From IMG/VR virus record IMGVR_UViG_3300042868_007959, positions 124,001-188,000 of that record: a stretch of DNA of 64,000 bases; one strand, 5' to 3'. Under the pieces are notes generated by a model. It made no database searches. It had not been told where the DNA came from and saw only the letters and a list, made by a program, of their open reading frames with translations. Every line of letters begins with the position of its first letter. Within the stretch, counting starts at the first letter, position 1. Both the position numbers and the translations under genes were made by a program. This document shows, in pieces, positions 1 through 64,000 of the stretch.

Positions 1-883
1 ATAACTCATTAGGACTTTGTTCTTCTTTAATTAGTGCATTAAAAAAAACTTCAGCATCTTTTTCACTTAATTCTTTATCAATACTCTCCATATCGGTAAT
101 TAACTTTTCTTCATCATCTAACCCATCGTTTAATGTATTGTCCCAAACGCTCATATCGTCTTCGTCATCTTCGTCTTCAATTGGATCTACATAGTAAGGT
201 GTAAATGCTAATGCGGAAGGTTCATCTTCAATATCCTCTTTTGTTGGTATGGGTAATTTACCTTCTTCCCTCAATCTATTAACTCTACCCCAAACTTCCT
301 TTTGTATGTCATAATATTTACTTACTACATCGTCACCTACCACCTCTTCCATTTTAGTAGTGGTATCATCTATTGTTTCTTTTATTTCTTTAGTATCGAC
401 TGTATCCTCATTCGTTGAATCTACTTTTTCGTATTTAACAAAAAAGTGTAGTGATGTTAATGATATTATTGGTAATAAACCACCTTCTAAAAATGCCAAC
501 CATCTTTTCATAGAAGGTATGTCTGTTGGATCAGATCCTACCAATTCCCACATAGGACCAGTTAACTCAACCCAAGATTTAAATAGCTCACCATTGGGGT
601 CTATTTCTTTATATGAAAAGAATATATTACCTATCATTTGGATTAATGTCACAATACCAAACATAAACCAAACACCACCCTTAATTTTATTAGTTGCCGC
701 AACTAATGCAGTCATAGCACCAACCTCAATCGCAACTGATAAATAAATTGCCCAATTTAATGGGTTTGCGATATTATACCAAGTAACTACGTGCGAAATA
801 GAAATTGCCGCAACTAGTAAAATCGGTACTAAAAACATTGCCCTATTAGGATTATTTTTAATCCATTCCCAGATTTTTTTCAT
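1..883 (-). CDS. Multi-pass membrane protein with long acidic tail (3' partial; not in ORF track)
   Basis: Hand translation from ATG at 883: MKKIWEWIKNNPNRAMFLVPILLVAAISISHVVTWY...WAIYLSVAIEVGAMTALVAA...VWFMFGIVTLIQMIGNIFF...GGLLPIISLTSLHFFVKY, then D/E-rich. Frame stays open to the window edge. About 4 hydrophobic helices. Confidence 0.85.
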   Translation of the reverse strand, partial: MKKIWEWIKNNPNRAMFLVPILLVAAISISHVVTWYNIANPLNWAIYLSVAIEVGAMTALVAATNKIKGGVWFMFGIVTLIQMIGNIFFSYKEIDPNGELFKSWVELTGPMWELVGSDPTDIPSMKRWLAFLEGGLLPIISLTSLHFFVKYEKVDSTNEDTVDTKEIKETIDDTTTKMEEVVGDDVVSKYYDIQKEVWGRVNRLREEGKLPIPTKEDIEDEPSALAFTPYYVDPIEDEDDEDDMSVWDNTLNDGLDDEEKLITDMESIDKELSEKDAEVFFNALIKEEQSPNEL

Positions 884-908
884 TATAATTGATGTTATTA
901 GTTTACTA

Positions 909-1238
909 TTATTTTTGGAGTTTTTTGATATTTTCCTTTACAACCATGTGTAACTCCATTAACTGTTCACTTCTGTTTTTTTCAGATATATAATCATCAT
1001 ATTCAGAATGTACTTTTAATTTCTCAACTCTGATTACTTCCGAAATATCTTTGATGGTGTCTTTTTGTCCATTAATGACAAAATTTAAACTATCAATAAC
1101 TTTAGAGTTATGTATTTCCTCTTTTTGTAATTTTTTTACTTCACTAGATTTAATACAAGACCTAAAGAAGAAAATAAATAACAATGTTGACAAGATGTGA
1201 ATCTTATACTTTTTCAAAAATTCGATAAAATTTTTCAT
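909..1238 (-). CDS. Membrane-anchored coiled-coil protein (i-spanin-like architecture, unproven)
   Basis: N-terminal hydrophobic IHILSTLLFIFFFRSC, then a helical charged region. ATATTTAT motif 12 nt upstream. Confidence 0.6.
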   Translation of the reverse strand: MKNFIEFLKKYKIHILSTLLFIFFFRSCIKSSEVKKLQKEEIHNSKVIDSLNFVINGQKDTIKDISEVIRVEKLKVHSEYDDYISEKNRSEQLMELHMVVKENIKKLQK

Positions 1239-1285
1239 ACTTTTTTTTTAATAAATATAATATTTTTTACTTTTAAAGTAAATAG

Positions 1286-1310
1286 AAAAAAAATGGGGGA
1301 TAATCCCCCA
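1286..1310 (-). terminator. Intrinsic terminator after sigma gene
   Basis: TGGGGGA-TTA-TCCCCCA hairpin followed by T8 on the minus strand, just past the stop at 1314. Confidence 0.85.
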
Positions 1311-1313
1311 AAT

Positions 1314-2111
1314 TTATATGTTAAATATTCCACCCATATTATTCCTAATTTTTCTGATGGCACCCTCTTTTATTTGTCTGACTCTTTCTTTTGTAAGTCC
1401 TACCTCATCTCCTATCATTTCCAGTGTCATAGGTTCACCATTAATACCGTAATAACAATTAATTATCTCAATCTCTCTAGCGGATAAACCTCTAATTATT
1501 CGATTCATTTCTTTAGCTTTAAGATATTCTTCTTCCTCAGTGAAAATGTCTGGTCTTTTAAAGAAATTATCTTCTAATAGATTAATCATTTCTTCACCAT
1601 CCTCATTAATAGTCATATTATATGATATACAAATAGGTGTAGATATTTGTTCTACTTCATCATTTTGAGGATTTCTTTGGTTTTCTTTTTCAAAAGATTC
1701 TATTTGTTTCTTTATTTTAGATAGTTTATTTATAATATTACCTGGTAATCTAACAGTTCTAGAATTATCATTCAAAGATTGTAATATAGATTGTTTAATC
1801 CACCATATCGCATATGATATAAATCTGAAACCTTTAGTATGATCAAATCTTTTTGCTGCCGTAATTAATCCATAATTACCTTCAGAAATTAAATCTGCAA
1901 TTGGTAATCCTTGATTTTGGTATTCCTTAGCCACTTTAATAACAAATCTTAAATTTGCCTTAACTAATTGGTTTAGGGCATTTTGATCCCCATCTTTAAT
2001 TCTCTTTGCTAAACTAACTTCCTCATCTATTGTTAAGATATCTGTTTTTCTAACGTCTTTTAGGTATAGGTTTAATGAATCTTCTGTTAAGTCAATATAT
2101 TTATTTGTCAT
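1314..2111 (-). CDS. rpoD: RNA polymerase sigma-70 factor, RpoD/SigA family, Bacteroidota-like (no region 1.1)
   Basis: LYLKDV, LVKANLRFV, DLISEGNYGL, RFDHTKGFRFISYAIWWIKQSI, RTVRLP, and region 4 TLEMIG..GLTKERVRQIKE. Confidence 0.93.
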   Translation of the reverse strand: MTNKYIDLTEDSLNLYLKDVRKTDILTIDEEVSLAKRIKDGDQNALNQLVKANLRFVIKVAKEYQNQGLPIADLISEGNYGLITAAKRFDHTKGFRFISYAIWWIKQSILQSLNDNSRTVRLPGNIINKLSKIKKQIESFEKENQRNPQNDEVEQISTPICISYNMTINEDGEEMINLLEDNFFKRPDIFTEEEEYLKAKEMNRIIRGLSAREIEIINCYYGINGEPMTLEMIGDEVGLTKERVRQIKEGAIRKIRNNMGGIFNI

Positions 2112-2134
2112 AAGTAAACTTTGTTTTTTATTTG

Positions 2135-2602
2135 TTATTTATTTTTTATTTGATCCCTTAATTTTGCGGCAGTTTCGTAATCTTCTTTATCCAATGCTTC
2201 TTTTAATTCTTCTTCTATACTTTTTTCAGTAAAACCTTTAAAACCATAATCTGTAATCTCATCAAAAATCCCATTCTTAATGTTTTTTAAAGTCTCTTGT
2301 ATTTGTTCAAAGGGTAGTATATTAAGTTGTTTACCAAATAACGCCTCCTCAAAACTCTTATCTTCTAAATTCGCTGCGTAAAACCCAGGTGTCATCTCAA
2401 ATACAATATACGATTTCTTACCCATATCTAGTAACTCTTTTATCTCTAATAGATTGAAGCTACTTTTAAATGTGGCAATTATTAATCCTGATCCACTAAC
2501 AAAATTAACATTAGTTTCTGAAATAATAGTTAAATCCTCCTTTAACTCCTCTATACTATTGAGTCCTACAACACAATAAGTTTTTAAAAAATTTCTTTCC
2601 AT
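2135..2602 (-). CDS. Protein with C-terminal UVR (UvrB/UvrC) coiled-coil motif
   Basis: EEELKEALDKEDYETAAKLRDQIK. ATG at 2602 preferred over the TTG at 2626. Confidence 0.75.
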   Translation of the reverse strand: MERNFLKTYCVVGLNSIEELKEDLTIISETNVNFVSGSGLIIATFKSSFNLLEIKELLDMGKKSYIVFEMTPGFYAANLEDKSFEEALFGKQLNILPFEQIQETLKNIKNGIFDEITDYGFKGFTEKSIEEELKEALDKEDYETAAKLRDQIKNK

Positions 2603-2652
2603 ATCTACAACATTAAATATCAACAAAAATCATACACATTATTTTATAGTGA

Positions 2653-2683
2653 CAAATATAACAATTTCTATTTGATTTGCAAA
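2653..2683 (-). promoter_or_regulatory. Bacteroidota-type promoter (-33 TTTG / -7 TATATTTG)
   Basis: Minus strand TTTG-19 nt-TATATTTG upstream of the UVR and sigma genes. Confidence 0.7.
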
Positions 2684-5040
2684 GTAGAAATGTCATTTAT
2701 TTTTTCTACTGTAACAATTTTGTCAGCCCAGTCCTGAACTATGGGGTTATGACTGATTAATAAAATAGTGTCATACATCTTTTTAATCTTATCAAAAAAT
2801 ATTTTAACTAAATCCAAATTAGTATTTGCTACTTTACCTAGTACTTCATCAAACACTATCACATTTGGTTTTGGTAATGTGGATATCCTACCTAAAACTG
2901 ACCTCAGAGCTAAGGATGCTAAAGTAGTTTCTAAACCAGATCCTGTTCTTAATTTTTTAATGACATCATTTTTTATTAAAAGAAAATCTACTTCATTTTT
3001 ATCATTTATTTCTAACTGAACCTCAAAATCACAAACTTCATCTAATAATCTAGTTAATTCATAGTTGATAATTGGTATTACTGAGGATAAGACTAATTTC
3101 GATATCCCATTTTTACCTATCATTTTTGAGTACACCTCAAATATTTTAAGAACATCCTCTTCTTTTTTTATTTGACTGATTATGTTTTTATTTTCCTCAA
3201 TAGTATTATTTTTTAAAGATATATCATTCTCTAAAGATTGTATTTTATTTTTAGAATTATCTTTTTCCGCTTCTAAAGTCTCTATTAATTGATTATAACC
3301 TAATATCGTACTTTCTAATTTTCTATTCTCCTCAATAAAAGTAGAGTTCTTTTCATAATCTTTTAATAGATTATTTTTTTCTTTATAATCTACTCTCATT
3401 TTATCTATTTCGATGTCTGTTTTATCTTTAGACATACTTAATCTATCATATAAATCTGAATTCTTCTTCTCTTCAGAAATATCAGTTAAATTACTTTGGA
3501 TTTTTTTTAGGGACGTACTACTTTTTTCTAAATCTATTTTTATACCTTCTAAAATTTTTTCATTTTCTTTAATTTCAGAAGTGTGATCAACATCCTCCAA
3601 AGATCTTTTACAGGTTGGGCATATCTCACCTTCTTTTAAATTTAATATAGTTTTTTCAAGATTTTTAATTTCTATCTCTATATTATTTTTTTCTAACATT
3701 AATTTTTTCTCTTCATCTCTTAGATTATCATGTGTTTGTTCATCATAAGAAAATTTAGGTAATTCTTTAATACTTTCTTTTATCTCATCTAATTTTTTAT
3801 TGAGTAGTGTACCAGTATTAGTTAACTTCTCCAGTTCTATTTTTAATGTATCAGGGTTAACTTTAATTATATCATCGTCAATAATATACCTTTTACCTAA
3901 TAACTCTTCTTTTTTAGTGACTGACTCTTTAATTTTATCTAATGTCTTTGTTAAAGAATTTTGACTTTCTTTTATTTCTATTCTACTCTCACCAATTATT
4001 CTATTAAATTCTTCATTATCAATTTCTAATTGTTTAGTATTATATAAGTTAGATTTCATCTTACTTTTAAATTCGGACATTAAAGTTTTATTAATATCTT
4101 CTTTTTTCTCAATAATTTCTAAACCAATAAATTTAGTTAATAATCTACCTCTTTGTGTGGGTTTAGTTTCTATTAAATCCTCCAAATTTTTTGAGGTTGC
4201 AACTATAGTCAACATAAAGTCATCATAAGAACCTATAGTTTCTACAATTAATTTATCAGTTTCTCTCCTTTGTTCACCCTCTAAATTTTCTTTAGTACCA
4301 TCAGATAATATCTTATAGAAATCAAGTGTTGACGCAACTTTATATTCACCACTTTTAGATAACTTTCTACTTAATCCCCTTTCGATAATATACTCATCCC
4401 CGTCAATTTCAATATGTCCACCAACAGTTACGTTATCCTCTTCACTAAACGTATTAAATATCTCAGAGGTTACTTCTGTCTTAGTAGTTTTCCCAAAAAA
4501 TAAAAATAATAAAGAATCTATTGTAAAAATAGTCTTACCTCCTTGATTTGATGGTATTGAATTGACTACAGTTAACCCGTTTAAACTTTTATAAGTAATT
4601 TCGTTGTTTCTACCAAAAGATAAAAAATTATCTAACCATATTTTTTTAATACTCCATCTTCTATATCTTACATCTTCTTCTTCGCTATTAACTAATACCT
4701 CATTTACTTTATCATCTAACCTACATAACCTATCATATTCAATATTTACCTCATTTAACTTTAACCATTCAACAAATAAAGTTCTCTGATAGGCGGTATC
4801 CATTATATTATCTATTAACCCATCTGTTATGTCAATAACTTTACCTGCAGTATTTTTGAAAATAGGGATAAAATTAATTTTTATTAACCCTTTAGGGATA
4901 TTATATTTTTCAGAAAAATATGTTTTAACAGTATTAACTGTTTCCAATGTTCTTTCTTCTGGATAACCTTTCCAGTCTATCCTTATTTGTGCCTTTTCAG
5001 GTAAGATTATTTTATTTTGAGTATCTGCTATTGTATTCAT
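2668..5040 (-). CDS. sbcC: SbcC/Rad50/gp46-like SMC ATPase with about 125-aa N-terminal extension
   Basis: LDNFLSFG, Walker A SNQGGKT, zinc hook CPTC in coiled coil, signature SGLE, Walker B VIVFDEV, H-loop LISH. Confidence 0.92.
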   Translation of the reverse strand: MNTIADTQNKIILPEKAQIRIDWKGYPEERTLETVNTVKTYFSEKYNIPKGLIKINFIPIFKNTAGKVIDITDGLIDNIMDTAYQRTLFVEWLKLNEVNIEYDRLCRLDDKVNEVLVNSEEEDVRYRRWSIKKIWLDNFLSFGRNNEITYKSLNGLTVVNSIPSNQGGKTIFTIDSLLFLFFGKTTKTEVTSEIFNTFSEEDNVTVGGHIEIDGDEYIIERGLSRKLSKSGEYKVASTLDFYKILSDGTKENLEGEQRRETDKLIVETIGSYDDFMLTIVATSKNLEDLIETKPTQRGRLLTKFIGLEIIEKKEDINKTLMSEFKSKMKSNLYNTKQLEIDNEEFNRIIGESRIEIKESQNSLTKTLDKIKESVTKKEELLGKRYIIDDDIIKVNPDTLKIELEKLTNTGTLLNKKLDEIKESIKELPKFSYDEQTHDNLRDEEKKLMLEKNNIEIEIKNLEKTILNLKEGEICPTCKRSLEDVDHTSEIKENEKILEGIKIDLEKSSTSLKKIQSNLTDISEEKKNSDLYDRLSMSKDKTDIEIDKMRVDYKEKNNLLKDYEKNSTFIEENRKLESTILGYNQLIETLEAEKDNSKNKIQSLENDISLKNNTIEENKNIISQIKKEEDVLKIFEVYSKMIGKNGISKLVLSSVIPIINYELTRLLDEVCDFEVQLEINDKNEVDFLLIKNDVIKKLRTGSGLETTLASLALRSVLGRISTLPKPNVIVFDEVLGKVANTNLDLVKIFFDKIKKMYDTILLISHNPIVQDWADKIVTVEKINDISTLQIK

Positions 5041-5041
5041 A

Positions 5042-5557
5042 TTATTTATTTAATAAATTTGATCCATATAAACCACCTTTACGTTCATCACCGTAAATGT
5101 CATCTTTTTTATTTTGATTTTTCTTTTCTTCTTCTATAGATTTTTTTACTATATCTAACTCTTTATCTTTTTTAGATAGTTCATGTTGGAAATTATTTTC
5201 CATTTCTTTGGTTTTAGTGGAAAAAATTTGTCTTTCTTCCTCTATTTTTAGTTTTAACTGGAAAATATTTTCTTCCAGTCCACCAATCTTCTCAACAAGT
5301 TTGTCTTCACTATCTTTGTCAGAAATATATTCTATTTTTGTGACAATCTTTTCAACAGGTATTTCTTTTTCGATAATTACTTCCTTTATAACCTCAACAA
5401 TTTTTTCTACTTCCATACCACCCATTGGGGTAGACCCGTATTTTTCAGCAGTAAACCCTTGTCTTATCATTCTTAAAATGAAATCATCTACATTAGATAT
5501 ATTGTTAATTCTACAATATTCCCATAGTTCGTCTTTTATTTTTTTAGGAACGTCCAT
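5042..5557 (-). CDS. Hypothetical protein with VEKIV-type low-complexity repeats and coiled coil
   Basis: Tightly packed between sbcD and sbcC. EVEKIVEVIKEVIIEKEIPVEKIV segment. Confidence 0.75.
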   Translation of the reverse strand: MDVPKKIKDELWEYCRINNISNVDDFILRMIRQGFTAEKYGSTPMGGMEVEKIVEVIKEVIIEKEIPVEKIVTKIEYISDKDSEDKLVEKIGGLEENIFQLKLKIEEERQIFSTKTKEMENNFQHELSKKDKELDIVKKSIEEEKKNQNKKDDIYGDERKGGLYGSNLLNK

Positions 5558-6375
5558 TAAAAATTTGTTAAATATTCTCTTTCGTTTTCAATATCCTCCA
5601 AAGAATTTATTCTAAAAACATAATAACCGTAATCAGATTTAATATTATGTTCTGTATATGTTAAATCATCGACATTCCAAACTAAATAACCATGATTGTC
5701 TACTCGTTCACCAAAATCTTGTTGTATTAAACTACCACAATAGGCTATATTAATACCTTTATATTTAAAATTTTGTCTATGGTGTATATCACCCATTAGA
5801 ACTGCATCACATCCATCGAATTGGGATAAATCTGTACTATCCTCAAACTCAAAACCAATAGATGTGATTGCACCTGTTACGGGTGCATGATATAATCCTA
5901 TATATTTTTTATTGTTACCCAATTTTTCTCTACTTTCTTTTATATCAGGTTTCTTATTCTCCTCAAAAATAGAATAAACACACCAAACTATATTGTCATC
6001 TTCATAACATAAACTATCTTTGTAGTAACTAACTTTATCATTATTAATCGCATTGACTATCGGTGTAATACTATCTAATCTATCTTTATTATTTTCTAAA
6101 AGATCGTGATTACCTGCGATAATAACCACAGGACATATTTTACTACATTGATTGAAAAACCAAGTTATCAATGCAAATAATTCATTTGATATTGTAATTT
6201 TTTGGTGTACAATATCTCCAGCAATTACAATTCTACCCTCATCATAATTTAATTTGTTTTCATCAAAGTAATCTGAAACATCTTTTAAGAATCTTTTACA
6301 TACTTCTTCTGATTCTTCTAATCTTTTATACGTCCTGAAATGTAAATCGGCGCAGTGGAATAATTTTTTTATCAT
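5557..6375 (-). CDS. sbcD: SbcD/Mre11/gp47-like metallophosphoesterase nuclease (short)
   Basis: ADLH, AGDIVH, AGNHD, YH, MGDIH, YCGSLIQQDFGE motifs. Confidence 0.92.
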   Translation of the reverse strand: MIKKLFHCADLHFRTYKRLEESEEVCKRFLKDVSDYFDENKLNYDEGRIVIAGDIVHQKITISNELFALITWFFNQCSKICPVVIIAGNHDLLENNKDRLDSITPIVNAINNDKVSYYKDSLCYEDDNIVWCVYSIFEENKKPDIKESREKLGNNKKYIGLYHAPVTGAITSIGFEFEDSTDLSQFDGCDAVLMGDIHHRQNFKYKGINIAYCGSLIQQDFGERVDNHGYLVWNVDDLTYTEHNIKSDYGYYVFRINSLEDIENEREYLTNF

Positions 6376-6379
6376 TTTA

Positions 6380-6410
6380 CAAATATAACAATTTTATTTA
6401 TTAATACAAA
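6380..6410 (-). promoter_or_regulatory. Bacteroidota-type promoter for sbcD operon
   Basis: TTTG-19 nt-TATATTTG ending 4 nt before the ATG, so the mRNA is nearly leaderless. Confidence 0.7.
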
Positions 6411-6413
6411 ATA

Positions 6414-7328
6414 TTACGAGAAAAACAATTCTTTTTGTGTTCTCAACATATGAAACATCTCATCAACATAATTAGAATAATCTTCACATTTAATAATTTC
6501 ATAGTTAGGGTTTTCTTCGTTATACCAAACTAAATAACAACCACCAAATCTTAGATTTGTATTCTTTTCTATTATTTTTTTATAGACATTTAACTGTAAC
6601 GAATACGTATTAAATTCACATTCATCTAATTCAGATAAACAATATTTCATTTTATTACCAAATTCATTAAACATTTTCAATAAGGTATTAGTTTTCCAAT
6701 CCCATATCTGAAGACACTGGTGTTTAACATTCCAAAAAATTTGATCTATCATCCCACATAATAATAACTCTTCATCACCAACAACTAATTCAGATTTAAC
6801 AGGTATTAATTTACCTTGTGCGATTGTATCATTATAAAAGTTATGAAAATAACCTTTCATTACATTATACGTAGACTCAATTTCCTCAAACATTAAACCT
6901 TCAGGACTTATTTTAGGTTCAGGTTTAATCTTATTACTTATATAGTTCTCAATGTAGTCGTGTAAAGTAGAACCCTCATAGGTTGCGTGAATATTCTTAT
7001 ATCTCCACTCTGATTTTATTTGTTCTTCTGTAATCCATTCATTAATCGGTTTAGGTTTTGAGTAGTCAGGTCTACCATACTTATCCGATTCCATTGGGTG
7101 GAAGTTTTGTTTGTGAGCATATCTATCAGCCATACTATTGGCTTTATATATATGTCCCTGTTTTTCTGCCCATCTATCGGGTTTTAAAATCCCATCTTCA
7201 AACTCATGCCCAAATTTATGGATTAACCCAGTACAGGATATTGATTTAACACCGTCAATATAATAAGTGTGTGGTTCATCATAATATTTTATATTATTAA
7301 AAACCGATAACTCTTTTAAAATTTGCAT
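6414..7328 (-). CDS. PD-(D/E)XK exonuclease
   Basis: HTYY..G...SCT, GSTLHDYIE, SELVV, CGMIDQIF, IWDWKT, YSLQLNVY. Confidence 0.85.
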   Translation of the reverse strand: MQILKELSVFNNIKYYDEPHTYYIDGVKSISCTGLIHKFGHEFEDGILKPDRWAEKQGHIYKANSMADRYAHKQNFHPMESDKYGRPDYSKPKPINEWITEEQIKSEWRYKNIHATYEGSTLHDYIENYISNKIKPEPKISPEGLMFEEIESTYNVMKGYFHNFYNDTIAQGKLIPVKSELVVGDEELLLCGMIDQIFWNVKHQCLQIWDWKTNTLLKMFNEFGNKMKYCLSELDECEFNTYSLQLNVYKKIIEKNTNLRFGGCYLVWYNEENPNYEIIKCEDYSNYVDEMFHMLRTQKELFFS

Positions 7329-7336
7329 ATATAAGT

Positions 7337-7344
7337 ATATTTAT
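7337..7344 (+). promoter_or_regulatory. Putative late promoter motif ATATTTAT
   Basis: Same 8-mer found upstream of minus-strand virion genes; here on + before the three-gene + cassette. Confidence 0.55.
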
Positions 7345-7350
7345 AATTAA

Positions 7351-7382
7351 TAATAATAGTAATTTTTTACTTAAAAAACAAA
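7351..7382 (-). promoter_or_regulatory. Variant host-type promoter (TTTG-20 nt-TATTATTA)
   Basis: Upstream of the nuclease ATG at 7328. The -7 box is degenerate; the same variant occurs at 59388-59395. Confidence 0.45.
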
Positions 7383-7384
7383 TT

Positions 7385-7816
7385 ATGAATAAAAAAATAT
7401 TATACAGATTAATTTTACTTCTTAATGATTCATTTGGAGAATATTCCGTAGATGAATATTATAGTGATAGACATACTTATATGACAGTTTCCGAATTCAT
7501 ACAAAATGATTTAGGTTTTAGTGACTCAGATGAAGTAGATTTTATTTACGCATCTTTTTATGAGACATTAAAAAAATTAAATGGAGATTTATCAAATTTT
7601 AGTGAAAACGATGTAGTATTACCAATAAAATATGAATTTCGTGGTGAAAGAAGTTATTTTGCCACAGTCCGATATAACGAAAGTTTCTATTATGACACAT
7701 ACCTACCAGTTATATTAGAATATATGATAGATGAATATATGATAAATGAAGACAATGTTGAAACAGATATTAGAGATACTTGGGATCATGAAACAGAAAT
7801 AGTAAAAGTAAAATAA
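7385..7816 (+). CDS. Hypothetical acidic protein
   Basis: 143-aa ORF; stop overlaps the next start (TAATG). Confidence 0.75.
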   Translation: MNKKILYRLILLLNDSFGEYSVDEYYSDRHTYMTVSEFIQNDLGFSDSDEVDFIYASFYETLKKLNGDLSNFSENDVVLPIKYEFRGERSYFATVRYNESFYYDTYLPVILEYMIDEYMINEDNVETDIRDTWDHETEIVKVK

Positions 7817-8385
7817 TGAACAAATTAATTAAGAGGATTTTAAAAGAAGAGTTTGAGGTTATAAGTCAATACGAAGAAACTGATTTTTTATCACCTGAAG
7901 AAGAGGATTCTTTACCAACTGTTATTTTGGTTGGTGGGTTAGATACTGGAGGTTATAAAAATATTACACTACAAAAAAGTTTATTACAAAAAGGTTTGGG
8001 TTCAAATTTTAAAGTAATTGCACATAGATGGACTGAGAAAGAAAACGCAAAAAATTCTATTTTAACTTACCCTAACTCATATGTAGTATTATTCAGTAAG
8101 GGTGGGGAATATTCAGAAAGTTTCGCATCCTTTTTAAAAAATAGTGGTGGTTATTTAAGTAGAATGTATATTGTAGAACCTTATAGTTGCAGTAGTGGTA
8201 CTAAAAATTCTGTTGATGGTGCAGTATCTAGAGGTGTACCAAAAAGAAATGTTTTAGGTGGGGGTAGTGACTGCACAGGTAAAAATGTTGCGGGAACTAG
8301 AACTACTTGTGGTAGTAAAAAAGGTAATGAAGTTCATTGGTGTGCGTTGACTGAGGCAGGTGAAATAATATCGTATGGTAGATAA
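7816..8385 (+). CDS. Putative small alpha/beta-hydrolase with LIKRILKE leader
   Basis: VILVGGL, nucleophile-elbow-like VVLFSKGG, YIVEP, C-terminal His (EVHW). Confidence 0.55.
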   Translation: MNKLIKRILKEEFEVISQYEETDFLSPEEEDSLPTVILVGGLDTGGYKNITLQKSLLQKGLGSNFKVIAHRWTEKENAKNSILTYPNSYVVLFSKGGEYSESFASFLKNSGGYLSRMYIVEPYSCSSGTKNSVDGAVSRGVPKRNVLGGGSDCTGKNVAGTRTTCGSKKGNEVHWCALTEAGEIISYGR

Positions 8386-8389
8386 AAAT

Positions 8390-8965
8390 ATGAAAAATTT
8401 AATTAGAAAAATACTTAAAGAAGATATACCGATATATAAGGAAAATAATCCTTATAAAAGGATGTATGATAAATTAAGGACTTATTATAACTCTACACCC
8501 GAATATGTATTAAAAGATATTTTCTATAATAATTTATTACCAAACTCAATGGAGGACATTAAAAAAAATTATTATGGGGATCCTATCTTATTTTTATCTA
8601 GATTCGATGGGGGTTACTGGGATAGGTTTCTAAAAGGTTCTTGGAAATTAGAAATATTAAATGTAAATCCAGAAGACTTTGATGAAAATACTATTAATGC
8701 ATTTTTAGAAAGGGATTTTGGTAATATAGACTCATATTTAGTACCAAAAGATGAAGAAAGAATGTCCACACAAAAACAGTTAGCCAAATCTACTGGTACA
8801 AATGAACCTATTATTGTTCTGAAAAATCCTAATGGTAAATATGAACTTATCGAAGGATGGCATCGAACTATGTCAATATTATTATTAGGTGATAATGGGG
8901 AAGATTTGAAGAATTGGGATAAAGTAAAAATTAGAGCTTTTGTAAAAGATTTAAAAAAATATTAA
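8390..8965 (+). CDS. ParB/Srx-like domain protein with LIRKILKE leader
   Basis: EPIIVLKNPNGKYELIEGWHR matches the ParB-N P-I-I-V...[DE]GxHR motif. ATG at 8390 preferred over 8375. Confidence 0.7.
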   Translation: MKNLIRKILKEDIPIYKENNPYKRMYDKLRTYYNSTPEYVLKDIFYNNLLPNSMEDIKKNYYGDPILFLSRFDGGYWDRFLKGSWKLEILNVNPEDFDENTINAFLERDFGNIDSYLVPKDEERMSTQKQLAKSTGTNEPIIVLKNPNGKYELIEGWHRTMSILLLGDNGEDLKNWDKVKIRAFVKDLKKY

Positions 8966-9339
8966 GTATATTTTTTAAAAATTTCTAAATACAACTCTAT
9001 ATTTTTTTTACCTTCAGGATTTGCAGAATGTACATAATATTGTGGTAATGTATGTTCATTCTCTAAACAATATTCTACTAACCACTTAGCTGAATCATAA
9101 CCAGTTTTTTCCTCTAAATTCTCATATACAATACTTTTCTGATTTTCTTCTAAGTAATGATCATACGATAAATCATGATCGAATGATATAAACTTTGGTA
9201 AACCGAATTTCTGTATTGCGTTTATAAATTCGTAATAGTTACGCACTATAACCCAATCGTCATTTTTTTCATACAATGGATTAATTGTATTTTTAAAAAC
9301 ATCGTAAGGGACTCTTATATCATCTAAAAATAATAACAT
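8962..9339 (-). CDS. Cyclic-phosphate-processing receiver-like domain protein
   Basis: LFLDDIR, WVIVRNY, ISFDHDL, TGYD.AKWL, VHSANP.G motifs. Confidence 0.85.
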   Translation of the reverse strand: MLLFLDDIRVPYDVFKNTINPLYEKNDDWVIVRNYYEFINAIQKFGLPKFISFDHDLSYDHYLEENQKSIVYENLEEKTGYDSAKWLVEYCLENEHTLPQYYVHSANPEGKKNIELYLEIFKKYT

Positions 9340-9340
9340 A

Positions 9341-9604
9341 TTAACAGTATTTTTTATTTAGAAATTCATCAATATCTGCACCACAAGAACAACTCTTAGT
9401 TTCCACATTAAATTGACATCCTTTTCTTACACTTAATTTATTTAACATAAATACGTGTCTTTGGGATTCTAAGTCATTATAGTCTTCATCATACCCAACA
9501 ACTGTTTTAACCCTCATAGGTTTTAAAATTCTTTCTTTTTTAGAAATAATATTTAATTTTCTCATTAAAATTAAAACATTAGTCTTTACCCCACCTCTTT
9601 CCAT
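9341..9604 (-). CDS. Small hypothetical protein with C-x7-CxC motif
   Basis: GCQFNVETKSCSCG. Host-type promoter upstream. Confidence 0.65.
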   Translation of the reverse strand: MERGGVKTNVLILMRKLNIISKKERILKPMRVKTVVGYDEDYNDLESQRHVFMLNKLSVRKGCQFNVETKSCSCGADIDEFLNKKYC

Positions 9605-9621
9605 ATATTTTTATTTTAAAA

Positions 9622-9653
9622 CAAATGTATAACAAATTTTTGACTATAACAAA
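9622..9653 (-). promoter_or_regulatory. Bacteroidota-type promoter
   Basis: TTTG-20 nt-TACATTTG. Confidence 0.6.
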
Positions 9654-10594
9654 CTTTCTTTAATTTTTTTTGCGGTAGTTAAAATATCAATGACACCTTT
9701 CTTACCTAATTTCTGATTAATGTCTGAAATATCATAACCCTCTGGTAGTTTAATAATCATAACTCTATTCATAAGTTTAGTAGAGTTTAATCTCTTATAT
9801 AGTTTAATTGCATCATTATGAGCATCTGAATCTAATAATATGATAACCTTACATTCCGCTTTCTTTACCAAACGAATAAATAGGTTTTCACTCATAACTT
9901 TACCTAACATTGGTATACTATTAGGTACCACTATGTGATCGAATACTCCTTCTACTATGTAGATATTTGAATCCCAAATAACTAAATTTTCGTTAAAAAT
10001 TATTTCTGATTTAGGTATATCAGGATTTTTATATTTTAGTTTACTATATTTATCATAACTCCTACCTAAAAAATAATTAACATCTCCATGTATATCGTAT
10101 GATGGAAATATTACCCTACCACCATAATCACCATTTTCACAATAACCTATATTATATTTTTTTATGGTTTCTAACCCTATATTCCTTTTCTGTAGATACT
10201 CCATTGATTTTCTATATCCCTCAGTAAATGTCTCAATCGATAGTGGTTGGAACTCTTTGGGTAACCCCTCTAATATTTTTATTTCCTCTTTTCTATAGTT
10301 ATCTATTAAATCAGGAGTTACTAATTTATATTTTTTAATGTCAGATTTAGTACCATATTGTTTAATTAGTTTATGTATGGATCCATGTGTGTTATTAGTT
10401 TCTGAACATGCCCAACATTTATAAACATTACTCTCATAATTTATTTCTAAATTACCTTTACCATCTCCTTTATCTAAACCTTTAATATCATAAGAGCATA
10501 CTGGACAGTCAAAAGAAATTTGTGATTTTTCTCTATAATGTTTTTTAGATTTACCTAAAACACCTTCTAATATTTCTACTACTAGTTCTGACAT
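9644..10594 (-). CDS. dnaG: DNA primase (zinc-binding domain + TOPRIM)
   Basis: CPVC...CWAC, RVIFP, GRS, KYKNP, IVEGVFD, LDSD. Confidence 0.9.
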   Translation of the reverse strand: MSELVVEILEGVLGKSKKHYREKSQISFDCPVCSYDIKGLDKGDGKGNLEINYESNVYKCWACSETNNTHGSIHKLIKQYGTKSDIKKYKLVTPDLIDNYRKEEIKILEGLPKEFQPLSIETFTEGYRKSMEYLQKRNIGLETIKKYNIGYCENGDYGGRVIFPSYDIHGDVNYFLGRSYDKYSKLKYKNPDIPKSEIIFNENLVIWDSNIYIVEGVFDHIVVPNSIPMLGKVMSENLFIRLVKKAECKVIILLDSDAHNDAIKLYKRLNSTKLMNRVMIIKLPEGYDISDINQKLGKKGVIDILTTAKKIKESLL

Positions 10595-10600
10595 TTAATA

Positions 10601-10608
10601 CAAAGATA
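10601..10608 (-). promoter_or_regulatory. Bacteroidota-type -7 box TATCTTTG
   Basis: 6 nt before the primase ATG and downstream of a terminator. No clean -33 box. Confidence 0.55.
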
Positions 10609-10637
10609 GTAAAATTCTAAAGAAAAAAAAATATATT

Positions 10638-10668
10638 AAAAAAAAATATCGCCTAAAAAGACGATATC
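10638..10668 (-). terminator. Intrinsic terminator after ruvC-like gene
   Basis: ATATCGTCT-TTTT-AGGCGATAT plus T tract. Confidence 0.75.
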
Positions 10669-10694
10669 ACTAATTATCGGTATTTAAAACGATA

Positions 10695-11327
10695 TTATTT
10701 CCACTTACCTTCTTTTCTCATTTGTCCTAAAACACATGCGTAAGCGTCTGTCATATCATAATTTTCTTTTACTAATTTCTGATGTTTATCGTACATCCAT
10801 ACAATTTGTGGTTCTCTTTCATTAACCCTTTCCCAAATAACTACTTTTTTATCTGTATCCCAAGAATAAGAACCAAACAACACTGGTTGTTTTTTATCAA
10901 TTTCCTTATCAGTATATGGTTCACCTTTTTTATTGTGGGTTCTAACCTGCATTAAATCAGGGAATGCGTATTTTCTAGCATCATATGATGATATAAATTC
11001 TGGTATAATATTTAAAACTTCGTATACTGATTTACATATCATCCCATTAAATCTTAATAGTGTTGACACTGTATTTACATTATTTGATTGCAATAAAGGT
11101 TCTTCTATAATAACTCTAGTGATATCGATATCACTATATTTTTCTAAAAACTCGAACTGAAAGACTTGTGCCTTTTTAATTAATAATTCAATATTGTCAG
11201 TAGGTTTGGGTTTAATGACAGGTGTTATATGTGTTAACATCTGTAATTTACCATTTTCACCGATATCCTCAAATAATGAAATACCTATTGTTTTAGTCGA
11301 AACGTCTAGTCCTAATATTCTACTCAT
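10695..11327 (-). CDS. ruvC: RuvC-like Holliday junction resolvase
   Basis: ILGLDVSTKTIG, VIIEEP, YDMTDAY. Confidence 0.8.
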   Translation of the reverse strand: MSRILGLDVSTKTIGISLFEDIGENGKLQMLTHITPVIKPKPTDNIELLIKKAQVFQFEFLEKYSDIDITRVIIEEPLLQSNNVNTVSTLLRFNGMICKSVYEVLNIIPEFISSYDARKYAFPDLMQVRTHNKKGEPYTDKEIDKKQPVLFGSYSWDTDKKVVIWERVNEREPQIVWMYDKHQKLVKENYDMTDAYACVLGQMRKEGKWK

Positions 11328-11347
11328 AAAAACTTTTATATAAAATG

Positions 11348-12643
11348 TTATATTATAATTTGTACATCGAAAACTACAAAATCATTTTTCTTTTTAACTA
11401 TGTGTCTATCTGTTTTACCCATTGCCAAAACATTTCCAGCTATATCTGTTATCGCCACTTCACTTATTCTAACATCATCATACACTGTTAATGTTTCATT
11501 TTGTGAGTTGTAAAATTCACCTCTTGCTGCGATACAAACAATATTCTGTACTAAATCCTTTTGTATACTATCGATTACTGTATTATATGTGCTAGCACTA
11601 TAATAGTAAAGTCCTAAACCATTATTTATTATATCTGTATCCGTATCACCAATAAAATTAGTTGCAATATTATCAACTATTGTTGGGTTTGTTATTGCAA
11701 AAATACCTTTATCTAAATAAATGACTCCTGCTATTTCATCTGCATTAATGCCTGTTGATGATACTGTTTGGACATTTATTAATTCCTTACCGTTTAAACT
11801 ATATGGTTTAAATGTATCATAACCAGTTGACCAACTTTTAGTATTATCGTTATTAGGTTTTTTAATTTTATCTGATACTAAATATGAAACATTTATTTTT
11901 CTCCCATATATCGATTGCGGATAACTACTTTCATCTATATATTGGTTATCTAATTCAGTTTTTGGTATAGTTGTTCTAGGGAATGTACTATACAATTCAT
12001 ACGTAGTAATTCCTGTTGGTGTTCCACCAACAGTATATCCCGTATATACAGGTAAACTTATTTTTACACTTTTACCATCTATTATTTCACCGTATTGACT
12101 GTTATCAATAATACCCATTAATACTTTAGTAACCCCTAAACCACTAAAAGGTGTATCTGACCACCCACCATTTTGGGATGTGGTGCCTGTGAATATATTA
12201 ACAGTTGCGTCTTTAATTGGTAGAGATAAACTTTTAAAATAGTTTGAGTTTCCATTTGAATTATCGTTTCTATTAATTGATACATATGTTAAATTGGATC
12301 CTGTAACTATTGTTTCACCAATTTCAGAAGTTATTAAATTAACTTTAGAAGAATTAGGTTCTACAATTTTTTTTATAACTGGTGCAACTGTAACAAATAT
12401 TTTACTATATACATCAACATTCGATGATATATTATCATTTGTACTACTATTACTACCTAAATCACCACTATCAGCAGGTACCCTACCAGTAGTTAATTTA
12501 AAATTTGTATTGTAATTGGAATCAGAATCTCCCAAAATAAAGTGAGAGAAAACTGTATTTGTACCAGTTAATAATCTCTGTCTTCCAAGATTAGTTAATC
12601 TAGCCCTTATTGTTACTGTTGTTGCACTATTTATAAATCCCAT
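11348..12643 (-). CDS. Virion protein, tail-collar/fibre-attachment (P2 gpH N-terminal-like) fold with insertion
   Basis: N-terminal ARLTNLGRQRL..FILGDSD; C-terminal ISEVAITDIAGNVLAMGK. Paralog of the next gene. Confidence 0.65.
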   Translation of the reverse strand: MGFINSATTVTIRARLTNLGRQRLLTGTNTVFSHFILGDSDSNYNTNFKLTTGRVPADSGDLGSNSSTNDNISSNVDVYSKIFVTVAPVIKKIVEPNSSKVNLITSEIGETIVTGSNLTYVSINRNDNSNGNSNYFKSLSLPIKDATVNIFTGTTSQNGGWSDTPFSGLGVTKVLMGIIDNSQYGEIIDGKSVKISLPVYTGYTVGGTPTGITTYELYSTFPRTTIPKTELDNQYIDESSYPQSIYGRKINVSYLVSDKIKKPNNDNTKSWSTGYDTFKPYSLNGKELINVQTVSSTGINADEIAGVIYLDKGIFAITNPTIVDNIATNFIGDTDTDIINNGLGLYYYSASTYNTVIDSIQKDLVQNIVCIAARGEFYNSQNETLTVYDDVRISEVAITDIAGNVLAMGKTDRHIVKKKNDFVVFDVQIII

Positions 12644-12653
12644 TTTTTTTTAT

Positions 12654-14897
12654 TTAAAAATCTATTGTTAATTCTATTGAAGCCGTGGTAGAATCAGCCA
12701 ATCTTATTGGTCTCGAAAGTTTACCTACTAAAACTAAGTTTTGGTTATTGTCTAATATCCCTATTTCACTTATGTATCTATCATCACCAAATTCATAAGT
12801 AGGATTACTACTAGATGAAATAGTTGCCCCATCTACGTTTATATTAAATAAAGATTTATAAATGGTTGCACCTATATGTGTTCTAAGGTTACCATAGAAT
12901 AATCTTTCATCACCTAAAGTCATTTTATCATAGTAACTTGCATTTGGCATATCTAGTTCTACCCCTAAATTGAAGTTAGTAGATCCTGTGAATAATGAAC
13001 CTGTCATTATAAATCCAGTGATGTTAGGATTTTGATTTTCAAATAAAAGTGGATTTATTGTTTCCCCACTGTTACCTGTAATATTTGGAGATGTGAAGTC
13101 CATAACTTTCCAATTAGATGGAACTGGTCTAGACTGACTATTTAAATCTACTACTTGTGCAATAACTTTAAATGTATCCGCAAAGAAACCAAAACCATCA
13201 TATAAAACATCTTCTCTTTTTCTCATGTAAGGTAACTCACCTAAATTGTTTATTCTGAATTGTACATCTTTATCCGAACTAGTTGTATTATCTATTACAG
13301 TATATCTTTGAGATGGTAAGAATGGTGTTGTTACAGTTGTTGTACCTGTTGATCCTGTTCCTGTATTTTCTAACCAATAAGTTAAATACATTCTTTCACC
13401 AGATTTAAGGACACCCGTACAGTTACCATTAACTGGTGTGATTAATTCCGCAGCCAAATCAGGTAATGTAAAATTCCTATTTGATGCATAAGACATAGAT
13501 GCAATCAATTCCTCATTATCTATAACTACTATTTGTAATTGTGGGAATACTTTACCAACTGTTAATGGTAGTGTTGGTGATACAGACATACCACTGTACT
13601 CTATTAAATCATAATATTCAATGTCATTATTAGAAGATAATGTTTTCTTTATAGTATCTGAAGTAAATCTCATTCCTAATGTTGTCCCACTTGCAGTTCC
13701 AACATCATTTCTTCTATGCCACATCACTGGTATATCTAAATTTAATAATTTACCTGTCTCACCGTCAATATAGAATTGTTCCCCATAAAAATTGGAGATA
13801 CAACTATTTGAATAATGTATAATAGAGATTGATTTTTTATAAGGATCCATATAACTGATAGATTCGTTAACACCACATATAGATGTACCATCATTTGTAT
13901 CACATACTAAATTTTCATTATACCCTAAATATTGTTTCGTACCTGTATATTGTTCTGAACCAAACAAATTATGTTCGTGATAATTTATTGGTGAGTCTTT
14001 AAATAATCCCGCAGGATTTTCTGTCCAAACATTATTCATATTCCAAACAGGTATATTTTCTACACAAATATCACAACTACTATCAAATGACAGAGTTCCT
14101 GTATTCCAATATGCAGTTAATGAATTTAATCCATAATAATCATCAGTAGGACTATCACCACCAGGTAATGTGTAATATGTAATAATTGTACCCGAATATG
14201 CACTTAATGTAGGTAATGTTCTATCTACTCTTATTGTGGATCCACTTAAATATGTGATATTATATGTTGTATTTATTGTTGCCGCAGTCATTGTGTCACC
14301 AGTGACATTACCCAATGTTGGATTACTAAATCTAAATATTATATAATCGTTAACACTTGTTGCCGTTAGAGGTGTGTCTAAAACTAAAATTCCTTGTGTG
14401 TAAGTTGTTAAATCATACGAACCATCAAACTTACTCAAATCTATTGTTCCGCTTTCTTTTATGAATCTATTTCCTGTTTGAGCAACTAAACCACTGTCTA
14501 CTGTTGATCCAGAAAAGAATCCTCTATCCTCAGCTTCGTTGGTTACAATACCTTTTATTAATTGTATATTACTTTGTTGATTTAAAGGGAAAAGAAACTG
14601 ATTACTTTGGTTCAATAAAAAGGTAGAGAAAAATGGGTTATCGTCTTTTGGTCTCAATACCTTAGAAAATATATTTTTTTGGATATTCCCATCTGCCTCA
14701 ACAAAATAAAATTCTCCTGTTGACGCACCTATAGACGGAACAAATTCTTTCCACCCCTTAACGTAATTGTAATCCACTTCCGAATCCCCAATTACGTAAT
14801 TACTGAAAGTTAATTGTCCTTTAGCTAATTGCTCTCTACCAACATCACTTAATTTTACTCTCACTAATGTTGTACTCTGTTTATTGATATAACTCAT
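12654..14897 (-). CDS. Virion protein, paralogous tail-collar/fibre-attachment fold with large insertion
   Basis: VKLSDVGREQLA..YVIGDSE; ISEIGILDNNQNLVLVGKLSRP. Late motif at 14914-14921. Confidence 0.65.
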   Translation of the reverse strand: MSYINKQSTTLVRVKLSDVGREQLAKGQLTFSNYVIGDSEVDYNYVKGWKEFVPSIGASTGEFYFVEADGNIQKNIFSKVLRPKDDNPFFSTFLLNQSNQFLFPLNQQSNIQLIKGIVTNEAEDRGFFSGSTVDSGLVAQTGNRFIKESGTIDLSKFDGSYDLTTYTQGILVLDTPLTATSVNDYIIFRFSNPTLGNVTGDTMTAATINTTYNITYLSGSTIRVDRTLPTLSAYSGTIITYYTLPGGDSPTDDYYGLNSLTAYWNTGTLSFDSSCDICVENIPVWNMNNVWTENPAGLFKDSPINYHEHNLFGSEQYTGTKQYLGYNENLVCDTNDGTSICGVNESISYMDPYKKSISIIHYSNSCISNFYGEQFYIDGETGKLLNLDIPVMWHRRNDVGTASGTTLGMRFTSDTIKKTLSSNNDIEYYDLIEYSGMSVSPTLPLTVGKVFPQLQIVVIDNEELIASMSYASNRNFTLPDLAAELITPVNGNCTGVLKSGERMYLTYWLENTGTGSTGTTTVTTPFLPSQRYTVIDNTTSSDKDVQFRINNLGELPYMRKREDVLYDGFGFFADTFKVIAQVVDLNSQSRPVPSNWKVMDFTSPNITGNSGETINPLLFENQNPNITGFIMTGSLFTGSTNFNLGVELDMPNASYYDKMTLGDERLFYGNLRTHIGATIYKSLFNINVDGATISSSSNPTYEFGDDRYISEIGILDNNQNLVLVGKLSRPIRLADSTTASIELTIDF

Positions 14898-14936
14898 TTC
14901 CTTTTATTTTTTAATAAATATTCTAAATTTTAATTA

Positions 14937-17843
14937 TTAGTATGTATTACCAACATTTGTTAGTACTTCTATCTTATTTGTGTCACTATATTCTACCGTA
15001 TAGATGGTTTCACCTATTATTGGGGTATAAAATTTTTCATTTTTAATTCTATATATAAATTTATCACCAGCAACCGCATTTGTCAATGTTACTAACTTAC
15101 TATATGTTTTTTGTCCTACCACATATTCCACAATTTCACTATATATCACATTCTGATAGTTTATATCTGATGGACTTGTAACTTCAATAGTAAATCTACC
15201 TAAAATTTCGTTAGAAGGTTCACTATTTATTGACCAACTCAATATAGGTGTGTTAGTAGATATTCCACCATTAATCGATGCATTAGGGACATAAAACGCC
15301 TCAATAATATCACCCATTATTAAAGTTTCTTCTAATATAATCCTTCTAGCGTCTGTAGTAGATTTATAATATTCAATATCTTTAGTTAGTATTGCCCCAT
15401 TTAAAGAAAAAACTACGTCTGAAGCAGGTGAACTAACTAAATAAAATTCATATTTTCCTGTTGTCGTATTATAATATACTCTATCGGATGTTAATTGATT
15501 TCCAGTTGTCCCGCTATTAATTAAAGAATTTATAGGATAAACATCTGCGAGTAAATCATTTTTCTTACTATCAACTATAAACGCATAAGTCAATATTTGT
15601 TTATCTAATGGTGTAAATAATAATTTTATGAATTGAGTATTTGCAGTTGTTATTGCACTATACTCAATGTCTTTTGCCAAAACAGAACCATTATAACTAA
15701 CTATCGGATCAGATAATCCATTCACTATATATTCAGTTTGACCTGTTTGAGTGAATTGTGACGATACTGTTAGTGTATTTAATGGTGGTGGTGACGGTGC
15801 AACACTATTATTAAAGATAGGTTTTTCCGCTGCAAAAATATTAATAAAATACCAATCTGTTTCTGGATAATATAAACCATATAAGTTACCTCTTTTATAA
15901 GTGTCTATATTATTTTTTCTCGTCAACTGTTGTTTAGCCAATAAAGTGTTTATATCATAGTTCCAATAAGATTTTATTAAAAATTCACCTTCTCCTATAT
16001 TGAATGTCGGAATAAAAATTGTATTTCCAGTGGTACCCGTTAAATCTTCATATGCCAATGAAAAATTATATAACGCGGAGGTGTTAAATGTTACACTATT
16101 CTGATTATACTTATAAATTTCACCATAATAAGATAATTTATTTGTATCAATAACACCATTAACATCATTTACTAATAAGTCGAATTCAAAACCAGTTCTA
16201 CTTTTAGGTGTAATGTAAACACATCTATCGCAAGATAAAGATTTTGTTGTAACTACATTCGGTAACCCCCAATATGAGGATGTTCCTGTTATAGTAGTAG
16301 ATGTTAGACTTAATGCATCAATTTCAAAATTACATTGTACCCCTAACCCATTTGGTCTATGTATAATATGTAAATTAGTATTGTTAAAATCTGCAACATA
16401 AATTCGTTCATCAGGACCCATTTGCAATGCCCCTAATGTTGACCCACTTATATCTGCAACTGTTATTACATTTTCTACCATATCGGTTGCGGATGTATAT
16501 GTTAAATCAAACTGATGAACTTTTTCACCTGCACCATCCGTAACATAGAACTTTGATGAATCGGATGAAAACTCTAACCCATATGGTCCAACATTGAATG
16601 TCATTCCCGTAATTGTAATTAAATTACTCAAAGTACCCGCAGAAGATTCAAAATCTAAAATATCTATAATATCTTCATCATATAACAAAGATATTAGTTT
16701 TGTTGAGTCAGGTGATGTTTTCATATAACCTCTAGCGGTATTATGTACACTACCAATATTACTTATAATAGGTCCTGTCAATCCAGATGATGATACATTA
16801 AAACTATAATAAGTACTATCTCCACTAGTGTGGGTAATAACCCAATAACTTTCATCATTCATATTATTACACGCAGTAACCTTTTCGGTTATAGGTGAAT
16901 TAATTAACTTAATATTTTTAGTTTCTACTTCACCATCACCATTTTGTAAATCCATATTAACTACGGAATACTCAAACCCATTTGGTGATCCATTGTAGTC
17001 TGTAGTAAAAATAAAGTATTTATTTGATTCAGGTTTTGGTACAATAATTGCCGATTGTGTTGATGTTCCTGAACTTGATAATCCAGTACCGTTTACCATT
17101 ATTGTATTTCCACTAGTATAAACAGTTTCACCATTAGTATAAAATAACAACTCACCTATCTGATTAGATATTGATGATGATCCTTCTTGTGTCACCATAC
17201 CACCACTAAATATAACGGGTTTATTTCCCGTTATAATAGGATTAAAACTAATTCCTACATTTTTTCCGAATAACCAATTATAGTTAATTCTATCATAAGT
17301 ATAACCAGTATAAGTAACTGGTCCACATAAAGTATCCGCAGTTGTCGGAGGTATTTTACGAACACCTCTCATAGTTATTTGAGGGAAATCAAAACTATCA
17401 AAATCTGATCTTTCAATATGCACATATTTTGCGTCATTACTAATATCTAATTCCCAATTATAACTTTCATTTCTACTAGATAATAATTTATATTTTTTAC
17501 CTCCATCTACATAACTTATTTGATTATTTGGGAGTATCGGTTCTAATGATGAACTATCACTACTATTTCCCGATAAAGATAAAATAATAGTTTTTTCAGT
17601 TAACCTATCCCTAAATATAGATTGACCATATTTACCTGGATTAGAAATTAAAAAAATATCGTTTACCATAGTTAAATTAGTCGGTAAAAATAATGCAGAT
17701 TCCGTTTCTAAGAATGGTGACAACGATGCCGCTTGATAAGTTATATCAGTACCCACTCTAATCAATACAGGTGCCTCTATCTCGTTAATTATCTCACCCC
17801 TAGTATTTATAGGATTAATTATTTTACCACTTATTTTTGCCAT
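14937..17843 (-). CDS. Virion protein with Bacteroidota-type beta-propeller and C-terminal phage fibre/baseplate repeats
   Basis: NWLFG, GELLFYTNG, STQSAIIVP, YSVVNM, YWVITH, GYMKTSPD, YGLEFS, GALQMGPD, GLPN; repeats YNGSVLAKDIEY / LNGAILTKDIEY. Confidence 0.75.
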   Translation of the reverse strand: MAKISGKIINPINTRGEIINEIEAPVLIRVGTDITYQAASLSPFLETESALFLPTNLTMVNDIFLISNPGKYGQSIFRDRLTEKTIILSLSGNSSDSSSLEPILPNNQISYVDGGKKYKLLSSRNESYNWELDISNDAKYVHIERSDFDSFDFPQITMRGVRKIPPTTADTLCGPVTYTGYTYDRINYNWLFGKNVGISFNPIITGNKPVIFSGGMVTQEGSSSISNQIGELLFYTNGETVYTSGNTIMVNGTGLSSSGTSTQSAIIVPKPESNKYFIFTTDYNGSPNGFEYSVVNMDLQNGDGEVETKNIKLINSPITEKVTACNNMNDESYWVITHTSGDSTYYSFNVSSSGLTGPIISNIGSVHNTARGYMKTSPDSTKLISLLYDEDIIDILDFESSAGTLSNLITITGMTFNVGPYGLEFSSDSSKFYVTDGAGEKVHQFDLTYTSATDMVENVITVADISGSTLGALQMGPDERIYVADFNNTNLHIIHRPNGLGVQCNFEIDALSLTSTTITGTSSYWGLPNVVTTKSLSCDRCVYITPKSRTGFEFDLLVNDVNGVIDTNKLSYYGEIYKYNQNSVTFNTSALYNFSLAYEDLTGTTGNTIFIPTFNIGEGEFLIKSYWNYDINTLLAKQQLTRKNNIDTYKRGNLYGLYYPETDWYFINIFAAEKPIFNNSVAPSPPPLNTLTVSSQFTQTGQTEYIVNGLSDPIVSYNGSVLAKDIEYSAITTANTQFIKLLFTPLDKQILTYAFIVDSKKNDLLADVYPINSLINSGTTGNQLTSDRVYYNTTTGKYEFYLVSSPASDVVFSLNGAILTKDIEYYKSTTDARRIILEETLIMGDIIEAFYVPNASINGGISTNTPILSWSINSEPSNEILGRFTIEVTSPSDINYQNVIYSEIVEYVVGQKTYSKLVTLTNAVAGDKFIYRIKNEKFYTPIIGETIYTVEYSDTNKIEVLTNVGNTY

Positions 17844-17902
17844 TTATTTTTTGTTTTTAAAAACAATATCGTTATTAATAAATATTAGTTTTTATATTAT
17901 AA

Positions 17903-20900
17903 TCATTCACAATTGTGAATTAATTCTTGATTATAATAGAATCCTGATATCTGAATCGGTGGAAATGTTTTTATGAATTCTGGTGGATCAAAATCTGGAT
18001 CCCCTATTATTGTAACATTACCCTCATATTCATTAGTATCATATATTTGAGTTATAAATACTGTATTATAATCACTTATTAACGTATTTGTTTTTCTAAC
18101 ACATTTATCATACTTATTTCTAAGTCCAGCAATATAGTTTCGTTGTCTTTCATATGATGTTGTACCAGGTATGAAATTAGATAAATTATTTTGTGCAGTT
18201 ATTAATGATTGTGTTATACCACTACAACTCATAAAATTATTATAGAAATTATTTTGTTGGTTTATATATTCTATCTCTAATTGTGATAATTGTTCAAATA
18301 GAGTACTAAGTTGTGTATTTAACTGTGTTAATGAGTCATTCAATTCCGTTATAGTTTGAGTTACCTCTAAAATACTTTGAGTTAAATTCGGAGTAGTAGT
18401 ATCTTGTAAATTTAAAGAACATAGTCTACCATTATACAATACTATTTGTTGATTTACTATTGCAATTTCAATCTCTTTATTTCTTATATCATTTTTAATT
18501 GATTTTATTTCTTCATTCGTTGGGTATATTGGTTTTTGTTCTACCAAAGAATGTATAGATTCTTGACCCACAATAAAATTAGTCTGTGCACTTAATGGAC
18601 AATCTAATTCCGTATCAATAAAATTTAAACTATATTTTTTATATTTAAATTTATTTTGATCAAATATTGTATTCCTATAAATTTTTCCTGAATTATCACA
18701 ACCTTCCCATATTGTAGTTGCAGGAACTACTTGTTCTAATAAATCCAACCAATAATCACCAACTTTATCCATAAAATCAAACATAGTATCATATGTGAAT
18801 TTACCAGATAAATCTTTACCACAATTACTAGCTCTTAAGTATAATTCATAAAATAATCTAAGTAATGGATAATCACTTATTGTTTGTCTACTTTTGGCAT
18901 CAATTAAGTTACTTAATACCATTTGATCAAATACATCCTTAACCATAATAGTAGATGGATCATAATCTAAAAAGTCTAAAGGGTTAATACAAACTGAATA
19001 TGTATTATTAGTAGTAACTCCCGAAACACATTCTTTCATTTTACCACAATACTCACAATCTCCTTTACAATTTGCACATTCATCAATATCCCTCCAATAA
19101 CATACTTCATTAAGTTCATTCCAACGATAGTTTTTACCTAAACCTAATCCATCTACACCATTATCATTTAATAATTTATTAATAGATAAACAACATTCTT
19201 TTGTGATTTCACTACTTTGATTAAATGTTTGTGCAGTTATCCCCGCACCAATTTGTTGTTCAACACCACCATTATAAAGTGGTGTACCTGAATAAACGTA
19301 TATCTCAAATAAATTAATTGTCCCATCACTATCTTCAACAATAAGACTGAATAAATTATCTAAATTTTTATTATTGTTTAGAACTAAGATGTCGCTATCA
19401 CAACTAGTCCCATCAATATAGAATTTAGAAAGTGATTCACCTTTATTTAGTAAATCATAATAGTTTGAATTTAATGATTCAGAATAATTCGCAGTTAAAG
19501 TGTAATATTCATTTTTAAGTTCTATTACTTGATTTTGTAATATATTAGTGAATGTTTCACAACTAAATGGAATGACACTAGATGTGGATGCACCTAAATC
19601 AATAGTATAATTCGTAAGTGTATTATTAATATTTAATACCCCATTAAAATTAATGTATGTTGCTATTTGATCCTGAAAAATATATTCTTCACTACCCATA
19701 AACAAATAATCTTCGTCAGATTGGAAAATATAGTTATCTGTATTACAATCGGTTGGACAATTATCACAATCTATTCTTTTCCAAAAATTAAATACATCAC
19801 ACTCTATAGATTTTGCAGGATCAATACTAAATGATGTGTTTTTAACGTTTAAAATTAAATCAGAATGGTAGACATCATAATTAGTATATCTATATTCTAA
19901 ATCAAGCCATAATCTTTCCTCTGGATTGGTAATTCTTACTATTTCATAGTTATTAGTTGATCCTGTATTACATTCACCATTAGGGTAGATAGTTTCTTTT
20001 ACTACACCACCGTCATAATATACCCAAGATTTTTTATTATCGATAACACAATTTAATTGTGGTATTAAACAATCATTAATAGATAGTATCCTATTTGTTT
20101 TACAATCAGAAACATTTACCATTATATTATCTACCAATAGACAAAGATTACATTCGTAATTCTGAATCTCTATACTAAAGAAAAAGTCCTTATTAGGGTA
20201 TAATCTTCTTAAATCATCGCAAACACATTCAGGTATTGTGAAATTAAATGTTTTCCAATCTGGTTCAAATAAATCCGAATTATAACTTATTCCTTGAGAA
20301 GACAGTTGGTTGAATATTGACTCCTCAATTTGAGCCATCAATTGTTCATCACCTTCTATAAAAATTCCACTGTATCCTTCATTAGGATTAAATTCCCATA
20401 TTGGGTTTACTGACTGCGTATACGGTAAATAAGTTAATGAAGTATCAATATTATTCTGAACGTCAATATTATTATTATCTACAAACAATTTAAAATTAAT
20501 TTTTAAGTCGTCTATGTAATTTAAATAATTATTATTGTTTGATTCTTCGTATACATTATATTTTTTTATTAATGACTCATACCATTTATTATAACAAATA
20601 TAAGTTTGTTCTTCTACATATAATAACGAATTTTGTATACTATCTAATAATTGGTTTAGTTCTTTTATTTTACCACTTCTATTTAATTCAATAATGAAAG
20701 GACAACATTGTACATCATATGTAGTTGTTGTGGAAGATTCACTACCAATAACTCTAGGATTAAGAATACATTCTTTATTTACATAACTTACATCTAAATT
20801 TAATGTGGCTTTATTACAACAATTCTGTGGGATATTTTTCCCATTTGTTAATACCACATAATTAGGTGTAATCGTTAAACTATTACTAGTTATTCCCAAA

Positions 20901-23900
20901 CATTCTTTACTATTTACTGATATTGCATCTGTAGGTAATTTTGGGTTGGTTATTGCATCCGCAGACTGCAGATTATCTGCAGGTAATTTAGGCAAATCCA
21001 ATATAACATTGGTAGATATACCAACAACTGGTTTCGACATTAATGGGCTTAACTCAACAGTTCTAAATGCATTTTGTTTAAATTCTGTACCTACTTTTAC
21101 AAAAGTTTGGTTTTTAAGATTTTGAGTAAATAAATCAGTTTTTTGTTCTCTTTCAGTTATTAATCCCGATATTTGAGACTGGTTCTTAGTTAATTCAACA
21201 TTTAATTTAACTTTTTGTGAATCAGTTAACTGTAAGTTACCACTATTATCTGTAATACTTTTAGTACTTACAGATAAAATATCTGCAGTTTTATTAATCG
21301 TATTTTGAGTATCATTCTGTAATAACTGAGATTTTTGTGCCGATTCATCATAACTTATAAAGTTATTTACATCGGTAGTTAATGTGTTAATTGTATTACT
21401 TAAATCCTGAATTTGTTTTTCTAATTCAGTTATTAATACAGTATTATTATCAAATTTTGCTTTAACTAATTGATCCGTTAATTGCGTTTTTAAAACACAA
21501 GATTCAAATAACTGAGAATAAACTATTATTTGATCCTGATTTTCTTTTGTTTTAGATGATACACAATTACTATACTCTTTAGTTTTTGTACCATCATTTA
21601 TAGAATCCCCATATATTATAGTATTACAATATGAAACATAATCAAAGTTTTTAAGTTCTTTAATAGTATTTTCATAAACACTACAATCTAAATTAGTGTT
21701 AACATTAGTTAATGCTTTTTCTATTATAACATTACTTTCTTGTTTTTCCGCAATTTCATTATTTATTTCTAATATACTATTTTTTAGTATTGTTTCATTA
21801 ATAGTGTAATTATCTAACTGAACATTTTTTTGTGTTGTTAATGAATTATATACCTTTATGTCTTCAATTATTTCTAATTGTGGTTTAGTTGCATATCTTT
21901 TAAATGTATCTGTAGGTAATTTTGGGGTTATTACATCTGCAGGTAATTTTGGGTTGGATATTACATCTGCAGGTAATTTTGGGTTGGATATTACATCTGT
22001 AGTTACGTTGACTTGTGAATTCTTCAAACAAGGTTCTAAATTACGGTTTATTAATTCAATTAACTCGCTTATTTCAGAAGATAATTGTTCATAATCACCG
22101 TATAATTTACTCCATAACCCACATTCTAGTGGAATCTGTAATGAACATACATTTTGTGTCGTAATATATTTTTCATATTTTATTTCACAAGCCCCAACAT
22201 TAAAATTAAATACGAAACAACTTGTTGGTAAATTAGAAACAATAGTTAATAATTTATTTTTAATTTCATCGTATTTTTTTATTTCTCCCAATATAGGTGT
22301 ATAATCAAAATTTAAAGATGAAAGTGTTTGACTATTTTGAGATAGAATATCATTATAAGTTTGTGTAATATTATTAACCCATGATTGGTTAGTGCCTGAC
22401 CATTGCGTAAATGATACCACATTACCATCTACTGCCCTACAACAATCTGTATTAGGTTCTAAAATATTACTATTTTGCCATATTACATACTCATCAGTTA
22501 GATTTTCAGAGTCATTGAAGTTAGATTGTAAATTTTGTGATTCTTCGTCACTATTAGTAAACGCAACAAAATTTAAACACTTTATATTATTAATTGTATT
22601 ATCATAAATAAAAGCTGGAAAACAACTTATATTGTCCGCACATTTTATAAGATTATCTGCAGTATATTTTAACATATAATCAAATGAAAAGTCTATAGTA
22701 CAACTACAATCATCTAATTGTGGTAGTTTAAATCCTTTCCATTTTTCACTAGCGAAAACAACCGCAACGCTATTAAAGTCACCACAACCAATTCTAGAAG
22801 GATCGACTGCCGCAATTATTATAGAATTAGGATTGGTACTGTATTGATTGTCCCCATTGTACGGTATTAAAATATTATTGTCATAGTCAAATGTGAATTG
22901 TCCGAATTGATACCCGTAATAATTTGCTACGTCCCCATATAAATCACTTAATAAGTCAGTACTATACCAATCTAATATAAAATTATTATTATATATTGAT
23001 GGTGTAAAACTAACTCTTCCATATTCATCAATAGACTCAACCTTCCAGTTTGATGGATTCATAAGTGATGGATCCTCTAAAATGGAGTTTGGTTGCGGAG
23101 ATAATGATGTTGATCCCTCAACTACACCTTTTACTATTCTGGACTCATTAAAACAATCCCAAAAAATTTCAGTGGAGTAATACTCATATATAGAACCTAT
23201 AGGATTTTGTAAATCATAGTAACTATTATTAACTGAAAAATCTATAATCGGTAATGTGTAATTTGCATCTGGTGTAGTTAATTCAGTAGCACTATTCTCA
23301 TTATTTTTTTTACATACAATAAATTTATTACCATTTTGTTCCAATATTTGGTAATCGTAACCATACCAAGCACAACATTCAGGACTACTGATTATAGATG
23401 TTTTTTTACAATTAACCTCAGTAAAAAATTTATTACATGATATTATAGGTGAGTCCTTTTTAAAAGTATCAGATAATCTTTTTTTACCACAATAGTTATT
23501 GATAAAAGTTTTTGGTTCCCCATATTTAATAATGAAATCTGATAAAGAAATTTGTGTATTACTATATTGGTAACATTTACCCCCTATCTGATAAGTACCC
23601 AATTGAGGTGTCGTATTATTAGTCATAGTAAACTCTATCACACCATTAGGTAATGTTCCTGAAGGTGTACCGACACAAGGTGCCAATTTAGAACAATATT
23701 CCGTTTGTCTACCGTATTCATTTACATATGAAATATAATTAGCGTCTTGTGTTTTACAACAAGCTGGGAATTCATCAAAAGAAACTTTAATACCATCACT
23801 ATTAGTATAATAGATAAATGGACTACAATCTTCTAAATTTAAATTATCACAACTATATTCTACTACATTTTTTGGTTTTTCTGATAAACATATTTCTAAT

Positions 23901-26173
23901 GTTTTGTTAATATCACAATTTTCTGTAGATATTTCATTTAAACAATTTTTTAAAGATAATTCATAATTATTTTTTATTGTTTGCCACTCAGGAGAATAAA
24001 TTAAATAACCGTCTTTTTCAATTAACAATAAGTATTGGTTATAATTCGCTTCTGCTTCATTAAATGCTTGTTGTAATGTAGTCTTACCATCATTCTGTAA
24101 TGGTGTCTCAATAATACTATAATCGACATCTATACAATCCTCTATCGGTTGATACCCATTTGTTGTAGGGTTAAACGTTAACTGAGTAGTAAATATATCT
24201 GAATTATTACTAATTCCATTAAAAATACCATAATTATAATTTATAAAATAATTTTCTACTATAGTTGTAGCAGTTAGTGTTACAGTTGGTTGGTTATCAA
24301 AATTAGGTATATAACACCTACTAAAATATTGTAAGTATTCGTTACCACCATCGTATTTACCAACGTGAGGGTTATTACCCCTTAAAACTGAAACTACATT
24401 TGATCCGTAAGTTTCTCTATACCATCCGCCCGCTTTTTGAAAGTACATTTCTGTAAAATCATTTTCTACTAATTCTCCTGTTTGAGGATCAATAAAATTG
24501 GTAATTACGACATCACCATTTACAGGTGGTAATGGGAATCCTTCATCGTCATATGGTATACCTTCTAAATTAACTTCACCAGTATAAAGGTATAAAAGTT
24601 TTTTTATCTCCTCTATATCCAAAGGCTTATCAAGTATTACTATATATTCATTAAAATTAACTAATGATTCTGGTGCCCCTATAAATCTAAATAAAAATTC
24701 TACCGCTTTTCTTGTACCCTTACTTTTCCAAAGCCAAGCTATGTTTAAAATTAATCTTCTATATAATTCAATATCTATTTCTGATTGAGTTAGGTTTGTT
24801 GATGTCCCACTAAATGAACCCGAACCATTACTAGGTAAAAATAATTTACTAAAAGATGCGTCATCTATAAAATTAATTGGTTCTATACCTAACATATATG
24901 CCAAATCTTTAACTAAAGTATCAGGTACATTGTTTTTCTTATCGTAAGTTACTACATGAGCAAATTTGATTGCATTAATATATTTTTTAACATAATCGAA
25001 TTCCACCCCATAAATTCTAAGTAATTTAGTTGCTTTTTCACCATTTAATACTATATCTGCTCCATCTGCTCTAGGTATCGTATCAAAACTAGATATTGCT
25101 TCAGTCGTATACTTTCTTACAATGGTATCAGTTTTTGTCCCATCTAAACCTTCACCTAATTTATTTAATTCATCAATATAAGCAATATAAAAACTATCAA
25201 AAAAGTTTAAATTATAACCATCCTCTAAGATTGGAAATGTTAAAACTGATTTAGATGTTAATAAAACCCCATCATCAGTATAATTTGTACTTATAATTTC
25301 CGATTTATATTTAGGGTATAAGTTTTTATTTAAAATATTACTTTGAAAATCATTTAAACTAGTAAAGAACTTTTGATTCTCACTTTCATTTGGTTTAATG
25401 AAATACGGTATGGATGCAGTAACATTATTAAATAAAAAAGAAAGTTGTGGTATAAAAATACCAGTCAACTCAGGAAATGGATTACCTTCCACTATCAATT
25501 CTAAAACTGAATTTGTTTTTTGTGGAGATGGTGTAATACTTTTAATTTTTTTAATAATACCATTATGTTCTATTACATATGAACCATAGTTTACAGTAAA
25601 ATTTCTTAATGGATTAGTTATATCTGTATCCGAAATATATTGAGCATCTAAAGTATACTTTATTGCGTATGGGTTAACAAAGAAATTACTATTAACTGAA
25701 AAAGTGGATTCATCTGCTTCTATATCGTAAACATAATCAGTGATGTTATTTCCCGTAACACTACCTACTTTAGTATCAACATATATCGCAGCTGGCCATT
25801 TCTCTTGAATATCCAATAAAGAAGCTCTTATCAATTCTTTTGCGGATCCATACCAAACATAACTTAATGGATTTGATAAATCTAAATTTAATTTAGTTTT
25901 AACATTTTTTTGTATATCTAACTGTGTCGTTCCTGATGCGGCAATATCATCTAAAGTATAAAATCTAGATTTAGTACCTTGTTTAAATAAAACATCTGGT
26001 TTTGGATCTAAATTTACTGATATAGAGAAATTACCATTTGTGAATAGCGTAGTTCCTCCATCACTAGTAAGTTGAAACCCTACTAAATCAGGACTAAAAT
26101 CCCTATATTCAATGTTATCATTGAAAAATATTCTTTGGGCATATCCTGCGACTTTTATTTTTTTATTTGCCAT
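17903..26173 (-). CDS. Giant (2756 aa) baseplate-associated virion protein with gpI/gp7-like motif, Cys-rich modules and coiled coils
   Basis: LYRRLILNIAWLWKSKGTRKAVEFLFRFIG, repeated CC modules, long N/Q/K-rich heptad regions. Confidence 0.7.
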   Translation of the reverse strand: MANKKIKVAGYAQRIFFNDNIEYRDFSPDLVGFQLTSDGGTTLFTNGNFSISVNLDPKPDVLFKQGTKSRFYTLDDIAASGTTQLDIQKNVKTKLNLDLSNPLSYVWYGSAKELIRASLLDIQEKWPAAIYVDTKVGSVTGNNITDYVYDIEADESTFSVNSNFFVNPYAIKYTLDAQYISDTDITNPLRNFTVNYGSYVIEHNGIIKKIKSITPSPQKTNSVLELIVEGNPFPELTGIFIPQLSFLFNNVTASIPYFIKPNESENQKFFTSLNDFQSNILNKNLYPKYKSEIISTNYTDDGVLLTSKSVLTFPILEDGYNLNFFDSFYIAYIDELNKLGEGLDGTKTDTIVRKYTTEAISSFDTIPRADGADIVLNGEKATKLLRIYGVEFDYVKKYINAIKFAHVVTYDKKNNVPDTLVKDLAYMLGIEPINFIDDASFSKLFLPSNGSGSFSGTSTNLTQSEIDIELYRRLILNIAWLWKSKGTRKAVEFLFRFIGAPESLVNFNEYIVILDKPLDIEEIKKLLYLYTGEVNLEGIPYDDEGFPLPPVNGDVVITNFIDPQTGELVENDFTEMYFQKAGGWYRETYGSNVVSVLRGNNPHVGKYDGGNEYLQYFSRCYIPNFDNQPTVTLTATTIVENYFINYNYGIFNGISNNSDIFTTQLTFNPTTNGYQPIEDCIDVDYSIIETPLQNDGKTTLQQAFNEAEANYNQYLLLIEKDGYLIYSPEWQTIKNNYELSLKNCLNEISTENCDINKTLEICLSEKPKNVVEYSCDNLNLEDCSPFIYYTNSDGIKVSFDEFPACCKTQDANYISYVNEYGRQTEYCSKLAPCVGTPSGTLPNGVIEFTMTNNTTPQLGTYQIGGKCYQYSNTQISLSDFIIKYGEPKTFINNYCGKKRLSDTFKKDSPIISCNKFFTEVNCKKTSIISSPECCAWYGYDYQILEQNGNKFIVCKKNNENSATELTTPDANYTLPIIDFSVNNSYYDLQNPIGSIYEYYSTEIFWDCFNESRIVKGVVEGSTSLSPQPNSILEDPSLMNPSNWKVESIDEYGRVSFTPSIYNNNFILDWYSTDLLSDLYGDVANYYGYQFGQFTFDYDNNILIPYNGDNQYSTNPNSIIIAAVDPSRIGCGDFNSVAVVFASEKWKGFKLPQLDDCSCTIDFSFDYMLKYTADNLIKCADNISCFPAFIYDNTINNIKCLNFVAFTNSDEESQNLQSNFNDSENLTDEYVIWQNSNILEPNTDCCRAVDGNVVSFTQWSGTNQSWVNNITQTYNDILSQNSQTLSSLNFDYTPILGEIKKYDEIKNKLLTIVSNLPTSCFVFNFNVGACEIKYEKYITTQNVCSLQIPLECGLWSKLYGDYEQLSSEISELIELINRNLEPCLKNSQVNVTTDVISNPKLPADVISNPKLPADVITPKLPTDTFKRYATKPQLEIIEDIKVYNSLTTQKNVQLDNYTINETILKNSILEINNEIAEKQESNVIIEKALTNVNTNLDCSVYENTIKELKNFDYVSYCNTIIYGDSINDGTKTKEYSNCVSSKTKENQDQIIVYSQLFESCVLKTQLTDQLVKAKFDNNTVLITELEKQIQDLSNTINTLTTDVNNFISYDESAQKSQLLQNDTQNTINKTADILSVSTKSITDNSGNLQLTDSQKVKLNVELTKNQSQISGLITEREQKTDLFTQNLKNQTFVKVGTEFKQNAFRTVELSPLMSKPVVGISTNVILDLPKLPADNLQSADAITNPKLPTDAISVNSKECLGITSNSLTITPNYVVLTNGKNIPQNCCNKATLNLDVSYVNKECILNPRVIGSESSTTTTYDVQCCPFIIELNRSGKIKELNQLLDSIQNSLLYVEEQTYICYNKWYESLIKKYNVYEESNNNNYLNYIDDLKINFKLFVDNNNIDVQNNIDTSLTYLPYTQSVNPIWEFNPNEGYSGIFIEGDEQLMAQIEESIFNQLSSQGISYNSDLFEPDWKTFNFTIPECVCDDLRRLYPNKDFFFSIEIQNYECNLCLLVDNIMVNVSDCKTNRILSINDCLIPQLNCVIDNKKSWVYYDGGVVKETIYPNGECNTGSTNNYEIVRITNPEERLWLDLEYRYTNYDVYHSDLILNVKNTSFSIDPAKSIECDVFNFWKRIDCDNCPTDCNTDNYIFQSDEDYLFMGSEEYIFQDQIATYINFNGVLNINNTLTNYTIDLGASTSSVIPFSCETFTNILQNQVIELKNEYYTLTANYSESLNSNYYDLLNKGESLSKFYIDGTSCDSDILVLNNNKNLDNLFSLIVEDSDGTINLFEIYVYSGTPLYNGGVEQQIGAGITAQTFNQSSEITKECCLSINKLLNDNGVDGLGLGKNYRWNELNEVCYWRDIDECANCKGDCEYCGKMKECVSGVTTNNTYSVCINPLDFLDYDPSTIMVKDVFDQMVLSNLIDAKSRQTISDYPLLRLFYELYLRASNCGKDLSGKFTYDTMFDFMDKVGDYWLDLLEQVVPATTIWEGCDNSGKIYRNTIFDQNKFKYKKYSLNFIDTELDCPLSAQTNFIVGQESIHSLVEQKPIYPTNEEIKSIKNDIRNKEIEIAIVNQQIVLYNGRLCSLNLQDTTTPNLTQSILEVTQTITELNDSLTQLNTQLSTLFEQLSQLEIEYINQQNNFYNNFMSCSGITQSLITAQNNLSNFIPGTTSYERQRNYIAGLRNKYDKCVRKTNTLISDYNTVFITQIYDTNEYEGNVTIIGDPDFDPPEFIKTFPPIQISGFYYNQELIHNCE
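20921..21000 (-). repeat. Second cluster of PKLP[AT]D-coding repeats
   Basis: 20927-20949 matches 21935-21957 at 22 of 23 nt. Encodes LPKLPAD...NPKLPTD. Confidence 0.8.
21908..21999 (-). repeat. Coding tandem repeat, 30-nt unit (DVISNPKLPA)
   Basis: ttacatctgcaggtaattttgggttggata at 21931-21960 and 21961-21990, plus partial flanking copies. Confidence 0.92.
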
Positions 26174-26181
26174 TTACGTTT

Positions 26182-27084
26182 TTAAAAATTAGTTATGTCA
26201 TCAAAATCTTTTGTTGGATCAATAGTAAATTTCTGTTCTCTAACTTCGAACAATGGTTTACCGCTAAATTGATCTTTAACTTCATATAAATTGTATTGTC
26301 TATAAATTTCATTACCGAAATTGTATATAGTATAAATACCATCTTCTAGAGATTTTGTTTGATTGGAGAACAGTGCGTATGCTAAAGTTTCTTCATCAAA
26401 CTCTACCATTTCTATTTCCATCATAACTGGATTAAAAAACGTATTAGTAATGATAACCTCTTGTTGTGGGTTACCTATGAATGGTGTTGCATTTGGTTTA
26501 AATGATGGTGCAGATGCGGGAGTTACTGTACAAAATACACTTGTCGAATTATCGTTGAAGGTATATGCTTGTGACGCATTACTATTACCTTGATTTTGTG
26601 TTATTGGTAAAGCCCTATTATTTGAGGTAATTATTCTAAATAAATTTTGTATTTTATCTTGTCCCGTACCTGTTTGTTCTTTAAGGTACTCTACTCTATA
26701 ACCTACAAGATTTCCATTCTCAAATCTATTTTGTAACTCTAAAGGTATCTGATTAATATCAAAAACAATACCTTTTACATCTTGATTATCTATTAAAACT
26801 GCACAATCTTGTATGGTTACTCTAATTTGTTTAGGTCTTATTATAATACTATAATACCCCTTAGTACCAAATACTGATGTAGGTAATTTTAATGTATATA
26901 ACCCACCAAATATTTCAGTTACATTATTTGGGTTAGCAGCAGGTATCAAAACTTGTGCTGGATCTAACGATATTAATTCTACCGATGTGATAGATTCTCT
27001 ACTTGGGGTATAACTGTAAAAAATTTCTACATCTTCTACTGATACGTCTGCTGGTCTTATTGTACCATAATTTCCTGTTGCCAT
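26182..27084 (-). CDS. Probable virion structural protein
   Basis: 300-aa beta-rich ORF within the structural operon. Confidence 0.6.
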   Translation of the reverse strand: MATGNYGTIRPADVSVEDVEIFYSYTPSRESITSVELISLDPAQVLIPAANPNNVTEIFGGLYTLKLPTSVFGTKGYYSIIIRPKQIRVTIQDCAVLIDNQDVKGIVFDINQIPLELQNRFENGNLVGYRVEYLKEQTGTGQDKIQNLFRIITSNNRALPITQNQGNSNASQAYTFNDNSTSVFCTVTPASAPSFKPNATPFIGNPQQEVIITNTFFNPVMMEIEMVEFDEETLAYALFSNQTKSLEDGIYTIYNFGNEIYRQYNLYEVKDQFSGKPLFEVREQKFTIDPTKDFDDITNF

Positions 27085-27094
27085 AACTTTATTT

Positions 27095-27970
27095 TTAAAT
27101 TCTTATAAACCCACCTCTATTTGTGTCTATATCATTAGTTGTCTTAATTTCTGATAATAATGAGTGTCTTTCAAATATATCAACAATACCTCTATTTATA
27201 AATACTACACTCTTAACTTCTGGTTTAAAAACTATACCTAAATATTCTTCTTTTTTTATGTTAGCACTTAAAGATGTGTTATATTGGTTCCATCCACCGT
27301 TTGATGCGGTGAATTCTGTTTTATTAAAAGTTAATTCCTTACCATATTCGTCAAATGTTTTTTGGAATATATTTTTATATGTTTTAAAAGAAACACCTGT
27401 ATTTTGTATATCACTAACATTTGCACCTATTTTATAAAGTGTTTCATCTTGATTCTCACTTAACACACCGTTAAATATATTTTTAGGATCATAAGAAACA
27501 TTTAAATTAGGAACATAAATATCATTACCTGATAAATCTTTCCTATATGATTTTACTTGTTTAAGTAATCCATCGTCAGTTGTACCAGTAATAGTGGCAA
27601 CGTCACTATAATAAAAATTAACTGGTGCGCCCGCCAATCTACCATATTCAAAGGAATTAAATCCTTCAGGTTCACTTAGTAATATTGGTGTTTTAGGGAT
27701 AAATTGTTGATCACTAAAAAGTCCCATATCATCGATATCTTGTTTTAAAAAAATATCAATGTTTATTGTGTTTATTATTTTCTGCCCGAAAGAATCTAAT
27801 CTAAAATTACCCTCTTTATCTACCTTATAAACAGGTATTTTACCATAATAGTAATTTGGGTTACTTTCATCTATAATGGTTTTACCGTTTGAGTCTTTTT
27901 TTAAAACACTTTTAGGTATACTTCTTATAGTATAATTTTCTAAATTTCTTTTTTTCCTTATAATTTCCAT
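27095..27970 (-). CDS. Probable virion structural protein
   Basis: 291 aa. Late motif at 27978-27985. Confidence 0.55.
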   Translation of the reverse strand: MEIIRKKRNLENYTIRSIPKSVLKKDSNGKTIIDESNPNYYYGKIPVYKVDKEGNFRLDSFGQKIINTINIDIFLKQDIDDMGLFSDQQFIPKTPILLSEPEGFNSFEYGRLAGAPVNFYYSDVATITGTTDDGLLKQVKSYRKDLSGNDIYVPNLNVSYDPKNIFNGVLSENQDETLYKIGANVSDIQNTGVSFKTYKNIFQKTFDEYGKELTFNKTEFTASNGGWNQYNTSLSANIKKEEYLGIVFKPEVKSVVFINRGIVDIFERHSLLSEIKTTNDIDTNRGGFIRI

Positions 27971-27986
27971 ACTATTAATAAATATA

Positions 27987-28877
27987 TTAAGGAGTGATTT
28001 GCCAAAAAGTTAATGTCGGTATTCCTCCACTTGATGGATTAAGATTAACTCCTGGCGGTAACTGTATTTGTCTAGGGTTTGGTGTAAATCTGTATTTATA
28101 TACTCCATTATCATTTTTTAAAATAATTTTAAGATATAATATACCATTATCACCCTCTAAGTTAGTTACCGTTATGTTATTAGGGTCAATATCTTTAGAT
28201 GCTGCCATATCATATGTTTTACCATTTGATGCATTGTTGAACTGTACTACACCATAAAGTTCATATTCTTGATTGGGTGAGTTGTCAACTAAATCTTTAA
28301 ACCAATATATTTGAAACCCTTCATGTATTTCATCGGGGTGCGTAACTGGATCACCTAAAGTAAAAGTTATAGGACATATATCAATAGGTAATGTAAACCC
28401 AAATGCGTTTTCCTGTTCTTTACCTACTTGAACAAATACGTCATAAAATGTGAGTAATTTATTTTGCCCACTATATGGTTTATCATAAAGAGAAAATCGG
28501 AAAAAACTATTTATAAATCTGTTTGTCCTACAAAATATATCATCAAATACGAAACCTAGATCTTTATAAAGTCCAGGAACCGCACCAGTTCCCCTATGTA
28601 GTGGTGCACCTAAGGCAATACTTTCAGGAGTATAAAAATTTAAATTAATTTTAAATTTATCAATAATATTCCAATTATTATCTGCAGGTTTAAATATAAC
28701 TTTTTTATAGTCAATTATTGGGTTTATAGAATTTTCTACCTCCTCATCGACAAATTTAACTTGTATAAGTTCTGAATTGTCAACTGGGAAAAAATTAGTA
28801 CCCAATGCGATATCTATGGTAGTCCCACTACCAATATTATCTATTAATATTCTTCTTTTATCAACAAACATCGTCAA
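27987..28877 (-). CDS. Probable virion structural protein
   Basis: 296 aa, overlaps the upstream gene, structural context. Confidence 0.55.
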   Translation of the reverse strand: MTMFVDKRRILIDNIGSGTTIDIALGTNFFPVDNSELIQVKFVDEEVENSINPIIDYKKVIFKPADNNWNIIDKFKINLNFYTPESIALGAPLHRGTGAVPGLYKDLGFVFDDIFCRTNRFINSFFRFSLYDKPYSGQNKLLTFYDVFVQVGKEQENAFGFTLPIDICPITFTLGDPVTHPDEIHEGFQIYWFKDLVDNSPNQEYELYGVVQFNNASNGKTYDMAASKDIDPNNITVTNLEGDNGILYLKIILKNDNGVYKYRFTPNPRQIQLPPGVNLNPSSGGIPTLTFWQITP

Positions 28878-30876
28878 TTGTTTTTTCTTTAAGTAATGAA
28901 AAGTCTATACAACCTCCACCAATATCTCTTTTACCTAATTCATATTCACCTATGTAGTCACCCAACGTAACTTCTATCTCTAAAGGTGTTACCCCATTAT
29001 AATTGACTAAATTAAATACTCCGTCTGTACCACTTGTATTAACAAGGTTTGATATCGCAGTACCTGATTTAAAACCATACTGTAAAAATGTTGGATCTTG
29101 TAACAACTTTAAGAATTTATTCTGTTGTACGTTTCCTATATCAGAGGAACCTAATGTAATATCTTCCGATATTAATAAAAATTCACATGGTGGATCTTGT
29201 CTTTGGAAATAAAATCTTTTATCTAAATATAAATAATGTGCACCATCCTCAAATGGGTAATCTACACCATTTCCTGTACTATCAAACTCCCCAATTTCCA
29301 TTATATCTCTCCATTTAAATACATTTGGTGCAATCTCAACCGCATAATCAGGTATTTGAAATGATTTTTTTAAGTCCAATATCTCAATTGGGTTAGTTAT
29401 ATTATATTCGTCAATGACAGATTGTAAGTCAACTACGGGATTTATATAGTTCATAAATTCCTTAATTTTTATTAAATTAAAAGGTGAATATATATATCCC
29501 TCTTTTTTGTTTTCTTTACTACTATCTATTTGATTTAACTTTTCTCTATATGTGGTATTAATTCTATGATATAATAATTCTAGTCTTCTTTCTAATAATT
29601 CGTTTTCATTATATTCTACAATGTCACCATCAAAAATATTATCAGACTCATCTATATTTTCAAAATAAAGTGAACCTGTATAATCCGTACTACCGTAAGA
29701 TCTAATATTGTAATTTATATTTACATCATTCTCTAATAAATAACCCGCAGAAATTTTAGTCCAAAATCTAGTATTAAAAGGTACTTGTAGATTTTGTTGT
29801 TTACTAATCCAATATTGGGATGATATAGATGTCGATGAACTATCATTATCATTTTTTATGATTGTTAAATATAGTTCTGTTAATGGTCTATTTAAGTTAT
29901 CCACTAAACCGTCTACATTAATATCTTTTTTAAAGTTAAATGCGGCAACTCTGTCATCAAAATATGTGACACCATATGCAGCAGGATATAAATCATAATC
30001 TTTATAATCTGAACTTGATAAGGATTTAAATTGTCTTACATAATATTTTGAAGGTTTATCTCTGATAACTCTTTTAACTGTACTTATACCTATTGTAAAA
30101 TTGATATCATTCGGATCCACATCTAAAACAAAAGTTCTAAGTTTATTATCATTTGTTTGATTACCTAATTTAAAAACCCTATAAAATTTAGTGGTTAAAT
30201 TTAAAGAATTAATAGATGTAGTATCAATAAAATTTAGTAGACTGATTCTATCCCCCTCAATTAAACCATGATTCATTGCAGTTCTAAAACCCGTATATTT
30301 TCTACCATTTAAATCAATGACAAATTTTTCTATAATAGGAATTCCATCCTTTAGAGATACGTTTGAATTGTTTTTTACTAATACAATATCCTTACTATTA
30401 AATGGGTAAGTTACCTTTAATAAATAATTCTGAATTCCATCACTATCTAAAAAATTTAACCTATCGTAACCAGGATCAAACGGGAAAAATTCACATAACG
30501 CACTTTTATTATCGTTAAACTGTAATGCGTCTTCGTCAGGTTCATCATTATAATATCCAACCCACCCATCTTTTTCAAAAATTGCACTACTTAGTATCGG
30601 TTTACTAACTATGTCATCATTTGAATCAGAATAAATCTTTATATTTTCGTTAAAAAGTGTGTTAGTGATTACTGGTTTTATTATACCGTAAAATCTATAT
30701 ATGTTACTTTCTATTCTTTCCTTTTCAAATTGTTCAAATTGACTTACTGTAGTGTCAACATTATTTAGTGGTATTGGTCGATTATGATTTTCAATACCTA
30801 ATTGGATTTGTGTGTCTACATTAACATTGTTAGGTAATCTAGCACTATTTAATAATATTTTTTTAGTTTCTTCCAT
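28861..30876 (-). CDS. Probable virion structural protein
   Basis: 671 aa, tightly coupled in the baseplate operon. Confidence 0.55.
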   Translation of the reverse strand: MEETKKILLNSARLPNNVNVDTQIQLGIENHNRPIPLNNVDTTVSQFEQFEKERIESNIYRFYGIIKPVITNTLFNENIKIYSDSNDDIVSKPILSSAIFEKDGWVGYYNDEPDEDALQFNDNKSALCEFFPFDPGYDRLNFLDSDGIQNYLLKVTYPFNSKDIVLVKNNSNVSLKDGIPIIEKFVIDLNGRKYTGFRTAMNHGLIEGDRISLLNFIDTTSINSLNLTTKFYRVFKLGNQTNDNKLRTFVLDVDPNDINFTIGISTVKRVIRDKPSKYYVRQFKSLSSSDYKDYDLYPAAYGVTYFDDRVAAFNFKKDINVDGLVDNLNRPLTELYLTIIKNDNDSSSTSISSQYWISKQQNLQVPFNTRFWTKISAGYLLENDVNINYNIRSYGSTDYTGSLYFENIDESDNIFDGDIVEYNENELLERRLELLYHRINTTYREKLNQIDSSKENKKEGYIYSPFNLIKIKEFMNYINPVVDLQSVIDEYNITNPIEILDLKKSFQIPDYAVEIAPNVFKWRDIMEIGEFDSTGNGVDYPFEDGAHYLYLDKRFYFQRQDPPCEFLLISEDITLGSSDIGNVQQNKFLKLLQDPTFLQYGFKSGTAISNLVNTSGTDGVFNLVNYNGVTPLEIEVTLGDYIGEYELGKRDIGGGCIDFSLLKEKTIDDVC

Positions 30877-30877
30877 T

Positions 30878-33800
30878 TTATGATCCTTTACCGTTAAAAG
30901 AAATAAAATTATTGTTAGTTAAAACAGGTGGTGTTCCAATTTCAACTTTTTTGATTAATGTTTCACCTAAACAAGTTTTATAAATTGTAAAATTATTTTG
31001 AGTTTCATTTGAAATATTAGGTGAGTTATTAATATTTTCCTCTACATTAGAGTTTGATGCACCAATACCTTTAAGTGTTGTCGCATTAATTTTATCAGCA
31101 AAGAACTGAGATACTGTCTTATGTAACGCTGTTTTTCCTGGCACTAATCCAAAATAAAGATAATAGGGAGTCTGACTCTTATTAAATTTAATTCCTTTTA
31201 TCGATACATCACCATTTATTTCATCATCGATTAAATCGATACCTCCAGTTGACGTTTGACCAAAATTCAATGACTGACCACCATTAGGGTAATTAATGAA
31301 TGTCGATGTTTGCCCAGGTGCCAAACCATAAAAATAATCTGAAGTTCCATTTGTATTTTTGTAACCACACGCATCACCAGGAATAAATGAGTCTCCGTCA
31401 TTATATTCTGAACGTATATATTCACCATCTAATAGATAATATAATGGTGTTCCATCAGTTAATGTTATTGGTTGGTAAGTTTGGTAAGTATTATCAAATT
31501 CTAAAGATCCTGGTCTAATATGATGAAAATTAAGGTTAGTTGTCTTAAACCCATTAAATCTTCTACAAAAATATTGTCTAACATCAGCATCGTGATCAAA
31601 TCTTAAAAAACAATTCCCAATTTCAATACCTATATCATTTGCGTCAATCATTTCTACCCCTATTTGGGAGTGGTTAACGGTTGCAGCAATATTAGTACAA
31701 ACTGTATTAAAACATGAAAATTCTATATATGCTCTAAGGTTTAACGATAAATCTTTTTTATCGTCAAATTTTAATATAGGTTTAGTTGATCCATCTAAAT
31801 ATGGTGTTTCGTTACCTATTTTATATTTAATTTCTTCATAACTAACGTTAAAAGTAGTTGTTGGAATAGAACTGATTATGAATGGTACATCATCTATATC
31901 ACAGAAAACACTACTTCCTAATTCCATAATAGTCGTAGGTAACATTAAATTAGCTTTATACTCTAAATTATTAAATTTAACATCTCCTTTAGGAATATAT
32001 GGGGTATAATATATTTCATTATCCCACCAACTTATAAGACCATGTTTTATAATTTTACTATAGTTATCATATTCACTTTGACTATATATACATGGTGCGA
32101 CACCGTTTGATCCACAATCAGGTATACAACCAGGTTTAGGACAATTAGGATCGTTATTCGCATCTGCTTCTTCACCTTCTGGTTGATCGATGGGTCCAAA
32201 TGTATTTTGATCTTCAGGTAAAGATCCATCAGGAAAAGTTTCTGAATTACTATATGTGACACAATCCAAACTATTTTTAAAGTATTCTTTTCTTTCTACC
32301 ATTCTAGTATTGTCACATATATTTCTATGGTGTCCATGTCCACCTATGTTTTCCCAAGAAGTAGTTCCATCACCACCATCTGTCTCCACATATTCAGGTT
32401 TACCATGAACTCCTTGTATTTCCCTATCTTTTATTGTGTAAGGTATACCTTGACTATTAAATGCGTTTTGGAAGTCACTAAATGTATTAAATTTTATTGT
32501 ACAACCATCAAAAGAAATTGTGTTACCTTTAAAAACTAATTCTTGAACCGCCAAATTTAAATTAGGGGTTTGTAAATCATTTTCCTCTGTTCCATACCAT
32601 TCAGTAACTCTTCTACCTTTTATTTTTGCGGTACAACCATTAACACTTATTGTTGGGTTAGAAAATAATATTGCAGGTATTTTTATCCTCCATTGATCAA
32701 ATGTTGGATCCCCTTGAAAATTGACACTGTTGTTGCTCTCTCTACAATCAAAATCACAGAATTTATCTTTTTTAATTTGTCCAAATTTTCTTTTTGATTT
32801 CTTTAATTTAAATTTTCTTTTTATCAATGGGAAATATAGTACACCACCTACCCAATCATTATAAAAATCAAATTTTAACATTCTTAGGAAAACTGCAATA
32901 GGTTCCATAACACAGGAAACCCAATCTTTTATTCCTGGTGTTTGTAAACCACCACAATTTTTACAACTAAATGGTTTAACATATGCGGAATTACAACCTT
33001 GTTGGTTACCAAATGGCGTTTCAAATAATGTTACTCTAAGTTCAGTACCCTCATCTGCACACCTTAATGGTATTAATGGTATTTTAACACAACATTTAGA
33101 ACAACATGGTATGTTATCTGGCGGACCCGAACTAGCTGATACATCTATTGTATCATTGGATGGGCACCCTGAAGCATATGAACTAGGGCAACAACTATGA
33201 TTTGCAGATGCAGGACAAATACCTTTACATTTTTTACATAATAGTTTACTAAATATACACCTCCATTTGATAATAAGTGATAACGAAAAAAACGAACCTC
33301 CGCTATCTGCACAGTCTTCAGAACAGTTATTGCCGTTACACAATTCAAGATTAAGTGGTAAATTTATACAATAGTTCAATGTTATACCTATCCCAACAGG
33401 TATTTTAACCGAACAAACAGATGTAATTAACCCATTAATGATATTAAGAATCCCATTAATAAATCCTACAATGTGACCGAATAATGTCATTAATAAACAT
33501 ATTATACTGTACAGTGGATTTAAATTAACATCTATTCTATTAGTTGGAAATTTATTAACACCTTCACCATTTAAAATATCTTTAATACCTATAAACCCTC
33601 TAGCCTCATCGTTTTTCAGTTTTTGCATTCTACCAATGTACTGTTTAACTGTATAAACTTTTTTCCATCTAAAAGGGTAGAATTCTTCTAAGTAATTATA
33701 TTGATTCCTTAAATCATTTGCATAAGGAGTACCTGTAGTAATTGTTGATAATTGTTTATTAATAGTGAAATCCTGACTATTTTTTAAATCATCAGAACCG

Positions 33801-34978
33801 TATTCACCAAAATTAAAGTTATTGTTTGTATTAGGTACTAAAAATTTTGCCCTCTGTCTCAACCTTTTATCGTTAGAAGTTGCATCCATAGATATTCTAA
33901 ATCTATAATCACCTTCTGTTGCAACACCTTTAATACCATCTGGAGATGGGACTAAATTACCAAATTCATCCGTTACTACTTTTCTAACATTCATTGGTAC
34001 TAATAATGACCAATTACCGTTTTCATCTACACCATTACCCTTAAAACTATATTTTTCTATTGCACCATCTACCGTTCTTCTAATTGCCTCTACATTACCA
34101 GGTCCTGTAATTACCTCGTTCATTTTACCCATTTCTCTAGTGGGTTTACAATTCTTATTTAAAGAATCTTTTTCATCATCCGAAAAAACACTACCCATAA
34201 AAATTGCGGTAGGAACTAGTTCTAAATTATCTATAGAAATATCGTACCTATTAATCCCTAATGCACTACCCACACTTAGACTATCACACCAATAAGGTTC
34301 TACCCTCACAGGAATGTTTTCTGAAAAAATTTGTGGTAAACTATCTAAATTATTTGAGGATTTGAATTTAAACCTATCTTTAAATAAGTCATCACTATAA
34401 CCTTGTTCAATCATTTCAAATGGTCGAACAGATAAGAACCCTATATCACTTACATCCATATCATAGTGTAAGAAATGATCACCAACTGGTACCCCAAATA
34501 AAATATAATCTCCCGCCTCATTGGTAGTCGTAGTATATTTATAATACTTTTCGTAAATTTCTAATGTCGTATTATTATCTAATACCTCTCTTTTTTTAGG
34601 AAATGTACCAACAGGTGTATGATCTAACTTTTGTTGGTTTTTTGGTAATACATTATATCTTATACCATTTCTATTTTTTTGATCAGGAAATGGTTCAGTA
34701 TATGGGTAAATTGCGGATTTTACTGGATCTGTTAAATCAGTTTCATCAACAGGTACAAATATAGAAACTCTTACATTTGGGACACCGAATCCGTTATTTA
34801 TTATAACTCTTCCAGCTATAACACCATATTCGGCACAAAAACTTTGGTAATCGTCTTTTTGTGATATTTTTAAACTTAATATTTCTAAATGATCATAATT
34901 TTGACTAAGATCAACATTAACCTTTAAATATCCATTTTCATTACCTGGTTTTGTCCTAATTCTATATGATTTAGACAT
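30878..34978 (-). CDS. Large virion protein with N-terminal carboxypeptidase-regulatory-like (prealbumin/Ig) domain and hydrophobic Cys-rich centre
   Basis: GVIAGRVIINNGFGVPNVRVSIF...TTTTNEAGDYILFGVPVG; LYSIICLLMTLFGHIVGFINGILNIINGLI followed by a Cys cluster. Confidence 0.65.
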   Translation of the reverse strand: MSKSYRIRTKPGNENGYLKVNVDLSQNYDHLEILSLKISQKDDYQSFCAEYGVIAGRVIINNGFGVPNVRVSIFVPVDETDLTDPVKSAIYPYTEPFPDQKNRNGIRYNVLPKNQQKLDHTPVGTFPKKREVLDNNTTLEIYEKYYKYTTTTNEAGDYILFGVPVGDHFLHYDMDVSDIGFLSVRPFEMIEQGYSDDLFKDRFKFKSSNNLDSLPQIFSENIPVRVEPYWCDSLSVGSALGINRYDISIDNLELVPTAIFMGSVFSDDEKDSLNKNCKPTREMGKMNEVITGPGNVEAIRRTVDGAIEKYSFKGNGVDENGNWSLLVPMNVRKVVTDEFGNLVPSPDGIKGVATEGDYRFRISMDATSNDKRLRQRAKFLVPNTNNNFNFGEYGSDDLKNSQDFTINKQLSTITTGTPYANDLRNQYNYLEEFYPFRWKKVYTVKQYIGRMQKLKNDEARGFIGIKDILNGEGVNKFPTNRIDVNLNPLYSIICLLMTLFGHIVGFINGILNIINGLITSVCSVKIPVGIGITLNYCINLPLNLELCNGNNCSEDCADSGGSFFSLSLIIKWRCIFSKLLCKKCKGICPASANHSCCPSSYASGCPSNDTIDVSASSGPPDNIPCCSKCCVKIPLIPLRCADEGTELRVTLFETPFGNQQGCNSAYVKPFSCKNCGGLQTPGIKDWVSCVMEPIAVFLRMLKFDFYNDWVGGVLYFPLIKRKFKLKKSKRKFGQIKKDKFCDFDCRESNNSVNFQGDPTFDQWRIKIPAILFSNPTISVNGCTAKIKGRRVTEWYGTEENDLQTPNLNLAVQELVFKGNTISFDGCTIKFNTFSDFQNAFNSQGIPYTIKDREIQGVHGKPEYVETDGGDGTTSWENIGGHGHHRNICDNTRMVERKEYFKNSLDCVTYSNSETFPDGSLPEDQNTFGPIDQPEGEEADANNDPNCPKPGCIPDCGSNGVAPCIYSQSEYDNYSKIIKHGLISWWDNEIYYTPYIPKGDVKFNNLEYKANLMLPTTIMELGSSVFCDIDDVPFIISSIPTTTFNVSYEEIKYKIGNETPYLDGSTKPILKFDDKKDLSLNLRAYIEFSCFNTVCTNIAATVNHSQIGVEMIDANDIGIEIGNCFLRFDHDADVRQYFCRRFNGFKTTNLNFHHIRPGSLEFDNTYQTYQPITLTDGTPLYYLLDGEYIRSEYNDGDSFIPGDACGYKNTNGTSDYFYGLAPGQTSTFINYPNGGQSLNFGQTSTGGIDLIDDEINGDVSIKGIKFNKSQTPYYLYFGLVPGKTALHKTVSQFFADKINATTLKGIGASNSNVEENINNSPNISNETQNNFTIYKTCLGETLIKKVEIGTPPVLTNNNFISFNGKGS

Positions 34979-34985
34979 TTAAATA

Positions 34986-35420
34986 TCACTTTTTTTTCTT
35001 ATTATTCTTTTGTTCAAAAATCTCTATATCATCAAAATCTTTATTTTTTTCAGAATCTTTTTTTAATTCTTCTACATAATCCACATTTTCACTAAATTGA
35101 TTTTCACGTTTTTTAATTTCTCTATTATATTTGAACTTAGCATAACCATTTAATATAGACATAAAAAACCCTTTTAATTTTTTAGTTACTTTAGGTAATG
35201 ATTTAGGTAAAAAGAATGTCATAAAAATTTGACCCACTAAAACTAAAATAATTAGTGGTAACGCAATTAAAATAACAAAAAATGCAATTAACTTAAAAAA
35301 GAAATTTCCGTTATAGTTCCCATTCTGAATAGATTCAGGAATTAAATTAATATCTATAGTTTCTTGTTTTTGTTGATTCATACTTTTTTTACTTTTTTCT
35401 TTACATGTTTTACATTCCAT
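34986..35420 (-). CDS. Membrane protein with N-terminal CxxC
   Basis: MECKTCK; hydrophobic FFFKLIAFFVILIALPLIILVLVGQIFMTFFL. Confidence 0.75.
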   Translation of the reverse strand: MECKTCKEKSKKSMNQQKQETIDINLIPESIQNGNYNGNFFFKLIAFFVILIALPLIILVLVGQIFMTFFLPKSLPKVTKKLKGFFMSILNGYAKFKYNREIKKRENQFSENVDYVEELKKDSEKNKDFDDIEIFEQKNNKKKK

Positions 35421-35470
35421 AACTTATATTTTTTATAATAAAACTAATTAGTTTTTCAAAAAAGTAATTA

Positions 35471-37300
35471 CTATGATGTAGAAATAGTGACTTTTATATC
35501 TTTATTTGGGAATTTTACCTCAAACATCGCATTAGGTGCACCAAATAATGTATACCTACCTAATAGATCTATCTGTCTAGTTGTATCATCAATATATGGT
35601 TGAGCTATCTCATTTAAAGAATATTTACCATTTTCATTAACTTTATTAAATACTCTAAGATCGGTAACATTTAAAACTCCCGCCACATTATTTATATTCT
35701 CTACTAATTGAGATATGTAGATATTATCACCCATATCCCATTTGTTGATATCAAAATATTGTGTAACTGATGAGATAACACCTGATATAACTTCTCCTTT
35801 TGGAGTTGCCTTATCTGCAAAAATATCTATCTCAAAACCTAAATTAATTACCCTACCATTTTTAACAGTGACGTAATCATTTATCATTCTATAATCCGCC
35901 AAATATTCTGCAATATTTTGTTTTAGGGTTGAGGTTGACTCAGTAGTTAATTTACTAGCCGAATCTAATGCCAATATATAAACATTAATTTTATTTCTTT
36001 CCTCCCATACACCTGTTCTAAATGGAACACCAAATTTACCAGGCATTAGTGGAACTCTACTTTGGTAATCTTTTATAGTTACACATCTATCTTGTGCAGA
36101 AAAATTATACTTAACTAAATTTCTTATTTCTTCAACTGATGGTTCTTCTTTACCCCCTAATGCAGGAATTGGGTTATTAACACTAATACTATTTTTTACA
36201 ATTCTATTAATGTTACTGTCATCACCATTTATGATACTACTAACAGTACCTAAAGTAGTAATAGTATTTGGACCAATATTCGAATCTTGTCCACCACCTA
36301 TTCTATATCTAACATATAGTGTGTTATTTGTTTGTGGTATCGCACCTAATGATAAATTATTAACTACTCTACCTATTCTATCTATTTGTCCTCTACAACC
36401 GATGAATTCATTTAATTCTGAAATATCTGAATCACCTGCACCAAATGTTATTTTACAAAAACCATTATCAGTAAATTCTTTAATAAATCTTTGCGGTGCA
36501 TTCTTCCATTTACCTACAACAACTCCTTCTCTATCAGAAACAGTATTCTCATCTTCTATATAAATCTCTGCCTGTGCCAATGCAGGTACCTCAAACCAAT
36601 TATAGTTGAAATTGGAAAAGTCTGCTTCCGTTGGGTTGTTAATAAAATTAGTACCTTCTTTAGTTATTATGTTTTCTATCGATAATACATTATCTTCAGG
36701 TAATATAATCTCTAAAAATGGTCTGTAATCTTCTCTACTTAATGTTTTTTTAAATATCTTTGTGAAACCATTTAACATGATTTCCCTTTTTGTAAGAGAG
36801 TAGTTTTGAATTATCCCACTACCATCTATATTAGGTATTATTAATCTATTAGGTATACCTCCTGTCGTAAATGGAGATGAGAAATCACAATCTTCTATTA
36901 ATTCAAATACCTTTCCAGCACCAGTTGCCTGTGAACCTTTAAGTATTTTAGGTGCATAACTTATGTCAAATGTATCACCATTTACAGGAATATTAGTCAC
37001 AGTCCAATCCACAATCGTAATACTTGGTCGTTTACCTGGTATATTTAAACCAAAAGTTCTTGCCAATTCTAAAACTGATGATCTTTCTTGTGCATAACTT
37101 ATTTGTGTCTCATTAAACATCCTATCAGTGTGGAATGATAACATATCACCTACTGCAGCGTTTAATTCTAATAACATCATACCTACAGAGGCATCGTTAA
37201 AATCTGAAAAAATCTCAGGATAATACTTCTGTATAAATTCAATAAGTTGTAATCTCACATCTGTGAAGTTACGTGCATTATAATCTATTTTTTTTGCCAT
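35471..37300 (-). CDS. Baseplate wedge protein (T4 gp6 / baseplate J-like)
   Basis: DFNDASVGMMLLELNAAVGD, FGAG, YRIGGG..SN, GGKEEPSVEEIR, AQDRCVTIKDY. Confidence 0.9.
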   Translation of the reverse strand: MAKKIDYNARNFTDVRLQLIEFIQKYYPEIFSDFNDASVGMMLLELNAAVGDMLSFHTDRMFNETQISYAQERSSVLELARTFGLNIPGKRPSITIVDWTVTNIPVNGDTFDISYAPKILKGSQATGAGKVFELIEDCDFSSPFTTGGIPNRLIIPNIDGSGIIQNYSLTKREIMLNGFTKIFKKTLSREDYRPFLEIILPEDNVLSIENIITKEGTNFINNPTEADFSNFNYNWFEVPALAQAEIYIEDENTVSDREGVVVGKWKNAPQRFIKEFTDNGFCKITFGAGDSDISELNEFIGCRGQIDRIGRVVNNLSLGAIPQTNNTLYVRYRIGGGQDSNIGPNTITTLGTVSSIINGDDSNINRIVKNSISVNNPIPALGGKEEPSVEEIRNLVKYNFSAQDRCVTIKDYQSRVPLMPGKFGVPFRTGVWEERNKINVYILALDSASKLTTESTSTLKQNIAEYLADYRMINDYVTVKNGRVINLGFEIDIFADKATPKGEVISGVISSVTQYFDINKWDMGDNIYISQLVENINNVAGVLNVTDLRVFNKVNENGKYSLNEIAQPYIDDTTRQIDLLGRYTLFGAPNAMFEVKFPNKDIKVTISTS

Positions 37301-37302
37301 AT

Positions 37303-37686
37303 TTAGAATGTTAAGGTTATAGTATCAGTACTTGCGAAAGTTCCTTCCGTAACCGTATAAGTTAATTCCACAATTATTAATTCTTCTATATCATCATTTC
37401 TAAATGATATATCGTTTATAAGTAAGTTTGGTATATACAGTTTAATTGTGTCGTTTAAATTATCCCTAATTTGATCATGCGTAATTGCATCATTTGGTTC
37501 AAAAATGTATTTTTTTAAATCACTACCGAAATCTGGAAGATATAGTCTTTCTCCTTTATTAGTTAGAAGTAAATGCAATAAATCTGATCTAATAGCATCT
37601 TTATCAGTTTTATTCATTTTAAAATAAAAACCGTTATCACTATCTCTAAAAGGGAAATCTATATTTATATACCTAGTCTTTGCCAT
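37303..37686 (-). CDS. Baseplate wedge gp25/gpW-like protein
   Basis: IDFPF, LLLTNKGERLYLPDFGSDL, FEP, YIP. Late motif at 37693-37700. Confidence 0.92.
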   Translation of the reverse strand: MAKTRYINIDFPFRDSDNGFYFKMNKTDKDAIRSDLLHLLLTNKGERLYLPDFGSDLKKYIFEPNDAITHDQIRDNLNDTIKLYIPNLLINDISFRNDDIEELIIVELTYTVTEGTFASTDTITLTF

Positions 37687-37746
37687 ATGTATATAAATAT
37701 AATAGTATAAAATTTTTGAAAAGAAATATTAAAATAATAATTAATA

Positions 37747-39648
37747 TTACTCACATTTAACTTCCATGTTAAATATTGTTCTTTCTAATGGTGAAAATGC
37801 TAATACAATAACATTAAAATTTTCATTCTCTTTAGTTATTTTAAAGGATGTACCCGATTTCATTATACCTTTATATTTAACTATATTATCTTTAATGTTA
37901 CCTGTTTTAATAATTTCGTCAGTTATTTTTTCTGCTTCAGAATCCCCATTTTTGAAAATATCGGTAACATTTAATTTCCCTCCTTTAGATTTAATTGATG
38001 CATTGATGCTTTCTAATAAACCATCTTCACGTTTATACATTATTAATTCACCAACAAAGTTTCTGACAACATTATCCATTCCACTATAATCATTATCACC
38101 CGCATTCAATTCGTCTTTAACAATTTTTTTAACGTAATCAGATTGTAATGGTAAAACTTTTTTCTTTTCCAATACACTTAGAGCAACTTGTTTATATTCC
38201 ATATTATAAACATCACCCATAAATCCACTAAAAAATTCTTGATCACCATATTTTAGATAAAATGCGTCTGGAACAACTAATGAGTCAAATGAAATTGTCA
38301 CTGTGTCTCCTTCACCTACAGGAAAACTACTATCTAGTGACGCAGCAACAAAGTTATTTTGTTTTGTACCCCTACCACCTTCTTTTTTTGTGGAAGAATT
38401 ACATTTTATAGGTGGTTTTGGTGTAACACAATTACACGCTTCTGGAATAGGTTTTACCTTACCTTCAGGGCAATCACATTCTTTTGTCTCCTCATTGTAT
38501 TTCATTCCATCAGGACATTTACACTTACCATCCTCATCTCTTTTCATACATTTATTAGGACATTCTTCTGGTGGTAATTTTACACATCTACAATCCTCTG
38601 TCTTTTTAAAATCTTTAGGGCAATCACATTCTTTTGTCTCCTCATTGAATGTCATTCCTTCTGGACAATCACATTTTTTTGTTTCTTTATTAAATGTCAT
38701 ACAAGGATCTGGACAACTATTACATTCACAATTTTCATCTGCCTCTTTACCGTTAGGGCAAAAACATTTACCATCTTTTTCTGTTAACCCTTCTTTACAT
38801 TTACATTTTTTTGTTTGTGTATCCCTAATCATACATTTGGGACACGGATCATTAGGTGTAAAACATAAAATTGCATCTATCATTACAAATTGACCAGCAT
38901 TTAATTCACCACTTTTAATAGATGCCATTACACTAGAATGTGTATCAGTTTTATCAGTAGTATATATTGATCCCGATTCAACTGATTTTACTTCTTGTTT
39001 AAAATTATCTGCTACTTTAATATTATTTTGTTGTGCGTACGCAACAATTTTATTTGTAAGTTCATCTAAAACTTTTTGTGCTCTTCTTTTTGCTAAATCT
39101 TCATTCTTCTTTTTACCTGTAGCATTTTTATCATATGTCGCTTTCGGAGTTTTATCAAAACCCTTACAACCCGAACCCCAAGGTTTTAATGATTTTATAC
39201 CAACATTAACATCATATTCGTTACAATATTTAGGTTCTACCGCAGGAAATTTATTACTATTACTACCTTTCCAGTAATTACTAGCACCACCAAATACATT
39301 AATGTCCTCAACAGTGAACTGTCCATCTTCAAATAAACCAAATTGTTCTTCTACTTTTTGTTTAAATTTTTGGAAGAATTTTTCAGGTACTTCGGTATTT
39401 ACATCACTTTCAGTGTTATATCTTTCAGTGTTTGTAATATAAACACAATTTTTTTTATCTGTTTTTTTTAACTCAGTAGTAGGTTCTGGTTTAGTTTCTG
39501 TAGATTTATTACTATCATTTGTTTTAGTTTCCGCAGGTTTAGATGAAACCCCTTGAACTGAGGAAGTACTCACTTCATTAATATTTGAGGTGCTATCATA
39601 CACCATTAAAGACTTAATTCTTTGCAACTCTTCAAAAAGATTCTTCAT
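37747..39648 (-). CDS. Protein with OmpA-like segment and tandem CxC Cys-rich repeats
   Basis: INVFGGAS...NEDLAKRRAQKVLDEL, nine CxC motifs, leader MKNLFEELQRIKSLM. Confidence 0.7.
   Translation of the reverse strand: MKNLFEELQRIKSLMVYDSTSNINEVSTSSVQGVSSKPAETKTNDSNKSTETKPEPTTELKKTDKKNCVYITNTERYNTESDVNTEVPEKFFQKFKQKVEEQFGLFEDGQFTVEDINVFGGASNYWKGSNSNKFPAVEPKYCNEYDVNVGIKSLKPWGSGCKGFDKTPKATYDKNATGKKKNEDLAKRRAQKVLDELTNKIVAYAQQNNIKVADNFKQEVKSVESGSIYTTDKTDTHSSVMASIKSGELNAGQFVMIDAILCFTPNDPCPKCMIRDTQTKKCKCKEGLTEKDGKCFCPNGKEADENCECNSCPDPCMTFNKETKKCDCPEGMTFNEETKECDCPKDFKKTEDCRCVKLPPEECPNKCMKRDEDGKCKCPDGMKYNEETKECDCPEGKVKPIPEACNCVTPKPPIKCNSSTKKEGGRGTKQNNFVAASLDSSFPVGEGDTVTISFDSLVVPDAFYLKYGDQEFFSGFMGDVYNMEYKQVALSVLEKKKVLPLQSDYVKKIVKDELNAGDNDYSGMDNVVRNFVGELIMYKREDGLLESINASIKSKGGKLNVTDIFKNGDSEAEKITDEIIKTGNIKDNIVKYKGIMKSGTSFKITKENENFNVIVLAFSPLERTIFNMEVKCE
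38467..38647. repeat. 31-nt perfect direct repeat inside the Cys-rich region
   Basis: agggcaatcacattcttttgtctcctcattg at 38467-38497 and 38617-38647 (NEETKECDCP). Confidence 0.9.
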
Positions 39649-39663
39649 ATTCTTTTAAAAATT

Positions 39664-39694
39664 TTTGTTTATTAAAAAAAAACTATTATATTTG
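39664..39694 (+). promoter_or_regulatory. Bacteroidota-type promoter
   Basis: TTTG-19 nt-TATATTTG upstream of the ATG at 39719. Confidence 0.7.
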
Positions 39695-39718
39695 TTCTTA
39701 TATAAATACAAAACAACT

Positions 39719-40285
39719 ATGAAAAATTTAATCATCATCCTATTATTTTTAAATCCTTTTGTGGATTTTTCTCAAAATCTTTTTACTAAAGAAGAAATTT
39801 TACTTGCCACAGAAGGTGGGGATAGATGGCATAAGGATATTAAAATATCTTTATATGGTAACTACAGTAAACAAGATTCTTTAGATGTAGTTGAAAACAT
39901 TAAGATTTTTAAACCATTAATAAAACCTATCAATATTAGTATGGTTAAAAATATTGATTCCGCCAATGTAGTTATTTATTTCTTAACTGATGATGAGTTT
40001 GGGACTAAGTTCAAATGGAGTAAAGAATTTGTTAAGTTAAGTATAGGTCAATCTTTTATAGAACCTATTAAATACTCAATTAAACGTGTTGATATTCATA
40101 TAGATATTGTTGAAAATAAAGAATTTAAATCTTTTTCTAATACAATTAGACATGAAATGTTTCATATGTTAGGTTTTTATCATTATAGTAAAGAGAATAA
40201 TTCTATATTAGATCACGATCATTATTTAACTGAAAAAGATAAACAAATGATAAAATATCTTTATTCAGATAAATTTAAGGTATAA
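39719..40285 (+). CDS. Exported zinc metallopeptidase (metzincin/DUF2927-like)
   Basis: Signal-like MKNLIIILLFL; RHEMFHMLGFYH = HExxHxxGxxH; SIL and LT..D after it. ATG at 39719 preferred over the TTG at 39665. Confidence 0.8.
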   Translation: MKNLIIILLFLNPFVDFSQNLFTKEEILLATEGGDRWHKDIKISLYGNYSKQDSLDVVENIKIFKPLIKPINISMVKNIDSANVVIYFLTDDEFGTKFKWSKEFVKLSIGQSFIEPIKYSIKRVDIHIDIVENKEFKSFSNTIRHEMFHMLGFYHYSKENNSILDHDHYLTEKDKQMIKYLYSDKFKV

Positions 40286-40313
40286 AAAAAATCACTACGA
40301 TTGTAGTGATTTT
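40284..40313. terminator. Bidirectional terminator between convergent genes
   Basis: AAAATCACTAC-GATT-GTAGTGATTTT with A/T tracts on both sides. Confidence 0.8.
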
Positions 40314-40519
40314 CTTATTTTTGTATTACCTTTTTCATATTTTGGTTCAAACGGACAATGTTTACATCCGTTACCACAACATGATTTTCTATTTAAGTGG
40401 TATGATTCAGTCAATACCATTTTACCATCTTCCCAATAGAAGTCAGTAGGTTGTAATTTAGGTCCAAATTCCCTAACATATAATTGTTGTATCCAATCTT
40501 TTGATGCCCCTACATTCAT
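40295..40519 (-). CDS. DUF5522-like small Cys-rich protein
   Basis: DFYWEDGKMVLTESYHLNRKSCCGNGCKHCPF. Confidence 0.8.
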   Translation of the reverse strand: MNVGASKDWIQQLYVREFGPKLQPTDFYWEDGKMVLTESYHLNRKSCCGNGCKHCPFEPKYEKGNTKIRKSLQS

Positions 40520-40521
40520 AA

Positions 40522-40602
40522 TTAATTATTTTTTCTTATATTATATAACGCTAACAGTACTTGATGTGTTAGCGTTATATCATTACCCCATTTTACTTTC
40601 AT
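40522..40602 (-). CDS. Candidate 26-aa micro-ORF (not in track)
   Basis: MKVKWGNDITLTHQVLLALYNIRKNN*. Starts 3 nt after the nrdJ stop and ends 2 nt before the next ATG. Confidence 0.5.
   Translation of the reverse strand: MKVKWGNDITLTHQVLLALYNIRKNN
40543..40580. repeat. Perfect 14-bp inverted repeat with 10-nt loop
   Basis: ATATAACGCTAACA / TGTTAGCGTTATAT. Confidence 0.9.
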
Positions 40603-40605
40603 ATC

Positions 40606-42465
40606 TTATATAATTTCACAAGCTCCTCCAGCACAAGCAACTTCACCAGAAAGATTAGTATTATCTTGTAACTCAATTACCTTTGTTAAATCGACAGAAG
40701 TTAATGATTTCAATAATGTATCGTAAGTTTCTATTGTACAATCTTCAAATGGTGCCTGTTGGTAAGTACCTCCATTGTATGGTAAAACAGATAATCCATT
40801 ATATGATTTCCTATTTGTCCACATCCATTCACCAGCTAATTCCCAATCTTCCTCTTTTAAAGATATTGTTGCAGATACATTATGACTATTTTGTCCACCT
40901 CTATGTCCTGGTTTAATCCATTCTTGTGATACTTTTTTAACTCTATCCAATAAATCAAAAGGTGATTCATATCTTAAAATTGATCCTTCTGGTGATTTTT
41001 GTGGGATAGAAATAACTGCGGTATCATGCGGTCTAAAAATTTCATCCTCAACTAATTCTGGATGATTTACCGATAGGTATGTATAGATTGCCTCATTTTT
41101 ACCAACTCTAATTCTTCTAACATAATAATCATTATGCCAAGCATGAATACCAGAAGAAGTTCCTAAAACTAATGATGAGGTACCTGATGGTTTAACTGTT
41201 GTAGTTCTAGCTGCCGAATTAATCCCAATTAATTTTGCGACTCTAGAATTCTCTTCTTTAACTGCGTTAGCGGCAGCTTTCATATCATAACCTAAAACTA
41301 CACCTGATCCTATTCCTGTCATTCCAACACCTATTAAGGCATCTTTTTCTGTAGTTCTTTTCCAAACATCTCTTAAATAATGGAAGTCAGTATATCCTGC
41401 CTGAAGTGTTCCAATAAATGCTGCCCCTTTAACTCTTTTTTCAAAATCTTCTTGTGATTCTATATCCGATGCGTTTACCTCACATAGATTACAGAACTGA
41501 TATGGTCTCAAACCTATTTCACAACATGGATTTGTTCCCCAATCTTTATCATTTGAAAAGTAGATTCCTGGTTCGCCAGCACCACTCAATTCAATTCTTT
41601 TCCATAAATCTAAAAAGAATTCTTTAGTAACTTTATGTCTTAATAAAACTGCTGAATTATTAGCTCTACCTCTTTGTGGATTTAATTCCCACCAATTACC
41701 TGATTTACAAGAAATCATTTCGTTATCATCTGCAGAAAATAAACTTATTAATGCTGCTCTACGAATACCACCTGCCAAAACTGCATCTGCAATATGACAA
41801 ACAATATCATGAACTTCAATCGCAGTAAGTTTATCACCATCATTTTTAGAATCTAATACTTTTTTAATATTGTGTATACAATCTTTTAATGGTTGAGGAC
41901 CTGGAGCTTTACCACCAGAAGTTACTAATAACGCACCCTTATGTCTGATGTCAGAAAAATCAAATGTCGGTGTTGATGACTTAACACCTAAATATGATTC
42001 AACCAAAAGTTTAATTGCGTCTGCCCATCCCTCAATAGAATCACTGATTAGATACCTTCTTTTTCTATCGGGATTAGGTTTTCTAATTTCAGGTAATTTT
42101 TCAACATGATGTTTTTGTACTGAATATCCTACTCCAGTTCCACCTAATAAAAGGAACATAGTTTCAGAAAACGCATCAACATGATCAATAGGTAAATATG
42201 CACAATTATATACCCTATTTGGAGAAATTTCAATAGGCTTACCTCCAAATTGTAAACTTCTCATTGAAGGTAAAATCTTTTTATCATAAACTAATTCATA
42301 TACTTCCTCAATATCATCTTTAATATGAGGATATTTTTTTTGGTGCATTTCTTTATTTCTAGTAACCAATTCTTCCCATGTTTCTCTTCTGTTTTTTTCA
42401 GGTAGATACTTGGCGTATTTCATGTAAACAGTAATGTCGGATAAAATCCTATTTGTTAATTCCAT
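40606..42465 (-). CDS. nrdJ: Class II (adenosylcobalamin-dependent) ribonucleotide reductase
   Basis: LPSMRSL, YNCAY, GGTGVG, TNPCCEI, FCNL, TTVKPSGT, C-terminal CAGGAC. Confidence 0.93.
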   Translation of the reverse strand: MELTNRILSDITVYMKYAKYLPEKNRRETWEELVTRNKEMHQKKYPHIKDDIEEVYELVYDKKILPSMRSLQFGGKPIEISPNRVYNCAYLPIDHVDAFSETMFLLLGGTGVGYSVQKHHVEKLPEIRKPNPDRKRRYLISDSIEGWADAIKLLVESYLGVKSSTPTFDFSDIRHKGALLVTSGGKAPGPQPLKDCIHNIKKVLDSKNDGDKLTAIEVHDIVCHIADAVLAGGIRRAALISLFSADDNEMISCKSGNWWELNPQRGRANNSAVLLRHKVTKEFFLDLWKRIELSGAGEPGIYFSNDKDWGTNPCCEIGLRPYQFCNLCEVNASDIESQEDFEKRVKGAAFIGTLQAGYTDFHYLRDVWKRTTEKDALIGVGMTGIGSGVVLGYDMKAAANAVKEENSRVAKLIGINSAARTTTVKPSGTSSLVLGTSSGIHAWHNDYYVRRIRVGKNEAIYTYLSVNHPELVEDEIFRPHDTAVISIPQKSPEGSILRYESPFDLLDRVKKVSQEWIKPGHRGGQNSHNVSATISLKEEDWELAGEWMWTNRKSYNGLSVLPYNGGTYQQAPFEDCTIETYDTLLKSLTSVDLTKVIELQDNTNLSGEVACAGGACEII

Positions 42466-42561
42466 TTTTAAATTTTTTTTAATTTTTTATTTATTAATTT
42501 TTGGTGTGTAAATTTCCATATGACTTATTGTTTAAACCATTATATCTTTTTAAAATCTACT

Positions 42562-43944
42562 TTAATTGAAATTTTCTCTTTTTTTATTTAAAGTATCCTG
42601 TATAAATGAAGAATCCTTTTTCTTAGATAATTTATCATGTTCTAATAAAGTAACATCTCTACTATCACTAGTGTCAATAACTAACGTTCCATTATCAAAT
42701 AAGATGTCTTCAAATACAACACCATCTTTACCAAATCTAGATTTAAGTATGGCTAAAGTTGCTCGTCCCTCTTCTTTCTGTTCTAATGTTTTAGCTGCGG
42801 ATAAAATAAAGTGTCCGATTTGTCCTTTCTTAATAGAACCACCCATCATATGAGCTTCCACTAAATCTGCACCTATTGAACTTCTATTACCTTGAACTGC
42901 AGTCCAACCAGCGACATCTAATTCAGAAATCATAGTTTCGAATTGTCTCATTACATTTCCTTCACCACTATATTCATCTTTAAATTGTTTAGTCGGTTGA
43001 ACACAATCAATATAATCAAGGAATATAATATCAGGTTTTATACCGTTAGATATTAATTTTCTAAGATATTGTCTAATATGTGGTATTGTAGTACCATCAC
43101 TAGGCATTTTCTTTAAAATTAAATTTCCTGATGTATTTTGGAAATTAGATAACTTTTGTTCAACTTCTTCTTTTCTATCACTAAGTTCACCTAAAGGTAC
43201 TTCTGTAAAACAAGTAAAATGTTTTCTTTGAATTACCTTCGGGTTATCCTCAAAAAATATTTGAACAACATTTTTACCCATTTTATAGGCGGTGTTCGCC
43301 ATTCTAGTCATTAATGTAGTTTTACCTACACCAAATGCCGCTAAAATAACACCTAACTCACCTTTGGATAAACCTCCACCCATTAAGTTATCTATCCCCA
43401 CTAACCCAGTAGGTATAGGACTCCTAAAATCATCTGACAAAACATCTTCAATTGCATGAAAAATATCAACACTATCGTCTTTTTCAGTACCTACAGTTAT
43501 AGCTTGTTTAACAATTTCCTCACACTCATCGTAACGATCAAAATCTCCCGTATCTAAGATTTTTTGAATTTTTAAAGTAGCCTTCTTAAGTTCCTGTTGC
43601 TTACAGAATTTAATGGCAACGTCTTGTGTGTGTAAACAATCTTTATTATCTGAATCTTTAACCTCTTTAATTAACTCATTTGCCGATTCTCTCGTAATTT
43701 CTCTTCTTACTTCTGTTTTAATAAGGTTAAATATGGTTTCATAAGACGGTATGGTCTCATACTTTTCATAATAGTTCTTAACACTAGCAACAATCAATCT
43801 CATATACTCATTATCAAAATAATTTGGATCGATTATAGAAATAATACTCTCCGAAAATTTTTGATCTTCTACCAATTGTTTTACTAGTTTTACTTGGAAA
43901 CTGTATCCCAAATACCCTAAATTAGAACTTTCATTTTTTGACAT
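42562..43944 (-). CDS. dnaB: Replicative helicase (DnaB/T4 gp41-like)
   Basis: IPTG, GGGLSKGELGV, Walker A AFGVGKTT, FLDYID, AVQGNR, KSRFG. Confidence 0.92.
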   Translation of the reverse strand: MSKNESSNLGYLGYSFQVKLVKQLVEDQKFSESIISIIDPNYFDNEYMRLIVASVKNYYEKYETIPSYETIFNLIKTEVRREITRESANELIKEVKDSDNKDCLHTQDVAIKFCKQQELKKATLKIQKILDTGDFDRYDECEEIVKQAITVGTEKDDSVDIFHAIEDVLSDDFRSPIPTGLVGIDNLMGGGLSKGELGVILAAFGVGKTTLMTRMANTAYKMGKNVVQIFFEDNPKVIQRKHFTCFTEVPLGELSDRKEEVEQKLSNFQNTSGNLILKKMPSDGTTIPHIRQYLRKLISNGIKPDIIFLDYIDCVQPTKQFKDEYSGEGNVMRQFETMISELDVAGWTAVQGNRSSIGADLVEAHMMGGSIKKGQIGHFILSAAKTLEQKEEGRATLAILKSRFGKDGVVFEDILFDNGTLVIDTSDSRDVTLLEHDKLSKKKDSSFIQDTLNKKRENFN

Positions 43945-43952
43945 AACTTTTT

Positions 43953-44459
43953 TTAGATTTGTTTATTAATAAATATATGACTTAACTCATAACCGCAGTA
44001 ATTTTTTGTATAATTTTTTTGCCCCATTCCTATTTGGATAGTATCGATGATTTTTGGAATTATTTTTCTTATGTCCACATCATATCTTACTTTAGGTGGG
44101 AAATCATTTCCAGTGAAAATCTTCTCAATTATTACTTTACCATCTAACTTAATTTGGAAGGTGAAGAAGTCTTCATTTTCATATATATCTTTTACCTCTG
44201 TATTTTCATCACTATTCTCCACAAAATAATTGTAATACTTATAAAGGTATTCATATGTATTATTTTTGAAGTGTAATTTAATTACATCAACAACATCGTC
44301 TATAATATCTCTCAACTCTATCGAATTAACACAATCTCTGTTAAAATTTTTGATTGGGAAATTTCTACCTACTATTGGATTCCCATTAATCATAAACAAA
44401 AATTCATATGGGTAACTTTGATAACTCTTTTTCGTAACTGCATTCATAACTGTATTCAT
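43953..44459 (-). CDS. Hypothetical protein in replication operon
   Basis: 168 aa; ATGA overlap with the exonuclease gene. Confidence 0.75.
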   Translation of the reverse strand: MNTVMNAVTKKSYQSYPYEFLFMINGNPIVGRNFPIKNFNRDCVNSIELRDIIDDVVDVIKLHFKNNTYEYLYKYYNYFVENSDENTEVKDIYENEDFFTFQIKLDGKVIIEKIFTGNDFPPKVRYDVDIRKIIPKIIDTIQIGMGQKNYTKNYCGYELSHIFINKQI

Positions 44460-45499
44460 TTTAAACTATTATAATATTTTTTTTCTTTTTTAATTAACGA
44501 TAAAAATGGTTGTAAAAAATTTATATACCCATCTTGTCCTCCAGGTATCGCCATCATTAAACCATCTTCCATCATCATCTTTATCACGTTTTTTATTTCT
44601 CTACCTTCAGGATCAATTGTTGTGGACATTAAATAATCTATATCAGATTTTGTGTTTTCAGTTATTAAAGGTTCACTCAGATCAATTAATTTTTCATTAA
44701 CTTCAAAAATTTTGTCTTTTTGGATACCTTTAGTCACTCTATTTATAATATTGTCCAACGATTTTAAATTACTTTTTCTTTCCTTTTGTATATATTCAAT
44801 CTTACTAAAAATATACTCCAAAGTCAAAGTTTTTTCTTTAATTTCAGGAAAAAATTTAAATAGGGTTTTTTCACTTACACCTGTGATTCCTTTTATGTTA
44901 TCACTAGTGTCACCAGATATAATTTTAATTAATTTTAGATTACTATAATGATGGTTGAAGTGTTCTAAATAGTTATCTTTCGTCACTATCTTTTTAAGGT
45001 TAATTAGGTATATTGCAACCCTCTCACCTATTAACTGACACATATCTCTATCATTAGTCATTATAACAACTTTCTCATCTTCTGAGATGTTCTTTACATA
45101 ATAACCTATTAAATCATCTGCTTCGACAATATCATCACTGTACTGTCTTATAAACAATTCTTCACAATAAAATTTTACTCTTTCTTTCTGTAGATATAAA
45201 TCTAGTTCAGATGGTGGTTGATCAACATAAAAATCTTTTTCCCTATTTAATTTATAATCTTTATAAATTTCATATCTCAACCTTCCACTAAATTGACCGT
45301 CCCAAAAAACATAAACTTTATCAAATTTATATTCATTCATCATTTTTCTTAACATAGTAAGGAATTGAAAAATTCCACCTATATGGGTATCTTTATGGTA
45401 AAGATCTTTAGCCCCATAATAGGCGGTTTTAATCAATGAATCTCCATCCACTAATAAAGTTTTTTGAAACGTACTTTCTCTTTTACTTGGGATTTTCAC
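44456..45499 (-). CDS. 5'-3' exonuclease / flap endonuclease (T4 RNase H-like)
   Basis: LLVDG, VFWDG, YK.NR, EADDLI, TNDRD, GDTSDNIKG. Confidence 0.93.
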   Translation of the reverse strand: MKIPSKRESTFQKTLLVDGDSLIKTAYYGAKDLYHKDTHIGGIFQFLTMLRKMMNEYKFDKVYVFWDGQFSGRLRYEIYKDYKLNREKDFYVDQPPSELDLYLQKERVKFYCEELFIRQYSDDIVEADDLIGYYVKNISEDEKVVIMTNDRDMCQLIGERVAIYLINLKKIVTKDNYLEHFNHHYSNLKLIKIISGDTSDNIKGITGVSEKTLFKFFPEIKEKTLTLEYIFSKIEYIQKERKSNLKSLDNIINRVTKGIQKDKIFEVNEKLIDLSEPLITENTKSDIDYLMSTTIDPEGREIKNVIKMMMEDGLMMAIPGGQDGYINFLQPFLSLIKKEKKYYNSLK

Positions 45500-45524
45500 A
45501 AACCATCATTTAATGGTTAAACAA

Positions 45525-46574
45525 TCAAACATCTGAGTAGTCAACAGGTGAATCTATAAATCCTTCTTCTACTACGTCAAAAGATACATCATCACCGAAG
45601 CCTTCAAATACTTCTGCCCAATAATCTTTATTTTCAGTTTTGTAGTCATCTATAGCCTTTTTATCATCTTCGATAAAACCATGTGTAGTTGCCAATATTT
45701 TATTATCAGCGTAACCCAAACCATTCATATGATTTTTATGAATACCTACTTTAGTTCTAATTGCGAAGTTGACTTTTCTACCTTTATTGGTTGCAGATAA
45801 TTTAGATACACTAGCACTTTTTTGGTTTCCAAATAAGAATACCAATGCACAAGATAAATAAATTGAATTTCCACCTTTTGGTTGAATTGTAGGTTGTCCG
45901 AATGGATTATCAGGTATTGCTACCCAAGGTTGGTTCACAAATATCATTGTATTTGTATATGGGTAACTTTCTTTTCTTGATGATGTAATTCTCTGAGCCA
46001 ATCCCATACCCCATTTTTCAGAAATAACTCTAGCAGTATGTTGATTACCTCCCTTACCCTCAAAACTCATTTGACAAGGTATAGTTCCTATTGAGTCCCA
46101 TAAAAATACGATATCATAAGGGATTTCACCATTCTTTTGTGCGTTTAATACTTCATTAACATATTCAAATGCTTGTTCTATAAAATCAAAACCTAATTTA
46201 TATAACAAAAATCCATCCCAATACGCACTTACCTCACCTGTTTTCTCATCTACTTCTTCAATATACTCAGTTTCTAACCCCATTTGTTTGGCGTGTTCAA
46301 AACTAAATTTTTGTTCTGTAATAATAAAAACAGGTAGGATTCCTTTTTTCTGTGCATCTACTGCACTCTTAATTAAGGCAGTAGTTTTTCCTGTGTCAGA
46401 ATGTCCTAATAACATATTAATCTGACCCATAGCTGGTCCTGGTAATCCAGTTGACTTCTGAAAGGCTTCACCTAGATCAAAGTACTTTTGTTCTTTGTAC
46501 TTATCACTAGATGAAAATTTCTTTCTTATAGAAGAGAATTCAGATACTTTTTTCTTTAATGGTGTCTTAGCCAT
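45525..46574 (-). CDS. recA: RecA/UvsX-like recombinase
   Basis: Walker A GHSDTGKTT, TEQKF, WDSIG, IFVNQ, PKGG, KNH. Confidence 0.88.
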   Translation of the reverse strand: MAKTPLKKKVSEFSSIRKKFSSSDKYKEQKYFDLGEAFQKSTGLPGPAMGQINMLLGHSDTGKTTALIKSAVDAQKKGILPVFIITEQKFSFEHAKQMGLETEYIEEVDEKTGEVSAYWDGFLLYKLGFDFIEQAFEYVNEVLNAQKNGEIPYDIVFLWDSIGTIPCQMSFEGKGGNQHTARVISEKWGMGLAQRITSSRKESYPYTNTMIFVNQPWVAIPDNPFGQPTIQPKGGNSIYLSCALVFLFGNQKSASVSKLSATNKGRKVNFAIRTKVGIHKNHMNGLGYADNKILATTHGFIEDDKKAIDDYKTENKDYWAEVFEGFGDDVSFDVVEEGFIDSPVDYSDV

Positions 46575-46583
46575 AGTTTATAA

Positions 46584-47495
46584 TTAAAATGGTAATTCAT
46601 CATCATCCTCATCCAAACTAGTTGGTGCGAAATCATCCTCATCATCATCATCATCTGATGCATCTTGACTCACCAAATCTTTTGATTTAAATGTTTCCGA
46701 TTTCATCATGTTGATCTCTTCACTCAAAGAGGCAGTTTCTTTTTCCTCTTTATCTTCTTCCGCAACAAATTTCTTTTGTTCAGAATCCCAAATAGGTGTT
46801 TTATTTGTCGCCACAATATCTAAGTACTCTTGTGGTTTTTTAGAATACACATCTCTATGTGTCTCTACATTACCAAACCACACATTCGCCTTTTCTTTGT
46901 CAGTAGTTAAAATAGAAACATCGTCAGCCATAATAGAATTTACAACACTGTGTTGTTTATCATTTCTACCTGTAGTCATTAGTAAATCTCTACCTTCTCT
47001 AGGATCACTAATATCACCTTTAAGTTTAAAAAGTGGTATGATTTTATCCATAATACCGTCACCAGTATATTTATGTTTAAATCTCCAAAACTTAACCCCA
47101 TCTTCCTCGTTATCTCTATCAATTCCTTTTACTACATAGAATTTTCTAGCGATAAACTCCTTTGCCAATTTTTTAGCTCTCTCAGAACCATCTTCGTAAA
47201 GGGCATCTTTTGCTTCACATAAAGGACAGTGTTCACCATCGTTTAAATGACTACAATAAATCTTTTCCCATTTACCATTAACTTGTTTTTCATGATAATA
47301 TACCTCGGTGAAAGGACTATTTCCATCTTTGTTAGGTAAAATCCTAAACCTTTTTGTTTGTGACTTAACACCTTTCGGTAATTTTTCACTGAAATACTTC
47401 TTCAGTCTGTCTTCACTAGACATCTTAGTAGTAGTTTTTTTATCTTCAGTATTTTTTTCGTACTGGGATAAAATTGCATCTAAAGTTTTACTCAT
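46584..47495 (-). CDS. ssDNA-binding protein, T4 gp32-like
   Basis: RFRILP, H..C..CPLC zinc site, DPREGRDL, acidic tail ending DDDDELPF. Confidence 0.85.
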   Translation of the reverse strand: MSKTLDAILSQYEKNTEDKKTTTKMSSEDRLKKYFSEKLPKGVKSQTKRFRILPNKDGNSPFTEVYYHEKQVNGKWEKIYCSHLNDGEHCPLCEAKDALYEDGSERAKKLAKEFIARKFYVVKGIDRDNEEDGVKFWRFKHKYTGDGIMDKIIPLFKLKGDISDPREGRDLLMTTGRNDKQHSVVNSIMADDVSILTTDKEKANVWFGNVETHRDVYSKKPQEYLDIVATNKTPIWDSEQKKFVAEEDKEEKETASLSEEINMMKSETFKSKDLVSQDASDDDDDEDDFAPTSLDEDDDELPF

Positions 47496-47523
47496 TTTTT
47501 CTTTTTTAATGATTAATAATATA

Positions 47524-47554
47524 CAAATATACTCATTTTTTATCCGAAAGTCAA
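47524..47554 (-). promoter_or_regulatory. Host-type promoter for the SSB-RecA-exonuclease operon
   Basis: TTGACT-17 nt-TATATTTG fits both sigma70 spacing and the Bacteroidota -7 box. Confidence 0.72.
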
Positions 47555-47576
47555 TAATCTACAGAAAAATAAAAAT

Positions 47577-47604
47577 AAAAAAACCCCACTTTGTTAGTGA
47601 GGTT
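47577..47604 (-). terminator. Intrinsic terminator
   Basis: AACCTCACT-AACAA-AGTGGGGTT plus T tract. Confidence 0.82.
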
Positions 47605-47625
47605 CTTAAATTTTTTCAATTTTGT

Positions 47626-48369
47626 TTAGTCTTCTTCCTTATCTTTATAATTAAAAGAACTTTTTATTTCATTCCTATCAAAATTTTCTACATCACTTTG
47701 TCTTAGAACATATTCTTCTTCGTTTTCTTCAGTGGCTTCATAACCTTCTTTGTCTTTCCAAAAATCTGTTAATTTTACACTATATGGGAATGATTGCATA
47801 GATCTCATTTCTAATCTTTCTACTGGAGTAGGATTTCTTTTTTCAATTTCCTTTTCTAAAGTTTCTATTTTATCAATTACTTTATCCATACCAGATACTT
47901 GATTTTCAAGATCTGTTAATTTTGTTAATAATTCATCCATTTTAGTACTAACTCCTTCAACTGAAGTTTTTGTTGCTTCTGTATTATCAACAATATCTGT
48001 GACATCTACCTCTACTGTATCTTCACCAGATTCAACTTCTGTATCGGCAAATTCATCTTCAATCTCCACATCCTCTTCTTCACCTTCTTCTGGTTCTTTA
48101 TCAGTTTTGGTATCTCCTTCAGGTGCAGGTGTTTCTGTTTTTGATTCGGCTCCAGGTGCGGGTGGTGGGGGTGGAGGTGTTGTAGTCTCTTCATCCGCCA
48201 CATCCATAAATGGATCATCACCAGCAGGATCTTGTTCAGTTAAAAAAGAATCATCAAGTAATAAATCACCATTCTCATCTTTTTCCTTATCTTCAGGAAC
48301 ATAAAAAGTATATTCTAAAAGTTGTTTATATCTTTTTAAATCCTCAGAAATCAATTTTTTATTATTCAT
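47626..48369 (-). CDS. Acidic Pro-rich protein with coiled coil (possible prohead core/scaffold-like)
   Basis: Leader KKLISE, poly-Pro, D/E-rich linker, heptad region. Confidence 0.6.
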   Translation of the reverse strand: MNNKKLISEDLKRYKQLLEYTFYVPEDKEKDENGDLLLDDSFLTEQDPAGDDPFMDVADEETTTPPPPPPAPGAESKTETPAPEGDTKTDKEPEEGEEEDVEIEDEFADTEVESGEDTVEVDVTDIVDNTEATKTSVEGVSTKMDELLTKLTDLENQVSGMDKVIDKIETLEKEIEKRNPTPVERLEMRSMQSFPYSVKLTDFWKDKEGYEATEENEEEYVLRQSDVENFDRNEIKSSFNYKDKEED

Positions 48370-48374
48370 AATTT

Positions 48375-48563
48375 TTATATTAAAAGTTGTCTACCATCGT
48401 TAGTTTTGTAAACTTTATTTACTCTCTCGACAATTTCTTTTCCGTCATTAATTAGACATTCATCACCAACACATTCCTCTTTTTGAGTTTTTTTGTTAGA
48501 TAAAAAATAATCTAATTCATTTTCTAAATTGTCACTATTTTTTTTATTTTTATTATCTTCCAT
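48375..48563 (-). CDS. Small hypothetical protein
   Basis: 62 aa. Late motif at 48581-48588. Confidence 0.7.
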   Translation of the reverse strand: MEDNKNKKNSDNLENELDYFLSNKKTQKEECVGDECLINDGKEIVERVNKVYKTNDGRQLLI

Positions 48564-48595
48564 AACATTTTATTTTATTAATAAATATCTTATTT

Positions 48596-49006
48596 TTAAG
48601 AAAAATCTTTATTTATATCTATAATTTTTAACTCATCATTTTTTATGATAATTATTTTATTCTGATACTCATCCCAGTTAATTTTATATTCTAAATAATT
48701 TATGTTTCCATTTTCTAAATTATTTAATGTTTCTATAAGTTTATTTAAGGCATTAATGGTGTAAAAACACTCACCTTTTTTGTGAACTATTATTGTTGGG
48801 GGATATATAGATGACATATCAATTTTAGTATTATCTACTAATGATACCCTATAAGTGATTATTTTTTTATTATCCTCAAAATATGAGTACTGAAATATAT
48901 TTTCTTCTGATATTTTGAATCTTTTCTGTAGATATTTTTTAAAGGTATCTACTTTATCAACATATACAAATGATGCTAATGTAATAATTTTAGTTGTTGT
49001 CTCCAT
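48596..49006 (-). CDS. Hypothetical protein
   Basis: 136 aa, overlaps the upstream gene. Confidence 0.7.
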   Translation of the reverse strand: METTTKIITLASFVYVDKVDTFKKYLQKRFKISEENIFQYSYFEDNKKIITYRVSLVDNTKIDMSSIYPPTIIVHKKGECFYTINALNKLIETLNNLENGNINYLEYKINWDEYQNKIIIIKNDELKIIDINKDFS

Positions 49007-49592
49007 TTTTAATAATATAGGGGATAAGTCTGTTTTTATTTTTTATCTTAAATAAAAAATCCCTGTAATTATTAAATATCTTAGAATCTATCAAAACACT
49101 ATTTTTTAATTTTTTAATTCTATCTAATACCTTTTCTTTTTTATCATCAAAATATCCAATAATATTCAAATCGATACCAAAAATTATATTTTCACCAAAG
49201 ATATAAACCATATTATTTTCAGACATAAAAATATGTGATTCTTTTAATGTTAAGATTTTCTTTATTATTTTTTTAGTAGTTGATTTTTTACTATATAAAA
49301 TATCTAGATATACATATGGTACATTGTCACCAAAGATATTATAAGTGAACTCTTTGAACTCCTCTATATCTACTTCATAATCTACTTTTCTTTCTTTTGT
49401 GTTGAATGTCCAAAACGTTTTTTGATCAATACATTTATGTAGTATTGATATGGTATTACCATATAATTCTTTAACTAATCCCCAACCAACAATTATAGTC
49501 GGTAAGTCATTATCTATAGAGTGATAATCACTAAAATATTTAAACCCATCTATGTGGATTTCTGAACCTGATACTACATTTCCAAAATACAT
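48990..49592 (-). CDS. Hypothetical protein
   Basis: 200 aa. TATATTTG box at 49597-49604. Confidence 0.7.
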   Translation of the reverse strand: MYFGNVVSGSEIHIDGFKYFSDYHSIDNDLPTIIVGWGLVKELYGNTISILHKCIDQKTFWTFNTKERKVDYEVDIEEFKEFTYNIFGDNVPYVYLDILYSKKSTTKKIIKKILTLKESHIFMSENNMVYIFGENIIFGIDLNIIGYFDDKKEKVLDRIKKLKNSVLIDSKIFNNYRDFLFKIKNKNRLIPYIIKNGDNN

Positions 49593-49623
49593 AATACAAA
49601 TATAGTAAAAATATTTTAAAAAG

Positions 49624-52600
49624 TTAAGGTCCTGGATTAAAATAATTAATTAATGGTTCCCCATTTTTTTGTGTAAGGTTAGTTAAAACCTTTTCAAAAG
49701 TAATAAATGCATTTTCTATAGGTTTTGCATTATACTGATGAGATACCCCAATACATTTAGAATAAACGGTTGCAGAACCACTATCCAAACTAGAAAAATC
49801 ATATGCAGATTTATTATTATCTTTCAAATAATTCCACATTTTTATACTAGTTCCCATAGCAGCTACTTCTGTGTCGGATGCCACTTTAGGGTTAGTTTGC
49901 CCTAAATCTTTTAAAATATCTGTATATTGTTTCCTACCTATTACATATAAATAACCTCTAGGTTTGTATCTATATGCGTCACCTTCAAATATGTTATAGT
50001 ATTTAAGGGTTTTAATTAAATTACTTTCGTCTTTTAATAGTTTTGATAATTCTTTTTCTAATTTTTCTTTCTCAGTTTTTTCTGTGGCAATATTAATATC
50101 TAATTTAGGTAATCTTTCGTTAATTTCTTTTTTCCTATTTTCTATTTGATTGTTGATTGCGAATTCTTTTAAATCATCGTTACCTGGAATATTATATGAA
50201 ATATCATCTATACTTCCACCCGTAAAAATAGGTAGGGATAAAAGATAACCTTCAATATCTGGTGTACTTGTATTACCATAATATTTATTTTTACCTTTGT
50301 TTAATAAATCACTATTAGGGAATTGGTTTATGTATGTTTCTTTATTTTCTACACTCCATTCCATATCTTTATTTAATAAATTATTTGAATTGGATAATAT
50401 TGAAGATAAAAACATAGTTACTTGTGAATTTGTTTTTATGTTTGATCCTTGTAATAGTATTCTCGTATCATTTAGTAGTTTACCTAAAACTTCATCTGTA
50501 AATTGAGTGACCCCAATTCGTTTAAATTTATCAATTGATGTTGCATTATTACTTAGGTTATTTTCAAAATCAAATGCGTCTTTAGGGTTTAAAACACCAA
50601 TACTTAATAAACTATTTTTATTATTTAAATTAGTAAATTCTATTTTAGGTGTCTCACTACTTTCATTTAAATCGACATCTAAATCTGCAGTTATTTGTTT
50701 TGCTGGTGATGTAATATATCTAGATTGTCTTAATCCCTCAAAACTTGTAGACATTTGATTTGGTGTAATGTTATGGGTGACACTGGTGATTAAATAAGCC
50801 CCATTAAAGAATGGTACATTTTGTAAATCAAAATACATTAATGGTTGTATATTCATACAACCCATAGCCTCAACTTTGCAACTATAAGATCTAGTTTTAA
50901 ATAATTTTAATAAATCTGTCCCTACATATGACTTTTGAGTTCCACCTCTTTTATCAACTAAATCCGATATCGCTTTGAAATATTCTCCAGTCTCTCTATG
51001 TTCTTGTTGACTTAATGATACATTCTTAAAAACTGTTTGGTTTTGTGCACCAAAGGATACTCTAAATGCCACTAAAGACGATTCGTCTAGATTAATATCA
51101 CCATTTTGAGCTACCGCATCGGAAGTGGAATTTGGATCAACTAAATCTGTAGGTAAATTTCCCGTAGTCAATGAAAATCCGTCATCTTTAAAGTAGTAAT
51201 TACTCCTTTCACCAATATCTAAAGACTGAGATGCCCCACCAACATAAATACAACAAAATATCGGACCCGATGACTCATTTCTTTCTAATACTGTCTGTGG
51301 TTGAAATATCTTTGCAACTTCTTTCGCACTTTTAAAATTTATATATGTCGGTAATATCTGAAATAAAAAGTTACTATCCCTTAATAGTTTTGATATGAAG
51401 AAATATACACTAGTATTTAAATTACTCCCTAAAGTAAGAAAACTTTTTAAGTTAAAAGTCGCTTCATCACCAATGAATCTCCAACCCCTATCTATAAATT
51501 TAAAATACTCAAATAAATTTTTATCTGCTGAATCACCACATATACTAAATGAACCATCATTCCCAATCCATTTATTACTTATATTTTTAAAATAATTATA
51601 TAATTGTAACTTTATGATATTAGTACTTTTATTATCATTTTTTATCTCTTTATTTTCTTCAGTACCATTAACATTTTCTTTACCTACCTCGTTGAATTTT
51701 TTTCTAAAATTAGTAACATAATTTAAAAGAATCGATTTATCTACAACTAATCCCTTTTTAGTTTTATTCTGATCAATTTTAGTTTTATCAAAAATATCGG
51801 GATTTAATAAAATTAAATCTGTTGTTTCTATTATTTTTTGAAAGATAAAAGATTTTGCGTTCTTTTTTTCTTCTTTTGTTAATGTAGGTTCTGTTATAAT
51901 ATCTGGAATATATAATTTCATATTCCTCTCAAAAGTGCCATTTTTTGTAGAATTAAAATTATCACTATCTACCCAATTTTTAAATTTATTAATAAGGGTA
52001 TCTTTAACAGATTTAGGTAAATATATTAACTCATCTTCCAATAACTCATTATCAATTTTATCCAATGTTTTATTATCTTTTATTAATTTATATCCAATTT
52101 TATTTAGGTAACAATTAGATGGAGTACTAAATAGACTATAATTTTTTTGTGGTGTTGTTGGAAATGTTAGAGGATCAGCATTAGTTATTGATTCTTCATA
52201 TCTCCATAATAAAGCACCGATATAATAAACATAAAATTTAGGTAAGTTTATTATTCTAGCACCATCTTTTACTGTGGAATCAAAAACTGATTGTATAAAA
52301 CCTTCTTTAAAGTTTCTAAATGGAAAAGTAGATAATAATAATAATGCTCTAGAATAGTTAGATGCTTGTATATCATATAAATCTGAATATGTTAATACAT
52401 CTTCATAATCAGTAGAACTATTAGAAGCGTTTTTAAAATATGTTCTATTAAGATACGTACTGTTATATGTAGTACCACTAGGATTTATATCCTCTAATGT
52501 GGACTTGTTTAAATTTCCTAATATTTCATTATTACTAGATTTTAATATATTATTACATATATCTTTATACCAAACATTATACGAATTATATGTGGTAAAA

Positions 52601-55314
52601 TTGTTAGCACCTGAATAAAAGTTTTTGTAGAACAAAGGTCCTTTTGATTCTTTTACAGGTGGGCTAGATTTAGGATCAACCAATTTTCTGTAAGATTCGT
52701 CATCTCTTATTTCTTGAAATAATTTTTTACTATTACCTATTATTCCAGTATCATCGAATAAAATATAATCTACTTTATCTGAGAATGTTCCACTTATGGG
52801 AAAATTTCCTATTTTTTGAAACTGATTTTCTTCATTAATTGTGTAGAAATTATTATCTTCTATTATAAAATCTTTATAAAAATTAGATTTTTTAAGGTTA
52901 AATTTTTCACTATCTACTACTGGTGTATTAGGATTATTTAATTGATTTTCTATATCGATTAAAATATTTGATATTAGTAACCTAGCTTTTTCAGAAAAAA
53001 TTGTTTTATTAGCAGCAATAGATTCTAATCTAGCGTATCCATCGACATCCTTTATACCACTACTTGGAGAAAATCTACTATAATTTATTAATAATGCTAA
53101 CCTAGTAAAGAACTTTTCTACTAATTCATTACCCATTGATTGTACGTCATTGATTGAGTTAAGCCTAATCCAAGGATTAATTTTATAATCTATAGGGTTA
53201 ATCGGGAACCAGTTATCTGTATCTAAACCATTTTTTAATACACTTGCCTTAGTTACATCTTCAAGTGATTTTGTTTTACCAACTAAATTTTCAAAAACTC
53301 TTTCTACAAAATCCCACTCTGGAAAATCTGAACTATTTATCGTCAATACTTCACCAATATAAATTTCTTCTAAATCACCTTTATCGTTTTTTTGGTATAT
53401 AGAAGGCCAAGCTACACCATCAATACCTGTAGGGACATCTGTTTCATATGTTTGTAAAATAGATTGTCTATTAGTAGATTTTGATTTATCTTCCGCACTA
53501 ACACTTATATCATAAACAGTTTCAACCATTGCTTGAGTATTATTAGCGATAATTTCAAAACATTTACCAATAGTAGGATCGAACTGAACATTTAAACTTT
53601 CTCTGAAATTCTTCAAAAGTTTTTCATTTAATTCTATCTGAACTATTTCTTTCTGAATTTTAATTATCTCTTCTAAGTCTTTAATACTATCCTCAACCAA
53701 TGCCCTCTGTTTTCTAAAGTCCGCTACTAAAACATTTGAGGTTTCTAATAAATTTGTTGTAGGTGAATAAAAGTTTTTACCCTCAACTTGTTTTATAAAT
53801 TGTTGTATACTGAAATTAGTATTTATTTCAGGTCCTTTTTCATAACTAGGTTTTAATAGGTATATTGGTGAATTAGGTGTATAAAAATCGAATAATACAG
53901 ATATTAAAGTAATTGGTTCTGGTTTTAGGTTATCATTCTTTGTTGGGAAGACAATATAATTTTCCCAACTATTTTCGTCCGACCCATTATCAGTAAAAGA
54001 TTTAATTAAATCATTATCTTTAGGTGATATAATTGTTTCATTTTCTTTTATCTTTTGAGTTTTTAAAATGTCTTTTAATTTTGCACTCTCTAAAGTATTA
54101 TCAGGTTTAAATTTTACCCTTTGATCCGATTTAAGATACTCTTGATATTTTAAAATTATTGTATTAAGTGTTGAAATGAATGATTTAAATGAAGCCCTAT
54201 TTATAGAATTAAATACTATGTAGTCTCTAATAGATAAACAATTTTTATTAATAATTATTTCATCATCTTTAATTGCGGACGATTGGATTACATCATTTCT
54301 ATTTTCTAACTCTAAATAAGATTTAGTCTCTACATTTTTTTGATCACTCCCTTCACCTGATTTTTTAGGTTGTTTTGGTAATGGTGCACCAATAAAAGAT
54401 TTTATAGTTTTTAATAAAGTTAATTTACCATTTAAATCTTTTAGTAATTGGAAACTATTAAGATCGGTTTTAATAATTTCGGACTCTACTTGTAACTTAC
54501 TTATCTGAGTAAAGAAATCATCTATTTTTCTAATATCTAAATCACCTGTTTTTCTTAAATCATCTAAGGTTTTACCTTTAAGATTTGGTGAGGTTATTTG
54601 GGTATTACTATTTTCAAATATTTTATTCAGTTTATTATAACCTTCTGGTGTATTAACAACTCCAATAATATTACCTAAAACCATGTCATTTAAGAAGGCT
54701 TGTTGAAACCCTAAAAAATTTGCACTTATTTCAAAATTACCTGTAGAACCATCAAAATTAGATGTCCAATTAGTCATATGTAAACAAAAATCTACTTTTT
54801 GACCAAAGTAACCTTTTATAGATAAGTTAAATACAGGATATGGCATTTTAAAAAATATACTATACGGTGATAATCTTTCATCATCCTTTATAACATCAAA
54901 TAATGCCCCACCTCTAACATCTGTAAATGTTATGTCTACTGTTGGGACTAAACTAGAGTTATATTTAATATCTATAGATTTTATACCAAAACCTTCTAAT
55001 GCTCCCGCACTTCTACCGTCACTACCATTAAAACCACCTATGTTTGACCAATCAGTTGTCGCATATGATTTTTGTAACGCAGGATCTAATTTACCTGTTG
55101 TGTTATTATATTTTAAATTTGTAGATATGAAATGAACTTCATCTTCTATTCCTGAATTAAAATTTTTATTTTGACCTCCATATGTAACTCTACTTCTAGG
55201 GTATGCAGAAAATTTAACATATATGAATAAATCTTCAGGTGGAATTATTGACGTACCTGGTGGGTTTGGGTCAACAATAAACGCCTTACCAATCTTTTCT
55301 ACTTTTGGATCCAT
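49624..55314 (-). CDS. Baseplate hub (gp27/gpD-like) protein with C-terminal degenerate GH19-like domain
   Basis: FGIKSIDI..VDITFTDVRG; CKVEAMG..IQP..YF...FNGAYLITSVTHNI; GDAYRYKPRGYLYVIGRKQY. Confidence 0.75.
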   Translation of the reverse strand: MDPKVEKIGKAFIVDPNPPGTSIIPPEDLFIYVKFSAYPRSRVTYGGQNKNFNSGIEDEVHFISTNLKYNNTTGKLDPALQKSYATTDWSNIGGFNGSDGRSAGALEGFGIKSIDIKYNSSLVPTVDITFTDVRGGALFDVIKDDERLSPYSIFFKMPYPVFNLSIKGYFGQKVDFCLHMTNWTSNFDGSTGNFEISANFLGFQQAFLNDMVLGNIIGVVNTPEGYNKLNKIFENSNTQITSPNLKGKTLDDLRKTGDLDIRKIDDFFTQISKLQVESEIIKTDLNSFQLLKDLNGKLTLLKTIKSFIGAPLPKQPKKSGEGSDQKNVETKSYLELENRNDVIQSSAIKDDEIIINKNCLSIRDYIVFNSINRASFKSFISTLNTIILKYQEYLKSDQRVKFKPDNTLESAKLKDILKTQKIKENETIISPKDNDLIKSFTDNGSDENSWENYIVFPTKNDNLKPEPITLISVLFDFYTPNSPIYLLKPSYEKGPEINTNFSIQQFIKQVEGKNFYSPTTNLLETSNVLVADFRKQRALVEDSIKDLEEIIKIQKEIVQIELNEKLLKNFRESLNVQFDPTIGKCFEIIANNTQAMVETVYDISVSAEDKSKSTNRQSILQTYETDVPTGIDGVAWPSIYQKNDKGDLEEIYIGEVLTINSSDFPEWDFVERVFENLVGKTKSLEDVTKASVLKNGLDTDNWFPINPIDYKINPWIRLNSINDVQSMGNELVEKFFTRLALLINYSRFSPSSGIKDVDGYARLESIAANKTIFSEKARLLISNILIDIENQLNNPNTPVVDSEKFNLKKSNFYKDFIIEDNNFYTINEENQFQKIGNFPISGTFSDKVDYILFDDTGIIGNSKKLFQEIRDDESYRKLVDPKSSPPVKESKGPLFYKNFYSGANNFTTYNSYNVWYKDICNNILKSSNNEILGNLNKSTLEDINPSGTTYNSTYLNRTYFKNASNSSTDYEDVLTYSDLYDIQASNYSRALLLLSTFPFRNFKEGFIQSVFDSTVKDGARIINLPKFYVYYIGALLWRYEESITNADPLTFPTTPQKNYSLFSTPSNCYLNKIGYKLIKDNKTLDKIDNELLEDELIYLPKSVKDTLINKFKNWVDSDNFNSTKNGTFERNMKLYIPDIITEPTLTKEEKKNAKSFIFQKIIETTDLILLNPDIFDKTKIDQNKTKKGLVVDKSILLNYVTNFRKKFNEVGKENVNGTEENKEIKNDNKSTNIIKLQLYNYFKNISNKWIGNDGSFSICGDSADKNLFEYFKFIDRGWRFIGDEATFNLKSFLTLGSNLNTSVYFFISKLLRDSNFLFQILPTYINFKSAKEVAKIFQPQTVLERNESSGPIFCCIYVGGASQSLDIGERSNYYFKDDGFSLTTGNLPTDLVDPNSTSDAVAQNGDINLDESSLVAFRVSFGAQNQTVFKNVSLSQQEHRETGEYFKAISDLVDKRGGTQKSYVGTDLLKLFKTRSYSCKVEAMGCMNIQPLMYFDLQNVPFFNGAYLITSVTHNITPNQMSTSFEGLRQSRYITSPAKQITADLDVDLNESSETPKIEFTNLNNKNSLLSIGVLNPKDAFDFENNLSNNATSIDKFKRIGVTQFTDEVLGKLLNDTRILLQGSNIKTNSQVTMFLSSILSNSNNLLNKDMEWSVENKETYINQFPNSDLLNKGKNKYYGNTSTPDIEGYLLSLPIFTGGSIDDISYNIPGNDDLKEFAINNQIENRKKEINERLPKLDINIATEKTEKEKLEKELSKLLKDESNLIKTLKYYNIFEGDAYRYKPRGYLYVIGRKQYTDILKDLGQTNPKVASDTEVAAMGTSIKMWNYLKDNNKSAYDFSSLDSGSATVYSKCIGVSHQYNAKPIENAFITFEKVLTNLTQKNGEPLINYFNPGP

Positions 55315-55320
55315 TAATTT

Positions 55321-55647
55321 TTATTTTTTAATATAATAATTTATATATTTTTGTGTTTGATCAATATATTGTTGTATACTGTCTTTAAAAGGGAAGGGTA
55401 TTCTTATAATTTCACCATCAGGTATGTTTTCCTCAACACCACCATATTGTGGATTCGCTAATAATATTAACCATCCATGATAAGGATTATTATAAAATTT
55501 TTGACTCATTTTATCCAATCTAGATATTTGTGATTCATATACCACACTTTTATCCGACCCTTTAGGTGGGATTGCGATATAAGGTAATGGTAAGTATTTA
55601 CCATCAAATTTAAAACTCTGATATCTATCAAAATATTCTTTTCCCAT
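55321..55647 (-). CDS. LysM-like baseplate protein (gp53/gpX-like)
   Basis: RLDKMSQKFYNNPYHGWLILLANP...GEIIRIP. Confidence 0.85.
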   Translation of the reverse strand: MGKEYFDRYQSFKFDGKYLPLPYIAIPPKGSDKSVVYESQISRLDKMSQKFYNNPYHGWLILLANPQYGGVEENIPDGEIIRIPFPFKDSIQQYIDQTQKYINYYIKK

Positions 55648-55652
55648 TTATA

Positions 55653-58600
55653 TTAAGTTAAACCATTTTCAGTGATAGTAAATGTTTTATTTACTGTAGT
55701 TGTTTTTTTATTCTTAGAAAGATATGCGGTTACTTCAACTGAAGAGGATACACTACCCTCATATTTTTTTAATTCTTTCTCTTTATCATTAAAATCGTTT
55801 TCTGCTTTTTTTAATTGTGCGTTAGTAATTGTATTATCACCATTTACTTTTTGAGTTTTTAAAACAATATAGGCTGCCAATGCATCTTCAACTGCCTTTT
55901 TTTTCACCGTTAATGTTTCAAAATTAACTATCTTACCCTTAAATTTTGGATTTTCTTCTGAACAATCTATGTCAAATGAGGTTGCAGTATTAAGAGATGT
56001 ACCATCATCTGAAGACTTACCTACTTTTACTTTCACTACTATTGAATTGTCTGGCGATTTTTCACCATCGATTTCAATATCAGATGCTGCTTTACCGTCT
56101 TTTGTTTTCACCACTATTTTACTTGGTTTTTCTACCGATATATCTAAAACACCTGTATTTTCACTACCTTTACCGTTATCAGAATTTTCATTATCTTTAG
56201 TTTGATTAACAATACCTTCTTTTTTAAGACTATTTATATACTTGTTAAGATTTTCTTCACCAACCAATTGTTTTTTAAGTTCTCCTAATTTTATACCGTC
56301 AATAACTTTTCCTGTATTATAATCTACTTTATCTGATCTTACATCATACATTTCTGTATTTGCGTAATAATTAAATGATACTGCATTTTGTAATCTATTA
56401 AGTGGTCCAACTAATGAATGTCCACCTATATAATCAATACCTAATGATACTGTCGCAATCATAGGTTGGACACCGATGCCTTCAGGATTTAAATCCCATT
56501 GTGGTCCATCATATGTTATAGATAAACTATTAATTGCTACTTTAGTATGGAAAAAATCCCCAATCCTTAATATACATATAGGAGGTCTACCAAATGATAA
56601 ATTTTGTGGTTGTACACCTACTTCTGTACCATCTTTTTGGGTTACCCTATCATAAATACTTGGACCTTGCCTCATACACTGATTTAAAAACGTCAACCTA
56701 CTATTGAATCCTTCAGGTGTAATACTATGAAATCCAGCATGAAAATATTTTATTTTTTCTGAAATATATTTAAAATAATTTGGGTAATTTTCATCTATAA
56801 AGTCAAAATATGTCCCTTCATCTATAATTAGATTATCAATTAGTCTAATATCTTCTGGAATAGTGAAAGAACCATCGTCTTTTTCTTCCTCTTTTGGTTG
56901 GGAATCTTTAGAATTTTTTGTATCATTTTCCATTACTACATCAACTCTATATGAATTAGTATCCTCAGTAGATAATGATGAATTACCTTTAGATTCAATA
57001 GGACTTATATTAGATATTAATTTTGGATCAATGCCTGAAGATTTTAATCTACTATCAATTTCCGATTTTACTATATCCGCAAATTCTTTACTTAATTTTG
57101 TTCCGTCATCACCTGTTGGGGTACCGAAACTATCTACAGTAGCCCCTACTCCAACCCAACCATTTAATGTTATTTTTACTTTAGGGTTAGTATTACCACT
57201 TTGTTTTTCAACAAATTCTTTTATTAATGTTACTATGGAAGTTAAATCAGTTTCAGAAGGAGTTCTTTTAGCTTTACAATTTTCAGTGGATGAGTCACAA
57301 TTAACATCTTGTTCAAAAATTACTCTACCATCTTTCTTTGAACTTTCAACATCAACTTTTTTTTGTGGTTCTTTTTCTTTAATTTTCTTTTTTATTTCTT
57401 CTAAATCACTTTGAGGTACAGAACATTCTAATGCCCTTAAAAATTCATCTGGTGTAGCACAACCCGCAAAAAATCTTTCGGTTAAATTAGTACTATTTCC
57501 CCTATAACAATTAATAACTCTAGGGTGGTCAACAATTATTTTAAAACTTAATGATCCTGATCTACTTGAATTATTATATGTATATACTGGTTCACTTCTA
57601 CCGATAAAATCAGTTTTGTTCCAATTTGCGGAAGTATTCTCATCAAAAGTTAATTCATATGGAGGAAACCACATTATTCTTCCTTTGTTACCACTTAATA
57701 AATCACCAGGTCCAATTTCACTTAATGGTAAATCTGCCAAATTATCTGTCCAAGCCAAATTTTCTATGGATAACATAAATTTTTTACGTGTGGTACTTGA
57801 GTCTAATATAGAGGGGTGAATTTTCGGAATACCATTACTCATCAATACACTTTGAGATGCCTGATTATTTGACACTGAAAATCCTTGTAAGTCTATACTA
57901 GGTGAACTAAATAATCCAGTATTTCTTATAGCGTTTGCGTAACTATATCTATCGTTAACTGTCCATACTCTACAGAAATTACCATTTCCATCTATATCTA
58001 TTAAATCAAGTGTTTTAATTGCGTTACCTCTACTTATTACCCTATTTTGTTCTTTATCTTTAAAATATTTTTTAGTCTGATTTATAAAAACATCATTCTG
58101 AAAATCATTAACTAATTGTTGAGTTTTATATAATAATGTCTTCTCATTGAAATTTTGTTCCCCACCTGTTGTCCAGAAAAATTTATTATCTTCACCGAAA
58201 GGTTCACCGATACCCTCAACTGTAGTCCTTTTAGCGTTACCTGAAGTATCCACCGCACCATTAAAATCGGCACTTGTAAATTTTTTAGTTATTAAACTAC
58301 CTCTATTAGTATTTTTTTCCGTACCAACATAATATCTTGAATTTAAACCTGCGTCAGATGTACCCGCCAACCTTCTATCTTCATATAACGGTCTATAATC
58401 ATTTCTATTCATTAGATTAAATGCAAATGAAACTTGTGTCGAACTAGTTCTACTCAATAATGTATTCATTCTTATTTCAGTAGACAGAGTTGGTTCTACA
58501 CCTTCTTGTATATCTAAATCTGATTTTATTAATTCTGATCCTGATTTCGCACTACTATTGTACTCATTCCACCCAACTGCGTTATTGGGTAATGTGTTGA

Positions 58601-59258
58601 AGAATTGATCACTACCTCTTAGTTTATTAACATAATTGTCAACAATGTTCCCAATAGGTTCAGTTATAAATCCAGTTTTTTTATTGGAGTTACCTGTTTC
58701 TTCAGAAATTTGTGATATTTTATTTAAAATTGTTTTTTCTAATTCTTGTCCACCTATTAAACCTAATGAACTTTCTCTTTGGAAATTTAATGATTTATAT
58801 GTGTCAATAACATTAAAAGGAAATTTTACACCTTTTTGATCACCTTTATTAATTAGAAAAAATTGTTCTTGATTATAAAATGATGGGTAGTCATCTCTTA
58901 CTTTTTCACCAAATCCTTCAGGTAGTGGATATCCTAATTTAGGTGGATATGAAAATTCAAAAACTTCATATACATCATCTTGTGGTATATATCTATTAAA
59001 ATTAACATTTTGTGTTGTTCTATATAAATTACCTAATGGGAATAATCTTTTATTTACATCATAATGAACTGGAATATTTTCATTGGCTTCACCATTTACT
59101 GGTACACTTATAACTGTTCCAATATCCTGTAATTTAGAAACTAATCCTGATTGTGTTAATGTTTCATTAACTGGTAAAGGTAAATTTCTATTTAATAGAC
59201 TATTTCTAAATCCTTGTGTAGAATAGATACCTTTATTATAATCTAATATTCCTGCCAT
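55653..59258 (-). CDS. Tail-tube-fold baseplate/tube initiator protein with inserted OmpA-like remnant
   Basis: WNKTDFIGRSEPVYTYNNSSRSGSLSF and PPICILRIGDFF...SLSITYD..WDL...PMIATV. Late motif at 59279-59286. Confidence 0.7.
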   Translation of the reverse strand: MAGILDYNKGIYSTQGFRNSLLNRNLPLPVNETLTQSGLVSKLQDIGTVISVPVNGEANENIPVHYDVNKRLFPLGNLYRTTQNVNFNRYIPQDDVYEVFEFSYPPKLGYPLPEGFGEKVRDDYPSFYNQEQFFLINKGDQKGVKFPFNVIDTYKSLNFQRESSLGLIGGQELEKTILNKISQISEETGNSNKKTGFITEPIGNIVDNYVNKLRGSDQFFNTLPNNAVGWNEYNSSAKSGSELIKSDLDIQEGVEPTLSTEIRMNTLLSRTSSTQVSFAFNLMNRNDYRPLYEDRRLAGTSDAGLNSRYYVGTEKNTNRGSLITKKFTSADFNGAVDTSGNAKRTTVEGIGEPFGEDNKFFWTTGGEQNFNEKTLLYKTQQLVNDFQNDVFINQTKKYFKDKEQNRVISRGNAIKTLDLIDIDGNGNFCRVWTVNDRYSYANAIRNTGLFSSPSIDLQGFSVSNNQASQSVLMSNGIPKIHPSILDSSTTRKKFMLSIENLAWTDNLADLPLSEIGPGDLLSGNKGRIMWFPPYELTFDENTSANWNKTDFIGRSEPVYTYNNSSRSGSLSFKIIVDHPRVINCYRGNSTNLTERFFAGCATPDEFLRALECSVPQSDLEEIKKKIKEKEPQKKVDVESSKKDGRVIFEQDVNCDSSTENCKAKRTPSETDLTSIVTLIKEFVEKQSGNTNPKVKITLNGWVGVGATVDSFGTPTGDDGTKLSKEFADIVKSEIDSRLKSSGIDPKLISNISPIESKGNSSLSTEDTNSYRVDVVMENDTKNSKDSQPKEEEKDDGSFTIPEDIRLIDNLIIDEGTYFDFIDENYPNYFKYISEKIKYFHAGFHSITPEGFNSRLTFLNQCMRQGPSIYDRVTQKDGTEVGVQPQNLSFGRPPICILRIGDFFHTKVAINSLSITYDGPQWDLNPEGIGVQPMIATVSLGIDYIGGHSLVGPLNRLQNAVSFNYYANTEMYDVRSDKVDYNTGKVIDGIKLGELKKQLVGEENLNKYINSLKKEGIVNQTKDNENSDNGKGSENTGVLDISVEKPSKIVVKTKDGKAASDIEIDGEKSPDNSIVVKVKVGKSSDDGTSLNTATSFDIDCSEENPKFKGKIVNFETLTVKKKAVEDALAAYIVLKTQKVNGDNTITNAQLKKAENDFNDKEKELKKYEGSVSSSVEVTAYLSKNKKTTTVNKTFTITENGLT

Positions 59259-59387
59259 ATATAATATATTCTTATTATATAAATATTAGGTCAATAAAAT
59301 TCAGGAAAATTAAATAGTATTATTTATATATATTCTTGTTTTTTATTAATTAAGATATAAATTAATAGTTAAATATGCAGGTCCTTG

Positions 59388-59418
59388 TAATAATAGGAAA
59401 TTTATTTCGTAAAGTCAA
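59388..59418 (-). promoter_or_regulatory. Host-type promoter in the largest intergenic gap
   Basis: TTGACT-17 nt-TATTAT(TA). Confidence 0.55.
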
Positions 59419-59444
59419 TAGTAAAATGAAATAATTTTAAAAAA

Positions 59445-61415
59445 TTATCCCATATAGTCACTTGCCTCTTTACTTGATGGAACTCCACCATTTCTAAATG
59501 TACCGTTTAAGTGAGAAATTATAGTTTTTATAATATCAGGTTTAATAGATTCTATATCCATATTTTTAGTAGAACCATCAGGTGAAACTATTTCTATTCT
59601 CCCTGAAACATCTAATGTCCCAAACTCAATTTTGGAAGGTATCGTACCACTATTACCACCTGATGATAGATTTTTATCCATTAATTTATCTAAAGGTCCA
59701 CCTCTTTTAGCTCCGATAATATCATCTTCATTAGTGAAGCTAGTTACTTCACCAGAAGACCTCATCATAAAATCCTCACGAACAATTGGATCTCCAGGTT
59801 TTTTTATCACATCTTCCCCACCCATTTTCTTTAACTCTGTTAATATATCTTCTAAAGAAGTTTTTAAGTCAAGTTCTTTTAATGCATCCTTTAAACCCTT
59901 AGTAAAGTCAGCATCAAATACCTTTTGAATTCCTTCACCAGTAGTAATACCTAGTAATTGTGCCTGTTCTAACATAGCTTCCCTAAGTTTACCATAAGGT
60001 GTTGTTTGGAGATATTCTATTGTCTTCTGAATTTGTTTTTCAGTACCTTCCATAAGTGAATCCATACCTGGTCTTAATATGTCCTCAGTCAATTCATAAA
60101 CATTTGTTTCTGCCACATACCCTGTTTTCATAGCTTCTAAAATGTTCTGTAGAATTTGGTTGGTAGTCATTGAATTTTTAGCCATATCCATTATCGCCTC
60201 TTCTTCATTTTTAGGTGCTGCCAACATTTTTTCTGCCATATCAACACCAATCTCATCTATACCTATTTCTTTACCATCAAAATCGACTACCCATTTACCA
60301 TCTTTCATTTTAGCCATACTAGCTAAACCTTCTCTCATATCTTCATCAACGATATTGCCAGAAACATTCATTTTGATGTCTTTTATTTTTGCGGATTGTC
60401 TAGCCATATCAATAAGACTTTCAGCACTACCACCAATCGTTTTTGATAAAGCCTCAAATTGTTGTCTAGCTTCTGGAGGTAATTCATATTCACCAGATTC
60501 TTCGTTAAACTGTAACATGTTTTCAGTCATTTTACCAACCTTCTCAGCCAACTCTTGAGGTTTGTTTCTTGCTAAATACATAGTTTCGAAAGGATCACCA
60601 AACGCTTCTGCAATATCACCACCTAAAAGTTGTAATTCTGCTGCTGCCTCTATTGCCCCCTCAGGATTGTAAAATTTATCTGCCATAGATAACATATCAC
60701 TGACATCCATTCTCATCTTAACTGCCAATTTAGACATCTCCATCATTCCTTTGACACCACCTTTAAATGAATAAGATGACATTTTATCAAAATTATTTGC
60801 CAATGTCTTAGCTACTTGACTAGCATTTAAACCTAATTTTTGACTATCTACAGTTAATTTATTTAAAAATTGTGAGGAGTTTTGAACACTGACACCCATC
60901 AAATCCATTCTTTCAGCTAATGCTGATGCACTCTCAATTCCTACCCCTAATCCCTTTTCTAAAAGAAAGATATTCTTAACTTCTTCTGGTGAGATAATTC
61001 TAGCCCTACCATTTGCATCAGAAAACTTTGTCATTATAGTATTAACATTTTCCGCAGTACCCCCAAATTTTTGAACTTCCGCAGTCGCCCTATTAAATGA
61101 TTTAGTAAATTCGTGACTTCTACCTACTGATATACCAATGTTTACCGCAGTTGACTTACTTGTTTCCGCCAATTTTTCGGCATACTTATATTGTTCTTTA
61201 CTATCTGTTGCAAATTTTCTAAATTCAGAAGATATATTTCTTACAGATAAAACCGCATCTTCTAATAAATTTTTACTATCTCCTATATTTTTACTTACAC
61301 CCTCAGAATCCTTATTAATCTTAGCCATATTACCAGACATTTCATCTAGTTTTTCATTTAACTCATTAATTTGTTTTTGTAACTTTTTTATATCGTCTTC
61401 AGTAGGTGCTGCCAT
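59445..61415 (-). CDS. Tape-measure-like protein
   Basis: Helical, A/M/K-rich; EGAIEAAAELQLLGG. Located between the tail chaperone and baseplate genes. Confidence 0.75.
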   Translation of the reverse strand: MAAPTEDDIKKLQKQINELNEKLDEMSGNMAKINKDSEGVSKNIGDSKNLLEDAVLSVRNISSEFRKFATDSKEQYKYAEKLAETSKSTAVNIGISVGRSHEFTKSFNRATAEVQKFGGTAENVNTIMTKFSDANGRARIISPEEVKNIFLLEKGLGVGIESASALAERMDLMGVSVQNSSQFLNKLTVDSQKLGLNASQVAKTLANNFDKMSSYSFKGGVKGMMEMSKLAVKMRMDVSDMLSMADKFYNPEGAIEAAAELQLLGGDIAEAFGDPFETMYLARNKPQELAEKVGKMTENMLQFNEESGEYELPPEARQQFEALSKTIGGSAESLIDMARQSAKIKDIKMNVSGNIVDEDMREGLASMAKMKDGKWVVDFDGKEIGIDEIGVDMAEKMLAAPKNEEEAIMDMAKNSMTTNQILQNILEAMKTGYVAETNVYELTEDILRPGMDSLMEGTEKQIQKTIEYLQTTPYGKLREAMLEQAQLLGITTGEGIQKVFDADFTKGLKDALKELDLKTSLEDILTELKKMGGEDVIKKPGDPIVREDFMMRSSGEVTSFTNEDDIIGAKRGGPLDKLMDKNLSSGGNSGTIPSKIEFGTLDVSGRIEIVSPDGSTKNMDIESIKPDIIKTIISHLNGTFRNGGVPSSKEASDYMG

Positions 61416-61434
61416 TATACTTTATTTTAGTTTT

Positions 61435-61587
61435 TTAAGGTGTTTTTTTATTTTCTTCAAAGTCTTTTTTTATTTTTTCAAAATCTTTTTTTATTTTATC
61501 AAAAATTTTTAATATCTCACTAAATTCTGTTTTATTCACAGAATTATTTACAATTTTTTTTATATTATTAGTTAAATCACCTAACAT
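61435..61587 (-). CDS. Small hypothetical protein, 50 aa (not in track)
   Basis: MLGDLTNNIKKIVNNSVNKTEFSEILKIFDKIKKDFEKIKKDFEENKKTP*. Starts 1 nt after the upstream stop. Confidence 0.6.
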   Translation of the reverse strand: MLGDLTNNIKKIVNNSVNKTEFSEILKIFDKIKKDFEKIKKDFEENKKTP

Positions 61588-61588
61588 A

Positions 61589-62086
61589 TTATCTTTTTTC
61601 AATTATCTCAAAAGATACTTTTTCTTTTAAACTACTTCTTGTTTTTACCGCTGAACTGACAAACCCATCTTGACTGTAAAATAATTGGATGTCCCCTTCT
61701 TGAGATAAACTTGTCCGTAATGTCCTATAATTTAATATCAAACCGACTCTATAATCCCAATCATCTTTTTGTAGAATTATATAACTATCTGTAACAGATA
61801 AAACATTAAATCTATTTCTCCCATAAAATTCGAATTCTAGCTTTTCAACTGCCGCACGTAAAGACAATTTTATTTTATCTATAAAAGATATACTTATTTC
61901 AGTAAAAGGCAGTGATTTTTGGGTATTTTGTTGATCTAATCTACTTTGAATACGAGCATTTAACATATCCATCTTCTCTTTAGTCTTATCAATACTATAC
62001 TGAACATCTTGTATATCTTGAGTGGAAATACTTTCTATTAGAATATTTATATCTTCTATAGTTTTTAAATACTTATTTATATCCAT
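61589..62086 (-). CDS. Hypothetical protein
   Basis: 165 aa. Late motif at 62102-62109. Confidence 0.7.
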   Translation of the reverse strand: MDINKYLKTIEDINILIESISTQDIQDVQYSIDKTKEKMDMLNARIQSRLDQQNTQKSLPFTEISISFIDKIKLSLRAAVEKLEFEFYGRNRFNVLSVTDSYIILQKDDWDYRVGLILNYRTLRTSLSQEGDIQLFYSQDGFVSSAVKTRSSLKEKVSFEIIEKR

Positions 62087-62122
62087 AACATATTTTTATA
62101 TATAAATATTCTATTTTTTAGT

Positions 62123-62266
62123 TTATTCTTTTGGTATTAGATAATCTATATAATATTTACGCATATAAGTTGGCATAATCAGAATATCTGAATATGAAAA
62201 ACCTCTATTAACTAAAAATAATATCTCCCTAAGAAGATATTGTTGATGGTTAGATGTCAGGCCAAA
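62123..62266 (-). CDS. Tail assembly chaperone C-terminal extension (+1 frame ORF, probably reached by frameshift)
   Basis: FGLTSNHQQYLLREILFLVNRGFSYSDILIMPTYMRKYY overlaps the 3' end of the upstream gene. Confidence 0.65.
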   Translation of the reverse strand, partial: FGLTSNHQQYLLREILFLVNRGFSYSDILIMPTYMRKYYIDYLIPKE

Positions 62267-63026
62267 ATAAATTTTTATTGATTCTAAGAAAGGTATTAAC
62301 GGACTCTCCCCCCTGAGTCCTAGCAATGACATTAAAATTAATTCCTGGCTCAATCTCTAACAAATACTTATTAAGATTTCTAATATCCATGATAGGTAAC
62401 GCTTTTAAAATATTGGATATTTTAATCTTATCTCTTTCACCGTCTATATCCATTATCGATCTTTCTAATCTTAAAGTTGTTTTAGTAGAAATTTCATTTT
62501 TAGACCTTTCCATAATTTGTTGATCTAAAATTTCTATTTCTTCCTCATCTTTACCTGTCAATAATCTAAATTTTAAATTTTTATTTGATTTAGGAAGAAT
62601 GAAATCAAATAACCCATTTTCGTCTGGTTTAACAGTTAATTTTTTTTGTTCTAAAGTAGATAAATCAACCTCCCCTTCTACCACCTTTTTAGAAAAAGGA
62701 TCAATAATAGGTTGTATATATTTTTCACCAAATGCAGAAACTCTTAAGAAAATAATTATTGCCATTCTATCACCTTCCAAAAGTAACTTATGATCAAATC
62801 CTAAATCTTTAACTTTTCTTTCTAATAAAACATCTATAAGTTTCCCACTAGCCAATATATTTGGTGATGTCAATATGTTCTCATCAAAAGCAGTTAAGTA
62901 TTCTACTTTAATTTTATCTTTTTTATTTGGGTATAATAAACCTTGTGAAGGTAATTCTATTATATCGTAAGGTACCTTATAATCTTCAGGTACAAAGTTT
63001 GGGTCATTAAAGCTATTTTTATCCAT
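62250..63026 (-). CDS. Tail assembly chaperone / T4 gp26-like protein
   Basis: IELPSQGLLY, LTAFDENIL, GDRMAI..LR..AFG..Y, LPKS..LKFRLLT, EPGI, FWP. Confidence 0.8.
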   Translation of the reverse strand: MDKNSFNDPNFVPEDYKVPYDIIELPSQGLLYPNKKDKIKVEYLTAFDENILTSPNILASGKLIDVLLERKVKDLGFDHKLLLEGDRMAIIIFLRVSAFGEKYIQPIIDPFSKKVVEGEVDLSTLEQKKLTVKPDENGLFDFILPKSNKNLKFRLLTGKDEEEIEILDQQIMERSKNEISTKTTLRLERSIMDIDGERDKIKISNILKALPIMDIRNLNKYLLEIEPGINFNVIARTQGGESVNTFLRINKNLFWPDI

Positions 63027-63062
63027 ATTATAAAACTATTTATTAATTATTAAAAGTAAATA

Positions 63063-63980
63063 TTATACTATTTCTATTGGTTCAACAAGAACTTCTATTT
63101 TACCAAACATTTTATCTAATTCATTTTGATCGATAACTTTATTGGTATCTACATCATCATCAAAATCGTCTGGATCTACAATTATACCACCTTCTGATCC
63201 TGCATCAACTTCTCTTTTCTTATTCCAATACTCTGAACAAGTTTGATCTAATTTATTTTCTAAATCTACTAATTTCCCAACAGATAAAGGTTTCCCATCT
63301 ACACTTGTTTTAGGTAAAAATCCCGCTATTAATTCGTCAACTGTTGGGACTTTGGGGAATGCACCACCGACCAATGGGGTATTTCTTAAAAAATCACTTA
63401 TGTCTTTGAACCATTCATTATCTCTTTCTTTACCTTTAAATTGTTCATTAGTTTCTTTTTCAAAATTTTGTAAAGATTCCTTTAAGTATTTTATACGCTC
63501 TCTTAATTTTGTAGATTTACCTTCTTTATCATTACAAAAATCTTCAATTTCTTTTTGATTCCATGAGGCAATATTTACTATATTATTATATTCTACACTA
63601 AATTCTTCTAATGCCGTCATATATTCATCTTTTTTATTAAAAAAAGCGTCTACTTTTTGGTTACATTCACTTATACAACTATTAGTATTAGCATTACCAT
63701 AACCGAATTTACTTTCACATTTTGATCTACATCTAGCGTAACCAATTTTCCTTAAATTTTCTAAATCTCTTTTAACAGATTTCAGTGGTTCTACTACTAA
63801 AAATCCTAAAGGATGATACTTCCATAGTTTACTATTACCATAATCGGCACCTGCAGTCATTATTAAGGATTCTGAATCAGGTAAACTACCTCTTTGGGTT
63901 GATACATAAATTTCATTTAAACTAATTAAAGCGACTTGTTCTACCACAATTATTCTAAGGACATCTTCTATATTTTTCAT
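63063..63980 (-). CDS. Hypothetical helical protein with Cys pairs
   Basis: 305 aa; CRSKC..CISEC; leader ending ISLNE. Confidence 0.7.
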   Translation of the reverse strand: MKNIEDVLRIIVVEQVALISLNEIYVSTQRGSLPDSESLIMTAGADYGNSKLWKYHPLGFLVVEPLKSVKRDLENLRKIGYARCRSKCESKFGYGNANTNSCISECNQKVDAFFNKKDEYMTALEEFSVEYNNIVNIASWNQKEIEDFCNDKEGKSTKLRERIKYLKESLQNFEKETNEQFKGKERDNEWFKDISDFLRNTPLVGGAFPKVPTVDELIAGFLPKTSVDGKPLSVGKLVDLENKLDQTCSEYWNKKREVDAGSEGGIIVDPDDFDDDVDTNKVIDQNELDKMFGKIEVLVEPIEIV

Positions 63981-64000
63981 TCTTTTACCTGACCAACCTT

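Follow-up and report, generated by a model that had tools for sequence, protein, structure and literature searches.

Do the short amphipathic leaders that open several otherwise unrelated proteins in this DNA form a common tag, and, if so, where would such a tag send the proteins that carry it? The window, the whole 64,000-nt stretch analyzed here, is part of a 254-kb contig from an uncultured T4-like jumbo phage that codes for a gp21-type prohead protease and a gp23-type capsid protein. The initial annotation had picked out six N-termini ending in [LI]xE as a family resembling the capsid targeting sequence (CTS) of T4, and all six peptide strings were correctly read at their positions. As a criterion, an [LI]xE closing a short leader does not rise above chance: the generic motif is common among N-termini at large. 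It occurs within the first 12 residues of 76 of 325 predicted proteins (23%, versus 13% of internal windows) and within 30 residues in 45% of non-family N-termini. Three of the sites (7816, 8390, and 39648) belong to leader families, 48369 is borderline, and 62086 and 63980 drop out. The pattern that the annotation caught in part is real and far larger than it described, and some of the examples offered were false.

The leaders at 7816 and 8390 are of one type, B. At the first site, the 11-residue MNKLIKRILKE (7816-7848, plus strand; 18.8 bits with the B HMM) opens a 189-residue protein (7816-8385, plus strand) composed of a leader helix, a disordered linker, and an alpha/beta body. In its AF2 model the helix spans residues 3-11 and the disorder residues 12-26, followed by a Rossmann/flavodoxin-like body at a pLDDT of 80-90. 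I5, I8, L9, K10, and E11 are invariant in eight orthologues, after which comes a variable acidic linker. The gene has no match in Pfam or PHROG, and a body function drawn from fold search was rejected, the matches being generic (SGNH/flavodoxin-like) and weak, with TM <0.5. The following gene (8390-8965, plus strand; 191 residues) begins with MKNLIRKILKE (8390-8422, plus strand; HMM B, 18.9 bits), the family alignment favoring ATG 8390 over the first ATG at 8375, and it carries a widespread body domain with weak ParB-like PHROG matches.

The leader at 39648 is of type C. Its 25 residues, MKNLFE/ELQRIKSLMVYDSTSNINE/ (39574-39648, minus strand; HMM C, 29.3 bits; slashes here and below mark candidate cleavage positions), precede a 633-residue protein (37747-39648, minus strand) that is conserved across the clade, with 56 homologues at 34-91% identity, and adjoins baseplate-wedge genes. 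The AF2 model places a helix at residues 2-14 and disorder at residues 15-64, and the body contains a weak OmpA-like peptidoglycan-binding domain and 30 cysteines in EGF-like repeats; cysteine is not enriched in the cargo proteins overall. The OmpA-like matches were too weak for a cargo function to be taken from the fold. The gene at 47626-48369 (minus strand), with the N-terminus MNNKKLISEDLKRYKQLLEY, is the borderline C-like case, scoring 38, 36, and 34 in ungapped BLOSUM comparison with three C members and 2.4 bits with HMM C. The gene at 61589-62086 (minus strand) has a generic [LI]xE N-terminus outside every leader family and was rejected as a chance match, its best N-terminal pair score being 30 with no HMM match. 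Position 63980 is an internal Met at about residue 418 of a 722-residue ORF, the 3′ part of which lies at 63063-64000 (minus strand) and which continues beyond the edge of the window; this ORF actually starts at genome 189225/189231, outside the window, with a C leader, ..NNLNE/EMKRIKSLF...

In the genome as a whole, at least 37 genes (~11% of the total) carry strongly conserved tags of 10-25 residues at the front of otherwise unrelated proteins. Family A reads MKIIITE/SQFKRLI.E or ..RLTE/SDL.RIVKRVI.E (7 plus ~15 residues), family B MK..I[KR][KR]ILKE/ (11 residues), and family C ..NL.E/EL.RIK.LM..[IL].E/ (~25 residues). Type A has the amphipathic character of a strand plus a helix, and types B and C that of a helix. 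With the D and E types observed outside the window, there are at least three distinct families and probably five. Position is specific: all 42 regex matches in the six-frame translation are N-terminal, 2-20 residues from an ATG, with none internal, and 88 of 91 matches in IMG/VR fall within 12 residues of an ATG. Unsupervised pair comparison of 24-residue windows gave scores of at least 40 in 97 of 52,650 N-terminal pairs versus 5 of 29,646 internal pairs, an ~11-fold enrichment. HMM B members score 13.6-22.8 bits against 6.7 for the best non-member, and the best non-member for HMM C reaches 9.3 bits versus 29.3 for 39648. The bodies yielded one related pair among the 37 in all-against-all BLASTP, and 29 of the 37 genes stand in tandem runs.

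The leaders are near-invariant across hundreds of metagenomic proteins, with at least 120 IMG/VR stretches bearing one tag variant, and there are 13-37 copies per phage genome, with 37 tagged proteins here and 11-13 in each of two relatives. Copies of tag C occur at the C-terminus in other phages. A resemblance of the scaffold C-terminus (..AIKDLMRRIS) to the C tag or to C-terminal tags was considered and rejected, the HMM scores of 0.9-6.7 bits lying within the null range. None of the leaders was matched by Pfam, PHROGs, or NCBIfam, tblastn against 50,697 GenBank phages gave no match, and no enrichment of the LTExDL pattern was seen in LR756508, Flavobacterium phage immuto, Microcystis phage Mel-JY01, or LR756511. 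The motif strings are absent from the literature searched, and nothing on such tags turned up there under capsid targeting in jumbo phages.

The tags end in a recognizable manner. All 37 leaders contain [LI]xE within 30 residues, and 59% contain two or more, as opposed to 45% and 10% of other N-termini. The tag boundary is itself an [LI]xE whose middle (P2) residue varies freely, and conservation collapses directly behind it. Among 33 distinct orthologue N-termini of the type C leader at 39648, the second site has [IL] at P3 in 33/33 and E at P1 in 33/33, with T (16), N (14), I, M, or V at P2, and is followed by VSTS and then a low-complexity linker. Among A-type leaders from IMG/VR (n = 117), the boundary consists of an aliphatic residue (117/117), a variable one, and E (104/117), and conservation then collapses. 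Alignments and AF2 models agree on the order of tag, disordered linker, and body, the linkers being flexible and often acidic or low in complexity. A Peptidase_S77 protease (PF03420, gp21 family; 82 bits) is encoded at genome 252079-252768, and L15 and E17 of its own N-terminus are invariant, the LIE of T4 included. The capsid-protein sites LNE/S, INE/T, INE/A, and IYE/A align with the LTE/A cleavage site of T4 gp23. Two details count against a CTS-like reading: the first L-x-E of type C falls within the conserved helix, and P1′, a small residue at T4 sites, is frequently acidic in the B and C types.

The tagged genes also share a promoter class. The P1 motif, ATATTTAT, stands before the protease, scaffold, sheath, adaptor, and fiber genes, as well as upstream of two helicase genes, and is a putative late promoter. 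Within the window, it lies at 7337-7344 (plus strand), heading the unit 7385-8965 with both B-tagged genes; at 48581-48588 (minus strand), heading the unit that holds gene 47626-48369; and at 62102-62109 (minus strand), 23 nt upstream of gene 61589-62086. That five of the six original sites lie downstream of a late motif was reproduced, 39648 being the exception. Every leader gene with an assigned promoter class is in a P1 unit (36/36), the other genes dividing 120:133 between P1 and early-type units (P = 3e-11), and the association recurs in relatives G008 and G006. The initial annotation would have counted an equal frequency of the motif among early proteins against its own proposal, and on this point the proposal stands: none of the 36 assigned leader genes lies in an early-type unit.

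The tags themselves are exchangeable. Homologues of the 8390 body domain bear B (nine), C (three), or A tags, so that the three types are interchangeable on a single cargo domain. Elsewhere this domain follows a lipoprotein signal peptide, has no tag, or forms the end of giant proteins, and in three homologues leader-like segments are internal, between domains. The tagged bodies lack orthologues in relatives with a protease of 47-55% identity, and the cargo genes, like the T4 ip genes, are accessory and form tandem arrays. Cargo that looks envelope-directed includes PG_binding_1 twice, Peptidase_M23, and an OmpA-like fold.

The best reading of the leaders, to which we give a probability of about one half, is that they are putative modular capsid-targeting propeptides of the T4 CTS kind, removed by proteolysis. 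Late in infection, dozens of accessory proteins would be made, each with a short amphipathic tag and, between tag and body, a flexible linker that is often acidic or of low complexity. The tag would dock the protein on some conserved part of the prohead core or shell during assembly, the S77 (gp21-family) prohead protease would cut behind the [LI]-x-E that bounds it, and the cargo, freed inside the head, would be delivered at the next infection. The CTS-like tag proposed in the initial annotation is compatible with all computable features; its weak points are the lack of sequence similarity to the T4 CTS and the three of six examples that were wrong or doubtful. The cargo may be bound for the inside of the capsid or for somewhere else in the virion, since envelope-directed cargo, together with the homologue bearing a lipoprotein signal, would fit a tail or periplasmic route as well.

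Two alternatives would deprive the peptide of any meaning of its own. An AT-rich genome might simply give N-termini rich in K, I, L, E, and N with no family behind them, which is scarcely credible: composition does account for 62086, perhaps for 48369, and for the generic motif, which matches 23-45% of N-termini overall, but it is refuted for A, B, and C by the HMM gaps, the N-terminal exclusivity, the metagenomic near-invariance, and the promoter association. The conserved unit might instead be DNA, either a cassette that lets genes be shuffled by recombination or an enhancer of translation initiation, as the tandem gene arrays, the common A-rich early codons, and the identity in DNA of the two MKTYQEFIAE copies of T4 could suggest. 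This is very improbable and largely refuted, because codons vary freely while the peptide is kept (Ser AGT/TCA/TCG/TCC, with both serine families, Leu TTA/CTT/CTA/TTG, and Arg AGA/AGG/CGG), because the DNA upstream of leader genes is unconserved, and because the same peptide is found at C-termini elsewhere. The synonymous variation and the unconserved upstream DNA indicate selection on the peptide rather than the DNA, which may still have a secondary role in recombination.

Other alternatives keep the peptide and change its task. The tags could be anchors for virion assembly elsewhere (baseplate, tail lumen, neck, or capsid surface, the last as in head fibers or decoration proteins), not necessarily removed by the protease. 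Several C- and A-tagged genes do lie among tail and baseplate genes, beside a wedge gene (window 35471-37300), between hub and sheath, and directly after the sheath; the clade-conserved 633-residue C-tagged protein, with its helix, long linker, and EGF-like and OmpA-like parts, has the look of a tethered protein with a structural or adhesive role; cargo directed at peptidoglycan would suit release from the tail tip or lumen; and other phages can have the C tag at a C-terminus. We nevertheless regard anchoring as unlikely, in that it leaves unexplained the invariant [LI]-x-E with its variable P2 at the tag boundary, does not say why ~30 small, fast-turnover proteins (80-300 residues) would all be structural, and must accommodate A-, B-, and C-type tags that replace each other on a single small, enzyme-like domain. 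It is likewise unlikely that the tag serves some purpose other than virion loading, such as partner binding, oligomerization, a half ribbon-helix-helix-like module, or unconventional envelope routing, its users being late phage proteins and some mobile bacterial genes. Small genes with chromosomal neighbors on MAG contigs of Prevotella and Bacteroidaceae do carry genuine A-type leaders; two abut IS1595 transposases, and the surroundings also include a SusC-like gene, a deformylase, and a response regulator. Only one of the five MAGs has a detected S77 protease, and these sporadic chromosomal copies complicate the capsid-targeting reading; cargo with peptidoglycan-binding or hydrolase domains, the one homologue with a lipoprotein signal, and the internal segments in three homologues point the same way. 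The tag is nevertheless very rare in bacteria (0/300 further Bacteroidales genomes had A-type leaders) compared with its many copies per phage genome, it is strictly confined to structural-class units in three phages, and the protease motif closes all five of the dissimilar tag types. The leaders were also rejected as Sec, Tat, or lipoprotein signals, being charged amphipathic helices without a hydrophobic core of at least 7 residues behind a basic N-region. Genuine lipoprotein signals on other genes of the phage genome look different from them.

Should the tags prove to be packaging signals, sequence alone would suffice to list the arsenal that a whole abundant clade of jumbo phages, all uncultured, injects, giving a catalogue of candidate anti-defense and envelope-breaching effectors, and short portable tags would be at hand for loading foreign proteins into large capsids. 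The CTS principle would be widened from one T-even leader to several convergent leader families, and the long-standing question of the CTS binding partner in the prohead would become testable, since tags so conserved must be constrained by a single partner. A more far-reaching version, which we consider doubtful, is a multiclass addressing code in which portable tags A-E, at either protein end and bounded by protease sites, direct >10% of the proteome, with many envelope-acting enzymes among it, to defined compartments of the virion, perhaps through mimicry of the ends of the phage's scaffold or core proteins. The giant capsid would then be a programmable delivery vehicle with a cargo list readable from the genome.

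Short addressing peptides on diverse cargo have parallels in other systems. Encapsulin cargo-loading peptides are short, lie at the N- or C-terminus of unrelated cargo behind flexible linkers, and dock inside an HK97-fold shell; they are uncleaved, belong to bacterial nanocompartments rather than virions, and follow a consensus other than that of the tags here. The Dar antirestriction cargo of phage P1 and the MuF polymorphic toxins likewise join variable cargo to a conserved N-terminal determinant that sends diverse effectors into heads for injection, although their addressing elements are larger domains or helper dependent (DarA/Hdf, MuF domain), unlike the portable helices of 11-25 residues described here. 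In the jumbo phages phiKZ, 201phi2-1, and SPN3US, propeptides of inner-body and ejection proteins are cut by gp175/gp245, diverged homologues of gp21; jumbo phages load ~20-50 head proteins, with several x-E cleavage motifs in the propeptides (PMC9026906). Their sites are S/A/G-x-E rather than L/I-x-E, no portable leader with a common consensus has been reported among them, and the present phage is T4-like, not phiKZ-like. In T4 itself, CTS propeptides of 10-19 residues are cut after L/I-X-E, Alt has C-terminal propeptides, and the cargo is diverse, with the CTS as its sole common part (PMC9026906, PMC3012670). The CTSs of IPI, IPII, IPIII, and Alt, removed by gp21, resemble the leaders here (11-25 residues) in being short N-terminal amphipathic propeptides with an L/I-x-E end, and both phages combine otherwise unrelated, rapidly diversifying tandem accessory proteins with a gp21-family protease; the C-terminal propeptide of Alt has its parallel in relatives, where tag C also occurs at the C-terminus. 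The T4 string MKTYQEFIAE was confirmed in NC_000866 and has no similarity to the A, B, or C consensus, the likeness being one of length, amphipathicity, and terminal motif only. T4 has one family on a handful of proteins, whereas here there are at least three families on at least 37, a repertoire so far above that of T4 that it counts against a T4-like reading. Types A and C, unlike the T4 leaders, are longer and have two candidate cleavage motifs each, and the tags here are conserved at the peptide level across a broad uncultured clade.

Listing all N-termini brought out three families of short N-terminal leader, here called A, B and C and carried by 37 genes genome-wide, that are far sharper than the generic [LI]xE motif. 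With a slash marking the [LI]xE boundary, family A reads MKIIITE/SQFKRLI.E and ..RLTE/SDL.RIVKRVI.E, family B reads MK..I[KR][KR]ILKE/ and family C reads ..NL.E/EL.RIK.LM...[IL].E/. As a criterion, [LI]xE near a start is weak: of 325 predicted proteins, 23% have it among their first 12 residues, versus 13% of internal windows, and 45% of ordinary N-termini contain it within their first 30 residues. When the family regular expressions were run against the entire genome translated in six frames, all 42 matches lay 2 to 20 residues past an ATG heading an ORF, and none (0/42) was internal. Profile HMMs scored members of A at 19 to 32 bits, apart from a single weaker one at 7.4 bits, and gave 15.1 bits to an internal match that is not a member; members of B scored 13.6 to 22.8 bits (best non-member, 6.7) and members of C 22.8 to 29.3 bits (best non-member, 9.3). 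In an unsupervised comparison equivalent to the MEME search suggested in the initial annotation, 97 of 52,650 N-terminal pairs scored at least 40, versus 5 of 29,646 internal pairs. The comparison also exposed two more small leader types outside the window, both containing [LI]xE and both on unrelated bodies: type D (..IKR..I.E/AN..LL.E; genome 5198-5482 and 119971-120402) and type E (..YLNKIVE/YLVDDT..; genome 10476-11754, 15334-15651, 21384-23642, 26047-27120 and 40126-40365). By BLASTP, the bodies of the 37 tagged proteins are unrelated except for one pair. A chance origin of A, B and C was excluded by regex position, HMM separation and N-terminal pair enrichment.

The initial annotation had grouped the N-termini of six window proteins as one family of candidate T4-like capsid cargo tags, an observation that is in part confirmed and much enlarged by these results. 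Its six peptide strings were correctly read, and HMMs place the sites at 7816 (gene 7816-8385, + strand) and 8390 (8390-8965, +) in family B and that at 39648 (37747-39648, -) in family C. The site at 48369 is C-like at the borderline by HMM and N-terminal pair scores, that at 62086 is a chance match by pair scores, and 63980 is an internal Met of a 722-aa ORF whose real start lies beyond the window and bears a C leader. The longest ORF at the second site begins at 8375 (MVDKNMKNL..), overlapping the previous gene; both the orthologues and the alignment of the leader family indicate the ATG at 8390 as the true start.

The source contig is a linear viral sequence of 253,879 bp (GC ~28%, CheckV completeness 78%), of which the window spans bases 124001-188000. 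Profile searches found a Peptidase_S77 prohead protease of the T4 gp21 type (82 bits; genome 252079-252768) and a major capsid protein of the Gp23 type (206 bits), with an acidic scaffold gene between the two genes. Two small core-like proteins are encoded upstream of the protease, and the window encodes SbcC-like, exonuclease, primase, DnaB, ribonucleotide reductase, UvsX-like and SSB proteins together with baseplate wedge and hub. The capsid protein is 35-43% identical to its closest deposited counterparts (an uncultured 484-kb phage, Flavobacterium phage immuto, Microcystis phage Mel-JY01 and Rhodothermus phage RM378). Together, these features identify a distant T4-like jumbo myophage, in which the capsid-addressing mechanism first proposed is at least possible. 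At least 80 viral contigs of IMG/VR, drawn from many metagenomes, encode the protease at 83-100% identity (L203-L282; 177 confirmed relatives), and the clade is thus environmentally abundant though uncultured.

In T4, gp21 cleaves after L/I-X-E, the capsid targeting sequence (CTS) propeptides span 10-19 residues, and the C-terminus of Alt is also processed (PMC9026906). The pattern is found in the T4 head proteins gp24 (MAKINELLRE/S), gp22 (MLKEQLIAE/A), gp21 (..QLLIE/T) and gp23 (..FLTE/A), and in the capsids of this phage and of three relatives LNE/S, INE/T, INE/A and IYE/A line up with the gp23 maturation site. An L..E motif is invariant in the N-terminal region of the protease in 11 of 11 sequences, T4 among them. 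All 37 leaders contain [LI]xE, 59% of them twice. Across 33 distinct orthologues of the 39648 protein, the boundary is [IL] (33/33), then T, N, I, M or V, then E (33/33); VSTS comes next, and after it a low-complexity linker that is hypervariable. Among 117 distinct A leaders, counting only columns left unfixed by the search pattern, an aliphatic residue (117/117) precedes any residue and then E (104/117), with no conservation beyond. In orthologues of the 7816 protein, invariant residues end at E11, and the variable acidic linker that follows is deleted in one of them. The [LI]xE motif has the character of a conservation boundary with a protease-site signature, at which cleavage is predicted: behind ILKE in type B, behind the ..I.E that ends the helix region in type A, and behind I[NT]E, ahead of VSTS, in type C. 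Scaffold proteins of this phage (genome 250674-251981, outside the window) and of two other contigs (L202:2521-4245; L200:4445-5722) terminate in ..PQ[IF]..[IM]KDLM[RT][RK]I, resembling the C tag as well as the tags that other phages carry C-terminally (..ELNRIKDLMKKIL). Against the leader HMMs this terminus scores inside the null range; that the tags might imitate it is only a lead.

In the leaders, Ser is encoded by AGT, TCA, TCC and TCG, Leu by TTA, CTT, CTA and TTG, and Arg by AGA, AGG and CGG. Because synonymous codons vary freely under a constant peptide and no conservation was seen in the DNA upstream of leader genes, selection targets the peptide rather than the DNA, and a nucleotide-level element was excluded as an explanation of the families on the same grounds. 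The two MKTYQEFIAE copies of T4, in contrast, are identical in DNA. A search with residues 1-40 of an A-tagged protein retrieved metagenomic proteins sharing a near-invariant M-K-K-[IV]-V-R-L-T-E-[ST]-D-L-x-R-I-V-K-R-V-I-x-E, with the remainder divergent or different. A degenerate DNA pattern for this tag variant matched at least 120 IMG/VR stretches (GC 27-37%), and 88 of the 91 matches examined lay no more than 12 residues from an ATG, the commonest distance being 6. Among relatives, G008 (complete, 401 kb) has 13 A-type leaders (MNKKLIRLTESDLHKIIKESVNRILKE), and G006 (226 kb; protease 55% identical) has nine B and two A leaders, a third A-type match beginning at residue 20. In G006 a C tag stands at the C-terminus of an 806-aa protein, and further contigs have C tags at the extreme C-terminus of other proteins. 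Most tagged proteins are accessory; neither G006 nor G008 has an orthologue of any of the 37 bodies. Tandem runs hold 29 of the 37 tagged genes (18 adjacent pairs; permutation p < 1e-4). We found no description of the tags in the searchable literature, Pfam, PHROGs or NCBIfam.

AF2 models give the 7816 protein a helix (3-11), a disordered stretch (12-26) and a confident alpha/beta body, and the 39648 protein a helix (2-14), a disordered stretch (15-64) and a body. A phmmer search of 1.84 billion representative proteins with the 8390 protein returned 377 relatives of its body. Among the best 150 of these, nine have B leaders, three have C leaders, and one strict and three loose matches have A leaders; other contexts of the domain are a lipoprotein signal peptide (one), no leader, and the C-terminus of proteins of 1335-1852 aa. 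From the occurrence of all three tags on this one domain, we conclude that they are functionally exchangeable modules grafted onto pre-existing domains. Three relatives in this set have an additional domain at the N-terminus and carry a leader-like segment between it and the body (P0111 residues 175-186, P0112 residues 380-391 and P0232 residues 54-66), which may reflect gene fusions, missed stop codons or a polyprotein-like arrangement with cleavable junctions.

Two motifs enriched upstream of genes, P1 (ATATTTAT) and P2 (TAnnTTTG), provide a two-class promoter map of the genome. P1 usually lies 12-28 nt upstream of the start codon; its octamer is rarer than expected in the window (18 copies versus 31 expected), where, of the 11 copies co-directional with the neighboring genes, 10 are no more than ~50 nt upstream of a start codon. 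It precedes protease, scaffold, tail sheath, adaptor-like, fiber and baseplate-adjacent genes, and also two helicase genes. P2, which we take to be the -7 box of Bacteroidota sigma-A promoters, precedes primase (site 10595-10610, gene 9644-10594), SSB (site 47496-47535, gene 46584-47495) and exonuclease genes and small-gene blocks at 65-112 kb. With each gene classed by the nearest upstream motif in its own strand run, leader genes divide 36 P1 to 0 P2 and other genes 120 to 133 (Fisher p = 3e-11). The association replicates in G008 (10:1 versus 162:241) and has the same direction in G006 (10:1 versus 148:72). Equal abundance among early proteins, which would have counted against the original proposal, was not found, because all 36 assigned leader genes fall in the P1 class. 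Genome-wide, TAnnTTTG shows a 10-fold enrichment upstream of replication genes and of small genes of early type (TATATTTG at 25 genes), which points to a Bacteroidota host; such a host is likely. Four giant minus-strand ORFs of the window without any PHROG match, at 17903-26173 (2756 aa), 30878-34978 (1366 aa), 49624-55314 (1896 aa) and 55653-59258 (1201 aa, with its own P1 motif), probably encode structural proteins. Four small early-region genes with classic lipoprotein signal peptides, such as MKKIFLVLTVMSLLVSC (genome 29214-29420, 35668-35853, 78118-78387 and 94769-94939), are candidate superinfection-exclusion or envelope-modifying lipoproteins.

The best-supported mechanism, to which we assign a probability of about 0.5, is that the leaders would be CTS-like, protease-removable virion-addressing tags of several interchangeable families. 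Most of the cargo has no recognizable domain; two proteins contain PG_binding_1, a 751-aa protein contains Peptidase_M23, and weaker signals include an OmpA-like fold with Cys-rich repeats and a ParB-like domain. Envelope-acting domains form a notable share of those recognized, in agreement with release through the tail during entry. They would also be compatible with an envelope role or with a tail or baseplate destination. Of the two main rivals, both unlikely, the first is that the tags anchor proteins to another part of the virion.

Slightly less probable still is a tag function unrelated to the virion, to which the bacterial copies of the A-type leader are relevant. When prokaryotic species were scanned at one genome each, ~24 genuine examples emerged, almost all in Prevotella, Bacteroidaceae, Paludibacteraceae and other Bacteroidales MAGs, which again points to hosts of the phage clade among the Bacteroidota. 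The neighbors at four inspected loci are chromosomal (a SusC-like gene, a deformylase, a response regulator and a toxin-antitoxin pair), and S77 protease is found in just one of five bins with such leaders, making a capsid-independent function possible. At two of the four loci, the small tagged gene lies tail-to-tail with an IS1595-family transposase (L324:1342-2747 and L329:3454-5022, Prevotella and Bacteroidaceae MAG contigs) and may be an insertion-sequence passenger, and the strict A pattern was found in 0 of 300 further sampled Bacteroidales genomes. We regard the bacterial copies as sporadic and mobile, and as probably phage-derived.

Under the favored virion-addressing mechanism, the tags would work much as the CTS of T4 does. 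They are not members of the CTS family by sequence, however, and they differ from it in tag length, in how many tag families there are and in the scale of the cargo set.

What the first reader, a model, noticed from the sequence alone, without database searches (positions are those of the whole stretch)
11348..26173. [ST]-[GA]-x-[ST] motif enriched in virion proteins: candidate surface-modification sequon
Seen (hand counts, approximate): about 18 matches in the 968-aa protein (SGNS, TADT, TGYT, SGNT, SGDS, TGMT, SGST, TGTT, TGNT, TGQT, SAIT, TANT, SGTT and others), about 13 in the 747-aa protein, 5 in the 431-aa protein, and more in the 2756-aa protein (SGTT, SGTS, TATT, TGST, TAQT, SGVT, SAQT, SGIT). 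SbcC (790 aa) has 0 and NrdJ (619 aa) has 1. A rough composition estimate predicts only about 3 for the 968-aa protein. The motifs are dispersed in non-homologous contexts, including the host-like propeller. Inference: a sequon for O-glycosylation or another modification that coats the virion, or a docking motif for a decoration protein.
Basis: partly seen in the sequence, partly recalled or inferred. Interest (0 to 1): 0.8.

Follow-up and report, generated by a model that had tools for sequence, protein, structure and literature searches.

The report
Ser/Thr-Gly-x-Thr motif in phage tail fibres
Two neighbouring tail-fibre proteins of an uncultured 254-kb phage carry four times more copies of a short Ser/Thr-Gly/Ala-x-Thr motif than chance predicts; it is probably a loop-building element here, though sister phages with a sugar-adding enzyme pair among their fibre genes may use it as a glycosylation site.

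Summary
Enrichment is significant only in the 968-aa (z 6.9) and 747-aa (z 5.6) proteins. It is not significant in the 2756-aa or 431-aa proteins, nor in any other structural protein of the phage, so it is not virion-wide. The signal is order-specific, acts at the protein level and survives 10-residue block shuffles. The refined motif is hydrophobic-[ST]-[GA]-x-T. In the 968-aa protein, a YVTN-like beta-propeller plus beta-sandwich domains, 15 of 18 sites are conserved in 78% or more of 120 homologues, and many lie on beta-hairpin turns. The motif marks distal tail-fibre proteins across a whole clade of AT-rich aquatic jumbo myoviruses, yet a quarter of 747-family members lack it. One syntenic sister subclade carries a two-glycosyltransferase cassette (PF11397/GT60-like plus GT2-like) among its fibre genes and has the highest motif density. 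The window's 253,879-bp contig and 80 related tail modules lack that cassette but remain enriched. My preferred reading is an intrinsic loop/turn motif in this phage. A sequon role is plausible only in the cassette-bearing subclade and is untested.

The parts
14937..17843 (-). 968-aa distal tail-module protein with 18 motif sites (4.4 expected)
   Evidence: The family has more than 759 members and a fixed length. Fifteen of 18 sites are kept in 78% or more of 120 homologues, with S/T and G/A swaps and a variable x.
16308..17186 (-). Beta-propeller region of the 968-aa protein (residues about 220-512). Sites 244, 340, 401 and 466 are 4-5-residue hairpin loops. Sites 253, 353 and 412 follow the next strand. 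A further possible blade (sites 168/179) lies upstream in a low-confidence region.
   Evidence: AF2 model, pLDDT 70-90 in this region. Strand map. Foldseek probability 1.0 to the YVTN propeller 1l0q and to lactonase-type propellers. Blade B0 against B3 gives E 0.0016 and pairs 168 with 401 and 179 with 412.
12654..14897 (-). 747-aa tailspike-like protein with 13 motif sites (3.2 expected)
   Evidence: AF2 model pLDDT 87.6, pTM 0.83. The family has 501 representatives.
14580..14897 (-). N-terminal anchor domain of the 747-aa protein (residues 1-106), free of the motif
   Evidence: Foldseek probability 0.99 to the tailspike N-terminal domains of LKA1 gp49 and phi297 gp61. There are almost no motif instances here in 100 homologues.
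12978..14537 (-). Motif-bearing loop regions of the 747-aa protein (residues 121-640)
   Evidence: The 797 instances in 100 homologues cluster at residues 121-260, 401-420, 511-520 and 601-640. 77% fall in coil, which is 64% of residues.
11348..12643 (-). 431-aa protein with 5 sites (2.2 expected, not significant). Its C-terminal 62 residues (DNA 11357-11542) are homologous to the C-terminus of the 747-aa protein.
   Evidence: hhalign E 2.4e-6.
17903..26173 (-). 2756-aa giant protein with 8 sites (4.8 expected, not enriched). Its N-terminus is conserved across the clade.
26182..27084 (-). Conserved 300-aa gene that marks the start of the variable fibre module; used as the synteny anchor
   Evidence: 48-50% identity in the GT-carrying subclade. 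At least 599 matches in IMG/VR.
9644..11327 (-). RuvC-like gene (10695-11327) and primase (9644-10594) that bound the module on the other side
   Evidence: 50-52% identity in syntenic GT-carrying loci.
35471..37686 (-). Baseplate J-like and gp25 baseplate genes upstream, showing a contractile-tail phage
   Evidence: Pfam: gp25 E 4.6e-13; Baseplate_J weak, E 0.0015.

Best explanation
The motif hydrophobic-[ST]-[GA]-x-T is a genuine short sequence element of the distal tail-fibre (receptor-binding module) proteins of a clade of AT-rich aquatic jumbo myoviruses. In this phage it most likely works as an intrinsic loop or beta-turn element. Gly or Ala supplies the tight turn. The flanking Ser/Thr close the turn at the ends of two strands, or cap surface loops.

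In the 968-aa protein the motif recurs at strand-turn-strand positions of the propeller and in the loops of the following beta-sandwich domains. In the 747-aa protein it sits in surface loops of the central domains.

The sites are probably not modified in this phage, because neither the genome nor its closest relatives carry the glycosyltransferase cassette. In a syntenic sister subclade, a GT60-like plus GT2-like cassette lies among the fibre genes. There the same exposed Thr-bearing loops may additionally serve as O-glycosylation acceptors, and their density is higher.

Shown: the enrichment, its specificity, its conservation, its loop and turn location, and the genomic distribution of the cassette. 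Inferred: the structural role, the absence of modification here, and any acceptor role in sister phages.
For: - The enrichment is real and order-specific and acts at the protein level.
- In the 968-aa protein, 6 sites lie in inter-strand loops of 6 residues or fewer and 3 at the end of the following strand. In four pairs the sites are 9-13 residues apart.
- Fifteen of 18 sites are kept in 78% or more of 120 homologues. S/T class conservation is 0.91 at motif positions against 0.73 at other S/T (p 0.0035). This is in a lineage without the GT.
- Flanks are hydrophobic: F/V/L/I at -1 and A/I/Y at +4.
- N or D does not substitute for S/T at positions 1 or 4, as expected for strand-end positions.
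- In the 747 family, instances fall in the same loop regions of the fold.
- No GT was found in the window, in the 10-kb flanks, or anywhere in the contig by the EYKYDPN pattern.
- 59 of 80 GT-negative tail modules of the clade are still motif-rich, and a Pfam batch scan of 79 of their ORFs found no GT.
- The enrichment and gene order persist at 54% identity in L268.
Against: - The fold does not require the motif. 25 of 100 members of the 747 family have 3 or fewer instances, and they sit in motif-poor modules.
- Several non-homologous proteins of one genome are rich together. This looks more like a trans-acting factor or shared selection than a fold constraint.
- Only 1 of 13 sites in the 747-aa protein is a canonical 2-residue hairpin.
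- Comparable beta-rich proteins show no enrichment: T4 fibres and baseplate and E. coli TolB and Pgl propellers.
- Blade-to-blade sequence similarity is weak; only one pair reaches E 0.0016.
- Density is higher where the GT cassette is present.
Confidence: 0.42

Rival explanations
1. The motif is an O-glycosylation sequon in this phage too. The fibre proteins would be modified in the cytoplasm by an enzyme not yet seen, either a different phage enzyme in the roughly 170 kb of the genome outside the window and its flanks, or a host enzyme.
For: Motif richness is a module-level trait across non-homologous proteins and is absent from same-fold homologues elsewhere. Position 4 prefers Thr by 3.6-4.8x, against 1.1-1.9x for Ser. 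A sister subclade has a GT60-like plus GT2-like cassette inside the syntenic fibre module. GT60 enzymes start O-GlcNAc-type glycosylation on Ser/Thr-rich domains (PMC8724618). XacN1, which has a homologue of this GT, has virion glycoproteins (PMC5852040). Sites are enriched in loops.
Against: No GT was found in the window or its flanks. The contig lacks the conserved GT peptide pattern. Eighty related tail modules lack any GT but stay enriched. The sites are positionally conserved at hairpins, as a structural role predicts. Most of the 254-kb genome was not scanned for other GT families, so this is not excluded.
Confidence: 0.2
2. The motif is a vestigial or pre-adapted sequon. It is the acceptor of the cassette in the GT-carrying subclade. 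The window's lineage either lost the cassette or never gained it, and keeps only those sites that are also structurally useful.
For: Orthologous 747-family proteins have 2.5-3.1 sites per 100 aa in GT-linked modules and 1.3-2.4 in GT-negative ones, with no overlap. GT-linked modules hold 3-7 rich proteins each. The modules are syntenic. The cassette is 72-98% conserved and occurs in several genomic contexts, so it is mobile.
Against: The density difference is confounded by phylogeny, because the GT-linked modules form one subclade. L009, L011 and L184 have equally high densities with no GT in the module, although their genome-wide status is unknown. The cassette's substrate is unknown. In 25 of 65 loci it sits among non-structural genes.
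Confidence: 0.17
3. The motif forms repeated ligand-contact or adhesive loops. Thr/Ser hydroxyls next to a flexible Gly would bind host surface glycans, and selection would come from the receptor and not from a modifying enzyme.
For: The motif is confined to receptor-binding-module proteins. It lies in loops of a propeller and of a tailspike-like protein. Neighbouring fibre genes in the clade carry adhesin repeats such as SprB and YadA_head. Density varies by lineage.
Against: No binding-site geometry could be examined. The motif sits on several different faces and domains. Strong conservation of sites in the 968 family contrasts with the usual rapid change of receptor-contact loops.
Confidence: 0.12
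4. The signal is an artefact of composition, local S/T/G-rich segments, collagen-like G-X-Y tracts or post-hoc motif choice.
For: The motif was chosen after reading the sequences. The enriched proteins are S/T-rich (about 20%). Some very rich relatives owe their counts to (GSS)n tracts.
Against: The enrichment survives 10-residue block shuffles, collapsing of overlaps and masking of (Gxx)>=4 tracts (the window counts are unchanged). Permuted patterns are mostly near expectation. An unbiased scan of all a-b-x-c patterns finds SGxT (250 vs 39) and TGxT (196 vs 45) as the only multi-copy signals. The result is replicated in hundreds of independent homologues.
Confidence: 0.03

Closest known systems
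Phage virion O-glycosylation by phage-encoded glycosyltransferases (mycobacteriophages: Freeman et al. 2023, known to me only by title via PMC10877033; XacN1 virion glycoproteins, PMC5852040)
   Same: In the sister subclade, glycosyltransferase genes lie inside the structural gene module next to Ser/Thr-rich virion proteins. XacN1 encodes a 38%-identical homologue of the same GT and has glycoproteins in its virion.
   Different: No glycan has been shown on any protein of this clade. The window's genome lacks the enzyme. The candidate targets are tail fibres and not the capsid or tail tube. A defined short motif, not a Ser/Thr-rich tail, would be the acceptor. The details of the mycobacteriophage case come from my own knowledge, because the paper was not held.
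CAZy GT60 / Pfam PF11397 polypeptide alpha-GlcNAc transferases (Dictyostelium and T. cruzi mucin-type initiation; Skp1 Gnt1)
   Same: The sister-phage enzyme scores 223 bits against a 21-bit cut-off for PF11397 and has an invariant DxH-type motif, LDSHHRF. Characterised members add GlcNAc to Ser/Thr-rich polypeptides (PMC8724618). The equivalence of PF11397 and GT60 is from my own knowledge.
   Different: This is a viral and bacterial setting. The substrate is unknown and no solved structure matches by sequence. The enzyme is paired with a GT2-like partner. In 25 of 65 loci it is not near fibre genes, and it is absent from the window.
Two-residue beta-hairpin turns with Gly (type I'/II') flanked by beta-branched or hydroxyl residues
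   Same: Sites such as 340 SGDS, 244 SGNT, 401 SAGT and 466 SGST of the 968-aa protein, and 218 SGST of the 747-aa protein, lie exactly between two strands. Gly or Ala is at loop position 1 and N/D/S/T is often at position 2. Flanks are hydrophobic. The residue preferences of these turn types are from my own knowledge.
   Different: Such turns are universal, yet T4 fibres and E. coli propellers show no enrichment. Most 747-aa sites are in longer loops. The requirement for S/T on both sides, and for T at position 4, is stricter than general turn statistics as I know them.
Blade signature motifs of beta-propellers (YVTN, NHL, SGL families)
   Same: The 968-aa protein has a YVTN/lactonase-like propeller. 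The motif recurs at a strand-turn-strand position, as blade signatures do.
   Different: No Pfam repeat family is matched above threshold (SGL E 0.011, below the cut-off). Blade-to-blade similarity is barely detectable. The same motif also fills non-propeller proteins.

Membership tests
Protein O-glycosylation sequon of a phage-encoded system | A cognate protein glycosyltransferase encoded by the same genome | tested here: not met
   No GT in the Pfam scans of all window ORFs of 100 aa or more, in the 10-kb flanks or in the six-frame HMM search. The whole contig is absent from the 98 contigs with the EYKYDPN pattern. Other GT families in the remaining ~170 kb were not examined.
Protein O-glycosylation sequon of a phage-encoded system | The motif co-occurs with the enzyme across genomes | tested here: inconclusive
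   40 of 65 GT loci have motif-rich neighbours, and density is highest there. However, 59 of 80 GT-negative modules are also rich. The comparison is confounded by phylogeny.
Protein O-glycosylation sequon of a phage-encoded system | Acceptor residues are surface-exposed | tested here: inconclusive
   77% of the 747-family instances map to coil, which is 64% of residues, and 14% to strands, which are 28%. The 968-aa sites are on turns.
Protein O-glycosylation sequon of a phage-encoded system | A covalent glycan on the motif Ser/Thr | not testable with these tools
   This needs glycoproteomics or intact-mass measurement.
PF11397 / GT60 polypeptide GlcNAc-transferase (the enzyme of sister phages, e.g. 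L010:1983-3179) | Pfam score above the curated cut-off | tested here: met
   223.2 bits against a cut-off of 21, E 8.5e-66.
PF11397 / GT60 polypeptide GlcNAc-transferase (the enzyme of sister phages, e.g. L010:1983-3179) | A GT-A metal-binding DxD/DxH motif is conserved | tested here: met
   LDSHHRF is near-invariant in 205 sequences. Reading it as the catalytic DxH is my inference.
PF11397 / GT60 polypeptide GlcNAc-transferase (the enzyme of sister phages, e.g. L010:1983-3179) | Transfers HexNAc to a polypeptide Ser/Thr | not testable with these tools
   No assay was possible. The DNA-glycosylation papers do not mention this family.
Beta-propeller (YVTN / lactonase-like) for the 968-aa protein, residues about 220-512 | Repeated four-stranded blades around an axis, with fold similarity to solved propellers | tested here: met
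   The AF2 strand pattern has pLDDT 70-90. Foldseek probability is 1.0 to 1l0q, 1ri6, 3scy and others.
Beta-propeller (YVTN / lactonase-like) for the 968-aa protein, residues about 220-512 | Sequence membership of a named repeat family | tested here: not met
   The only hit is SGL, E 0.011 and 15.8 bits against a 26.3-bit cut-off.
Host-derived ('host-like') propeller | Cellular homologues detectable by sequence | tested here: not met
   The genome-contig scan found only three phage-like contigs. The Atlas look-alikes (Bacteroidota PKD and TolB-like) score 0.64, which is a lead only.
Tailspike / receptor-binding protein (747-aa protein) | An N-terminal particle-binding domain like those of known tailspikes | tested here: inconclusive
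   Foldseek probability 0.99 but E 0.014, covering 106 residues, to LKA1 gp49 and phi297 gp61. No match for the rest, and no Pfam or PHROG family.
Collagen-like G-X-Y tail-fibre repeats | Runs of G-x-x triplets | tested here: not met
   Masking (Gxx)>=4 tracts leaves the window counts unchanged at 18 and 13. Almost no ([GA]x[ST])n runs occur in either family. Such tracts do occur in some sister-phage fibre proteins.

The most novel reading that the evidence does not exclude
A large clade of uncultured aquatic jumbo myoviruses uses hydrophobic-[ST]-[GA]-x-T as a dedicated O-glycosylation sequon on its receptor-binding fibres. A mobile GT60-like plus GT2-like cassette would install the glycan. 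This would be the first defined sequon for glycosylated phage tail fibres. Lineages like the window's would be either modified by another enzyme or caught after cassette loss.
Probability: 0.3. Interest if true: 0.8.

Novelty: new variant of a known kind. Interest (0 to 1): 0.6.

Why it matters
If the motif is only structural, it is a compact and easily recognised signature of a very abundant but unannotated family of fibre proteins. These proteins currently have no Pfam or PHROG family. The signature would help to find receptor-binding modules in metagenomic jumbo phages.

If it is an acceptor site in the cassette-bearing subclade, phage tail fibres would join capsids and tail tubes as glycosylated virion parts. 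A short defined sequon and a two-enzyme cassette could then be tested in E. coli. That bears on host recognition, on shielding from proteases or grazers, and on tools for site-specific protein glycosylation.

Either way, the data give a clean natural comparison. The fibre modules are syntenic, with and without the cassette, and they differ in motif density.

Tried and rejected
- **Composition or local S/T/G clustering:** rejected by block shuffles.
- **Any arrangement of S/T and G/A:** rejected by permuted patterns.
- **DNA k-mer artefact:** rejected, because codons at the sites are diverse.
- **Collagen-like period-3 tracts:** absent from the window proteins, although present in some relatives.
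- **Generic property of tail fibres or baseplates:** T4 gp34, gp37, gp12, gp10, gp7 and others are not enriched.
- **Generic property of beta-propellers:** E. coli Pgl has 0 and TolB has 1.
- **Shared domain between the 968-aa and 747-aa proteins:** hhalign E 0.19.
- **Strong internal repeats in the propeller:** profile self-alignment gives E 0.13. Only one blade pair reaches E 0.0016.
- **Family assignment:** Pfam, PHROGs and PDB sequence searches on the four proteins gave nothing useful. Megablast and tblastn against GenBank phages gave no hit for the 968-aa or 747-aa proteins.
- **Organism names from cluster members:** none available.
- **Walking the source contig for a GT:** only about 20 kb beyond the window was reached before the look-up cap.
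- **Finding the window contig among GT homologues by contig length:** not found among the top 120 of more than 7,000 hits, in either of two searches.
- **A second degenerate GT pattern:** The 747 alignment was too divergent for the search for related loci.
- **XacN1 as an independent replicate:** its GT neighbours are not motif-rich.
- **The GT's partner protein:** GT2 in one version (E 1.4e-10), but only a faint GalT1 match (E 0.12) in the others.
- **The mycobacteriophage glycosylation paper:** could not be read.
Full report
**Setting.** The window has 28% G+C, and almost all genes are on the minus strand. It comes from a 253,879-bp metagenomic contig (JGI 3300042868, IMGVR_UViG_3300042868_007959), where it spans record positions 124,001-188,000. 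Pfam identifies these genes:
- gp25 and Baseplate_J-like baseplate genes;
- class II RNR (NrdJ);
- DnaB-like helicase, RNase H, a RecA/UvsX-like protein and gp32;
- a sigma-70 factor, SbcCD, primase and a cREC_REC protein.

This is a T4-like-replication jumbo myovirus. The four proteins of the finding lie downstream of the baseplate genes. They are bounded by a conserved 300-aa gene on one side and by a RuvC-like gene plus primase on the other. They have no Pfam or PHROG family and no relative in 50,697 GenBank phage records.

**Observation.** Against 2,000 residue shuffles, the results are:

| Protein | Observed | Expected | Result |
|---|---|---|---|
| 968 aa | 18 | 4.4 | z 6.9 |
| 747 aa | 13 | 3.2 | z 5.6 |
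| 431 aa | 5 | 2.2 | p 0.06, not significant |
| 2756 aa | 8 | 4.8 | p 0.11, not significant |

None of the other 39 ORFs is clearly enriched. This includes the 1366, 1896, 1201, 671 and 609 aa structural proteins. The tail-tube-like protein and its neighbours just outside the window are not enriched either. The motif is therefore not a property of virion proteins in general.

In the two enriched proteins the signal passes several controls:
- It survives shuffling within blocks of only 10 residues (z 5.6 and 4.2).
- It survives collapsing overlapping sites.
- It survives masking collagen-like tracts.
- It is order-specific. In the 968-aa protein [ST]G.[ST] is 14 against 2.9, while [ST]G.[^ST] (7 vs 11.3) and [^ST]G.[ST] (8 vs 11.2) are below expectation.
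- Permuted arrangements are mostly near expectation. The exceptions are [ST][GA][ST] in the 747-aa protein (15 vs 3.2) and [ST].[ST][GA] in the 968-aa protein (11 vs 4.4).
- Codons at the sites are diverse.

An unbiased scan of all a-b-x-c patterns in the 747 family finds SGxT (250 vs 39) and TGxT (196 vs 45) as the only multi-copy signals. Position 4 is Thr-specific, at 3.6-4.8x against 1.1-1.9x for Ser. Position -1 is hydrophobic. The refined motif is hydrophobic-[ST]-[GA]-x-T.

**The two proteins.** The 968-aa protein belongs to a family of more than 759 metagenomic proteins of almost invariant length. An AF2 model (mean pLDDT 63.8; 70-90 in residues 220-510 and in most of 540-960) shows a beta-propeller followed by beta-sandwich domains. 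Foldseek matches YVTN and lactonase-type propellers with probability 1.0.

Its sites map onto the structure as follows:
- Six sites lie in inter-strand loops of 6 residues or fewer (244, 340, 401, 466, 700, 733).
- Three follow the next strand (253, 353, 412).
- Four pairs of sites are 9-13 residues apart, in a strand-motif-strand-motif layout (168/179, 244/253, 340/353, 401/412).
- Five sites are in low-confidence regions.

Blade-to-blade sequence similarity is weak. One pair reaches E 0.0016, and it aligns 168 with 401 and 179 with 412.

Across 120 homologues at 57-94% identity, the family averages 20.1 sites against 4.7 expected. Fifteen of the 18 query sites are kept in 78% or more of sequences, with S/T and G/A interchange and a variable x. 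S/T class conservation is higher at motif positions than at other S/T (0.91 vs 0.73, p 0.0035).

The 747-aa protein has a confident model (pLDDT 87.6, pTM 0.83). Its N-terminal 106 residues resemble tailspike particle-binding domains (probability 0.99), and the rest has no solved relative. Only site 218 is a canonical two-residue hairpin. The other sites lie in longer loops.

Its family (501 representatives, 26-67% identity) averages 8.0 sites against 2.5 expected. Exact columns are not conserved. Instead, instances cluster in the same loop regions and avoid the N-terminal anchor and the C-terminal sandwich. The two families are not detectably homologous. The 431-aa protein shares only the C-terminal 62 residues with the 747 family.

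**Controls.** T4 fibre, baseplate, sheath and capsid proteins are not comparably enriched. For example gp34 has 3 against 6.9, gp37 has 11 against 6.8 and gp12 has 3 against 3.6. E. coli Pgl (a top fold match, 1ri6) has 0 sites and TolB has 1. The motif is therefore not generic to fibres or propellers.

**A clade-level trait.** Neighbourhoods of 747-family members show that motif richness belongs to whole fibre modules:
- L009 has a 1609-aa protein with 34 sites (8.2 expected), a 721-aa protein with 27 (4.7) and a 369-aa protein with 8 (1.8). L011 and L184 are similar.
- 25 of 100 family representatives have 3 or fewer sites. They sit in motif-poor modules (L182, L183), so the fold does not need the motif.

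**The glycosyltransferase lead.** In L010 a 398-aa PF11397 protein (E 8.5e-66) lies among five motif-rich proteins. I fetched 65 IMG/VR loci around homologues of this GT:
- 40 loci hold motif-rich ORFs. The pooled count after masking collagen-like tracts is 2,776 against 735 expected.
- 36 of those 40 also hold a 747-family gene.
- 25 loci hold no rich ORF, and 23 of those lack the 747 family.

The rich loci are syntenic with the window. The shared order is:
1. the 300-aa gene (48-50% identity);
2. a homologue of the N-terminus of the 2756-aa protein;
3. fibre genes, then the GT and a partner of about 265 aa, then more fibre genes;
4. the 747-family gene (27-31% identity);
5. the RuvC-like gene (49-53%);
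6. the primase (47-51%).

The partner is a GT2 enzyme in one version (E 1.4e-10). In the other versions it matches GalT1 only faintly. The GT has near-invariant peptides, including a DxH-type motif. It is 72-98% conserved across contexts.

From the literature:
- GT60 enzymes start mucin-type O-glycosylation with GlcNAc on Ser/Thr-rich domains (PMC8724618).
- The jumbo phage XacN1 has a 38%-identical homologue and at least two virion glycoproteins (PMC5852040). Its GT neighbours are not motif-rich.
- Two papers on DNA glycosylation by phage GTs do not mention this family. DNA or another substrate is still not excluded, because 25 of 65 cassettes sit among non-structural genes.

**The window lacks the cassette.** The evidence for its absence is:
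- No GT or partner appears in the window, in its flanks, or in tail-module loci of the 968 lineage.
- A degenerate pattern for the 98.5%-or-more conserved peptide EYKYDPN matches 98 viral contigs. The window's contig and the five other 968-family contigs are not among them.
- I used the 300-aa gene as an anchor to fetch the 80 tail modules closest to the window. None of their contigs is in the GT list, and none has a GT HMM hit.
- A Pfam batch scan of 79 of their ORFs finds no glycosyltransferase.

Even so, 59 of these 80 modules have motif-rich ORFs (97 of 612 ORFs). The enrichment persists at 54% identity in a contig from a Prochlorococcus single-cell genome.

Orthologous 747-family proteins have 1.3-2.4 sites per 100 aa in GT-negative modules and 2.5-3.1 in GT-linked ones, with no overlap. 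The GT-linked modules form one subclade, so this difference is confounded by phylogeny.

**Interpretation.** For this phage I favour an intrinsic loop/turn role (0.42). The reasons are the hairpin location, the hydrophobic flanks, the positional conservation in a lineage without the enzyme, and the persistence of enrichment in 59 of 80 GT-negative modules.

That reading does not explain why the same fold can do without the motif, nor why unrelated proteins of one module gain it together. Those facts, the embedded cassette and the Thr preference keep the following rivals alive:
- a sequon in this phage, installed by an unseen enzyme (0.20);
- a sequon used only where the cassette is present, with the window's sites vestigial or pre-adapted (0.17);
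- a receptor-contact role (0.12).

Artefact is effectively excluded (0.03). No step that shows modification was possible with these tools.

Noticed in passing
L268 (QCKH01000004.1, Prochlorococcus sp. AG-409-L21, 83,794-bp contig): A contig in a Prochlorococcus single-cell genome carries the same fibre module: a 972-aa protein 54% identical to the 968-aa protein, then the 747 family, a 432-aa protein and a RuvC-like gene. This may be an infecting phage and is a host lead for the clade. Two other hits are short contigs binned into Flavobacteriales and Proteobacteria MAGs.
   Followed up: partly
window 11357-11542 (-) and 12657-12920 (-): The C-terminal 62 residues of the 431-aa protein are homologous to the C-terminus of the 747-aa protein (hhalign E 2.4e-6). 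This suggests a shared C-terminal module in adjacent fibre genes.
   Followed up: partly
L012-L076, e.g. L013:10001-11991 and L068:9962-11982: The GT plus partner cassette of about 265 aa is 72-98% conserved while the surrounding structural genes are 27-53% identical. It also occurs in at least two genomic contexts, the fibre module and a site near NrdJ/DnaB. It behaves like a mobile two-gene unit.
   Followed up: partly
L073:7295-9955 and L017:6492-9953: Fibre proteins next to the GT contain long collagen-like (G-S-S / G-T-S)n tracts, with up to about 60 consecutive triplets. These would themselves be Ser/Thr-rich candidate acceptor regions.
   Followed up: no
window 8962-9339 (-): A 125-aa protein gives a strong cREC_REC (cyclic-phosphate processing receiver domain) hit, E 2e-23. 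It lies next to the primase and is conserved in relatives.
   Followed up: no
window 1314-2111 (-): A phage-encoded sigma-70 family factor with regions 1.2, 2 and 4 (E 1e-17 for region 2). The exact protein is found on many contigs.
   Followed up: no
window 17903-26173 (-), residues about 2300-2400: The C-terminal part of the 2756-aa protein shows Cys-rich local contexts (such as 'dceycgkmkecv' and 'itkecc'). Only its N-terminal 100 residues or so are conserved in the sister subclade, where the homologue is 926-1120 aa.
   Followed up: no
L181 (XacN1 203-238 kb): The XacN1 homologue of the GT (ORF334) lies beside a carbamoyltransferase (ORF333) and close to a GT9 enzyme (ORF328) and a giant ORF (ORF325). 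This looks like a glycan-modification cluster.
   Followed up: partly
L183 (logan SRR27418459_46): A contig carrying a 747-family member has only 19% G+C, which is extremely AT-rich. None of its scored ORFs has a motif instance.
   Followed up: no
L010:6557-8155 and GT-negative modules: Fibre-module proteins of the clade carry SprB repeats and YadA_head repeats. These are adhesin-type domains known from Bacteroidota gliding adhesins and trimeric autotransporters.
   Followed up: no

What the first reader, a model, noticed from the sequence alone, without database searches (positions are those of the whole stretch)
16250..17285. Bacteroidota surface-protein beta-propeller captured into a phage tail protein
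Seen: ordered motifs NWLFG, EG..SIS..G.LLFYT.G, M.NG.GL, STQSAIIVP.P, YSVV.M....G.G.V, EK.TA, YWVITH, GYMK.SPD, YGLEFS, GALQ.GPD.RIY, GLPN. Known (from recall): this series typifies the N-terminal propeller of T9SS-secreted PKD/gliding-motility-CTD proteins. No signal peptide or T9SS CTD is evident here, and it is fused to phage fibre repeats. Inference: a host adhesin domain reused as a receptor-binding or mimicry module.
Basis: partly seen in the sequence, partly recalled or inferred. Interest (0 to 1): 0.62.

Follow-up and report, generated by a model that had tools for sequence, protein, structure and literature searches.

The report
Host surface propeller in phage tail-module protein
A large lake-water phage carries, inside a 968-residue protein of its baseplate/tail-fibre gene block, a seven-bladed beta-propeller clearly related to the one at the tip of many Bacteroidota secreted surface proteins; this is a clean but not unprecedented case of a phage borrowing a bacterial surface domain, probably for binding.

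Summary
All eleven motifs occur in order in ORF 14937..17843 (-), 968 aa, at residues 189-529; one spacing is off by one.

- **Homology.** Residues 180-535 match 12,806 protein clusters. Apart from the phage's own kin, hits are 40-45% identical at E about 1e-60. In them the domain starts about residue 25, after a signal-peptide-like stretch. Fifty Type IX secretion C-terminal sorting domain (T9SS CTD) hits occur among 60 scanned: 28 CHU_C and 22 Por_Secre_tail. Thirty-five carry PKD. Named sources are Bacteroidota plus one Ignavibacteria.
- **Fold.** AlphaFold gives a confident beta-propeller, probably seven-bladed (pLDDT 91.7).
- **Phage protein.** It has no signal peptide and no CTD.
- **Phage setting.** The window lies in a 254-kb lake-water virus record. 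The gene is third from the end of a same-strand block that starts with gp25-like and gp6-like baseplate genes. That position is kept in 18 related viral contigs.
- **Origin.** Phage copies form one clade (support 100) inside the cellular radiation, which suggests one old capture.
- **Constraint.** The propeller is the most conserved part of the protein among the phage's relatives.

Still inferred: virion location, a binding role, and a Bacteroidota host. "Phage fibre repeats" is only partly right. There are two tandem beta-sandwich repeats, but they match no known family. Verdict: a new member of a known kind, of moderate interest.

The parts
14937..17843 (-). Whole gene, 968 aa (P0001). It is a three-part protein: N-terminal region, propeller, C-terminal beta-sandwich modules.
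   Evidence: The gaps to the neighbouring same-strand genes are 59 nt and 39 nt. More than 120 clusters of 70-95% identical full-length kin exist in metagenomes.
17307..17843 (-). N-terminal region, residues 1-179. It is phage-specific, has no signal peptide and is modelled with low confidence. It is the presumed attachment part.
   Evidence: pLDDT is mostly below 50. There is no Pfam hit above cut-off. A 75-86 aa Cys-rich insert follows residue 98 in many relatives. A homotrimer test gave no verdict.
16239..17306 (-). Beta-propeller, probably seven-bladed, residues 180-535. It is homologous to the N-terminal propeller of Bacteroidota T9SS cargo proteins.
   Evidence: The HMM envelope is 180-535. 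The AF2 model has pLDDT 91.7 and pTM 0.92. VIA Z is 23.9 to 1l0q, and other seven-bladed propellers score Z 19-23. TM is 0.89-0.92 to Bacteroidota CHU_C / Por_Secre_tail / PKD clusters. Forty-seven family-wide conserved positions are kept.
14937..16238 (-). C-terminal region, residues 536-968 plus the stop codon. It consists of several beta-sandwich modules found only in this phage lineage.
   Evidence: The AF2 model is all-beta with pLDDT 70-90. The 178 homologues found (120 listed) appear to be the same phage family. There are no Pfam or PHROG hits. The nearest Atlas cluster is viral, at score 0.89, which is a lead only.
15564..15773 (-). Tandem repeat copy 1, residues about 691-760.
   Evidence: Local alignment to copy 2 scores 75 (BLOSUM62), z = 10 against 200 shuffles.
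15264..15479 (-). Tandem repeat copy 2, residues about 789-860.
17903..26173 (-). Upstream neighbour, a 2756-aa ORF without known domains, always next to the propeller gene.
   Evidence: The order is kept in L010 and L012-L028.
11348..14897 (-). Two downstream ORFs (747 aa and 431 aa) that share their first 45 residues or so. They are likely further fibre-like proteins and mark the end of the structural block.
   Evidence: 40% identity, E 1e-6. The order is kept in related contigs.
35471..37686 (-). gp6-like (609 aa) and gp25-like (127 aa) baseplate wedge genes at the head of the same-strand block.
   Evidence: PHROG 219 scores 1.9e-20 and PHROG 261 scores 6e-21. The gp6-like protein is 27% identical over its full length to the Flavobacterium phage immuto baseplate wedge protein.

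Best explanation
An ancestor of this lineage of large lake-water myovirus-like phages took up, once, the propeller domain that Bacteroidota (and at least one Ignavibacteria) place at the N-terminal tip of many T9SS-secreted, PKD-containing surface proteins. The propeller is probably seven-bladed. The signal peptide and the T9SS sorting domain were not kept.

The propeller now sits between a phage-specific N-terminal part and phage-specific C-terminal beta-sandwich modules. The N-terminal part is presumed to fix the protein to the baseplate or tail. The gene lies in the fibre/spike end of the baseplate gene block.

Most likely the protein is a virion appendage, and the propeller serves as a ligand-binding module. 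It would recognise a conserved ligand, such as a cell-surface or extracellular glycan or protein of a Bacteroidota host.

Shown: homology, fold, loss of secretion signals, phage context, a conserved position, a single phage clade, and strong conservation of the propeller. Inferred: virion location, a binding role, the nature of the ligand, the host phylum, and the direction of transfer.
For: **Homology.** 12,806 clusters reach E<=1e-3 and 4,581 reach E<=1e-30. Typical cellular hits are 40-45% identical with the domain at residues about 25-365. Of 60 such hits, 28 carry CHU_C, 22 Por_Secre_tail, 35 PKD_4 and 3 SprB repeats. TIGR04131 and TIGR04183 are confirmed on single proteins. One hit is named 'PKD domain-containing protein [Cytophagaceae bacterium]'. 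Named genome loci come from Flavobacterium, Chitinophaga, Flavipsychrobacter, Bacteroidales, Saprospiraceae and one Ignavibacteria. The profile hits 58 of 301 genomes sampled across the phylum of Chitinophaga, often in several copies.

**Fold.**

**Phage context.** The window lies in a virus record of 253,879 bp. It holds baseplate, RNR, DnaB, UvsX and SSB genes. Gene order matches the fibre/spike region of Flavobacterium phage immuto. The same position is kept in L010 and in 17 IMG/VR contigs.

**Single capture.** The 13 phage rows form one clade with SH-aLRT 100 and a stem of 0.62. That clade lies inside a starred group of 82 rows that excludes 15 cellular rows. GC of the region (0.30) is like the rest of the phage.

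**Constraint.** All 47 family-wide conserved positions are kept. Mean pairwise identity within the phage family is 71% for the propeller, against 53-57% for the other parts.

**Modularity typical of adhesins and fibres.** Relatives carry inserts, some with weak PA14-like signals.

**Host hints.** Shine-Dalgarno-like motifs are depleted, 9 of 302 upstream regions against 30 of 302 control sites. TAnnTTTG occurs 27 times in sense and 15 in antisense upstream of genes, mostly 12-38 nt before the start codon. No sigma-70 -35/-10 pairs were found in the sense orientation upstream of genes.
Against: - No known tail-fibre, spike or receptor-binding family matches any part of the protein or its neighbours. 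Virion location therefore rests on gene order alone.
- The trimer test of the N-terminal part gave no verdict.
- The propeller is the least variable part of the protein, whereas receptor-binding tips are usually the most variable. The specificity-determining part may be the C-terminal modules instead.
- No member of the cellular propeller family has a tested function in anything I found, so 'adhesin' is by association (T9SS cargo, PKD, SprB repeats, lectin domains).
- The host is not identified. The best cultured-phage match of the baseplate protein is a Microcystis phage at 29% identity, just ahead of Flavobacterium phages.
- The tree is unrooted, so the direction of transfer rests on breadth and on nesting under a midpoint root.
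Confidence: 0.6

Rival explanations
1. The propeller does not recognise the host cell. It binds the same environmental polymer or particle surface that the bacterial surface proteins bind. This would keep virions where Bacteroidota hosts feed, as proposed for Ig-like and BACON domains on other phages.
For: The propeller is strongly conserved in the phage lineage while the rest of the protein diverges. All family-conserved positions are retained, as expected if the ligand is the same as for the bacterial proteins. The cellular relatives are outward-facing tips of secreted proteins, some with lectin domains. Some phage relatives add a weak PA14-like insert.
Against: No ligand is known for any member. 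The position among fibre/spike-like genes fits host recognition equally well. Nothing distinguishes the two readings computationally.
Confidence: 0.2
2. The propeller is an enzyme, for example a lactonase-like or polysaccharide-degrading activity. It would act as a tail-spike depolymerase rather than a simple binder.
For: There are weak sub-threshold hits to SGL (E 0.011), and to Lactonase PF10282 in 6 of 60 cellular relatives. Structural neighbours include putative 6-phosphogluconolactonases and a muconate-lactonizing enzyme, Z 21-23. Conserved polar residues recur through the domain: E220, Q263, E320, H338, Q444, Q474, D478.
Against: The same Z range (19-24) is reached by WD40, YVTN and lectin propellers, so the match is to the fold and not to an active site. 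All Pfam hits are below their cut-offs. No catalytic motif was identified.
Confidence: 0.1
3. The protein is not part of the virion. It acts inside or outside the infected cell as a mimic or decoy of host T9SS cargo, for example by titrating a partner of the host's propeller proteins.
For: There is no homology to any known structural family.
Against: The gene sits inside a tightly packed same-strand block that starts with baseplate genes and ends before the replication genes. It keeps that place in 18 related contigs. Its size and multi-domain beta-rich build resemble appendage proteins. Without a signal peptide it cannot reach the periplasm or cell surface before lysis.
Confidence: 0.06
4. 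The transfer went the other way: the propeller arose in phages and was passed to Bacteroidota.
For: The tree is unrooted, and phage and cellular rows are separated by one branch.
Against: Thousands of cellular clusters match the domain. Hits occur in 19% of sampled Bacteroidota genomes, with several paralogues and tandem copies. Against this stands a single phage lineage, with no hit in 50,697 GenBank phage records. Divergent cellular members (L008, L009) fall outside a supported group that contains the phage clade.
Confidence: 0.03

Closest known systems
N-terminal propeller of Bacteroidota T9SS cargo proteins (PKD plus CHU_C / TIGR04131 or Por_Secre_tail / TIGR04183 architectures), e.g. MFN3404867.1 'PKD domain-containing protein [Cytophagaceae bacterium]'
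   Same: Clear sequence homology: 40-45% identity, E about 1e-60, and 47 shared conserved positions. The predicted fold is the same, TM 0.89-0.92.
   Different: The phage protein has no signal peptide, no PKD domain and no T9SS CTD. Its propeller is internal (residues 180-535) rather than N-terminal. It is flanked by phage-only sequence. The usual Cys at position 222 is replaced by a Cys at 325. The propeller itself has no model in the Pfam and NCBIfam copies used here.
YVTN beta-propeller plus PKD of an archaeal surface-layer protein (PDB 1L0Q)
   Same: It is the best structural match (Z 23.9, 276 residues aligned, rmsd 3.4). It is likewise a propeller followed by PKD in a cell-surface protein, as in the bacterial relatives.
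   Different: Sequence identity is only 14%. Other seven-bladed propellers score almost as well, so this is a shared fold and not shown kinship.
Host-like binding domains displayed on phage particles: Ig-like domains of T4 Hoc, BACON domains of crAss-like phages, and propeller platforms in staphylococcal phage receptor-binding proteins (from my own knowledge, not tested here)
   Same: The principle is the same: a domain family typical of bacterial surface or secreted proteins is built into a phage structural or appendage protein, presumably for adhesion.
   Different: The domain family is different. No GenBank phage record holds this propeller at tblastn E<=1e-3. Virion display is not yet shown here.
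Fibre/spike gene block of Flavobacterium phage vB_FspM_immuto (MW353176.1)
   Same: The gene order is alike: gp25-like, gp6-like, a small ORF, an ORF of about 1300 aa, several mid-size ORFs, then fibre/spike genes.
   Different: Only the two baseplate proteins are detectably similar, at 21-27% identity. None of immuto's fibre or spike proteins matches P0001.

Membership tests
T9SS cargo (substrate) protein | C-terminal T9SS sorting domain (Por_Secre_tail PF18962 / TIGR04183 or CHU_C PF13585 / TIGR04131) | tested here: not met
   No such hit in P0001 even at E<=1. The same scans find these domains in 50 of 60 cellular relatives.
T9SS cargo (substrate) protein | N-terminal Sec signal peptide | tested here: not met
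   The strongest 12-residue hydrophobic window in the first 35 aa holds 7 hydrophobic residues in P0001 and 6-7 in nine phage kin. In 48 of 60 cellular relatives it holds 9 or more. This is a heuristic, not a dedicated predictor.
Bacteroidota T9SS-cargo N-terminal propeller domain family (no Pfam or NCBIfam model in the copies used) | Significant full-length sequence match to the domain, with the family's conserved positions | tested here: met
   Cellular members score E 1e-57 to 1e-72 over residues about 10-355 of the 366-residue query. Forty-seven positions conserved in at least 85% of both phage and cellular rows are shared.
Seven-bladed beta-propeller fold | Closed all-beta propeller of about 28 strands that matches solved seven-bladed propellers over the whole domain | tested here: met
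   The AF2 model has pLDDT 91.7, pTM 0.92 and 29 strands. VIA Z is 19-24 over 255-305 residues to YVTN, lactonase-type and WD40 propellers. Foldseek probability is 1.00. The blade count is inferred from these matches and was not counted on coordinates.
Phage tail fibre / receptor-binding protein | Gene located in the baseplate/tail-fibre module | tested here: met
   It is the tenth listed ORF (100 aa or more) of the same-strand block that starts with the gp25-like and gp6-like genes, and the third from its end. The order parallels phage immuto. The position is kept in 18 related contigs.
Phage tail fibre / receptor-binding protein | Homology to a described fibre, spike or receptor-binding family | tested here: not met
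   No PHROG, Pfam or NCBIfam hit. No PDB sequence hit. No tblastn hit in 50,697 phage records. BFVD gives only generic beta-rich matches.
Phage tail fibre / receptor-binding protein | Presence in the virion and oligomeric (usually trimeric) assembly | tested here: inconclusive
   The homotrimer test of residues 1-190 gave no verdict. Virion presence cannot be tested with these tools.

The most novel reading that the evidence does not exclude
The phage propeller still recognises the same partner as the host's own T9SS-delivered propeller proteins. That partner could be the host's propeller-bearing surface proteins themselves, through like-with-like binding, or a polymer those proteins hold. The phage would then dock by imitating the tip of its host's surface proteins. 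This would make a very large, uncharacterised Bacteroidota surface-domain family experimentally tractable through a phage.
Probability: 0.15. Interest if true: 0.7.

Novelty: new member of a known kind. Interest (0 to 1): 0.45.

Why it matters
- It links a widespread lineage of large lake phages to a very large family of Bacteroidota surface-protein propellers. The gene's sequence is held at half or more of its sampled words in 22 lake-metagenome runs. The propeller family spans thousands of clusters and has no model in the Pfam and NCBIfam copies used here.
- The phage copy is a compact version free of secretion signals and under strong constraint. It could be expressed to find the ligand of the whole family.
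- It adds weak evidence that this phage lineage infects Bacteroidota.
- It is one more documented case of phage appendage proteins being built from host surface domains.

Tried and rejected
- **Family scans of P0001 and neighbours.** Pfam, PHROG and NCBIfam gave nothing above cut-off. The weak hits (SGL, Inp1, Tektin) are treated as noise.
- **PDB sequence searches.** P0001 and three neighbours gave nothing meaningful.
- **GenBank phages.** tblastn against 50,697 records found no match with either the phage-type or a cellular-type propeller.
- **The search for related loci with alignments A2 and A3.** A single cellular protein was used instead.
- **The genome search with a taxon name as centre.** I solved it through a genome handle.
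- **Full-length model against BFVD.** Only generic beta-rich multi-domain matches came back.
- **Homotrimer prediction of residues 1-190.** It gave no verdict, which is neither support nor evidence against.
- **Moraphage link.** I considered whether the phage is a 'moraphage' (PMC12619734, large aquatic phages with predicted Bacteroidota hosts). No HSP70/DnaK was found in the 78%-complete record and there is no other test, so this is left open.
- **Organism names for phage homologues in NCBI assemblies.** None are on record.
- **Literature searches.** I found no paper on this propeller or on FIDD. A lake metaHi-C preprint gave no usable host link.
- Read laying was not used; the two RNA runs hold only 5-7% of the words.
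Full report
**1. The observation**

The finding lies in one ORF, 14937..17843 on the minus strand, 968 aa. A regex scan found ten of the eleven motifs exactly as written, in the stated order, between residues 189 and 529 (window 16257-17279). The eleventh, EG..SIS..G.LLFYT.G, is present but has three residues rather than two between SIS and G. The N-terminus has no hydrophobic signal-like stretch. Pfam and NCBIfam find no T9SS sorting domain, even at E<=1.

**2. What the window is**

- The window is bases 124,001-188,000 of a 253,879-bp virus record, judged 78% complete. GC is 29% and the record holds 28 tRNA genes.
- PHROG scans identify gp6-like and gp25-like baseplate wedge proteins at 35471-37686. 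They also identify ribonucleotide reductase, a DnaB-like helicase, an exonuclease, a UvsX-like recombinase and an SSB.
- The gene's sequence is held, at half or more of its sampled words, in 22 lake-water metagenome runs, each from a different study (two may be the source sample).
- The nearest cultured relatives of the baseplate protein are distant, at 27-29% identity: Microcystis phage Mel-JY01 and Flavobacterium phage immuto.

**3. Where the gene sits**

- On the minus strand the block runs: gp25-like, gp6-like, 144 aa, 1366 aa, 671, 296, 291, 300, 2756 aa, then the 968-aa protein, 747 aa and 431 aa. Replication-type genes follow.
- Phage immuto has a parallel order that ends in annotated tail fibre and tail spike genes. 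Only the two baseplate proteins are detectably similar between the two phages.
- The order giant ORF, propeller protein, 747 aa, 431 aa, 210 aa, 316 aa is kept in a 186-kb JGI contig (L010) and in all 17 IMG/VR contigs fetched. Protein identity there is 49-99%.
- The 747-aa and 431-aa proteins share their first 45 residues or so, as alternative fibres often do.
- 'Tail protein' is therefore supported by position only. No described fibre, spike or receptor-binding family matches.

**4. The propeller and its relatives**

- *Close kin.* The word-based search returned only close, unnamed full-length kin, so I ran the exhaustive search with residues 180-545.
- *Exhaustive search.* It gave 12,806 clusters at E<=1e-3 and 4,581 at E<=1e-30. 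After a handful of phage-type proteins, the list consists of proteins of 400-3,000 aa in which the domain occupies residues about 25-365, at 40-45% identity.
- *Domains of the cellular hits.* Of 60 such proteins, 35 carry PKD_4, 28 CHU_C, 22 Por_Secre_tail, 8 Ig_7, 3 SprB repeats, 3 legume-lectin domains and 3 OmpA. NCBIfam confirms T9SS type A or type B sorting domains on single proteins. Forty-eight of the 60 have a signal-peptide-like N-terminus.
- *Tandem copies.* Some cellular proteins carry two or three propellers in tandem.
- *Named sources.* These are a Cytophagaceae MAG, and Flavobacterium, Chitinophaga dinghuensis, Flavipsychrobacter, Bacteroidales, Saprospiraceae and one Ignavibacteria.
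- *Spread in the phylum.* A profile of the domain hits 58 of 301 genomes sampled across the phylum of Chitinophaga, often in several copies.
- *No curated model.* The propeller itself has no model in the Pfam and NCBIfam copies used. There are only sub-threshold Lactonase, SGL and PD40 hits.

**5. Fold**

- With a 46-row alignment, AlphaFold2 models residues 180-545 at pLDDT 91.7 and pTM 0.92, as an all-beta domain of 29 strands.
- Foldseek and VIA-align match it over its whole length to seven-bladed propellers. The best is the YVTN propeller of an archaeal S-layer protein that is also followed by PKD (1l0q, Z 23.9). Next are lactonase-type propellers (4qrj, 3hfq) and WD40 proteins, at Z 19-23. 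This identifies the fold, not a function.
- Against ESM Atlas models, TM is 0.89-0.92 to Bacteroidota clusters with CHU_C, Por_Secre_tail, PKD and FIDD.

**6. The rest of the protein**

- In the full-length model the N-terminal 187 residues are of low confidence. Residues about 545-965 form several beta-sandwich modules at pLDDT 70-90.
- Residues about 691-760 and 789-860 are a tandem repeat, z = 10 against shuffles.
- The C-terminal 423 residues find 178 homologues. The 120 listed appear to be the same phage family.
There are repeats, and they are phage-specific, but they belong to no described fibre family.
- Relatives carry inserts: 75-86 Cys-rich residues after residue 98, about 260-277 residues after residue 490-513 with weak PA14-like signals (E 0.04-0.1, below cut-off), and 379 residues after residue 602. 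Such modularity is usual in adhesins and fibres.

**7. Origin**

- I built a tree of 97 propeller domains: 13 phage-type, 76 cellular from the search, and 8 from named genomes. The method was IQ-TREE quick with LG+C20.
- Phage-type rows were subsampled at 78% identity. Of the cellular rows, all domains from the highest-ranked proteins (ids up to P0144) and every third of the rest were kept. Truncated proteins were left out.
- All phage rows fall in one clade with SH-aLRT 100 and a stem of 0.62. That clade lies inside a starred group of 82 rows that excludes 15 cellular rows. The two most divergent cellular rows sit at the midpoint root.
- The tree is unrooted. The direction cell to phage rests on three things: this nesting, the very large cellular breadth, and the restriction to one phage lineage. 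No hit occurs in 50,697 GenBank phage records with either a phage-type or a cellular-type query.
- Identity to any cellular member is at most about 43%, and the region's GC equals the phage's. The capture is therefore old and has since been inherited vertically.

**8. Constraint**

- All 47 positions conserved across the family are kept in the phage clade. The only consistent change is P to S at position 427.
- The common cellular Cys at 222 is mostly absent in phages, which have a near-invariant Cys at 325. Cys504 is kept in both.
- Within the phage family the propeller is the most conserved part: 71% mean pairwise identity, against 53-57% for the N- and C-terminal parts.
- This points to a conserved ligand or a structural role rather than a fast-evolving strain-specific receptor tip. 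The C-terminal modules may carry strain specificity.

**9. Host**

The host is not identified. Three hints point to Bacteroidota.
- Shine-Dalgarno-like motifs are depleted upstream of genes: 9 of 302, against 30 of 302 at control sites.
- The Bacteroidota-type -7 element TAnnTTTG is enriched in sense orientation upstream of genes, 27 against 15, and 22 of the 27 lie 12-38 nt before the start codon. The paired form TTTG-N17-21-TAnnTTTG occurs at 0.62 per kb in intergenic DNA on the main coding strand, against 0.05 per kb in genes. No sigma-70 -35/-10 pairs were found in the sense orientation upstream of genes.
- The propeller family is itself mainly from Bacteroidota.

These hints are suggestive only. 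Cyanobacteria also use few Shine-Dalgarno sites.

**10. Mechanism and verdict**

- *Most likely (confidence about 0.6).* The protein is a virion appendage of the baseplate/fibre set. Its N-terminal part anchors it, and its captured propeller binds a conserved ligand on or around a Bacteroidota host.
- *Rivals.* These are adhesion to environmental polymers rather than to the cell (0.2), an enzymatic spike (0.1), a non-virion decoy (0.06), and transfer from phage to bacteria (0.03).
- *Family membership.* The protein is not a T9SS substrate, because both defining signals were tested and not met. It is a member of the propeller domain family and has the seven-bladed propeller fold.
- *Novelty.* Host surface domains on phage appendages are a known phenomenon. 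This particular domain has not turned up in any deposited phage genome searched here. I rate it a new member of a known kind, of moderate interest.

Noticed in passing
window 11348-12643 (-) and 12654-14897 (-): The 431-aa and 747-aa ORFs just downstream of the propeller gene share their first 45 residues or so (40% identity, E 1e-6) and nothing else. This looks like a common N-terminal adaptor on two different fibre-like proteins.
   Followed up: partly
relatives of P0001: P0127, P0102, P0108, P0116, P0094, P0077 (L010:10001-13663 for P0127): The family has length variants. One insert of 75-86 Cys-rich residues follows residue 98. One of about 260-277 residues follows residue 490-513 and gives weak PA14 hits (E 0.04-0.1, below cut-off). 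One of 379 residues follows residue 602.
   Followed up: partly
window 16239-17306 (-), residues 222, 325, 504: The Cys pattern differs. Cellular propellers have Cys at 222 (51%) and 504 (81%). Phage propellers have Cys at 325 (92%) and 504 (85%). This may be a relocated disulfide; distances could not be measured.
   Followed up: no
cellular proteins P0122, P0123, P0126, P0128, P0130 and others: The bacterial propeller family is very large (12,806 clusters at E<=1e-3). It has no model in the Pfam and NCBIfam copies used. It occurs in two or three tandem copies in some T9SS cargo proteins.
   Followed up: partly
G000:C1:75643-94417 (outside the window): The record has 28 tRNA genes in two clusters. 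One is called by ARAGORN with a four-base anticodon 'taca' and no amino-acid assignment.
   Followed up: no
whole record G000 (the window included): Shine-Dalgarno-like motifs are depleted upstream of genes (9 of 302). The Bacteroidota-type TAnnTTTG element is enriched 12-38 nt before start codons. No sigma-70 -35/-10 pairs were found in the sense orientation upstream of genes. About 81% of genes lie on the minus strand.
   Followed up: partly
window 17903-26173 (-), 30878-34978 (-), 49624-55314 (-), 55653-59258 (-): Four very large ORFs (2756, 1366, 1896 and 1201 aa) have no PHROG hit. The two that were also scanned against Pfam and the PDB gave nothing meaningful. The 2756-aa protein varies most among related contigs, at 27-99% identity.
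   Followed up: no
window 10695-11327 (-) and 9644-10594 (-): The structural block ends here. The 210-aa and 316-aa ORFs that follow are conserved in all related contigs. The 316-aa one has a faint DnaG N-terminal hit on record for its homologue in L010.
   Followed up: no
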